A stretch of DNA of 40,970 nt from Rickettsiales bacterium (GTDB lineage: Bacteria; Pseudomonadota; Alphaproteobacteria; Rickettsiales; UBA1997): contig JBLHTM010000004.1 of assembly GCA_047627215.1 (NCBI GenBank), positions 1 to 40,970 of the forward strand, given 5' to 3'. The position numbers and the translations under genes were made by a program. The notes beneath the pieces are model-generated. The model saw only the letters and a program-made list of their open reading frames with translations. It searched no databases and was not told the DNA's origin. Shown here in pieces: positions 1 to 40,970 of the stretch. The first letter of the stretch is position 1. Every line of letters starts with the position of its first letter.

Positions 1-696
1 GCAATGCGTTATGGCAACCCTTCAACTGAATCAAAAATCAATGAATTGCTTCAAAAAGGATGCAAAAAAATTATTTTTATCCCGCTCTATCCACAATATT
101 GCGCCGCCACAACCGCGACAGTCACAGATGAGATTTATCGAGTTATGAGAAAAATAAGATGGCAACCAGAAATAAAAATTGTCAGCCAATATCCAGACAA
201 TAAAATATATATTGAGGCTTTGGTAGATAGCGTTAAAAACCACATCAAAACTCTAAATTTCAAACCAGATGCGATTCTTTCCTCATATCATGGAATTCCA
301 AAAATATATTTTGAAAAAGGCGATCCTTATTCATGTTTTTGTCGCAAAACCAACCGTCTATTTGGTGAAGAGCTTTTAAGGCAAGAAATGGGAATAGAAA
401 ATCATATTAGTTTTCAATCAAGATTTGGCCCCAAAGAATGGCTGCAACCATACACCGCAGATGTTTTGAAAGATTTGGTTAGTAAGGGAATAAAAAATCT
501 AATCGTCATCACTCCTGGTTTTGCAGCAGATTGCATAGAAACTTTGGAAGAAGTTGATATGGAATATCACGATTTGTTTTTAGAGCTTGGAGGGAAGAAT
601 TTTTCTTTGGTTCCTTGTTTGAATGATAGTGAGGGTGGAATCAAAGTTATCAACGATCTGTTGGAAAGCAATTTGGCTTATTTTCAGAATCAGTAG
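1..696 (+). CDS. hemH: Ferrochelatase (5' end outside window)
   Basis: Motifs MRYGNP, PLYPQY, SYHGIP, GDPY, FQSRFGPKEWLQPYT, GFAADCIETLEE. The frame is open to the window edge, so the Met at 4 is internal. Confidence 0.93.
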   Translation, partial: AMRYGNPSTESKINELLQKGCKKIIFIPLYPQYCAATTATVTDEIYRVMRKIRWQPEIKIVSQYPDNKIYIEALVDSVKNHIKTLNFKPDAILSSYHGIPKIYFEKGDPYSCFCRKTNRLFGEELLRQEMGIENHISFQSRFGPKEWLQPYTADVLKDLVSKGIKNLIVITPGFAADCIETLEEVDMEYHDLFLELGGKNFSLVPCLNDSEGGIKVINDLLESNLAYFQNQ

Positions 697-1077
697 ATAA
701 ATTAATTACCACCTTTAGTGCCAAGCATAAATTGCAAAAAAGTTACCATCACGAGTTGCAACTATGAGTTACCGTCATGCCGGGCATAGATTTTCTTAGG
801 TAGCTTTTCTGCCTTAGAAAATCTCGGGTCCGGTACCTCATGAGGAAAAATACCCGCCCGTAATTCTTGACCGATCTATTCTTTTAAAAGATCCTCGATC
901 CTGACTCACAAGATCCTCACTTTCGCGAGGATGACGATTATGTAAGGATGTAAAAATGGAAAATAAGATGATGATAAATAAGATTCTGCCACTCAAATTA
1001 GGTTATTTTCATAAGGAAGATCAAGGGCGCTTTTGAAGTGTATGATCCATTTATCCACTGATTTTGAAAATAGAGTC
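675..1077 (+). mobile_element. MITE-like repeat family A, copy 1 (both TIRs, degenerate TSD)
   Basis: Left end GGCTTATTTTCAGAATCAGTAGATAAAT and right end ATTTATCCACTGATTTTGAAAATAGAGTC are inverted repeats. Core CCGTCATGCCGG...CCGGTACCTCATGAGGAAAAATA is shared with five other copies. Flanks AGCAATTT / AATAATTT match at 6 of 8. Confidence 0.85.
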
Positions 1078-1122
1078 AATAATTTATAAATAATTCACCT
1101 TTCAAAACCCTCTCAGAATATT

Positions 1123-2904
1123 ATGAATAATCAAATTATCCTCAAATCCTACCTCTTTTCGCTCTTCTTGCGCTATAAAGTTTTTATCATTTCACTGGCA
1201 ATAATTGCGGTTGCGGCGGCGGGTTTTTATATTTCTGTGAATTACAAAATCAAAGAAATCATCGATATTATTGCCGCAAAATCTGACGATAATATTGGGC
1301 ACTTACTTTTGCTTTTTGTGCTTTTCAAATTCACTCAGCATTTTTTGTTTTTTATTATCAGATTGCTCGATATCAAATATCGTCCCAAAATGGGAGTTGA
1401 AATTATCAGCGATATGTATTGCAAAACCCTAGGTCACTCACTTCATTGGTTTGATTCGCATATGAGCGGTGAAATATCCGGAAAGATCATTGATTTTAAC
1501 ACCACCATATCAAAACTTATTGGTTATCTTGTTCGCGCTTTAAACAATGTTTCGGTCATAATAATTAGCTTGGTTTTCTTGTCTTTCATCAACCCCAAAC
1601 CAGCTTTGGTGATTGGCATTTTTATCATTATTTATGCGCCAATAATATGGTTTTTGCTAAAAAAACAACTTCATATTCAAGAGCAATACACCAAATCTAG
1701 GCAAGAAGCAGTTGGTATTATCAACGATTCTATTGCCAATATTTTTGGCATAAAAATTATCGGAAATATCTGGTCAGAATTCAAACTAAAGTTAAATCCT
1801 GCCTTGCTAAATTGGAAAGAATGGGAAAGAAAAGGGCGTTTTTTTGATGCTTGGTTTGTTGACAACGCCGACACAATTTTGATCACCATTATGAGTGCGG
1901 CGCAGATTTATCTTTTGGCTCATTTGTATAAAATTGGCGAAATTAGTGCGGGAGGATTTACTTTCGCGGTGATGACAACTCTCAGCATTCACAGTGAATT
2001 GGATAAATTTTTGGAAAGTTTTTTGATGGATATCATTCCCGGAATTGCCACTATGAAATCTTCCTTTTCTTTTGTGAGTACCGAATACGACATTAAAGAT
2101 CGTGCTGGCGCAAAAATTTTAAAGGATATTAAAGGCGATATCAAATTTGAAAATGTCAATTTTTCCTATGATGGTAAAAAGGAAGATAATTCCAAAAGAA
2201 TCGTTTTAGAGAATTTTAATTTACATATTCCCGCAGGTCAGAGATTAGGGGTTGTCGGAACTTCTGGGGCCGGAAAAACGACTCTCATCAAATGTTTACT
2301 GAGATATTTTGATATTCAAAGTGGAGGAATTTTAATTGACGGTAATAAAATTTCCGATGTCACTCAGGAATCTCTCAGGGCCAATATTTCTGTGATTCCT
2401 CAAGATATCACCATGTTTCATCGCTCTATTTTAGAAAATCTTCAATTGGCAAAATATGATGCTAGTAAAGATGAAATTATGGAAGCTTGCAAAAAAGCCA
2501 AAATTCATCACGACATCTTGGAAATGAGCGATGGATATGATTCTATCGTTGGTGAGCGTGGCGTGAAAGTTAGTGGCGGACAAAGACAAAGAATTGCAAT
2601 TGCGCGGGCAATTCTGAAAAATTCCCCGATTCTGATTTTGGATGAAGCGACGAGTGCACTTGACACAACTACAGAGAATTTGATTCAAGATTCCCTGAAT
2701 GAAGTTTTGGAAACCAGCGGCGCAACCGTTATTGCAATCGCTCATCGGCTTTCAACTTTGAAACATATGGATCGAATTCTTGTTTTGGAGAAGGGTAAAA
2801 TTATGGAAGATGGCAATCACAAAGAATTGATTAAAAAAGAAGATGGTCTTTATCGGAAATTATGGGAAATGCAGTCAGGGGTATTTTTACTGGAAAATGG
2901 ATAA
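1123..2904 (+). CDS. ABC-B (MsbA/MdlB-like) exporter, fused TMD + NBD
   Basis: Hydrophobic N-half; intact Walker A GTSGAGKT, signature VSGGQRQR, Walker B ILILDE, H-loop AHRLST. Confidence 0.9.
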   Translation: MNNQIILKSYLFSLFLRYKVFIISLAIIAVAAAGFYISVNYKIKEIIDIIAAKSDDNIGHLLLLFVLFKFTQHFLFFIIRLLDIKYRPKMGVEIISDMYCKTLGHSLHWFDSHMSGEISGKIIDFNTTISKLIGYLVRALNNVSVIIISLVFLSFINPKPALVIGIFIIIYAPIIWFLLKKQLHIQEQYTKSRQEAVGIINDSIANIFGIKIIGNIWSEFKLKLNPALLNWKEWERKGRFFDAWFVDNADTILITIMSAAQIYLLAHLYKIGEISAGGFTFAVMTTLSIHSELDKFLESFLMDIIPGIATMKSSFSFVSTEYDIKDRAGAKILKDIKGDIKFENVNFSYDGKKEDNSKRIVLENFNLHIPAGQRLGVVGTSGAGKTTLIKCLLRYFDIQSGGILIDGNKISDVTQESLRANISVIPQDITMFHRSILENLQLAKYDASKDEIMEACKKAKIHHDILEMSDGYDSIVGERGVKVSGGQRQRIAIARAILKNSPILILDEATSALDTTTENLIQDSLNEVLETSGATVIAIAHRLSTLKHMDRILVLEKGKIMEDGNHKELIKKEDGLYRKLWEMQSGVFLLENG

Positions 2905-3314
2905 TCATAAATTGACCCAGCATTATTTTTTGTTAAAAGTTACAATAGGTGATGAACTGGTCAACATGCTCTAGAATCTTCTCCAATTTGACGTCACTAC
3001 TAAATTTTTCTTATTTTTTAAGATTGAAAAATTTTTATCAAAAAAGCGCTAAAAATATGAAAACATCTACAATTAAATTAATTAGCTAAACAGTGTTTGA
3101 TGCCATCTCCGATCTTTGGATGGAAAACGTCATTACTAAAATCTTTGATTTTAGCGCGCGAAGCATACGAAAGGGCGATAGGAAATGGTATAAAATTCAG
3201 TAGCAATCTTAAAATCTTAATTGACAATGAATATTTTTGCTAGAAAAAGCGCTGTATCTTGATTGAAAACGATTTTTCAGAAGTGAAAAAAATAACTAAT
3301 TAAATTATAAATCC

Positions 3315-5009
3315 ATGTCCAAAATTGAGAAAAACAATCTAAAAGTTTTAGGAAAAATTTTCTATGATATCATTAAAGAAGATAAGCATTTATTGCATTT
3401 ATCGATATTTTATGGAGTTGCCATCAGTATTTTGAGTCTTTCTGTTCCCATCTCTGTTCAATCATTGGTAAATACTATCGCAAATGTGGGATCACTAAAA
3501 GCGGTCTTTACCTTGGCTACGGTTTTATTTTCTTTGCTTTGTATTTATGGATTTCTCAAGGCCTGGCAAATATATATTTTGGAGATTTTTGAGCAAAAAT
3601 TTTATGCTAGAACTTCTTCGGAATTCACCTTGAAGAATATTTTTGCTAACAATCTGTTTTATTCAAATATTAACCGCCAAGAACTAATCAATAGATATTT
3701 TGATATTACCAATATTCAAAAAATCATTCCCTCTGTGATTATTGGTTTTTTTGCCTTAATATTGCAGGTGATTTCAGGATTGATTTTGGTCTCATTTTAT
3801 CATCCTTGGATATTGCTTTTTAATATACTTTTTGTCTCGTCACTTTGTTTTGTGTGGATTTTCTGGCTCAAAGACGCAATCACAACATCTTTGGAATTGT
3901 CTAATGCAAAATACAATACCGCCAGACACCTTGAAGAAGTTGCGAGAGCCAATGGATTGTTCAATTCAGAAAAAAGGTCAAATTTTGCCATTAAAAAAGC
4001 GGATGGTTTGATTTTTGAATATCTAGAAAAAAGAAGTGATCATTTTAAATATACCTTCAGACAAAATATCGCATTTCTATTTCTCTATGCTCTTGCCAGC
4101 GCTACTTTTCTGGGAATTGGTGGATCTCTAGTAATTAAAGGTGAGTTGACTTTGGGTCAATTGATTGCAGCAGAATTGGTTCTATCTGCCGTGTTTTATA
4201 GTATTTCGATGTTGGGTTACTATTTGAGTGATATATATTATTTGTGCGCTTCTATTGAAGAAATATCCAATGTTTATGATATACCAACCGAGAGTCAAAA
4301 AGGTGCAACAAAAACTCCTGAAAAATGTGAAGATATTGTGTTTGAAAAGGCTGTTTATAGAATTGCCAAAAGAGATATTTTGATTGATTTGTCGATTAAG
4401 AAACATCAAAAAGTCGCAATTGAGGCTGCTTCACAATTATATGAAAATGCAATCCATGACGGGTTTAAAAAATATCGCCTACCCAAAAGTGGAGCTTTGA
4501 AAATCGGCAATGAAAATATTATTGATATGTGTCCGCAACAATTGCGTGACTACATTATCATATTGGACAATACAACTGTCACAGAAACTAGTATTAGGGA
4601 ATATCTAAAGATTGGTAATAGCGAGGTAAGAACTTCTGAAATTGATGATACATTAAAAATGGTCGATTTATATGATGTGGTTTATGGGCTTGAACAAAAT
4701 TTAGATACCGAACTTAGTATTATAGGAAGGCCTCTCACCCCTTCTGAAACATTGCGTCTGAAAATCGCTTTTGCATTGATTGCTAAGCCTAAAATTTTAA
4801 TTATTAATGCATTTTTTGATTCAATATCAATTAAGAAGAGAAAAAATATTTTTTCCACATTATGTTCTATGGAAGATATGACATTGATTTATTTTTCAGG
4901 AGACCATGAATTGCCTTACTTTGATAAATATATTTATCTATCCGATGAGGGAAGTAAACATTTTGACAATATGGAAGATTTTCACAAAACTTGCGATTCA
5001 CTAAAATAA
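3315..5009 (+). CDS. ABC exporter subunit (type I secretion-like) with degenerate ATPase domain
   Basis: ABC membrane domain (LSLSVPISVQSLVN, GELTLGQLIAAE). The NBD region lacks GxxGxGK, has LTPSE in place of LSGGQ and ILIINA in place of hhhhDE. First gene of an operon with HlyD and TolC. Confidence 0.8.
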   Translation: MSKIEKNNLKVLGKIFYDIIKEDKHLLHLSIFYGVAISILSLSVPISVQSLVNTIANVGSLKAVFTLATVLFSLLCIYGFLKAWQIYILEIFEQKFYARTSSEFTLKNIFANNLFYSNINRQELINRYFDITNIQKIIPSVIIGFFALILQVISGLILVSFYHPWILLFNILFVSSLCFVWIFWLKDAITTSLELSNAKYNTARHLEEVARANGLFNSEKRSNFAIKKADGLIFEYLEKRSDHFKYTFRQNIAFLFLYALASATFLGIGGSLVIKGELTLGQLIAAELVLSAVFYSISMLGYYLSDIYYLCASIEEISNVYDIPTESQKGATKTPEKCEDIVFEKAVYRIAKRDILIDLSIKKHQKVAIEAASQLYENAIHDGFKKYRLPKSGALKIGNENIIDMCPQQLRDYIIILDNTTVTETSIREYLKIGNSEVRTSEIDDTLKMVDLYDVVYGLEQNLDTELSIIGRPLTPSETLRLKIAFALIAKPKILIINAFFDSISIKKRKNIFSTLCSMEDMTLIYFSGDHELPYFDKYIYLSDEGSKHFDNMEDFHKTCDSLK

Positions 5010-5011
5010 TT

Positions 5012-6064
5012 ATGGAAAACAACTCTCAAAAAAAACTTACTGTTTTTGAAAAAAGATTACTTGAGTTCAAATCAATAAAATCGATCAAATCACCCTCTTT
5101 TTCCTTCGTTTTGGCAAAAGTTTTTGTTGTATTTCTGATATCTTCATTGACATTTCTCATCTTTGTTCCATGGCTACAAACTGCCCAAGGAACAGGATCG
5201 GTCATATCAGTAAATCCTGATAATAGAGTTCAAAATATCAGTGCTTTTGTTTCAGGGAGAATAAAAAAATGGTATGTAGGTGAAGGATCTGAGGTAAAAA
5301 AAGGTGATAAAATTCTTGAAATTGTCGATAATGATTCAGAATTAATCGGCAGGTTGCAATCTGACGTTGATAATATTGAAATAAATTTGCAAGCCACCAC
5401 AATAGCAAAAGAAAACACTTTAAAAAATTACCAGCGACAAAAAGATTTAAACAGGCTTGGTTTGAGTTCTCAAAGGGATGTTGAGCAGTCAAGAATTCAA
5501 TACCAAGGCTTCGTTTCAAAATTGTCAGAAGTAAAAAATACCCTCAATGATGCTCAAAAAGAACTTTCTCGCCAGCAAAGGCAAATCATTTATGCTCCAG
5601 AAGATGGAACAATAATAAATATTGTAGCTGGAAATGAGGCAACTGCAGTTTCTAGCGGTCAAAAACTAGCATCTTTTATTCCAAGTGATATTGACTTTGC
5701 GGTTGAGCTTTTCATCAATGGAATTGATACGCCCCTAGTTTATAAAGGTAGAAAGGTTCGATTGGAATTTGAAGGTTGGCCAATCGTACAATTTACCGGC
5801 TGGCCTTCAAAGGCAGTTGGAACTTTTGGAGGAGTTGTCGCTTCAGTTGATCAAGCGGTATCTGATAACGGGAAATTTAGAGTCATAATTGTGCCAAATC
5901 CAGAAGATGATGCGTGGCCGGGGCAAAGATATTTAAGATATGGTGCTCAAGCTAATGGCTGGATATTGCTCGAAGAAGTTAGTGTCGGATATGAAATATG
6001 GAGAAAAATCAACAGTTTTCCACCAAAAATATCTCATGATTATGGAACTGCTAAAAAGAAATAA
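5012..6064 (+). CDS. HlyD-family periplasmic adaptor / membrane fusion protein
   Basis: Single TM followed by PWLQTAQGTG, lipoyl-like motif GRIKKWYVGEGSEVKKGD, coiled coil, IYAPEDG. ATG at 5012 just after the ABC stop is preferred over TTG 4991. Confidence 0.88.
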   Translation: MENNSQKKLTVFEKRLLEFKSIKSIKSPSFSFVLAKVFVVFLISSLTFLIFVPWLQTAQGTGSVISVNPDNRVQNISAFVSGRIKKWYVGEGSEVKKGDKILEIVDNDSELIGRLQSDVDNIEINLQATTIAKENTLKNYQRQKDLNRLGLSSQRDVEQSRIQYQGFVSKLSEVKNTLNDAQKELSRQQRQIIYAPEDGTIINIVAGNEATAVSSGQKLASFIPSDIDFAVELFINGIDTPLVYKGRKVRLEFEGWPIVQFTGWPSKAVGTFGGVVASVDQAVSDNGKFRVIIVPNPEDDAWPGQRYLRYGAQANGWILLEEVSVGYEIWRKINSFPPKISHDYGTAKKK

Positions 6065-6067
6065 ATA

Positions 6068-7570
6068 ATGGCAAGTAATTTCAAGAATCAATATTTACCC
6101 TTCCCCGATTGTGCCAAAGATATGAGGGATAGTGATTCTGACAAGGCATTGAAGTTCTTGCTCCCCATTTCCTTATCTCGAAGTGATAGAGGCTTATATT
6201 TTTCTGGTTTATTCTTGATTATCTTCATATTTAGCTTCCAAAGTCTTGCTTCCGACAACAAGCTTTACCCCCAAGATATTTTGATCTCGGTGGAAAAAAA
6301 TTATCCTGAAATTTTGGTAGCAAAAGAAAATATCATTTATTCGGAAGCTTCAATAAAAGAGGCTAAAGGTGAATTTGACGCCTTTTTGAGCCACAATTAT
6401 TACAACCGCACCGAAGGTTTTTATGATGGAACTAGCAATGAAAGTCTCATTGTCAAACCTATGCCCATGTTCAATTCCGAAATATACGGAGGGTTTAGGC
6501 ACAGTGACGGAATCTTTCCGATTTATGAGGATAAGTTAATCACCAATAGTGGCGGAGAATATTTAGTGGGAATCAAAGCTTCACTTTTGAGAAATCGCGC
6601 AATAGATAAAGATCGAGGGAAAGTTATTGAGGAAGAATTAAAGAGAAATATCAGTCAGCATCAATTAGAGAAAGTTAAATTGGAAATCAAATTTAATGCC
6701 ATGAAGCATTATTATGATTGGGTGCAAAAGGGGTGGAAGATGAAAATTATGAAGGATATTTATCAGAATAATTTAAAGCAAATAGAAGCTCTAAAAATTA
6801 GATTTAATAAAGGAGAAATATCAGAAATTGCCCTAATTGAAGGGAAGCAACTTCTTATTAGAAGAAAAATCGATCTACAAAATTTTGCAGCTGATTTTCA
6901 AATTGCATCCGGAAAATTGTCTATTTTCTATCGCAGCGAAGATGTTATGATTGTTCCTGATATCAGCTCGGTTCCAAGTGAGTCAGAAATATTAAATTCC
7001 ACCCCAATAAATTCTTTTCAGATGGATCGAATTTTGGCAAAAAACCCAAAAATTCAGATATTAAAAGAGCAGATCAAGATTCAGCAAAATAATATCCAGT
7101 TGGGAAAAAACTCCTTGAATCCGCAAGCGGACTTGAAACTTGAATTCTCAAATGACGAAGGAAACGGATCTTTCGCCAGAGAGGAAGAGGAAGTTGTTGT
7201 GAAGCTGGATTTTTCTATTCCCTTGCAAACAAACAAAGGAAAATCGTCAGTAAGAAAAGCGGAGTCAAAAATCAAACAATTAAAGCATAGATTGAGATTA
7301 TCAGAAGACGGAGTTGAAGTGGAGATATCCAATATTTTTAAGAATATTGAGAATTTAAAAGAAGTTTATGAGCTAACCAAAGAACAAATAAACATCGAAT
7401 TGGCGATCTATAACGGAGAAAAAGAAAAATTCAAATCCGGAAATAGTGACTTATTCATGATCAACCAGCGGGAAAACTCCTTAGCTCAAGCCAAAATAAG
7501 CGCGGTTAAAATCAAGTTTATGATTAACATGGCCTACAATGATCTTAGATATCTTTCTTTGGATATTTAA
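6068..7570 (+). CDS. TolC-family outer membrane efflux protein
   Basis: Hydrophobic signal-like stretch ending FQSLA-S, AKGEFD, helical repeats, PQADLK, FSIPL, EKEKFKSGNSDLFMINQRE. Lies 3 nt after hlyD. Start uncertain. Confidence 0.85.
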   Translation: MASNFKNQYLPFPDCAKDMRDSDSDKALKFLLPISLSRSDRGLYFSGLFLIIFIFSFQSLASDNKLYPQDILISVEKNYPEILVAKENIIYSEASIKEAKGEFDAFLSHNYYNRTEGFYDGTSNESLIVKPMPMFNSEIYGGFRHSDGIFPIYEDKLITNSGGEYLVGIKASLLRNRAIDKDRGKVIEEELKRNISQHQLEKVKLEIKFNAMKHYYDWVQKGWKMKIMKDIYQNNLKQIEALKIRFNKGEISEIALIEGKQLLIRRKIDLQNFAADFQIASGKLSIFYRSEDVMIVPDISSVPSESEILNSTPINSFQMDRILAKNPKIQILKEQIKIQQNNIQLGKNSLNPQADLKLEFSNDEGNGSFAREEEEVVVKLDFSIPLQTNKGKSSVRKAESKIKQLKHRLRLSEDGVEVEISNIFKNIENLKEVYELTKEQINIELAIYNGEKEKFKSGNSDLFMINQRENSLAQAKISAVKIKFMINMAYNDLRYLSLDI

Positions 7571-7628
7571 TCTGCTGTAAACTCAATTTTGCTTCAGGAA
7601 AAATATTTTCATTGCATTAGCAAACAAA

Positions 7629-9173
7629 TTATTTCTTCCACTTCACTTGATAGAGATCAAGTCTGCGATCTTTTAAATTCTGCACAGTTCCAGAGTTTCT
7701 GGAGGCCACTAAAGACTCAATATTCAAATCAGAAATAATTACCATTTCAGTGTTAGGAATTGAAGTTGCGGCAATTCCATCTCTTGCAAAAGGGAAATCG
7801 CAAGGGGTCAGAATACAGCTTTCGGCGTAGTTAATATCCATATTTGAAACATTGGGCAAATTTCCCACCGTTCCTGACATCACAACATAGATTTGGTTCT
7901 CAACCGCTCTGGCTTGGCAACAATAACGCACTCGGTTGTAGCCTTGTTTTTCATCAGTGCAAAATGGCACAAATAGAATTTTCATTCCTTGGTCAGTTAG
8001 GTGTCTAGTTAATTCTGGAAACTCAGAATCGTAACAAACCAGAACCCCGATGGACCCGCAATCAGTTTCGATGGTTTTGACATAATCTCCGCCTTGAATA
8101 TTACGCCAATATTTTTCACTTGGAGTGATGTGAATTTTGGGTTGTGTATGAATTGAGCCATCTCTTAAGAAAACATAGGCAATATTTTCAATAACTCCTT
8201 GCCCATTTCGAGTTGGATGAGTTCCGCCGATGATATTAATATTGTAAGAAATTGCCATTTCTTGGAAGAACTTGATGTAATTGGGGGTTAAATCAGCTAA
8301 TTTTTCAATATTTTTGGTGCTAGAAGATTTATTTTTATCAATTGAGATAAGAGGCAAAGTAACATATTCAGGAAAGACTACAAAATCAGCTTTATAGTCG
8401 GAGGCCACATCAATAAAATATTCAATTTGACTGCAAAATTCAGTAAAATCTTTAACTTCTCTCATTTGAAATTGAACTGAAACGACGCGAGCAGAATTAT
8501 TAATTCTGCCTCTCTGAACTGAATATTTCTTATTTTCTGGAGAAAAATTAGGATTTTCCCAAACCATTAAAGAGGCGTTTTTACCCGATTCTAAATCATC
8601 AGATAGATAGTTTTTTAGAACTCTGATAAATCTAAATCCATTCTTTAAATGAAAGCCAATAGCGGGGTCTTTTAATTTTTTATCAATAACTTTTTGAACA
8701 TAATCTTCGGGAGATTCTACTTTCTTTTTATTTTTAGAAAAATTGGGCATTCTTCCGCCAAATACAATTCCTTTTAAGTTTAACTCTTTACACAAAGCCT
8801 TTCTGGAGTTGTAGAGTCTTTGGCCTATACGAAGTCCGCGATAATCTTCATCAACTATCACTTCCATTCCGTAAAGATATTCCCCGTCGGCATCATGCCT
8901 TGATGCGAAACCTCCTCCAGTAATCTCATCGTAATTATGATCTGCAAAAGCCATTTCCTCTTTGCTGATAAAGGTGGCGCAATGACCAATAATTTTTCCT
9001 TCTGATTCAACCACAAATTGACCTTCTGGGAATATGTTTAATTGCCCTTTTAGCATTTCCAGAGAAATACCAGTAACATCGGAATATATTTTAGAGCTCA
9101 AGGCAACAATTCTTGGTAAGTCACTTTTTTTGGCTTCTCTGATGTGAATTTTTGATTTTTGAATTTTGCTCAT
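7629..9173 (-). CDS. Bifunctional GNAT acyltransferase / carbon-nitrogen hydrolase (nitrilase superfamily)
   Basis: N-terminal GNAT with acyl-CoA motif YRGLRIGQRLY; C-terminal nitrilase triad FPEY, QPKIHITPSE, VCYDSEFPE; ARAVENQ. Confidence 0.9.
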   Translation of the reverse strand: MSKIQKSKIHIREAKKSDLPRIVALSSKIYSDVTGISLEMLKGQLNIFPEGQFVVESEGKIIGHCATFISKEEMAFADHNYDEITGGGFASRHDADGEYLYGMEVIVDEDYRGLRIGQRLYNSRKALCKELNLKGIVFGGRMPNFSKNKKKVESPEDYVQKVIDKKLKDPAIGFHLKNGFRFIRVLKNYLSDDLESGKNASLMVWENPNFSPENKKYSVQRGRINNSARVVSVQFQMREVKDFTEFCSQIEYFIDVASDYKADFVVFPEYVTLPLISIDKNKSSSTKNIEKLADLTPNYIKFFQEMAISYNINIIGGTHPTRNGQGVIENIAYVFLRDGSIHTQPKIHITPSEKYWRNIQGGDYVKTIETDCGSIGVLVCYDSEFPELTRHLTDQGMKILFVPFCTDEKQGYNRVRYCCQARAVENQIYVVMSGTVGNLPNVSNMDINYAESCILTPCDFPFARDGIAATSIPNTEMVIISDLNIESLVASRNSGTVQNLKDRRLDLYQVKWKK

Positions 9174-9282
9174 TTCCTGTGAATTTTGTTAATAACAATC
9201 TCTATGTTAATATTGTATCTTCCAATAAGATTAAAATCTAATAACTATCGCTAGTATATTTATCAAATAAAATTAATCCAAA

Positions 9283-10467
9283 ATGCCTAAAAAATCCTTC
9301 ATTTTTTTCATCATTATTTTAGGCTCCATCGTCGCCATCGGTCCATTGGCGATTGACATGTATTTGCCGGCCTTTTCTGAGATGGCGAGCTTTTTTGCGG
9401 TTTCAAATGACAAAATTCAACTCACTCTTTCTTCATATTTTATTGGTATTGCGGTTGGTCAGATTTTTTATGGACCGGTTATTGATCGATTTGGCAAAAA
9501 ACCCCCTCTAATTTTTGGGCTGTTGCTTTTTGTTGTTACGTCATTTTTATGCGCTTTGACAGAAGAAATTGATCAAATGATTTGGTTGCGCTTTTTTCAG
9601 GCGGCGGGAGCCTGTTCTTGCTTTGTGGTTATGCGCGCCATTGTTAGAGATTTATTTTCCCCTCAAGAATCAGCTCGAGTTTTCTCCTATTTATTATTGG
9701 TTATGGGAATTGCGCCAATAGTTGCGCCACTTCTTGGTGGATATGTTTTAATTAATTTTGGTTGGCAGGCGATTTTTTGGTTTCTGGGATCTTTTGCCTT
9801 GTTGTTAATTTTGGTTTCAATTTTGTATTTACCAGAATCTCAAGCTGGTGATAAAAGCCAGAAAATTAGTGGGGCTTTTAGGAAGTATTATGGAATTGTG
9901 AAAGACAAAAATTTCTTGTTTTATTCTCTCTCAGGAGGATTTTCTGCTTGTGGAATGTTTATCTATATCGTCGGATCTCCTTTTGTGATTATTGAGATAT
10001 TTGGAATTAGTCCGGAGAATTATGGGTGGGTTTTTGGAATTAATGCCGTTGGATATGTTTTTGCGGCGCAAGTTAATGGTTATCTTTTAAAGTCTTTTGA
10101 GCTGAAAAGACTTTTGAATGTGGCTTTCAAAATTTCACTTTTTGCGGCAATTCTATTGATGATTTGCGGGGTTTATTTCCCAAATATTTGGGCGGTTTCA
10201 GCGGCATTTTTTCTTTATGTTTCTCTGATCGGAGTTATTACTCCCAATAGTTCAGCTTTGTCACTTGCTAATCAAAGAACTCACTCAGGATCTGCATCCG
10301 CTTTATTTGGAACTATTCAATTCACAATTTGCGCGGTTGCGGCATTCCTGATCAGTCATTTTCATAATGGAACAATCATGCCAATGATCATCGCGATTAG
10401 TTCATGCGGAATAATTGCCTTCTTCATTAATTATTATTGGCAAAAAAAATCCATTAGCGCAAAATAG
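9283..10467 (+). CDS. Bcr/CflA-family MFS drug efflux transporter
   Basis: AIDMYLPAF, GQIFYGPVIDRFGKKP, RAIVRDLF, APIVAPLLGG, LPES; about 12 hydrophobic segments. Confidence 0.9.
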   Translation: MPKKSFIFFIIILGSIVAIGPLAIDMYLPAFSEMASFFAVSNDKIQLTLSSYFIGIAVGQIFYGPVIDRFGKKPPLIFGLLLFVVTSFLCALTEEIDQMIWLRFFQAAGACSCFVVMRAIVRDLFSPQESARVFSYLLLVMGIAPIVAPLLGGYVLINFGWQAIFWFLGSFALLLILVSILYLPESQAGDKSQKISGAFRKYYGIVKDKNFLFYSLSGGFSACGMFIYIVGSPFVIIEIFGISPENYGWVFGINAVGYVFAAQVNGYLLKSFELKRLLNVAFKISLFAAILLMICGVYFPNIWAVSAAFFLYVSLIGVITPNSSALSLANQRTHSGSASALFGTIQFTICAVAAFLISHFHNGTIMPMIIAISSCGIIAFFINYYWQKKSISAK

Positions 10468-10495
10468 CACTCCTTTGAAATTGAATTATCTAAAA

Positions 10496-11545
10496 ATGAC
10501 TACACAAAAAATAAATATCGCCATTCTTGGCGCTTCTGGATATACCGGAGTTGAGACAATTCGCCTGATTTTGAGCCATTCAAAAGTTCAAATCAAAGCA
10601 TTGATTGCCGATTCCAACGCTGGAAAAGAAATTGCCGAAATATACCCACATCTTTTGCCGTTTGATTTGCCAATTTTGAAAAAAATTGATGAAGTTGATT
10701 TTGAAAAAATTGATTTGGCTTTTTGTTGTTTGCCACACACCACTTCGCAAAGCACAATAAAAGATTTATTGGGAAAATATTCTCATTTGAAAATCATCGA
10801 TCTATCTGCTGATTTTCGTCTGAAAAACCCAGATGATTACAAAAAATGGTATGACCATGGGCATGTTGCTGTCGATCTTCAAAAAGAAGCGGTTTATGGT
10901 TTGTCAGAAATTTGTCGCGACAAAATCAGAAAATCCAAATTGATCGCTAATCCTGGATGCTATCCAACTTCGGCTTTATTGCCGCTTTTGCCTTTGATAA
11001 AAAATGGTTTGATTGAAAGTGACGGGATCATTATTGATTCAAAATCTGCCGCTTCGGGAGCGGGGCGTTCTTTGAGATTGGGAAATTTGTTTTGTGAAAC
11101 CAATGAATCCATGAAGGTTTATGGAATTGCAACTCATCGACACACTGGTGAAATTGAGCAAGAAATTTCTAAAGTTGCAGGTACAGAATTGCAAGTGTGT
11201 TTCACGCCACATTTGGTACCCATGAATCGCGGAATCATTTCTACAATTTATGTGAATTTGAAAAATAATTTGACTGCAGATGATTTGTTCAATTGCCTTT
11301 CCACCAAATATCAAGATGAATATTTCGTCAATGTAAGTAAAACCCACCCTTCAACCAAAGATGTTGCGGGAAGTAATTTCTGCCATATTGGGGTTTTCGA
11401 ATCTCGCCTTCCAAATCAAGCGATCATTGTTTGTGTGATTGATAATTTGGTGAAAGGAGCCTCAGGGCAGGCAATTCAAAATATGAATATTATGTTTGGA
11501 TTTGATGAGAAAGAAGGATTGGGATTTTTGCCAATGGCGCTTTAA
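10496..11545 (+). CDS. argC: N-acetyl-gamma-glutamyl-phosphate reductase
   Basis: ILGASGYTG, IIDLSADFRL, IANPGCYPT, HRHTGEI, DNLVKGASGQAIQNMN. ATG at 10496 avoids overlap with the upstream gene. Confidence 0.95.
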   Translation: MTTQKINIAILGASGYTGVETIRLILSHSKVQIKALIADSNAGKEIAEIYPHLLPFDLPILKKIDEVDFEKIDLAFCCLPHTTSQSTIKDLLGKYSHLKIIDLSADFRLKNPDDYKKWYDHGHVAVDLQKEAVYGLSEICRDKIRKSKLIANPGCYPTSALLPLLPLIKNGLIESDGIIIDSKSAASGAGRSLRLGNLFCETNESMKVYGIATHRHTGEIEQEISKVAGTELQVCFTPHLVPMNRGIISTIYVNLKNNLTADDLFNCLSTKYQDEYFVNVSKTHPSTKDVAGSNFCHIGVFESRLPNQAIIVCVIDNLVKGASGQAIQNMNIMFGFDEKEGLGFLPMAL

Positions 11546-11572
11546 TTATTTCTTTTTGATATTTTGCATAAA

Positions 11573-11606
11573 AAAACCCAACATATGTTCTGATATGTTG
11601 GGTTTT
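11573..11606. terminator. Bidirectional intrinsic terminator between convergent argC and gatC
   Basis: AAAACCCAACATAT-gttctg-ATATGTTGGGTTTT perfect inverted repeat with A/T tails. Confidence 0.7.
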
Positions 11607-11646
11607 CTTAATATATTTCAGAAGAAATTATTCTGGCTAAGAAAGC

Positions 11647-11934
11647 CTATTCAATAACTTTTGGAACAGTAAAATAACCATATTTTGCGTCAGGAGCGTT
11701 TTTTAAAATTTCATCAGCGATTGCACCGTCACTAACAATATCTTTTGCCATTGGCATGGCGATTTGATGAACATTCAAAAGTGGTTCGACATTTTTTGTA
11801 TCAACTTCATTGAGGATTTCGACCCAATCTAGAATTTTGCTCAGCTTTTTGGCAATTTCAGGTTTATTTTCATCCAAAACTTCAATTTTAGAAAGGCGAG
11901 CGATTTTGGTTACTTCTTTTGGGGTAAGAGACAT
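11647..11934 (-). CDS. gatC: Asp/Glu-tRNA amidotransferase subunit C
   Basis: 95 aa; EVTKIARLSKI, LNEVDTKNVEPL, ILKNAP, YFTVPKVIE. Confidence 0.93.
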   Translation of the reverse strand: MSLTPKEVTKIARLSKIEVLDENKPEIAKKLSKILDWVEILNEVDTKNVEPLLNVHQIAMPMAKDIVSDGAIADEILKNAPDAKYGYFTVPKVIE

Positions 11935-11968
11935 TTTTAAACTACAAAAACATTAGAAATTAAAAGCG

Positions 11969-12439
11969 ATGATTTATACCGACTTAGAAAAATTAAAGCA
12001 AGATCTCCCACGAAAAGGTAGAATGATGGGCCTTGATTTGGGGACCAAAACCCTGGGCGTGGCAATTTGCGATGGTGATTGGTTGATTGCAAATCCAAAA
12101 TTGACCATTGCCAGAAAAGGCGGAAAAACTGATTTTATTGCTCTACAAAAGATTATTGAAGAAAACAAAATTGTTGCGATTGTTCTTGGCCTTCCCATAA
12201 ATATGGATGAATCTGAGAATCGCATGAGTGGACTTTCTAGGAGATTCGCCGAAAATCTGGATGCGTTTCTAGGTGGCGCCAAAATCACTCTTTTTGATGA
12301 AAGATTAACCTCTTTTGAGGCGGATGAAATTATGGTTGAGGCAAAAACTAAAGGTAGGCGACTGGCTTTTGTGGTTGATCAAATTGCTGCTAGTGTGATT
12401 TTACAAAACACAATTGACGTGATGAATGATCTGAATTAA
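11969..12439 (+). CDS. ruvX: YqgF/RuvX-family RNase H-fold nuclease
   Basis: GLDLGTKTLGVA, VLGLPINMD, DERLTS, VDQIAASVILQ. Confidence 0.93.
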   Translation: MIYTDLEKLKQDLPRKGRMMGLDLGTKTLGVAICDGDWLIANPKLTIARKGGKTDFIALQKIIEENKIVAIVLGLPINMDESENRMSGLSRRFAENLDAFLGGAKITLFDERLTSFEADEIMVEAKTKGRRLAFVVDQIAASVILQNTIDVMNDLN

Positions 12440-12472
12440 ATTTGAGGAACCTTCATAAAAATTAAATAATTG

Positions 12473-14011
12473 ATGAAATCAATAAAATTTCTTCTTGCTG
12501 ATCAGCTTAGTGAATCAATTTCTTCACTGCAAAATACCGATAAACAAAAAGACACAATTATGCTCTGCGAGGTTATGAGCGAGGCGACTTATGCTCCTCA
12601 TCACCCCAAAAAAATTGCATTTTTATTTTCGGCAATGCGCCATTTTGCAGCAAACTTGCAGCAGCAAGGATTTCGCGTTAGATATGTAAAATTAGACGAT
12701 CCTTGCAATAGTGGAAGTTTGGAGGGGGAAATAAGACGTGCAATTGATGAATTGAAGCCGGATCGAATTATTTTAACCCAAGCTGCAGAATGGAGGGTTT
12801 TACAGATGATGAATGACTTAAAATCAAATTTAAATATTCCGGTTGAAATTAGAATTGATGATCGTTTTTTATGTTCAATTGCAGAATTCAAAGAATGGTC
12901 TTTAGATAAAAAGACTCTGCGTATGGAGTTTTTTTATCGCCAGATGCGCGTAAAACATAATTTTCTGATGGATAATAATGGCAATCCAGTTGGTGGAAAG
13001 TGGAATTATGACAAGGAAAATAGAAAGCCGCCTGGGGCAGGAATGGTCTTTCCTAAAAGAATTAGCCACAAAAAATCACCAATAACCACAGAAGTTCTGA
13101 ATTTAGTAAAAGATAAATTCTCACATCATTTTGGAGATCTCGAGCCTTTTCATTTTGCCGTGACAAGGCAGCAAGCTTTGATGGAGCTTGACGATTTTAT
13201 TGAAAATTTGCTAATTAATTTTGGCGATCATCAAGATGCAATGGTTGCGGACGAACCCTATCTTTATCATTCTCTAATTTCGTCTTATTTGAATTGCGGA
13301 TTATTATTACCACTTGAAATCTGCCAAAAAGCGCAAAATGCATATCTAAAAGGCAAAGCTCCTCTCAACGCTGTGGAAGGTTTTATTCGCCAAATTCTTG
13401 GTTGGCGTGAATATGTGCGAGGAATTTATTGGAGCCAAATGCCTAAATATGGTGAGCTTAACTTTTTTGATACCAAGACTCCTCTTCCTAATTTTTATTG
13501 GGGTGCAAACACCAATATGTTTTGCGTTTCTCAGGCGGTGGATCACACCAAAAAGCACGCCTATTCACACCACATACAACGCCTAATGATTACCGGAAAT
13601 TTTGCATTGCTCGCAGGATTGGACGTTAAAGAAGTTCAAGAATGGTATCTATCGGTCTATTCCGACGCCTATGAATGGGTAGAAATGCCCAATACTTTAG
13701 GGATGGCGTTATTTGGCGATGGCGGAATAGTTGCTAGTAAGCCTTACGCCGCAAGCGGTAAGTACATTAATCGCATGAGTAATTATTGCAAAAAATGCCA
13801 CTACGATCCAAATGAAATGCTGGGTGAAAATGCTTGCCCATTTAATGCTATGTATTGGAATTTTCTGTCGAAAAATGACAGCAAACTTCGTGGCAATTAT
13901 CGAATTCCATATGTTTTTACGACTTGGGATAAATTTGGTAGCGAAAAACAACAAGCAATTCTTGCTCAAGCAGAATCGTCATTAAGAAAAATGAAGGAAG
14001 AAAATTTATGA
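12473..14011 (+). CDS. FeS-cluster bacterial cryptochrome/photolyase (FeS-BCP, (6-4) photolyase type)
   Basis: ADQL, HHPKKI, LRMEFFYR, GGKWNYD, EGFIRQILGWRE, HHIQRLM, DAYEWVEMPN, KPYAASG; four Cys in FCV, YCKKC, ACPFN. Confidence 0.92.
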   Translation: MKSIKFLLADQLSESISSLQNTDKQKDTIMLCEVMSEATYAPHHPKKIAFLFSAMRHFAANLQQQGFRVRYVKLDDPCNSGSLEGEIRRAIDELKPDRIILTQAAEWRVLQMMNDLKSNLNIPVEIRIDDRFLCSIAEFKEWSLDKKTLRMEFFYRQMRVKHNFLMDNNGNPVGGKWNYDKENRKPPGAGMVFPKRISHKKSPITTEVLNLVKDKFSHHFGDLEPFHFAVTRQQALMELDDFIENLLINFGDHQDAMVADEPYLYHSLISSYLNCGLLLPLEICQKAQNAYLKGKAPLNAVEGFIRQILGWREYVRGIYWSQMPKYGELNFFDTKTPLPNFYWGANTNMFCVSQAVDHTKKHAYSHHIQRLMITGNFALLAGLDVKEVQEWYLSVYSDAYEWVEMPNTLGMALFGDGGIVASKPYAASGKYINRMSNYCKKCHYDPNEMLGENACPFNAMYWNFLSKNDSKLRGNYRIPYVFTTWDKFGSEKQQAILAQAESSLRKMKEENL

Positions 14012-14071
14012 GAAAGGTTTTTTATGATGGAAAAAGGTTAACACATCAAAATTCGGTTTTTAATTAATAAA

Positions 14072-14869
14072 ATGACAACAAAAATTCTACCCAATAAATT
14101 TGAAAATCGCTATGATCTGATCAATCATGTTCAAAATATTGCGCCATGGGCAAAAGGTAGTGAATCTAAAATATTAGGAGGAAGAAATGCTGCAGAAGAA
14201 AAATTGCAAGCCATCAACCCTGTTTTATATGGAAAAACACGCAATTTTGTAGATGGTCATATCACTAAACTTTCACCCTACATTCGCCACGGAATTCTTA
14301 GTCTAAACGAAGTTAGAAACCACGCCCTTAGATCTTGTGAGGATATTTCGAAAATTACAAAATTTATTCAAGAGCTTGCTTGGCGAGATTTCTGGCAACG
14401 AATCTATGCCAAACATCCAGATTGGATGGAAAGCGACATTGAACCGCACAAAACTGGCTTTGTTTCTGAGGATTATTCGCACAATCTTCCCGATGACATC
14501 ATACAAGGAAAAACTGGCATTTCTTGTATTGATAGTTTTATTGATGAGCTAACCAGAACTGGATACATCCACAATCACGCGCGAATGTATTTGGCTTCCT
14601 ATATTGTTCATTTTCGTCGCGTCAAATGGCAGGTGGGAGCAAGTTGGTTTTTGATGCATTTACTCGATGGAGATCCTGCAAGCAACAATCTTTCATGGCA
14701 ATGGGTTGCTAGTACTTTTAGTAGCAAGCCCTACATTTTTAATCTTGAAAATGTTGATAAATATTTTGGCCGGAAAGTCGACACTAATCCGGTAAATAAT
14801 CAGCTTTTGCACGCAACATATGAGGAATTGAATATTCGTCTTTTTCCTAAAATGAATCTTCCAATATGA
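14072..14869 (+). CDS. Stand-alone FAD-binding (catalytic) domain of DNA photolyase
   Basis: TKLSPYIRHG, FIQELAWRDFW, GYIHNHARMYLAS, LLDGDPASNNLSWQW; only 265 aa, with no N-terminal antenna domain. Confidence 0.85.
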   Translation: MTTKILPNKFENRYDLINHVQNIAPWAKGSESKILGGRNAAEEKLQAINPVLYGKTRNFVDGHITKLSPYIRHGILSLNEVRNHALRSCEDISKITKFIQELAWRDFWQRIYAKHPDWMESDIEPHKTGFVSEDYSHNLPDDIIQGKTGISCIDSFIDELTRTGYIHNHARMYLASYIVHFRRVKWQVGASWFLMHLLDGDPASNNLSWQWVASTFSSKPYIFNLENVDKYFGRKVDTNPVNNQLLHATYEELNIRLFPKMNLPI

Positions 14870-15303
14870 AAAACAATCTTATTTGGCTCCATGAAGATTC
14901 TTTGCGCCTTTCTCATCCAATATTTAAAGTTGCACCTTCGAATTGTGAGGCAATTTTTATTTGGGATGATGAATATTTGCAGCAGAAAAATTACAGCTTA
15001 AAGCGCCTAGTTTTTTTGTATGAAACTTTGTGTGAACTTGGGATAAATATTTTCCATGGCAATACCTTTCAAATTCTTGAATCTCAAAATGCGAAGATAA
15101 TTTACGTCCCTTCAAGTCCCAATCCTTGGATTAAGTCAATTTGCGAAAAATTAAGCGTAAATAAAAATATGATATTTGTTGATGATGAGCCATTTGTTTG
15201 TGAAAATTCAGATAGGGATTTCAAGCGCTTTTTCCCATATTGGAAAAAAATAGAGAAATCCGCATTCATGGTTAACGGAGGTATTAACCTTGAAGATAAT
15301 TAA
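14866..15303 (+). CDS. Stand-alone photolyase N-terminal (antenna-like alpha/beta) domain protein
   Basis: LIWLHEDSLR, AIFIWD, KRLVFLYETLCEL and FKRFFPYWK resemble the photolyase N-domain and linker. ATGA overlap with the preceding gene. Confidence 0.7.
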   Translation: MKNNLIWLHEDSLRLSHPIFKVAPSNCEAIFIWDDEYLQQKNYSLKRLVFLYETLCELGINIFHGNTFQILESQNAKIIYVPSSPNPWIKSICEKLSVNKNMIFVDDEPFVCENSDRDFKRFFPYWKKIEKSAFMVNGGINLEDN

Positions 15304-15424
15304 AAAGTCTGACTTACCCACTAAAAAATGTCTGCGTTGCGAAAGGCCTTTTATTTGGAGAAAAAAATGGAAAAAAGTTTGGGATCAGGTTAAATATTGT
15401 TCTGAAAAATGTAGGAAAAAATGA
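15290..15424 (+). CDS. Small DUF2256-like Cys4 protein (44 aa), absent from ORF track
   Basis: TTG start 7 nt after GGAGGT; translates MKIIKKSDLPTKKCLRCERPFIWRKKWKKVWDQVKYCSEKCRKK. Confidence 0.85.
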   Translation: MKIIKKSDLPTKKCLRCERPFIWRKKWKKVWDQVKYCSEKCRKK

Positions 15425-15496
15425 TTCATCGCAACTTGAATTTTTTACTAATCTAAGAAAAACATCTTTATTGCCGCATCAATTATTTTGATCAAA

Positions 15497-16366
15497 TCAA
15501 TTTAATTTAAGATCTTTTGATATTGCCCCCAACCCCTCTTTGTATGAGGGAAAAATAAATTCGTAGTTCAATAATTTTTTAAGTTTTTCGTTGCAGACAA
15601 TTTTATTGTCGATGGAAAGTGAAGAATTGTTGAATTCTTCGACATCGCTTTGGATGGGCAATTTGTGGATTTTTAAGAGCTCTGTGCAAATGTAATCATT
15701 TACTTCGGCCGTTGGGCAAGGGTGGTTGTCGGTGACATTGAGAATCTGATTATTAATTTTGTTTGACAAAATTACTGCTCTAATAATTGCCGAGATATCC
15801 GAAACATGGGTTCTTGATATTGTTCTGTTGGAAGGTTTGTTGTGGGTTATTTTGCCATCACGAATTGATAATATGGTGTTTCTTTGTTCTCCATAAATTG
15901 CCGCGAGCCTGAGGATGATGATATTTGCTGATTGATTTTTTTGTAACTTTTGGTAATGATCTTCACATTCAATTCTTGCTAGCCCACCACTGAATGTCGA
16001 TTTTAGATTTGAGTTTTCTTGAACTTTTGCGCCATCGTGATTTCCATAAACTGAGGTCGCTGATAGGTAAATTAGTTTGTAAGGAGTTTTGCGGTTTGAA
16101 AAATAATCATGAAATTTGTCGATTATCGCATCTGTTTTTTGTTGATTTGGAGGTATGGAAATGACGAAATTGTCGTAATTATTCAAAAACAAAGCATCAA
16201 TTTCTGGAAAATAAATAGTCTTGACGGAGCTTGGGGTTTTGAAATATTTATCTTTTGAAATGTTTATTGAGGCGCCCAAATTCAAAGATTCGTCCAAATG
16301 ATAGGATTGGCAGAAATATTGAGATACGTATCCGTGACCAAAAAATAGGGTGTTTTGTTTTTCCAT
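15497..16366 (-). CDS. NAD-dependent epimerase/dehydratase-like SDR (YeeZ-like)
   Basis: FGHGYV, VISIPP, YLSATSVYGNHDG, LRLAAIYG, SRTHVSDI, FIFPSYKEGL. Confidence 0.8.
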   Translation of the reverse strand: MEKQNTLFFGHGYVSQYFCQSYHLDESLNLGASINISKDKYFKTPSSVKTIYFPEIDALFLNNYDNFVISIPPNQQKTDAIIDKFHDYFSNRKTPYKLIYLSATSVYGNHDGAKVQENSNLKSTFSGGLARIECEDHYQKLQKNQSANIIILRLAAIYGEQRNTILSIRDGKITHNKPSNRTISRTHVSDISAIIRAVILSNKINNQILNVTDNHPCPTAEVNDYICTELLKIHKLPIQSDVEEFNNSSLSIDNKIVCNEKLKKLLNYEFIFPSYKEGLGAISKDLKLN

Positions 16367-16371
16367 GTTTC

Positions 16372-17100
16372 TTAAAATTCTATTTTAACGCCATTAAAAT
16401 CAATGATTTTACCAGAGTCTTTTGGGGATGAATTTTCAATCACTTCTAATAGTTTTTCCACCGAATATTCTGGTGTGAATAATTTCTCTTGGCTCACAGC
16501 TCCTTGAAAAGGTTTTGACAATTTGCTGTCTACCGTTCCTGGGTGCAGGCCAATTATTACGGCATTTTTATTGGATCTACCGATTTCTATTGATGCGTTT
16601 TTTAGGACCATATTCAAAGCTGATTTTGAGGCGCGGTAGGAATACCAGCCCCCTAAATGATTGTCGGAAATACTGCCAACCCTGGCGCTTATGGCCGCGA
16701 AAACGGATTTTCTTTCTCTATTTAGTTTAGGTAAAAAATGTTTAGCGATTATTGCTGGCGCGATGGTATTGACGTTGAATAATTTTTGGAATTTTTCTTT
16801 CGATAGGTCTCGAAGCGACTTTTCGGGACCGAAATCTTGGTTGTGAAGCATACCGGTGGCAACAATTACCATGTCTAGTTTTGCATTTTCACTGGCAATA
16901 TCGACGGCTGATTTGATGGATTCTTCATCCTCAATGTCGATAAAATGGGATGTTGTTTTTTCATTATCAAAATCAGTTTTTGATCTGCTAAATGCAAATA
17001 TTGATTTTGTTTGTGGGTTTTGTGCCAATTGTTTGACAAACATTTCACCCAAAGATCCACTGGCGCCGATGATGGCGATGTTTAAATTTTCTTTTTGCAT
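16372..17100 (-). CDS. Short-chain dehydrogenase, CsgA/C-factor-like
   Basis: IIGASGSLG, GPEKSL, SARVGSISDNHLGGWYSYRASKSALN, LHPGTVDSKLSKPF. Confidence 0.88.
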   Translation of the reverse strand: MQKENLNIAIIGASGSLGEMFVKQLAQNPQTKSIFAFSRSKTDFDNEKTTSHFIDIEDEESIKSAVDIASENAKLDMVIVATGMLHNQDFGPEKSLRDLSKEKFQKLFNVNTIAPAIIAKHFLPKLNRERKSVFAAISARVGSISDNHLGGWYSYRASKSALNMVLKNASIEIGRSNKNAVIIGLHPGTVDSKLSKPFQGAVSQEKLFTPEYSVEKLLEVIENSSPKDSGKIIDFNGVKIEF

Positions 17101-17197
17101 TTCATAAACTGATTTAATTTTGTAAATTACTTTTTATTCAATTCTTATTTCTTTGGAATATCAAGAGTTAATTCCATTTACATAATCTCCATACTTA

Positions 17198-17445
17198 TGA
17201 GTCATGATCGAGGATTTTTTAAAAGAATAGATTGGTCAAGAATTATAGGCGGATATTTTTCCTCATGAGGTACCGGATCAAGAGTTTCTAAGGCGGCAAA
17301 GCTACCTAAGAAACTCTATGTACGGCATGACGAGAACTAGTTATAGTGGGTCATGATGGTGGTGAACCATGGTGGTTATTTCTTTACAATTTATTCTTGG
17401 TGCCAAATTGGTAATGAATTTACTTACTCATTTTGAAAAAGAGTC
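17198..17445 (-). mobile_element. Repeat family A, copy 2 (inverted, one TIR, truncated)
   Basis: Reverse complement of the core (TTTTCCTCATGAGGTACCGGATCAAGAGTTTCTAAGG...GGCATGACG); TIR AATTTACTTACTCATTTTGAAAAAGAGTC at 17417-17445. Confidence 0.85.
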
Positions 17446-17548
17446 AATAATTGGTGGAATTTTTTTGTCAAAATTTCAATATCAATTTCCCAAATTTATT
17501 ATTATATTGCTTTTGCAGCTCTTCACATCAATCTTAAATTAATAAATC

Positions 17549-18550
17549 ATGATCAAAGCATACGCCGCCTACAATCAAGGCGAAGAATTGAAGCCTTTCG
17601 AATATGATCCAGGGGAATTGTCTGCAAACCAAGTTGAAATCGACGTTCATTATTGCGGAATTTGTCATAGCGACATTAGCATGATCGACAATGATTGGGG
17701 ATTGACCCAATATCCAATTGTTGCTGGACATGAAGTTTCGGGAAAAATTTCTGCCATTGGCAAAGATGTGAAATCTTTCAAAATTGGCGACAATGTTGGG
17801 CTGGGATGGCATAAAGAATATTGCGGAAATTGCCCAAGCTGCGATTCTGGCGACAATAATTTATGTGGAAGTGCACAAGGGACAATTATTGCAAATCATG
17901 GTGGATTTGCTGATAAAGTTCGAGCTCATGCCAAAAGCGTGGTCAAAATTCCAGATGGTGTTGATTTGGATTCTGTTGGTCCATTATTTTGTGGCGGAGT
18001 GACGGTTTTCAATCCATTAGTTCAATTCGATATCAAGCCTTACCACAAAGTTGCAGTTATTGGAATTGGTGGACTTGGGCATATGGCTTTGAAGTTTTTG
18101 AATGCTTGGGGGTGTGAAGTGACAGCATTTACTTCTTCTGAAAACAAAAAAACAGAAGCTTTGGAACTTGGTGCTCATCGCACTGTAGATTCTAAAAATG
18201 TGCAAGAAATTGAGAAAAATGCTGGCAAATTTGACATGATAATATCGACAGTAAATGTTAAGCTTGATTGGAATTTGTATCTTTCAACTTTGAAAGCAAA
18301 AGGTAGATTGCACTTTGTTGGTGCCAGCCTAGAGCCTTTGGATATTGGAGTTTTTAACCTCATTTCCGCCCAAAGGTCGATCTCAGGATCTCCAGTTGGC
18401 AGTCCTGAAACAATCGCCAAAATGTTGGATTTTGCTAAATTGCACAAAATCAAGCCAAAAATTGAAGTTTTCAAAATGAGTGAAATCAATCAGGCGATTG
18501 ATAAATTGAGAAATAACGATGTTCATTATCGTGCTGTTTTGAAGAAATAG
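17549..18550 (+). CDS. ahr: Zn-dependent NADPH aldehyde reductase (Ahr/YjgB-like)
   Basis: CGICHSD, GHE, CGNCPSC...C structural Zn site, GPLFCGGVT, GIGGLGH, SISGSPVGSP. Confidence 0.85.
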   Translation: MIKAYAAYNQGEELKPFEYDPGELSANQVEIDVHYCGICHSDISMIDNDWGLTQYPIVAGHEVSGKISAIGKDVKSFKIGDNVGLGWHKEYCGNCPSCDSGDNNLCGSAQGTIIANHGGFADKVRAHAKSVVKIPDGVDLDSVGPLFCGGVTVFNPLVQFDIKPYHKVAVIGIGGLGHMALKFLNAWGCEVTAFTSSENKKTEALELGAHRTVDSKNVQEIEKNAGKFDMIISTVNVKLDWNLYLSTLKAKGRLHFVGASLEPLDIGVFNLISAQRSISGSPVGSPETIAKMLDFAKLHKIKPKIEVFKMSEINQAIDKLRNNDVHYRAVLKK

Positions 18551-18551
18551 G

Positions 18552-18774
18552 GGTTTTTTTTCAAAATGAGTGGGTAAATTAATTACAACTTTAGTGCCAA
18601 ACATAAATTGTAAAAAATTTACCACCATGAGTCACCATCACAATTTACTACGTTTGAGTTACCGACATGCCGGACATAGAGTTTTTTAGGTAGCTTCGCT
18701 GCCTTAGAAAATATTGATCCGGCACCTCATGAGGAAAAATATCCGTCCACAATTCTTGATCCGATCTATTCTTT
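18552..18774 (+). mobile_element. Repeat family A, copy 3 (left TIR, truncated)
   Basis: Starts GGTTTTTTTTCAAAATGAGTGGGTAAATT just after the ahr stop; the core follows; similarity ends inside the last codons of tilS. Confidence 0.85.
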
Positions 18775-19734
18775 CTTGAAAATAAAAATTTCATCAGAGT
18801 TTCTTTTTTCCAAAATACAGCCGTAGCAGCCTTCTTTTTGTTTCAATTCATCGTCTGCAATTAACCAATAAATTCTCTCCAATTTCTTCAATCTCGGCTT
18901 GTATTCTCTTTGTGAAACTTCCATCAAAGCCATTCCCAGATATCTGGTTGCGACTGACTTTTCTAGTTTTTTGAACCTAGTAATATCTAAAATAAACCCC
19001 TCTGAAAATTTTTTGAAAATTTTGGGGAAATTCTTTTTGGTATCTTTTGACAAAATTTCCTTGGCTTCCAACATGGCATTGGAAGCCAAAGCGATTCGAT
19101 CGTTAATGACATTGAAATCGGGAAGAGATTCGATGAATTTTCGGACTTTATTGCGCAAAAATTTTTCATTTTCATTGGTTTCGTCTTCAACCCAAGATGC
19201 TTTTTTTGTTAATAGATATTGCTTCAAGTCGTTTTTTGAGAAATCCAACAAAGGGCGAATGATCTGTAGTTTATTGTGAAAACTAACGACTCCCATTGAT
19301 GCCAGCCCGTCAATTCCGCTGCCTCGAAAGAGACGAATGAGGAAATTTTCTGCTAAATCTTGGCGATGATGGGCGATAAAAAGATGTTTTATTTTGTTTT
19401 TTTGACAGAAGCCTTCAAACAGATTGTAGCGCACTTGGCGCAAAGAATTTTCAATATCAGCTTCGGGCGGAGTCTGCAAATAGGATTTTAGAATCGTGCA
19501 GGGAATGGAATGTTTGGAGCAAAAATTGGCCACAAAATTGGCGTCTTGGGCAGAATTTTCACGCACATCATGGTCAACTGTCAGGCAGTGAATCGTGTTT
19601 CCTGTAATGTCTTTGAGAAGCAGAAGTAAGGCCATTGAGTCGAGACCTCCAGAAACTGCCACAGCGATTCTACTGGGTAATTGCTTGGGGAATAGTTTGT
19701 GAATGTTGAAGGAGAATTGTGTTTCTATTGTCAA
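18766..19734 (-). CDS. tilS: tRNA(Ile)-lysidine synthetase (short form)
   Basis: PP-loop VAVSGGLDSMALL, TVDH, AHHRQDLAENFLIRLFRGSG, IIRPLL, WVEDETN, RNKVR. TTG start. Confidence 0.93.
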   Translation of the reverse strand: MTIETQFSFNIHKLFPKQLPSRIAVAVSGGLDSMALLLLLKDITGNTIHCLTVDHDVRENSAQDANFVANFCSKHSIPCTILKSYLQTPPEADIENSLRQVRYNLFEGFCQKNKIKHLFIAHHRQDLAENFLIRLFRGSGIDGLASMGVVSFHNKLQIIRPLLDFSKNDLKQYLLTKKASWVEDETNENEKFLRNKVRKFIESLPDFNVINDRIALASNAMLEAKEILSKDTKKNFPKIFKKFSEGFILDITRFKKLEKSVATRYLGMALMEVSQREYKPRLKKLERIYWLIADDELKQKEGCYGCILEKRNSDEIFIFKKE

Positions 19735-19950
19735 GGGTATGTGAGTTTTAAGTTGTTGGTGGTGAGTTGTTGGTTATTTCTTGATCATTGTGCGTAAAAG
19801 ATTCAAACAAAAAATATTTCTTTGATAAAATTGTAATTTTTTGGGTAGAGATGTTTTCATTTTGGTAGTTTTTAATGAATGAAAAGTCGCAGACTAAAAG
19901 CTACGACTAGTGCCTGAGGCGGATTATTTATCTCCGCTCATGATTAATCA

Positions 19951-20745
19951 TTATTTAAGTACGTCTTGCATGGTGTAAAAACCCTGAGGTTTTCCTTTTG
20001 ACCAGATTGCAGCGCGAAGAGCTCCTGTGGCGTAAATATCGCGGTTTGAAGCTTTGTGGGTAAGTTCTATTCTCTCGCCACTTCCTGCAAAAATTACCGA
20101 ATGATCGCCGATCACATCGCCGCCACGTAGGGCGGAAAAGCCGATTTCGTTTTCAACTCTTTTACCAATAATTCCATCGCGAGATCTGCGGCTCACTTCA
20201 CCAAAATTGAGCCCGCGACCTTTGGCAACTGCTTCACCAAGTGATAAAGCGGTTCCTGAAGGAGCGTCGACTTTGTCGCGATGGTGCATTTCAAAAATTT
20301 CGGCGTCATAGTCGGAATGTAAAGTTCTGGCAACTTGCTCCGCCAAATTCATCAAAAGATTGACCCCGATAGACATGTTTGAAGACCAGATGATTAGGCA
20401 ATTTTTGGCGTGATTTTTGAGAGTGTCTTTTTCGTTTTCGGAAAATCCAGTTGTTCCACAAACCATCGTTTTTTGATATTTTTCAACTAACTGAGCCAAT
20501 TGCAATGAGAGTTCAGGTTTTGAAAAATCAATAATCACTTCAGAATCTTTGACCAATTCTTCCAAATTGTCGGTGGCGTTGACGCCTAAATATTCGTCAT
20601 TGATGATTTTTCCAATGTCTTTTCCGACCAAATCACTACCCATTCTGACCAAGCCAGATGAGATGTCGTTTAGATCATTTTTCAATGTTGCTTTGGCAAC
20701 TGATTTTCCCATTCTGCCGCTGATTCCGATGATTCCGATTTTCAT
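19951..20745 (-). CDS. dapB: 4-hydroxy-tetrahydrodipicolinate reductase
   Basis: GISGRMG, IDFS, GTTGF, EMHHRDKVDAPSGTA, LRGGDVIGDH. Confidence 0.96.
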   Translation of the reverse strand: MKIGIIGISGRMGKSVAKATLKNDLNDISSGLVRMGSDLVGKDIGKIINDEYLGVNATDNLEELVKDSEVIIDFSKPELSLQLAQLVEKYQKTMVCGTTGFSENEKDTLKNHAKNCLIIWSSNMSIGVNLLMNLAEQVARTLHSDYDAEIFEMHHRDKVDAPSGTALSLGEAVAKGRGLNFGEVSRRSRDGIIGKRVENEIGFSALRGGDVIGDHSVIFAGSGERIELTHKASNRDIYATGALRAAIWSKGKPQGFYTMQDVLK

Positions 20746-20979
20746 GATGTATTTGATTTTTTGAAGAAATTGAAGATTGGAAGAGTAATTATGAGCTTGA
20801 AAGAATTCAATCTTTTAAAGTGAGTTGTTGCGAAAAATGTGATATGATAGTTATTGCCCTATCAAGTTTGATGCTATTGAAAAAAAAGGGGTAAATAACA
20901 ATATTGATCTATTGATAATTTTTAAAAAAATAGACGTTAAGATCTGACGATAAAATGCCTCCAATCTAGGTGGGGTAAG

Positions 20980-21169
20980 CAGGTCGAGGATTTTTTAAAA
21001 GAATAGATCGGATCAAGAATTGTAGACGGATATTTTTCCTCATGAGGTACCGGATCAAGAGTTTCTAAGGTAGCAAAGCTACCCAAGAAACTCTATGTCC
21101 GGCATGACGGTGACTAATAGCGGTAACCCGTGGGGTGACTTTTATAATTTATGCTTGGCACTAAGGTGG
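20980..21169 (-). mobile_element. Repeat family A, copy 4 (inverted, core only)
   Basis: TCGAGGATTTTTTAAAAGAATAGATCGG...CCTCATGAGGTACCGGATCAAGAGTTTCTAAGG...CCGGCATGACGG...ATGCTTGGCACTAAGGTGG; no TIR recognisable. Confidence 0.85.
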
Positions 21170-21230
21170 CGCAAGGTTAATGATCATGCGGGTATTTGGT
21201 GATTTTTATTAATTTAATTTTTCGTTCAAT

Positions 21231-22172
21231 ATGAAGGCATTGTTAAGATCATTTGGTTTTGGGAAGAAAGGACCAAGAAAATCTTTGGTGCCGGGAAGTG
21301 GTAAAAATCAGGGGTCTGATTCTTTGGGGGCAACAAATAATGGTGCTGTTGGGACCGATACCAACCCTCGTCATTTGGAAGGTCGTCCTTCAGAGTCTCC
21401 AGCCAAAGATAGTTCCAATAAATCATCAAAAGCGAGAAAAACTATTATTGAAAGTGAAGAGGATAAAATTTTAAAGATGGTATTTTTCTGCACAGGAAAT
21501 GTGCATCGATCCGTGATGGTAATGCTCATAGCTCAACAAATTTTTGGTGAAAATTATGAGTTTGATTCTGCGGGTGTGTCAGTTGTTGATGTGGGCGACA
21601 AGAAATTTGCCATAGAAGGCGAAAAGGTTTGGTCGGAAGATCTTGCAAAAGATCAGGAAAATACCAAGGGAATGATTAGAAATTACATGGAGAGTATGGG
21701 GTTTGAATATCGCCATCATGAAATTCGCGGCGTTGATGAAGATTTGTTGGATGGCAATGACTTGGCGCTATGTTTAAAAGAAGATCATTGCGAGGAATTG
21801 CGCGAAAAATTTCCTAACCAAAAAAATAAAATTGGTCTTTACAGCGAAGAGGTAAAAACAATGCCTGATCCTTTTGACTTTGATGGGTTTGATATTCCTG
21901 GCAAATCAACCAGACATTGTGAGGAAAATTTCAAGAAAGCATATCAGTCAGTAATATTACTTATTGTGAGTAGTACGATAGATCTTGTGGAAAAGCATGT
22001 TAAGGATGCTGATAAAATTTCTGAGTGCCATGAAAGAATCTTCAACAATCAATTTCTGCGGGGAGATGGTTTGGAAGAAATTAAGCTGTGGAATGAGGGC
22101 AGGGAAAGTGAGAAATCTGTGTCGGAGGCAATTAATAAAATTAGCTCTTTTGTCAAAAAAAAGTCAGACTAG
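21231..22172 (+). CDS. Low-molecular-weight protein tyrosine phosphatase-like protein with long N- and C-terminal extensions
   Basis: P-loop VFFCTGNVHRS, FDSAGV, DLALCLKEDH, MPDPF; about 80 aa of polar G/S/K-rich N-terminus. Confidence 0.7.
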   Translation: MKALLRSFGFGKKGPRKSLVPGSGKNQGSDSLGATNNGAVGTDTNPRHLEGRPSESPAKDSSNKSSKARKTIIESEEDKILKMVFFCTGNVHRSVMVMLIAQQIFGENYEFDSAGVSVVDVGDKKFAIEGEKVWSEDLAKDQENTKGMIRNYMESMGFEYRHHEIRGVDEDLLDGNDLALCLKEDHCEELREKFPNQKNKIGLYSEEVKTMPDPFDFDGFDIPGKSTRHCEENFKKAYQSVILLIVSSTIDLVEKHVKDADKISECHERIFNNQFLRGDGLEEIKLWNEGRESEKSVSEAINKISSFVKKKSD

Positions 22173-22187
22173 ATTGAAGGATGATTT

Positions 22188-23390
22188 TTAAATGTTGAAT
22201 CTGCCGTTATTTTTTAAAACAAAAATCAAATAAACCAAACTCGCACCAGCAATCACCACCACAAATCCTTCCTTCCCCATAAATTGCATCAAAATTCCGG
22301 TCAATAAATTTCCAATAAAAATTCCAAACAAACCAATCGCCGCAAAAGATGAATTGATGAAAACTAGTTGGCTTTTTTTCTTGTTCAAATTGATGCCATA
22401 CCAACAAGAAATTGCCACTAGTGAGGTGAAAACTCCCAAAGTCAAATAAAGCAATATTGCCAAATAATATGTTTTGATGGCAAAAGGTAAAAGTAAAATG
22501 CAGACAATGAAGGCAACGAAACCCATTAGAATCAGTTTTTGGTAGGATTTTTTGTTGATGATAAAACCAAAGATAAAATCGAGCATTCCAACGGCTGAAA
22601 GGGCGCTGATCAATAGGCCGGAATTTTCTGGGGAGAGTCCACTTTTGACGCCATAAATCACCGTAAAAAACATTATTGTTCCGCATTGCAAATCGGTTAA
22701 TAGCCTCGCCATGGACATTTGAGGGTTTCTTTTGATTAAGCTGGCAAATCTTATTTTTTTGGCGATTACCATTTTTGGTTGAATTTTTCGCAAGGGGATC
22801 AGCGATGCGCATGAGGCAAAAATTAGAATCGCAGATGCAATAAAAATTTTGTAATCACCAACGCCAAATATTTTGACAATGACAGGCCCTACGGCAAATC
22901 CTGCACAAAGAAAACTGCTGGAAACAGCGATGATCATGCTGCGGATTTTATTCTTTATTGCCATGTTGAACCAAGCTCGGCGCAAGGTCACCAAGCTGAT
23001 GATTGAAATTCCCAGAGTAAAACTCAGTAGCATCCACAAAAAGAAATTTTGGTAAAAGGGAATAATCAAAATGACTAACGCAGAAATGAAGCTGAAAAGT
23101 AAAATCGAATTAAAAATCCCAATTTTTCTAGATAATTTGTGCAGTAAAAAAATGATGATCAAACCGCCCAAAACATCTCCTGCCGTGGTGATTCCGATTA
23201 GAGTTTCTGAAACATTTTTGGAATAGAGAATGAAGGGCAGAGAGACGGAATTGATCCCAATTGCGGTGGACAAGAAGAAGACGCTAAGGAGCATCAAAAT
23301 GATGTGATTTAGTCCGAAAAGAGATTTTTTTTGATCAGCAATTTTGACATTATTTATGATCTTGAAAGTTCTTGTGACGATTCCTAGCAT
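22188..23390 (-). CDS. MFS transporter (YcaD-like)
   Basis: About 12 hydrophobic segments, GFAVGP motif. ATG at 23390 preferred over the upstream alternative start at 23462. Confidence 0.8.
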   Translation of the reverse strand: MLGIVTRTFKIINNVKIADQKKSLFGLNHIILMLLSVFFLSTAIGINSVSLPFILYSKNVSETLIGITTAGDVLGGLIIIFLLHKLSRKIGIFNSILLFSFISALVILIIPFYQNFFLWMLLSFTLGISIISLVTLRRAWFNMAIKNKIRSMIIAVSSSFLCAGFAVGPVIVKIFGVGDYKIFIASAILIFASCASLIPLRKIQPKMVIAKKIRFASLIKRNPQMSMARLLTDLQCGTIMFFTVIYGVKSGLSPENSGLLISALSAVGMLDFIFGFIINKKSYQKLILMGFVAFIVCILLLPFAIKTYYLAILLYLTLGVFTSLVAISCWYGINLNKKKSQLVFINSSFAAIGLFGIFIGNLLTGILMQFMGKEGFVVVIAGASLVYLIFVLKNNGRFNI

Positions 23391-23586
23391 TAGATAATTG
23401 ATGGTTTGGTGGTTTTTAGGATCAGTGAATTTAGCGGATGTTTCTGGAATATTCCAACACAAAATAATTGCGTAACTTTCTATTTTAAATTTCTGACAAT
23501 ATTGCCTTACCAGATCATTTGCGAAAGGACAATTGAGTTCAAAAAATTACCCTTGCCTTCCAAAATATCAAAACCTAATCTAACAT

Positions 23587-23605
23587 AAATGCCCGACGGG
23601 CATTT
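23587..23605. promoter_or_regulatory. Perfect 19-bp palindrome, candidate operator
   Basis: AAATGCCCG-A-CGGGCATTT, GC-rich within an AT-rich divergent intergenic region, 38 nt before the ATG at 23644. Confidence 0.4.
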
Positions 23606-23643
23606 TTCTAATTTCAATTTATCAACCTAAAAAAACCCAAAAA

Positions 23644-24477
23644 ATGGAAAATAAAATTCTTTCACCCAATCAATATTCACAACTCTATTGCGACCTAAAA
23701 ACCTTAATTTCAAACACCAAAGAGGAAATTGAGAAATTCGCCCGCCATCAGCTTATTGTCACTTATTGGCAAATAGGAAGAAGAATCGATGAGGAAAGAA
23801 TGACCCTCAATGCCAATTATTCAGCGTTGATTATTGGTAATTTGTCGGAAGATTTGGCAATGGACAAAAACACCCTGACCAGAGCGGTGCAGTTTTTCAA
23901 AACCTACCCAAACCTACCCGAAAAGAGCTCCCTTTCTTGGTCGCATTATCGACATTTGATCACCGTGAGTGAAGATTCTGTTCGCTCCGACCTGGAGGAT
24001 GAAAGCAAAAATGAAAATTGGTCAGCCACCAAATTGGCCGATCGGTTGAAAAATTTTAAAGAATCTGGGAATCAAAACATTGCAAATCTCAAAATCAAAA
24101 GACCCACGAAAGCCAACTATCTTTATCGTGCCAAAATCATCAATGTTGTTGATGGGGACACAATGGTTCTGGATGTTGATCTTGGTTTTGATGTTGTTAA
24201 ACGCCAAAGAATTCGTTTGGCGCAAATTGATTGTGCGGAAATGAAAACGGATGAGGGGCAAAAATCTTTCAAATATTTGCGCGATTTGGCGGCAAGCTTG
24301 AATGAGGTGGTGGTTCGAACTAATAAAGTTGACATTTTTGGAAGGTTTATTGGTGATTTGTTTTATTCCATCAATGACGACGGGGTGAAATCGCGAAATG
24401 AAAAGATTGAAACTTTTGAAAATGGGGTCTATTTGAATGAGAAGATTGTGACGGATGGCATGGCGAGAATTGTTTGA
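23644..24477 (+). CDS. DUF1016/YhcG N-terminal domain fused to thermonuclease (SNase) domain
   Basis: N-half YWQIGRRI...LSEDL...QFFKTYP...LSWSHYRHL...ENWSATKL; C-half VVDGDT, RIRLAQIDCAE, DIFGR, LNEKIVTDGMA. Confidence 0.8.
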   Translation: MENKILSPNQYSQLYCDLKTLISNTKEEIEKFARHQLIVTYWQIGRRIDEERMTLNANYSALIIGNLSEDLAMDKNTLTRAVQFFKTYPNLPEKSSLSWSHYRHLITVSEDSVRSDLEDESKNENWSATKLADRLKNFKESGNQNIANLKIKRPTKANYLYRAKIINVVDGDTMVLDVDLGFDVVKRQRIRLAQIDCAEMKTDEGQKSFKYLRDLAASLNEVVVRTNKVDIFGRFIGDLFYSINDDGVKSRNEKIETFENGVYLNEKIVTDGMARIV

Positions 24478-24543
24478 TTGCAACTTGGTATTACTTGAAA
24501 TTTTAAGCAATAGTTAGATTTTAATTATTCTCTTATTTTAAGA

Positions 24544-25420
24544 TTAGTTCTTAGATTTGTTTTTCAAGGAATAACCAAAATAAAGCAAAATATCTGAATA
24601 AATCACCATCACAAAACCTTCCTTCCCTAAATATTGTATTGAAATTCCAACTAGTAAACTTCCTGCAAATGCTCCAAATAATCCAATTGCTGCAAAATAT
24701 TAATTAACGAAAACTAGTTGATCTTTGTGTTTGGTTAAATTGGTGGCATGCCAACGGCAAATAATTACCAATTGGACATTCCAGCCCAGAAGCAAAGTGG
24801 AATATTATTTTGATAAAGGACCGGGGGAGGAAACATGGAGTTTGCACTAATTGCCGTGGATAAAAAAATAGGATCTTTTTCAAAATGAGTGGGTAAAACA
24901 ATTACCACCTTGGTGCCCAAGCATAAATTGTAAAAAATTTAAAATCATGAATTACTACCATAATTCACCATCACGAATTACCGTCATGCCGGACATAGAG
25001 TTTCTTAGGTAGCTTTGCTGCCTTAGAAACTATTGATCCGGTACCTCATGAGGAAAAATATCCGCCTACAATTCTTGATCAATCTATTCTTTTAAAAAAT
25101 CCTCGATTCCATACTTACGAGATCCTCACTTTCGTGAGGATGACGATTATGTGAGTGTTACAATTATGTGAGTTTTACAATTATGTGAGGATGGCGATTG
25201 TGAGTACTAGAGATTGTGAGGGGGTGTAAAAATGGAGAATAAGATGACGATAAATAAAATTCCACCACTCAAATTAGGTTATTTTCATCAGGAAGATCAA
25301 AACCACTTTTTAAGTAGATAATTAATTTACCCACTCATTTTGAAAAAGAGCCAAAAAATATTAGTGAGAAACGAAGCTATGTGGCAATATCCTAAAAAAT
25401 GGGATTTTTTACCATCAATC
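24544..25420 (-). pseudogene. Decayed paralog of the MFS gene at 22188-23390
   Basis: 24771->24544 translates LVIICRWHATNLTKHKDQLVFVN*YFAAIGLFGAFAGSLLVGISIQYLGKEGFVMVI, versus LVAISCWYGINLNKKKSQLVFINSSFAAIGLFGIFIGNLLTGILMQFMGKEGFVVVI. The N-terminal part DGKKSHFLGYCHI...IFLSTAISANS is split by repeat copy 5. Most of the middle of the gene is missing. Confidence 0.85.
24871..25352 (+). mobile_element. Repeat family A, copy 5: full-length 482-bp MITE with perfect 8-bp TSD
   Basis: TIRs GGATCTTTTTCAAAATGAGTGGGTAAA / TTTACCCACTCATTTTGAAAAAGAGCC; direct repeat AAAAAATA at 24863-24870 and 25353-25360. Confidence 0.92.
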
Positions 25421-25460
25421 TCAAAATACTTAGTATTTTGATAATCTGCCTTAAAATATT

Positions 25461-26285
25461 TTACTTCAAGGTGCCGCTTTTAATATGTAAATCTCTTTGT
25501 GGATAGGGCATTGAAATTTTCTCTTGATCAAATCCCAATTTAACTTTTTCTGTAATATCAAACTTAACTGCCCAATAATCCTCTTTTTTGACCCAAGGGC
25601 GAACAACGAAATTAATACTGCTATCAGCTAATTCTGAAACAGCAATTTTTGGTTCTGGATCTTTTAAAATTCTCTCATCATTTTCAACAATTTTGGTCAA
25701 AACTTCTTTGACTTTCTTAATATCATCTTCATATGAACAGCCAAAAACCATATCGACCCGACGAGTTTCATTGGCGGAATAGTTGGTAATGTTGCCAGAA
25801 GTGATTAGGGAATTTGGTGAAATAATGGATTTATTATCGGCAGTTTTTATTTTGGTGGTAAATATTTTCACCTCTTCAACAGATCCTGAAATTCCAGCTG
25901 CTTCAATCCAGTCCCCAATTTTGAATGGTTTGAAAAAAATAATCATTATCCCAGACGCAACATTAGAAAGAGATCCTTGAAGAGCGAAGCCAATAGCAAG
26001 ACCGGCGGCCGCAACAACGGCGGCAAGGGAAGTGGTCTCGACTCCAAGCTGTCCTATTGCGGTGATTATTACAAAGGTAATCATTAAGCCATAAAGAACA
26101 TTGCTCAAAAATTTTGCTAATGTTTCATCAACATTTCTAGCAATTAATGTCTTTCTAAGATAGTTAACTATCTTTTTGGCAATAAATTTTCCGATCAAAA
26201 AAATAGCTAAAGCGGCAATAATATTTAGGCCAAAGAAAATAGCGCTGTTAATCATTTCTTTGTTTAATATTTCGCCCATTTGCAT
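25461..26285 (-). CDS. mscS: Small-conductance mechanosensitive channel
   Basis: AAAGLAIGFALQGSLSNVASG, KPFKIGD, TRRVD, LADSSINF, MPYPQRDLH. Confidence 0.93.
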   Translation of the reverse strand: MQMGEILNKEMINSAIFFGLNIIAALAIFLIGKFIAKKIVNYLRKTLIARNVDETLAKFLSNVLYGLMITFVIITAIGQLGVETTSLAAVVAAAGLAIGFALQGSLSNVASGIMIIFFKPFKIGDWIEAAGISGSVEEVKIFTTKIKTADNKSIISPNSLITSGNITNYSANETRRVDMVFGCSYEDDIKKVKEVLTKIVENDERILKDPEPKIAVSELADSSINFVVRPWVKKEDYWAVKFDITEKVKLGFDQEKISMPYPQRDLHIKSGTLK

Positions 26286-26471
26286 TGTGGATTTTTAATA
26301 AAAAATCTGGATTAAAAAATTCAGACTAGCAGCAAGTTTTTTTAAGTTCTATTTTGCAAGAAAGAGTAAGTTTGTTTGATATTTTTCGCGACCCCAAGTT
26401 CACAACTTGATAAATTAGGGGCAAAAAATATCAAAAAAAGTCTCTATTTTGCCATAAAAGCAAATCTTAAA

Positions 26472-27875
26472 TTACATGTGGATTGGTCGCTTATCAACAG
26501 CCAAAGCCGCTTCTTTAACAGCTTCATTGTAGGTTGGGTGAGCATGACAAGTTCTGGCAATATCTTCTGCAGATCCGCCAAATTCCATTGCCACAACAAT
26601 TTCATGAATCATGTTTCCAGCTTCACGACCAATGATGTGAGCACCGAGGATTTTGTCAGTTGTTTTGCAAGCAAGAAGTTTAACAAATCCTTCTGAATCT
26701 CCTGTTGCTCTGGCTCTTGAGTTTGCCATCATTGGGAATTTTCCGACATTGTAAGCCACATTCGCAGCTTTCAATTCTTCCTCGGTTTTTCCAACTGAAG
26801 CCACTTCTGGGTAGGTGTAGATCACATTTGGAATGCAATCATAATTGATGTGACCAGCGCCGCCGGCGATGATTTCTGCAACCGCCATTCCTTCATCTTC
26901 AGCTTTGTGAGCAAGCATTGGTCCTGTGGTACAATCTCCAATAACGTAGATATTATCTACTGAAGTTTTAAGATGGTTATTTGGAATGAATCCTCTTTTG
27001 TCAGTTTCAATTCCAACTTTATCCAAACCTAAATTTGCAGTATTTGGCTTTCTACCAATTGCAACCAAAACCACATCAGCTTCTAGGGTTTCTTTTTTGC
27101 CGCCAGCAGCAGCTTCAACTTCAACAATCGCGCCAGATTTTCCTTTTTTGACAGACACAACTTTTGTTGAAAGACGGAATTTGAATTTTTGTTTTTCTAG
27201 AATTCTTTTAAATTGTTTAGAAATTTCTCCGTCCATTGTTGGAGTGACTTTGTCTAAATATTCAACAACCTCAATTTCAGAACCAAAACGCCCCCAAACT
27301 GAAGCCATTTCAAGCCCAATAACACCAGCGCCAATGACTAATAATTTTTTAGGAACTTTTGTTAAATCAAGCGCGCCAGTTGAAGAAACGATGATTTTTT
27401 CGTCAATTTTAACACCAGGCAAGTCAGTAACTTCTGAGCCAGTTGCAATGATGAAATTTTTGGCAGAAATTTTCTCGATTTTTCCATCTTCCAAAGCAAC
27501 TTCAACAGTGTTTTTATCCAAAAACTTGCCATATCCATTAATGAGAGTGACTTTATTTTTCTTAAACAAGCCAGCAATTCCACTAGTTAATCCTTCAACG
27601 ATTTGATCTTTATTGGAAATAACCTTTTTGACATCAACTTTCGGTTTTGAAACTTCAATTCCAAGATCGGCAAAATGTTCGGCATCATGAAATTTGTGAG
27701 ATACTTCCAAAAGTGCTTTTGAAGGAATGCAACCAACATTCAAACAAGTTCCACCAAGAGTTTTGCGAGTTTCTACGCAAGCCACTTTAAGCCCTAATTG
27801 AGAAGCGCGAATTGCTGCTACATAGCCTCCAGGGCCACCACCGATAATTACTAAGTCGAAATTTTGATTTGTCAT
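26472..27875 (-). CDS. lpdA: Dihydrolipoamide dehydrogenase
   Basis: GGGPGGY, GGTCLNVGCIPSK, GAGVIGLE, MLAHKAEDEG, HAHPTYNE. Confidence 0.97.
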   Translation of the reverse strand: MTNQNFDLVIIGGGPGGYVAAIRASQLGLKVACVETRKTLGGTCLNVGCIPSKALLEVSHKFHDAEHFADLGIEVSKPKVDVKKVISNKDQIVEGLTSGIAGLFKKNKVTLINGYGKFLDKNTVEVALEDGKIEKISAKNFIIATGSEVTDLPGVKIDEKIIVSSTGALDLTKVPKKLLVIGAGVIGLEMASVWGRFGSEIEVVEYLDKVTPTMDGEISKQFKRILEKQKFKFRLSTKVVSVKKGKSGAIVEVEAAAGGKKETLEADVVLVAIGRKPNTANLGLDKVGIETDKRGFIPNNHLKTSVDNIYVIGDCTTGPMLAHKAEDEGMAVAEIIAGGAGHINYDCIPNVIYTYPEVASVGKTEEELKAANVAYNVGKFPMMANSRARATGDSEGFVKLLACKTTDKILGAHIIGREAGNMIHEIVVAMEFGGSAEDIARTCHAHPTYNEAVKEAALAVDKRPIHM

Positions 27876-27931
27876 GTTTGTTTTAAATAAAAGTTAAGAA
27901 ATGTTTAAGAATTTTTAAAGTAGAGTCTGGA

Positions 27932-28693
27932 TCAGCCAAAGCGACCAGTAATGTAGTCACTAGTTCTCTGATTTTTAGGATTGGTGAAAATCACATTAGT
28001 ATCATCATATTCTTCAATTTTTCCCATATTGAAAAACGCCGTTCTGTCTGAAACCCGTGCTGCCTGTTGCATTGAGTGGGTGACAATGACAATTGTGAAA
28101 TTTACTTTCAACTCGTCAATCAATTCTTCAATTTTTGCCGTAGCGATCGGATCAAGCGCCGAACAAGGCTCATCCATCAAAATGATTTCTGGTTTAACCG
28201 CAATGGTTCTGGCAATACAAAGTCTTTGTTGCTGTCCACCAGACAACCCAGATCCTTGATCATTCAAGCGATCTTTAACTTCTTTCCAAAGCCCAGCTCT
28301 TTTTAAACTAGTTTCAACAATTTCGTCAAGCTCAGATTTTTTGTCAAACAAACCATGAATTCGCGGTCCATAAGCCACGTTTTCATAAATGCTTTTTAAA
28401 AAAGGATTGGGTTTTTGAAAGACCATTCCAACGCGAGAGCGCAAAAACACAATGTCGAGCTCTTTGTCGTAAATATCTTTGTTGTCAATTTTGATTTCAC
28501 CGGTGATTCTGCAAGAAGGGATTGTGTCATTCATTCGATTCAAACAACGAAGAAAAGAAGATTTCCCACACCCAGAAGGGCCGATCAAAGCCGTTGTTGT
28601 GTTGGCTTTAAAATCAAGGCTAACATCGAAAAGAGCCTGTTTTTCCGCATAAAAGAGATCAACATTTTTTGTCGATATTTTGCTGTTTTCCAT
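27932..28693 (-). CDS. pstB: Phosphate ABC transporter ATP-binding protein
   Basis: [54 protein letters not shown]. Start at the MENSK Met is preferred. Confidence 0.95.
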
Positions 28694-28838
28694 TGCTTCT
28701 AGATTTGATTTAAACTCGAAATTGTAAAGTGCGCAGAACATAAAACTTATTTTATAAAAGATCAATTTCTAATCAAAATATCAGGTGTATATGTTGAGAT
28801 TATGATTTTTTGTCAGAACTTTCAAAAATCATCTGCTA

Positions 28839-28868
28839 TTGACATAGTGAGGTTTTTTTAGGTAAATT
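28839..28868 (+). promoter_or_regulatory. Possible sigma70 promoter
   Basis: TTGACA-N18-TAAATT upstream of the gene at 28934. Confidence 0.3.
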
Positions 28869-28933
28869 AAGGACTCGCAAGTTGGTGAACATTATTTTAA
28901 TAAAAACCAAATCACTTCAAACGCAATTACAAA

Positions 28934-29725
28934 ATGATTTTATCGGTAATTATAATTAAAATTCTAATCTCAATATTTGTGGTTCTTGGGCTTTCAATAA
29001 TCGCCGAAAAATCTTCACCATCAATTTCAGGGATTTTATCTGGATATCCTTTGGGTTCAGCAATTACACTATTTTTTTATGGTTTTGATATGGGGGCAAA
29101 TTTTGCATCACACAGTTCGACTTACTCACTTTTAAGTCTTATTTCCTGTCAGGTTTTTGTCTATGTTTATTATCTAACAATTTTAAAAACCAAAAAATTC
29201 AGCCCTCTAATTTGCTCAGTTTGTTCTATTGTGGCTTTTTTGGTGACAACCTACATTTTCTCAAAAATAGAATTTTCATTATACGGAACATTCGCAGCAG
29301 CACTTATTTCAATCATCATATTCAGCCATCTTTTCAGAAAACTTCCCGATATTAAGATTGTTAAGAAAAGTAAATTAAGCACAAAGATTGTCTTTTTAAG
29401 ATCAATTATGACCGCAGTAATTGTGGTAATAATCACCTCCATTCCTCATTTTCTAGGAGTAAAATGGGCAGGATTATTTTCAGGATTCCCCGTCATATTA
29501 CTTCCTCTAATATTAATCATTCATATTTCCTACAAAAAGGAACATGTTTGCTCAATAATAAAGAATTTCCCCAAAGGATTGGGCTCATTAATTATCTACA
29601 TAATTAGCGTTTATTCATTCTACCCATTAGTCGGAATTTATTTAGGAACCTTTATTTCCTTCATCTTTGCCACCATTTATTTATTTGCCGTCTTGTTACT
29701 TAAGAGACTAAGAATCGCTTCTTAA
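28934..29725 (+). CDS. Hypothetical polytopic membrane protein with two-fold internal repeat
   Basis: About 8 hydrophobic segments; GILSGYPL in the first half mirrors GLFSGFPV in the second half. Confidence 0.7.
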   Translation: MILSVIIIKILISIFVVLGLSIIAEKSSPSISGILSGYPLGSAITLFFYGFDMGANFASHSSTYSLLSLISCQVFVYVYYLTILKTKKFSPLICSVCSIVAFLVTTYIFSKIEFSLYGTFAAALISIIIFSHLFRKLPDIKIVKKSKLSTKIVFLRSIMTAVIVVIITSIPHFLGVKWAGLFSGFPVILLPLILIIHISYKKEHVCSIIKNFPKGLGSLIIYIISVYSFYPLVGIYLGTFISFIFATIYLFAVLLLKRLRIAS

Positions 29726-29801
29726 TGTCTATTATAACTTGTATTTTCTTAAGCCATCTTTAAATTAACCTGAATAAATCAACCATTAAATTTATCATAA
29801 A

Positions 29802-31385
29802 ATGCCTGCTTGCGAATCGAACCCAACCAATAGAAAAAAAGTAATTATCCTCGGCTCTGGACCCAATAGAATTGGGCAAGGAATTGAATTTGACTACACT
29901 TGTGTTCATTGCGCTTTTGCTCTAAAAGAAGCTGGAATTGAAGCAATTATGATCAATTGTAACCCTGAAACCGTATCAACTGATTACGACACTTCAGACC
30001 GACTTTATTTTGAGCCTTTGACTGGTGAGGATGTTTTGTCGATTGTTAGAAAAGAACAGGAAAACGGTGAATTACTCGGAGTCAATGTTCAATTTGGCGG
30101 TCAAACACCTTTGTCTTTAGCGAAATTTTTACAAGATGCTGGCGTGCCAATCATTGGAACCTCTCCAGACATGATCGATTTAGCAGAAGATCGCGATCGC
30201 TTCAAAAAACTTTTACAAGATCTTGGTCTCAAACAGCCAAACAACTACATCGCCTATTCTTCTCTAGAAGTTCTCGAGCAAGTCGGACAAATTGGCTTTC
30301 CTGTCGTCGTTCGCCCTTCATATGTTTTGGGTGGAAAAGGCATGGCAATCGTTTATGACACCGAATATTTACACAAATATTTGAATGATTATTCCGAAGT
30401 TTTTGAAAGCGGGCCGTTACTGCTTGATCAATTTTTGACCGATGCAATTGAAGTTGACGTTGATGCTCTTTGTGATGGTAAGGAAGTTTTTGTAGCCGGA
30501 ATCATGCAGCATGTTGAAGAAGCTGGAATTCACTCAGGTGATTCTGCTTGTTCAATTCCTCCATACTCCCTGTCTGATGAAATTATTGAAGAGATCAAAA
30601 AAGCGACCATCAAACTCGCTTTGGGATTGAATGTTGTGGGTTTGATGAACATTCAATTTGCAGTTCAGGGTGACGAACTTTTCGTTCTTGAAGTCAATCC
30701 AAGAGCTTCAAGAACTGTTCCTTTCGTCGCCAAAGCCACCAAAATTCCTTTAGCAAAAATCGCCACCATGCTCATGGTTGGTCAAAAACTCAGCGATTTT
30801 AATTTAGAATATAAAAAACCAGATTATTTCGCCGTCAAAGAAGTCGTCTTGCCATTTGCGAGATTTGGCAATGTTGACATTCTTTTAGGGCCAGAAATGA
30901 AATCCACTGGTGAAGTGATGGGAATTGACAAAACTTTCCCACTAGCTTTTGCCAAAGCCCAAATTGCCACAGGAACAAAACTTCCAACTGAAGGTCTAGC
31001 ATTTTTATCGGTCAAAAATTCTGATAAAAAACATCTCATTCAAATCGCCAAAGATCTGATCGAGACTGGATTTGAAATTGTTGCCACTAAAGGAACTTCA
31101 GAATTCTTGAATGAAAACAACATCAAAGCCAGAATCGTCAATAAAGTTTTGGAAGGAAAGCCACACATCGTTGACATGATTTCAAATAAAGAAATTTCGC
31201 TAATCATCAACACAACAGAAGGAGCTCAAGCAACAAAAGACAGTTTTTCGATCCGCAGAACTGCCCTAATCAAAAATACCACATATTCCACAACAATCTC
31301 TGGAGCGAAAGCATTAGTTGGGGCAATCATAGCCTACAAGGAAAAAGGCATGAGCTTGGATGTTATCGCGCTTCAAGATTTATAA
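29802..31385 (+). CDS. carB: Carbamoyl-phosphate synthase large subunit, C-terminal half only
   Basis: Starts at the second repeat ([21 protein letters not shown]); [39 protein letters not shown]-terminal MGS domain; 527 aa. Confidence 0.92.
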
Positions 31386-31401
31386 AATTATCATCAACTT
31401 G

Positions 31402-31430
31402 ATCCTGCAAAATCCCTTGCAGGATATTTT
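31402..31430 (+). terminator. Hairpin after carB, possible weak terminator
   Basis: ATCCTGCAA-aatccc-TTGCAGGAT followed by ATTTT. Confidence 0.4.
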
Positions 31431-31446
31431 CGTTTAAAAATACCCA

Positions 31447-33237
31447 ATGAAAGACCGATCCCATCAATCGATTCTAAAAAAGACCTATCAACCAACTCCA
31501 GTTGATGAAAGATTGGCGCTGGCGATTCACCAAAGACTAGGAGTTGCTTTGTCGGTTGCTAGAGTTTTGGCGGGGAAAAATTTGATTGATTCAGGTGATA
31601 GTGACTTTTCACAAATTGAGAATTTCCTAAATCCCACAATAAAATCCTCACTTCCCAATCCGTTCGATCTTTTAGATATGGATAAGGCGGTGGAAAAAAT
31701 AATTTCTACAATAAAAGACAATAAGAAAATCACTGTTTTTGGTGATTATGACGTTGACGGAGCCACCTCATCTGCGCTGCTGAAAAGATTTTTTGCAAGC
31801 ATTGGCGTCGATATTGGCATTTATATTCCCGATCGCGCATTGGAAGGATACGGTCCCAATGTTGATGCTCTTTTAAATTTGAAAAAACAAGGAACCGATC
31901 TAGTTATTACTGTTGATTGTGGAACTGTTTCTTTTGCTCCTCTAGAAGCTGCAAAAAAAGTAGGCCTAGATGTCATTGTCATTGATCATCATATCGGCGC
32001 ATTTGAGAAACCAGAAGCAATTGCCATCATCAACCCGAATCGTTTGGATGAAAAATTCCCCGACAAACATCTCGCCGCAGTCGGTGTTTCATTTTTGCTT
32101 GCTGTCGCTGTTAATAAAGAACTTCGTGAAAGCGGGTTTTACACACAAAACAATCTCTCTCAGCCAAATTTATTAAACTTACTCGACCTGGTTGCCCTTG
32201 GAACTGTTTGTGATGTCATGAGTATCACAGGAGTCAATCGCGCCTTTGTTTCTGCTGGCTTAAAGATCATGAAAAATAGATCAAATATTGGAATTAGAGC
32301 TTTATTCGATGCAGCAAATTTGGATGAAGAGCCCTCTTCTTATCATCTTGGATTTGTTTTGGGTCCAAGAATCAATGCTGGCGGAAGAGTTGGAAAGTCA
32401 GATTTGGGAGCCAGATTGCTATCCAGCAATAATGAAGATGAGGTGAAAAAAATTGCCGAAGAACTCAATATCCACAATAGCAGGCGCAAAGATATTGAAG
32501 TGAATATTCTCTTAGAGGCCAAAGAATTGACAGAAAAACGTGATGACGCGGTTTTGATAGCGTCTTCAAAAGAATGGCATCAGGGCGTGATTGGAATTGT
32601 GGCATCAAGAATCAAAGATCTTCACGGGAAGCCAACTGCAATTTTGGCCATTAAAGACGGGATTGGAAAGGCCTCATGTCGATCAATTTCTGGTGTTGAT
32701 TTTGGATCAGCAATTGTCGAGGCAAAACTTTTGGGAATTATCATTGAGGGCGGTGGCCACAAAATGGCGGCAGGATTCTCCATAAAAGAGGAAAAAATTC
32801 CAGAATTGCAAAAATTCTTAAATGAAAAATTAGCCAAAGATGTTGAAATTTCTCGCCAAAATCAAATTTCTCATATTGCTGATGTTTTGGACATCAATTC
32901 AGCCAACATCAAGCTAGCTAAAGAGCTTTCAAAATTAGAGCCATTTGGAGTGGGAAATTCAAAACCCAGATTCATCATCAAAGATTTGCAAATAATTGAG
33001 GCTAAAATTGTCGGAAAAGACGAAAAACATGTTCGCTGCGTTTTTGCCGCCAAAACCCTAGCGGGATGGAATGGAAGAATCACCGGATTTGCTTTTAGCG
33101 CTATGGATAGTGATTTGGGAGCTATTTTGATTTCAAAAAATAAAGGTAAGCCAGTGGCGATCGTAGGGCAAATCAATATCAACAGATGGATGGGAAATGA
33201 GAATTTACAAGTGGTGGTTGAAGATTTGGTAGTTTAG
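31447..33237 (+). CDS. recJ: Single-stranded DNA exonuclease RecJ
   Basis: GDYDVDGATS, EGYG, TVDCG, IDHH, LGTVCD, GPRINAGGR, GGGHKMAAG, LEPFGVGN. Confidence 0.96.
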   Translation: MKDRSHQSILKKTYQPTPVDERLALAIHQRLGVALSVARVLAGKNLIDSGDSDFSQIENFLNPTIKSSLPNPFDLLDMDKAVEKIISTIKDNKKITVFGDYDVDGATSSALLKRFFASIGVDIGIYIPDRALEGYGPNVDALLNLKKQGTDLVITVDCGTVSFAPLEAAKKVGLDVIVIDHHIGAFEKPEAIAIINPNRLDEKFPDKHLAAVGVSFLLAVAVNKELRESGFYTQNNLSQPNLLNLLDLVALGTVCDVMSITGVNRAFVSAGLKIMKNRSNIGIRALFDAANLDEEPSSYHLGFVLGPRINAGGRVGKSDLGARLLSSNNEDEVKKIAEELNIHNSRRKDIEVNILLEAKELTEKRDDAVLIASSKEWHQGVIGIVASRIKDLHGKPTAILAIKDGIGKASCRSISGVDFGSAIVEAKLLGIIIEGGGHKMAAGFSIKEEKIPELQKFLNEKLAKDVEISRQNQISHIADVLDINSANIKLAKELSKLEPFGVGNSKPRFIIKDLQIIEAKIVGKDEKHVRCVFAAKTLAGWNGRITGFAFSAMDSDLGAILISKNKGKPVAIVGQININRWMGNENLQVVVEDLVV

Positions 33238-33284
33238 GTTTTGACCCGATTTCAATGCACTAATGTTTCACTAAAATTTGTGGC

Positions 33285-33371
33285 TGTAGGGGCGGATTGC
33301 ATCCGCCCTTTTTACAAACATCAACATCGTTTTTGTTGGTAAAGTTTGGGCGAATGCAATTCACCCCTACA
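33285..33371. repeat. GTAG-type REP doublet (REPIN-like)
   Basis: TGTAGGGGCGGATTGCATCCGCCC ... GGGCGAATGCAATTCACCCCTACA in inverted orientation, between convergent genes. Confidence 0.75.
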
Positions 33372-33467
33372 AACTTCATTACAAGCCGAAGGCTCAGTAA
33401 TCCAGAAAAATATTTCAACAGAATAAATTTCTAATAGAAATTGTCTCTTCTATTGTCATTTGTTTAT

Positions 33468-34151
33468 TTAATTTACTTTATCAAATTCTTGAAACTTATT
33501 ATATCTGATAATTGAGATGATTATTTTGCAATATTCCTGTCTTTTTTCTGAATATTTATCCAATTTCTTGGCAAGGATTAGTGAATCGTTACTACGCATT
33601 TTTTCTTTTCTAAATTCTTTATAAGCTCGTCCAGTCGCAAGAACTTTGTAATAATGTTCAATGGAATCCTCGATCGAATCATATTTTTTGATCCAAATCG
33701 TTTTATTTCCTCGTTTTTTTCTGGCAGCAATGCGTTTTTCATTTTTGTTAAATGACCAAATTCCAAATACATTGTTTGCTTTTTTGAAAAATCTTGAAGT
33801 TCCCCAAGCGCTCTCAATTGCACCTTGAGCTAGAGTCAAGCTGATTGGATGAGGCTTAAGAGCCATTAATAAATCTTTGTTATTCGTGGCTTTATATTCC
33901 TTTCTTAAAGATCGGAGATGTTTTGAATTTGGATCATTCTTTATTTCTTCCTCCGCTTGTTCATATTGATTTTGCAATCTTAAGAAAACTTTTTTTGCAG
34001 GATCAACTAAAGCATTTTTGAAATTCTGCTTTTTTTCTTGAATGGTAATGATTTTTTTTGGGGAAGGTTTCGAATCTTTAGTCCAAGCACTTATTGCGCA
34101 AATTGATGCAAAAATGACTATTGCACCAATTGCAATATTTTTTTTATTCAT
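33468..34151 (-). CDS. Glucosaminidase-domain (Bax-like) exported peptidoglycan hydrolase
   Basis: Signal peptide; LAQGAIESAWGTSRF, NNVFGIW, AYKEFR, LDKYSE. Confidence 0.85.
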   Translation of the reverse strand: MNKKNIAIGAIVIFASICAISAWTKDSKPSPKKIITIQEKKQNFKNALVDPAKKVFLRLQNQYEQAEEEIKNDPNSKHLRSLRKEYKATNNKDLLMALKPHPISLTLAQGAIESAWGTSRFFKKANNVFGIWSFNKNEKRIAARKKRGNKTIWIKKYDSIEDSIEHYYKVLATGRAYKEFRKEKMRSNDSLILAKKLDKYSEKRQEYCKIIISIIRYNKFQEFDKVN

Positions 34152-34185
34152 AAACTGCTGTTGGTTTATTTTGGGAAAAATATTC

Positions 34186-34349
34186 TAGATAGTGTCGACT
34201 TATTATTTAAATTTTGATTTTTTAGGATATTTTGAGCGATTTTTTCATAAATTTTCGACGAATATCGGGATATATTTTAGAAAATTTATGAAAAAAAGAG
34301 CCAAAATAGACAAAAAAGCAAAATTTAAAGAATATGTCGACACTATCTA
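34186..34349. repeat. 164-bp palindromic (foldback/MITE-like) element, family B
   Basis: 31-bp terminal inverted repeat with 2 mismatches (TAGATAGTGTCGACtTATTaTTTAAATTTTG) and an inner perfect 17-bp inverted repeat TTTTTTCATAAATTTTC / GAAAATTTATGAAAAAA. Confidence 0.75.
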
Positions 34350-34358
34350 AATCCCGAT

Positions 34359-35564
34359 CTATTTATTCAACTCTTCTCTGACTTTCTTAATAAACCCTTC
34401 CGTGTCTAAAAAATCTTTTTGCCCAGTTAAAAGCGCTAAATCTTTAGTCATAAATCCGGCTTCAATAGTTTTAATTACTGAAGATTCCAATTTATCGGTG
34501 AAGTTCTTAAGCTCAATATTGCCATCCAATTTTGCACGATGAGCAAGCCCGCGCGACCAAGCGAAGATTGAAGCAACAGAATTTGTTGAAGTTTTTTCGC
34601 CGCGCTCATGAGCTCTAAAATGGCGAGTTACAGTTCCATGTGCCGCTTCTGCTTCAACGGTTTTGCCGTCTGGAGAAATCAAAATTGAACTCATGAGTCC
34701 AAGAGATCCAAATCCTTGCGCCAAACTGTCTGACTGAACATCGCCATCGTAGTTTTTACATGACCAAACAAATCCCCCTTCGGTTTTTAGAGCGTATGCA
34801 ACCATGTCGTCGATTAAACGATGTTCATAATAAATTCCTGCATCTTTGAATTTTACTTCAAATTCTTCTTCATAAATTTTTTGGAAAATATCAACAAATT
34901 CAGTGTCATAGACTTTCAAAATTGTGTCTTTGGTAGACAAAAATAATGGCCATTTTTTTGTGAGCGCCATGTTCATTGAAGCATAAGCAAACTCAGTGAT
35001 TGACTTTGTCGTGTTGTACATTGCCATGGCAATTCCACCAGAATCTTTGAAGTTAAAAACTTCATTTTCCTCGATCTCACCGTTTTCCTTAACTACTTTT
35101 AGATAAATTTTTGATCCTTTTTCGGTCTTGATGTCGAAGGCTTTATATTGGTCACCAAAAGCGTGACGTCCGATGCAAATAGGTTTTTTCCAAGTGCGAA
35201 CAATTCTTGGAATATTTGAAACAACGATTGGTTCTCTAAAAACAGTTCCGCCGATAATGTTTCTAATCGTGCCATTTGGTGAACGATAGATTTTTTTCAG
35301 ATTAAACTCTTTCTGACGATCTGGAGTTGGAGTAATGGTTGCACATTTTATTGCTACATTAAACTCCTTAGTCGCCTCAGCAGCGTCAATTGTGATTTGA
35401 TCATCGGTTTCGTCACGTTTTTGCACACCCAAATCAAAATATTTAATATCTAAATCCAAATAAGGATTGATCAAATTATTTTTAATCATTGTCCACATGA
35501 TACGCGCCATTTCATCGCCATCAATTTCAACAATAGGATTTTCTACTTTTATTTTTTGATTCAT
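34359..35564 (-). CDS. icd: NADP-dependent isocitrate dehydrogenase (eukaryote-like subfamily)
   Basis: DGDEMAR, KCATITP, SPNGTIRN, GRHAFGDQY, KNYDGDVQSD, EAAHGTVTRH. Confidence 0.96.
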   Translation of the reverse strand: MNQKIKVENPIVEIDGDEMARIMWTMIKNNLINPYLDLDIKYFDLGVQKRDETDDQITIDAAEATKEFNVAIKCATITPTPDRQKEFNLKKIYRSPNGTIRNIIGGTVFREPIVVSNIPRIVRTWKKPICIGRHAFGDQYKAFDIKTEKGSKIYLKVVKENGEIEENEVFNFKDSGGIAMAMYNTTKSITEFAYASMNMALTKKWPLFLSTKDTILKVYDTEFVDIFQKIYEEEFEVKFKDAGIYYEHRLIDDMVAYALKTEGGFVWSCKNYDGDVQSDSLAQGFGSLGLMSSILISPDGKTVEAEAAHGTVTRHFRAHERGEKTSTNSVASIFAWSRGLAHRAKLDGNIELKNFTDKLESSVIKTIEAGFMTKDLALLTGQKDFLDTEGFIKKVREELNK

Positions 35565-35565
35565 T

Positions 35566-36657
35566 TTATTTTGTAAATTCGGTTATTAAATCAGTTGATA
35601 TTTTTCGATATTTGGAAGTTTGAAAGTTTTTAGTGATGTGCTGTAAATCAAAACCACAAATTGCACTAATTCCACCATCTCCAATTCTGCGGTCGGATCT
35701 TATGTGGATAAATTTATCAATCAAGCCAGCTTTAAAAAATTCTGCCGCCACAATAGATCCGCCTTCAATAAGTAAATTATTGATGCCGATTTGAGGTAGT
35801 TTCTGAACAAAATCTTTTAAATCATTTTCTTTGAAATGTATTATTTTTACCCCCACTTCTTCGAATTTATTAGTATTTTGGTTGTTGGTGGCAATGTAGG
35901 TTGGAATTGATTTTGTGTTTTGGAATATTTTACTATGTACGCCAAAATTCAAATTTGAACTCATAATAATTCTTTTGGGGGAGTAGTTCCTTAAGCCAGA
36001 AAGGCGACAATCGAGACTCGGATCGTCATTAATAATTGTATTTGCGCCAACTAAAATTGCATCATTCTTACTTCTTAAGAGATGCGCAAAATTTTGAGAT
36101 TGCGGTGAACTGATCCAGCGATTTTCTTCATTTTGGGTTTGGTAATTGTGAGCAATTTTCCCATCAAAACTGGTGGCCAATTTTAAGGTGATAAATGGTC
36201 GATTTTTCTGCCTTGCGCTAAAAAAACCCTGATTTATTTTTCTGGCTTCATCCCCCAAAACTCCAGTCACAATTTCAATTCCTGCTGATTTTAATTTCTC
36301 AATTCCAGATCCATTAACTCTTTTATCTGGATCAGCTGTCGCAATCACCACTCTGGAAATTCCATGTTCAATAATTGCGTCAGAACAAGGTGGTGTTTTG
36401 CCAAAGTGAGAGCAGGGCTCCAAAGTCACATAAGCTGTGGCTCCTTTTGCATTCTTTCCGGCTTTTAAAATTGCGATATTCTCAGCATGAGGAACGCCAT
36501 TTTCTCCGGTAATTCCAGTTGAGATAATGATATTATTTTTAACCAGAACACATCCAACTGACGGATTGTTTTTGGTGATGCCAATATTTTTTTTAGAAAT
36601 ATTTAAGGCAAAATTCATAAAAAATTGATCTTTTGGATCGAAATATCCGTTTTTCAT
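35566..36657 (-). CDS. ribD: Riboflavin biosynthesis deaminase/reductase
   Basis: NPSVGCV, HAE, TLEPCSHFGKTPPC, KLATSFDGKIA, DDPSL, IEGG. Confidence 0.95.
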   Translation of the reverse strand: MKNGYFDPKDQFFMNFALNISKKNIGITKNNPSVGCVLVKNNIIISTGITGENGVPHAENIAILKAGKNAKGATAYVTLEPCSHFGKTPPCSDAIIEHGISRVVIATADPDKRVNGSGIEKLKSAGIEIVTGVLGDEARKINQGFFSARQKNRPFITLKLATSFDGKIAHNYQTQNEENRWISSPQSQNFAHLLRSKNDAILVGANTIINDDPSLDCRLSGLRNYSPKRIIMSSNLNFGVHSKIFQNTKSIPTYIATNNQNTNKFEEVGVKIIHFKENDLKDFVQKLPQIGINNLLIEGGSIVAAEFFKAGLIDKFIHIRSDRRIGDGGISAICGFDLQHITKNFQTSKYRKISTDLITEFTK

Positions 36658-36827
36658 GAAATTGTGTGTATTATATTGCGACAGTGCAAGTTTTTATGAG
36701 AAAATATGGTGATATCTCTTTACTTTTTTAAGAGATTCTATTTAATGACGAAGTTTTTTATTGACTAGGTTTTTTAGCCAAATAATACTAATTTTGTATT
36801 AACATAATTTCTCGTTCCCTTCAGATT

Positions 36828-37184
36828 TTGATCATTATAATTAATCATTATTCTCAATTTAAATCAACGCTATTATTAGCTTCTCTGGCTTTGGTTGTTT
36901 TGAGTGGGTGCTCCTCCGGAAATGAAAATCAATATCAACAACAATATAATCAGGCTCCCCAAAGACAAAACTACTACGCTCCACAGCAACAAAGGCAAAA
37001 CTACACAAATAGCCCTTACAATTACCAGCAGCCAGACTCAAGACGCTACAGCAATCCATATGCCATGCCCCCACAAAATCAATATCCATATTATGACGGT
37101 GATCAATATTATGTTCCTCCGACTTATTATGGCGTTCCAAACGTCGATAATCCATCAAATCCTTCATTCAACCAAAAATTTTAA
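36828..37184 (+). CDS. Predicted lipoprotein with Q/N/Y/P-rich low-complexity mature region
   Basis: Lipobox LVVLSG-C; the stop overlaps the grxC start (TAATG). TTG start uncertain. Confidence 0.7.
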   Translation: MIIIINHYSQFKSTLLLASLALVVLSGCSSGNENQYQQQYNQAPQRQNYYAPQQQRQNYTNSPYNYQQPDSRRYSNPYAMPPQNQYPYYDGDQYYVPPTYYGVPNVDNPSNPSFNQKF

Positions 37185-37435
37185 TGGCCAATATAATTAT
37201 TTATACCACCGATTATTGTCCTTATTGCGTGAAAGCAAAAATTCTTTTGCAGAAGAAAAAAGTTGAGTTTAAGGAAATCAAAATTTCTGACGACCAAACT
37301 CGTGAAGCAATGATCAAAAAATCCAACGGCAAAAGAACCGTTCCTCAAATCTTCATCAATGATTTTCATGTTGGAGGATCTGACGAACTTCACGATCTTG
37401 ATCGTGCAGGGAAATTGGACGCTCTTTTAAAATAA
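37184..37435 (+). CDS. grxC: Glutaredoxin 3
   Basis: CPYC, TVPQIFI, HVGGSDEL, GKLDALL. Confidence 0.93.
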   Translation: MANIIIYTTDYCPYCVKAKILLQKKKVEFKEIKISDDQTREAMIKKSNGKRTVPQIFINDFHVGGSDELHDLDRAGKLDALLK

Positions 37436-37461
37436 TTTTTTAGATAAATTATTTTTCTCCT

Positions 37462-37490
37462 CTTGTCAAAAAAACAATCACCACTATATC
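37462..37490 (+). promoter_or_regulatory. Possible RpoH (sigma32) promoter of groESL
   Basis: CTTG-N18-CTATAT resembles the alphaproteobacterial heat-shock promoter consensus, about 95 nt before groES. Confidence 0.45.
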
Positions 37491-37585
37491 TCCAGCAAAT
37501 CTCGTGTTTTCCACTTTCTTTTCAAGAAAGCCATCTTTAGGGCACAATGAAAACAAAGACTATTAACTAATAATCAAACAAAAAA

Positions 37586-37873
37586 ATGGCCATTAAAACT
37601 CTACACGACAACATTTTAGTTGAACGAATCGAAGCTGAAACCAAAACCAAAGGCGGAATTATTATTCCTGACACTGCTCAAGAAAAACCATCAGAAGGCG
37701 TGATCATCGCTGTTGGTGAAGGCGCATATGACAATAATGGAAAAAGAATTCCACTCGATGTCAAAATTGGTGATAAAATCCTTTTCAAAAAATGGGGATC
37801 AACTGAAGTAAAGCTTGATGACAAAGAATTGGTCATCATGAAAGAATCTGATGTTTTGGCCATAATCAGCTAA
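37586..37873 (+). CDS. groES: Co-chaperonin GroES
   Basis: [31 protein letters not shown]. Confidence 0.97.
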
Positions 37874-37910
37874 TCATTAACCCCGCCATTAAATAACTAA
37901 TAACTAATAA

Positions 37911-39566
<1,656 letters not shown>

Positions 39567-39594
39567 ATCCAATATCTACTCAATAAAACAAACT

Positions 39595-39634
39595 AAAAAG
39601 GGTTTGCGCAATATTTGCGCAAACCCTTTTTTTT
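39595..39634 (+). terminator. Intrinsic terminator of groESL
   Basis: AAAAAGGGTTTGCGCAA-tat-TTGCGCAAACCCTTTTTTTT. Confidence 0.85.
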
Positions 39635-39691
39635 GGTTTTCTTAAAAACTTATGTTTCGGTAGCAACTTAACATAAGTTGTTTCGAGCATC

Positions 39692-40094
39692 AAAATTCAC
39701 CACCATGAGTACTGCCATGATTTAACACATCACGCGAGTTACCGTCATGCCGGACATAGATTTTCTTAGGTAGCTTTGCTGCCTTAAAAAATCTTGATCC
39801 GGTACCTCATGAGGAAAAATATCTATCTACAATTCTTGATCAATCTATTCTTTTAAAAAATCCTCAATTCCTGACTCACGAGATCCTCACTTTCGCGAGG
39901 ATGACGATTATTTGAGTGTGGCAATTATGAGGATGACGATTTGGAGTACTAGAGATTGTGAGGGGGTGTAAAAATGGAAAATAAGATGACGATAAATAAA
40001 ATTCCACCACTCAAATTAGGTTATTTTCATCAGGAATATCAAGACCACTTTTTAAGTAGATAATTAATTTACCCACTCATTTTGGAAAAGAGCC
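39692..40094 (+). mobile_element. Repeat family A, copy 6 (right TIR, left end lost)
   Basis: Core plus the full right arm, highly similar to copy 5, ending AATTTACCCACTCATTTTGGAAAAGAGCC. Confidence 0.88.
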
Positions 40095-40164
40095 AGAAAT
40101 TTATTACCATCAATCATAGCTCTTTTGTTTCCTATTTATTGAAATACCTTGTCAGGCTTACTTA

Positions 40165-40970
40165 CTAAACTGCCTCCGCCGCTTTCATCAAGGCCGCTGC
40201 CTTGTTTAAGCATTCTTGATATTCTGACTTGGGAACTGAGTCAAAAACCACCCCAGCTCCCGCCTGAAGATGAATTTTATTGTCTTTTATCAAGGCTGAG
40301 CGAAGAGTGATACAAGTTTCCATGTCTCCATTTCCCGAGAAATATCCGACACACCCAGCGTAAAAACCTCTTTTGCATTTTTCTAATTCCTCAATAATTT
40401 CCATGGCGCGTATTTTTGGTGCGCCGCTAACCGTTCCTGCTGGAAATCCGCTGATCAAGGCATCAAGCGCATCATATTTTTCATCCAAAATTCCATCAAC
40501 ATTTGAGCTGATATGCATGACATGAGAATAATTTTCGACCACCATTTTTTCTGTTAATTCCACCGATCCTGCTTTACAAACTCTGCCGACATCGTGCCTG
40601 CCAAGATCAATTAGCATCAAATGTTCTGCCGTTTCTTTTTCATCACCGAGCAACTCCTTAGCAATTTCTTTATCTTCAGCTTCGTTAGTACCTCTTTTTC
40701 TGGTTCCAGCCAATGGACGAACGGTCATTTTCTGATTTTTCACAGCAACCATGATTTCGGGACTAGATCCAGTCAAACAAAAATCATCAAATTTTACATA
40801 AAACAAAAATGGTGATGGGTTGACTCTGCGCAAAGATCGGTAGAAATCAAAGGCATTATTTTGATCAAACTCACTAGTGAATCGCTGCGAGGGAAGGGCT
40901 TGGAAAATATCGCCATCCTTGATGTATTTTTTAATTTCCTCAACCGTGGAGCAATATTCTTCTTCGCTGA
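40165..40970 (-). CDS. trpE: Anthranilate synthase component I (5' end outside window)
   Basis: Frame open to the window edge (GDIFQALPSQRF); NPSPF, GSSPE, PLAGTRKRG, AEHLMLIDLGR, FPAGTVSGAPKIRAM, QAGAGVV. Confidence 0.92.
   Translation of the reverse strand, partial: SEEEYCSTVEEIKKYIKDGDIFQALPSQRFTSEFDQNNAFDFYRSLRRVNPSPFLFYVKFDDFCLTGSSPEIMVAVKNQKMTVRPLAGTRKRGTNEAEDKEIAKELLGDEKETAEHLMLIDLGRHDVGRVCKAGSVELTEKMVVENYSHVMHISSNVDGILDEKYDALDALISGFPAGTVSGAPKIRAMEIIEELEKCKRGFYAGCVGYFSGNGDMETCITLRSALIKDNKIHLQAGAGVVFDSVPKSEYQECLNKAAALMKAAEAV

Follow-up and report, generated by a model that had tools for sequence, protein, structure and literature searches.

What are the non-coding repeats that recur six times within the window, the whole 40,970-nt stretch of Rickettsiales DNA analysed here, and how did they come to be dispersed? 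The answer we propose is that they very probably are non-autonomous MITEs with ISL3 ends, which would have been mobilised in trans, which enclose a foreign interior with a nested palindrome, and which would have been amplified and since have lost mobility.

The repeat family in the window and in the genome

A repeat search of the window joins all six loci, as direct or inverted repeats, into one family (Table 1). The preliminary description had claimed six related copies with a common core of about 130 bp and no coding capacity. Its coordinates prove right to about 10 nt, the core is real in the window alignment, and the 12 genomic copies that are complete have longest closed ORFs of 34-54 aa. 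At three mismatches or fewer, the 29-nt TIR consensus matches the window at five places, versus none in 100 shuffles. Both ends are kept in two of the six copies, 1 and 5, and the other four are truncated. The left TIR of copy 1 departs from the consensus at 6 of 29 positions, its two flanks agree at 6 of 8 (AGCAATTT/AATAATTT), and the ORF upstream (4..696) terminates within that TIR. Divergent ORFs flank copy 2. Copy 3 begins 1 nt past the point where ORF 17549..18550 stops, and it also runs into the 3' end of ORF 18766..19734(-). Copy 6, whose right TIR at 40066-40094 has a single mismatch, lies between the convergent groEL and ORF 40165..40968(-).

Table 1. Copies of the repeat in the window, with the parts of copy 5
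Feature	Position	Strand	Remarks
MITE copy 1	675..1077	+	both TIRs degenerate; variable module missing
MITE copy 2	17207..17445	-	truncated; one TIR, left arm, C1 hairpin, part of C2
MITE copy 3	18552..18774	+	one TIR; truncated at about element position 222
MITE copy 4	20984..21169	-	internal fragment, no TIR: part of arm, C1, part of C2
MITE copy 5	24871..25352	+	complete, 482 bp, all modules present
Copy 5 left TSD AAAAAATA	24863..24870	.	perfect 8-bp duplication
Copy 5 left TIR	24871..24904	+	
Nested palindromic element (C1+C2, ~170-180 nt) in copy 5	24976..25155	+	
C1 hairpin (~72 nt) in copy 5	24979..25052	+	
Copy 5 right TIR	25319..25352	-	exact match to family consensus and to the L157 IS end
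Copy 5 right TSD AAAAAATA	25353..25360	.	perfect 8-bp duplication
MITE copy 6	39692..40094	+	5'-truncated, without left TIR
TIR matches (≤3 mismatches)	17417-17445, 18552-18580, 24871-24899, 25324-25352, 40066-40094	-, +, +, -, -	

How abundant is the family beyond the window? The genome to which the window belongs (G000) is a 1.30-Mb assembly of 98 contigs, 86.85% complete. A BLASTN search of the assembly with copy 5, which had been proposed as a check, does turn up further copies: 193 HSPs fall into 88 loci that sum to 22.6 kb, or 1.74% of the assembly. The earlier projection of hundreds of copies per genome is too high, the figure being about 90, although 88 is a lower bound because 11 of the loci lie at contig ends. 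Genome-wide there are 81 TIR matches at up to six mismatches, including 15 that are exact. Family members are about 430-515 bp long with TIRs of 27-34 bp, and the 19 copies with paired ends measure 277-515 bp.

The suggestion that the element is bordered by AT-rich 8-bp duplications is borne out when the flanks of these 19 paired-end copies are tabulated. The 8-bp duplication is perfect in six of them, versus 0.6% of 342 control pairings of mismatched flanks. With one mismatch allowed, the count is 9 of 19, versus 2.0% of the same controls, and the flanks of the other 10 differ at two to six positions. No perfect duplication of 6, 7, 9 or 10 bp is found among the 19 pairs. The target duplications are 93% A+T. 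They directly adjoin the outer edges of the ISL3 TIRs, so it was the whole TIR-to-TIR unit that transposed.

All 88 loci are intergenic, overlapping ORFs of at least 120 aa by less than 10%. By crude ORF calls, 60 loci have two called neighbours, and 34 of these lie in spacers between convergent genes, versus 142 of 923 spacers (15%) genome-wide (binomial p 2e-13). The genes that flank copy 5 are also adjacent in the congener G005 (L135), where about 260 bp separate them, versus 983 bp in G000; the orthologous spacer lacks the element and is too diverged to give the exact junction. Synteny around copies 2-4 differs in congeners. Among contigs of runs X1, X5, X6 and X7 over positions 15000-27000, no joint skips a copy; these contigs break at the repeats, and the joints listed connect different copies.

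Probable ISL3 partner elements and the proposed source of transposase

Which enzyme might have moved these elements? The search for an intact transposase with these ends was negative in G000, at 86.85% completeness, in six congeners and in 125 other genomes of the family. G000 does contain a transposase relic, at C7:16577-16690, of 38 codons (74% identical over 38 aa, E 2e-11). An ISL3 transposase ORF bounded by the same TIR, the feature that the preliminary description had proposed to look for, is present in two metagenome elements, frameshifted in one and intact in the other. Both ends of the first, the 1,387-bp element L157, are identical to the MITE TIR at 27 of 27 positions, and its left end matches the right arm of the MITE at about 90% over 46 nt. 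L157 is flanked by a perfect 8-bp duplication, GCTTAAAT. A single frameshift splits its transposase into ORFs of 158 and 279 aa, the second of which scores 218.3 bits against PF01610. The second element, L159, is 1,345 bp long, with ends that match the MITE TIR at 24 of 25 positions and an intact ORF of 420 aa. This ORF scores 269.7 bits against the NCBIfam model NF033550, 'ISL3 family transposase' (cut-off 180), 218.6 bits against PF01610, and 25.2 bits against PF13542, which is under the cut-off of 27.4. In ISfinder descriptions, ISL3 insertion sequences are about 1.2-1.6 kb long, with inverted repeats that start with GG and 8-bp duplications. L157 and L159 agree in size and in their GG-starting ends, and the 8-bp duplication is seen at L157.

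Ends of the form GG(C/T)TCTT...AGTGGGTA are found in 54 of 80 metagenome relatives, and 8-bp duplications occur also at L094 (AATAATAA), at L127 (GAATGAAT) and, in a register set by eye, at L108 (AAAAACTA). Two degraded ISL3 copies lie within such TIRs in the congener G005, one of them 77% identical to full-length L157, and the flanks of these copies are 69-87% identical to G000 DNA. The closest relatives of the G005 transposase in the genome collection are at most 54% identical to it. The sole match of the L157 flank to G000 is a tRNA-Arg gene. Two other candidate connections were rejected: the ISL3 element of G074 (L093) is unrelated, with no TIR similarity at up to nine mismatches, and a G000 MITE at C29:10656-10998 does not share the site of the L094 insertion sequence, as the flanks do not align.

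The earlier view of a non-autonomous element with ISL3-type ends is supported by the 8-bp duplications, by L157 and L159, and by the degraded copies of the congener. Judged by sequence, an ISL3 insertion sequence of the L157/L159 type is likely to be the parent of the MITE family. What steps might account for its spread? Supplied in trans, a DDE transposase of the ISL3 family would bind the MITE ends and excise or copy the element, and insertion at AT-rich sites by an 8-bp staggered cut would leave the 8-bp duplication. The joining of IS ends to a foreign interior, including the nested palindromic element of about 170 nt, would have made a composite, which would then have been amplified to some 60-90 sites, its copies persisting almost only in intergenic DNA and preferentially between convergent genes. 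Mobility has probably been lost in G000, because the only transposase sequence assembled is the 38-codon relic and because many copies are truncated.

The composite interior and the nested hairpin

Where did the interior come from? The MITE resembles L157 and the G005 elements only over its terminal 25-46 nt and the interior is unrelated, so that only the ends are IS-derived. The interior does not correspond to an internal deletion of the parent insertion sequence, the classical origin of a MITE. Its nested palindromic element recurs at other places in the genome with no ISL3 arms, both as solo C1 hairpins (for example C2:44564, C12:6103, C22:13867 and C93:1965, as contig:position) and as solo C1+C2 copies whose boundaries are sharp and shared (C9:18543, C46:2991, C59:5341 and C1:59988). 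In G117 and G124, which belong to another genus, the C1 hairpin is likewise found alone. A separate 162-bp palindrome, upstream of a U32 gene (contig C1, about 27100-27330), was considered as the MITE core and rejected, since it gave no BLAST hit at E≤0.01.

One might think that the nested palindrome, C1 or C1+C2, is the true amplifying unit, an RPE- or REP-like repeat with a mechanism of its own, and that the ISL3 ends are incidental passengers. The solo copies and the presence of C1 in another genus agree with this idea. C1 is moreover the commonest module, with about 73 non-overlapping hits versus about 40-45 for each TIR, and the core may therefore have spread in part without the ISL3 ends. 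Of the 20 pairs in the C1 stem, 10 have undergone compensatory changes, values that none of 1000 shuffles reaches. We find the proposal distinctly improbable, however, as it would leave the duplications exactly outside the TIRs to be accounted for. In every copy that bears a TIR, the position and the junctions of the core are identical, a pattern consistent with a single capture and subsequent amplification. The same TIRs also enclose other interiors, on contigs C70/C21/C38 and C44/C61/C31, and for the solo hairpins neither a duplication nor a mobilising enzyme was identified.

Might the repeats be maintained by host selection instead, and not be merely selfish, serving as bidirectional transcription barriers, as mRNA-stabilising hairpins between convergent genes, or as a small RNA gene? 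The strong excess between convergent genes speaks for such a role, and the covarying C1 stem and the stability of the whole element, which folds as single-stranded DNA at -71.7 kcal/mol (z -6.8 versus shuffles), are in keeping with it. Yet purifying selection against harmful insertions would also yield the convergent-spacer bias. Rfam has no match at the gathering score in the window and none at E≤1 for 24850-25380, so that no Rfam family covers the element. A scan found no terminator-like sites, and promoter-like sites were not above shuffles. Many genomic copies are truncated, at points that vary from one to another. Identity is even along the element, at 0.71-0.97 per 10-nt bin over 108 non-overlapping genomic hits, with no focus on a single module; the hyper-conserved core hinted at by the window alignment is rejected on the same figures. 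A host function of this sort is thus highly improbable as the explanation of the family. A further conjecture, which we regard as unlikely, is that the ~72-nt C1 hairpin is a structure-dependent element in itself, either selfish or of use to the host, which came to lie between ISL3 ends by capture, with the MITE as its dispersal vehicle. In a genome so reduced and gene-dense, copies might then be retained between convergent genes through action of the hairpin on transcripts, for example by blocking read-through or by stabilising RNA.

Relation to known mobile elements

If the repeats are ISL3-end MITEs with a foreign interior, as we favor, several consequences follow. Both the annotation and the assembly of the lineage have to reckon with a repeat that accounts for 1.7% or more of a reduced 1.3-Mb genome and that sits at 11 contig ends. 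The mechanism of the ISL3 family has, to our knowledge, been little studied, and a MITE tied to its cognate ISL3 element by identical 27-nt ends offers a clean pair for tests of trans-mobilisation. An IS-end MITE that carries a second, independently occurring hairpin repeat also illustrates, on a small scale, the formation of mosaic mobile DNA.

The Rickettsia palindromic elements (RPEs) are short, dispersed palindromic repeats of small Rickettsiales-type genomes that have no enzyme of their own, and they are known for in-frame insertion within genes. By description, the nested C1 or C1+C2 module resembles them, being an enzyme-less palindrome of about 70-170 nt that is dispersed in a small genome of this type. 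Unlike the in-frame genic RPEs, the copies described here are intergenic at all 88 loci.

A literature search gave nothing relevant on this element or on ISL3 MITEs in Rickettsiales, and the term 'ISL3' has no occurrence in the searched portion of a 2024 review of prokaryotic MITEs (PMC10969869). Among ISL3 insertion sequences, ISArsp7 is given as 1,451 bp long with inverted repeats GGCTCTTCGCGG... and an 8-bp direct repeat (PMC6305408, Table 3). The present family has the GGCTCTT ends and the 8-bp target duplication in common with such elements. L157 and L159 (1.35-1.39 kb) resemble them further in that the transposase passes curated ISL3 models, whereas the window elements have no transposase and only 25-46 terminal nt in common with them.

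The closest parallel is the ISL3-type MITE of Microcystis aeruginosa PCC 7806, which the available part of its description presents as a non-coding, 187-nt element with many copies and a stem-loop fold. Its ends start with GGCTCTT and match the ends of ISL3-family insertion sequences, it has 8-nt direct repeats, and an ISL3 transposase is proposed to move it in trans (PMC11448079). Compared by that published description, the two have no sequence relation beyond GGCTCTT. The present MITE is larger, at 430-515 bp versus 187 nt; its TIR is longer, at 27-34 nt with the inner motif GAGTGGGTA; its host is a Rickettsiales-like MAG, of a lineage unlike that of Microcystis; and, as far as that account goes, its nested, independently occurring palindromic element sets it apart from the Microcystis MITE. 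ISL3-type MITEs are thus already on record, and the present family is an ordinary element that introduces no new principle. On the same partial account, the two families are alike in being non-coding, in their GGCTCTT ISL3 ends, 8-nt repeats, many copies and stem-loop fold, and in the trans-mobilisation proposed for both.

Copy number and transposon hallmarks

The preliminary description had grouped six loci in the window as one MITE family, and in a repeat search of the window all six are indeed tied together by direct and inverted repeats; the 29-nt consensus of the terminal inverted repeat (TIR) has five window matches at ≤3 mismatches, versus none in 100 shuffles. Contig C4 of the host genome, G000, constitutes the window; G000 is an assembly of 1,298,554 bp in 98 contigs (35.7% G+C, 86.85% complete), and its closest GroEL relatives are MAG records, the majority labelled Rickettsiales, at identities up to 90%. 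How numerous is the MITE? Hundreds per genome had been projected; the element is abundant, yet blastn of copy 5 against the whole assembly yields only ~90 loci (193 HSPs resolving to 88 loci, 22,589 bp summed, 1.74% of the assembly). All seven modules are present at 12 of the 88 loci, 11 loci occupy contig ends, and a profile built from the 12 complete copies makes 108 non-overlapping matches in G000. Identity among complete copies averages 90.3% over aligned columns (range 84.0-96.3%, 66 pairs), and their closed ORFs are ≤54 aa, in agreement with the proposed lack of coding capacity.

The TIR is matched 81 times in G000 at ≤6 mismatches, exactly in 15. Three of 22 plus/minus TIR pairs were set aside: in two, ordinary genes fill the 16.8 kb and 3.2 kb between the TIRs, and the third is a 167-bp pair with 6 + 5 mismatches. 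The other 19 (277-515 bp) were analysed. The 8-nt flanks are identical in 6/19 pairs and differ by one mismatch in three more (≤1 mismatch in 9/19), with 2-6 mismatches in the remaining ten; when these flanks were mispaired as a control (342 pairings), 0.6% were identical and 2.0% were at ≤1 mismatch. No perfect flank duplication of 6, 7, 9 or 10 nt was found among the 19 pairs. The duplications are 93% A+T, and the 8-bp AT-rich target duplications anticipated earlier are present.

Features of the MITE family, its hairpin and related ISL3 elements (Cn:coordinates, contigs of G000; G005, a congener; L numbers, extracted loci; C1 alone, a module of the MITE core)
Feature	Location	Description
MITE copy 1	window 675-1077	two degenerate ends retained
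MITE copies 2, 3, 6		single TIR each
MITE copy 4		internal fragment
MITE copy 5	window 24871-25352	482 bp, complete; perfect AAAAAATA duplication on both flanks
C1 hairpin	window 24979-25052	~72 nt, CGTCATGCCGGA...TCCGGTACC; first part of core
Solo C1	C2:44564-44635, C12:6103-6188, C22:13867-13940, C93:1965-2040	
Core without ISL3 arms	C9:18543, C46:2991, C59:5341, C1:59988	sharp shared boundaries
Sibling family 1	C70:4907-5363, C21:~901-1317, C38:10279-10596	ISL3-type TIRs, different interior
Sibling family 2	C44:4271-4585, C61, C31	ISL3-type TIRs, different interior
G005 element	L089/L125	1,330 bp; ends GGCTCTTTTT(T/C)AAAATGAGTGG(T/G)T
G005 element	L090/L094	1,284 bp; duplication AATAATAA
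Metagenome element	L157	1,387 bp; two ends equal MITE TIR over 27 nt; perfect GCTTAAAT duplication
Metagenome element	L159	1,345 bp; ends match 24/25; 420-aa ORF intact

The likely cognate insertion sequence

What is the ISL3 transposase partner of the MITE? PF01610 has no match in G000 and was found in only two of 126 family genomes, G074 and the congener G005. The G074 ISL3 element lacks TIR similarity and is unrelated. In G005, degraded ISL3 copies are enclosed by MITE-like TIR pairs, and bin contamination is ruled out as their source because the flanks are 69-87% identical to G000 DNA. At C7:16577-16690, G000 itself retains a remnant of the N-terminal end of the transposase (74% identity over 38 aa, in-frame stops).

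For the G005 transposase, one scan of metagenomes gave 80 relatives, 54 of them with GG(C/T)TCTT...AGTGGGTA ends, and the metagenome loci L157-L236 form a large ISL3 subgroup in which most members carry an intact ORF of 410-447 aa. The left end of L157 matches the MITE right arm at ~90% along 46 nt, and one frameshift splits the L157 transposase into ORFs of 158 and 279 aa; L125 of G005 is 77% identical to L157 along its entire length. An intact ISL3-type ORF between ends close to the MITE TIR, of the kind proposed as a check in the preliminary description, is found in L159, where it passes NCBIfam NF033550 (269.7 bits, cut-off 180) and scores 218.6 bits with PF01610. On sequence grounds, the likely cognate IS of the MITE is identified.

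The interior and the captured hairpin

The description of the MITE as a non-autonomous ISL3 derivative holds for its ends, which are of ISL3 type, but not for its interior, which is unrelated to the IS. Because similarity is limited to the outer 25-46 nt, the MITE is made of IS ends around unrelated DNA, and is not an internally deleted IS. The interior consists of short tandem repeats on either side of a core (modules C1 and C2), and, taken whole as single-stranded DNA, the MITE has a strong fold (z -6.8). Alternative interiors lie between the same TIRs in two small sibling families of three loci each; these interiors carry G+C-rich palindromes of their own. Among 121 family genomes searched, the full-length MITE occurs only in G000; three of six congeners carry TIRs, either by themselves or together with the right arm, and one genome of another genus carries TIRs only.

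Solo C1 also occurs in another genus (G117, G124; C1 loci extracted as L148-L154). Across 17 distinct sequences the C1 stem has 20 pairs, 93% canonical, with both-side changes in 10/20, figures reached by 0/1000 shuffles; slid registers are only 33-45% canonical. Since the core and C1 exist without ISL3 arms, and C1 stem pairing is kept, we infer that a separate hairpin repeat was caught between ISL3 ends before the amplification burst. A palindrome that precedes the U32 peptidase gene (upstream, contig C1:~27100-27330) has no BLAST similarity to the MITE core. Read by eye, it has in common with the C1 hairpin only the basal motif ATGCCGGA...TCCGGTA, which might be a sign of a broader set of hairpin repeats.

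Genomic setting, mobility and known systems

Overlap with ORFs ≥120 aa is below 10% at all 88 loci. With neighbours taken from crude ORF calls, 60 loci have a called gene on each side and divide into 34 convergent, 22 tandem and 4 divergent, against a convergent baseline of 142/923 spacers genome-wide (binomial p 2e-13); counted in base pairs, that baseline becomes 31%, a figure inflated by the MITEs themselves. The left TIR of copy 1 contains the end of ORF 4..696 (675-696), the end of the tilS-like ORF 18766..19734(-) falls within copy 3 (18766-18774), and 1 nt separates the stop of an ADH-like ORF from the start of copy 3, so that insertions reach gene 3' ends. Terminator and promoter signals in the MITE are not above chance.

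The window holds other repeats. A 164-bp nested palindrome at 34186-34349 (arms 92% complementary), between two minus-strand ORFs, is a member of another repeat family, one with no relation to the ISL3-type MITE; this family has matches on four other G000 contigs, the one at C2:3770-3944 showing 97% identity. A 206-nt direct repeat (71% identity) has one copy at 22207-22412, within ORF 22188..23462(-), and the other at 24557-24762, in the spacer upstream of MITE copy 5.

Congeners offer no alignable exact empty site, and four ice-metagenome-labelled runs, all with the region present, gave no contig joints skipping a MITE copy. Because no transposase is assembled and many copies are truncated, the family is probably inactive in G000 now.

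No existing Rfam entry matches the MITE, and the literature searched gave nothing relevant on the TIR string or on ISL3 MITEs in Rickettsiales. It is well supported that the G000 MITE is real and joins the already known ISL3-type MITEs; what it adds is modest, namely the identified cognate IS and a second hairpin repeat carried by the MITE. One published report describes an ISL3-type MITE of Microcystis whose ends read GGCTCTTCG and whose direct repeats are 8 nt long (PMC11448079). ISArsp7, a named ISL3 element, has a GGCTCTT start and an 8-bp repeat (PMC6305408), both in common with the G000 MITE.
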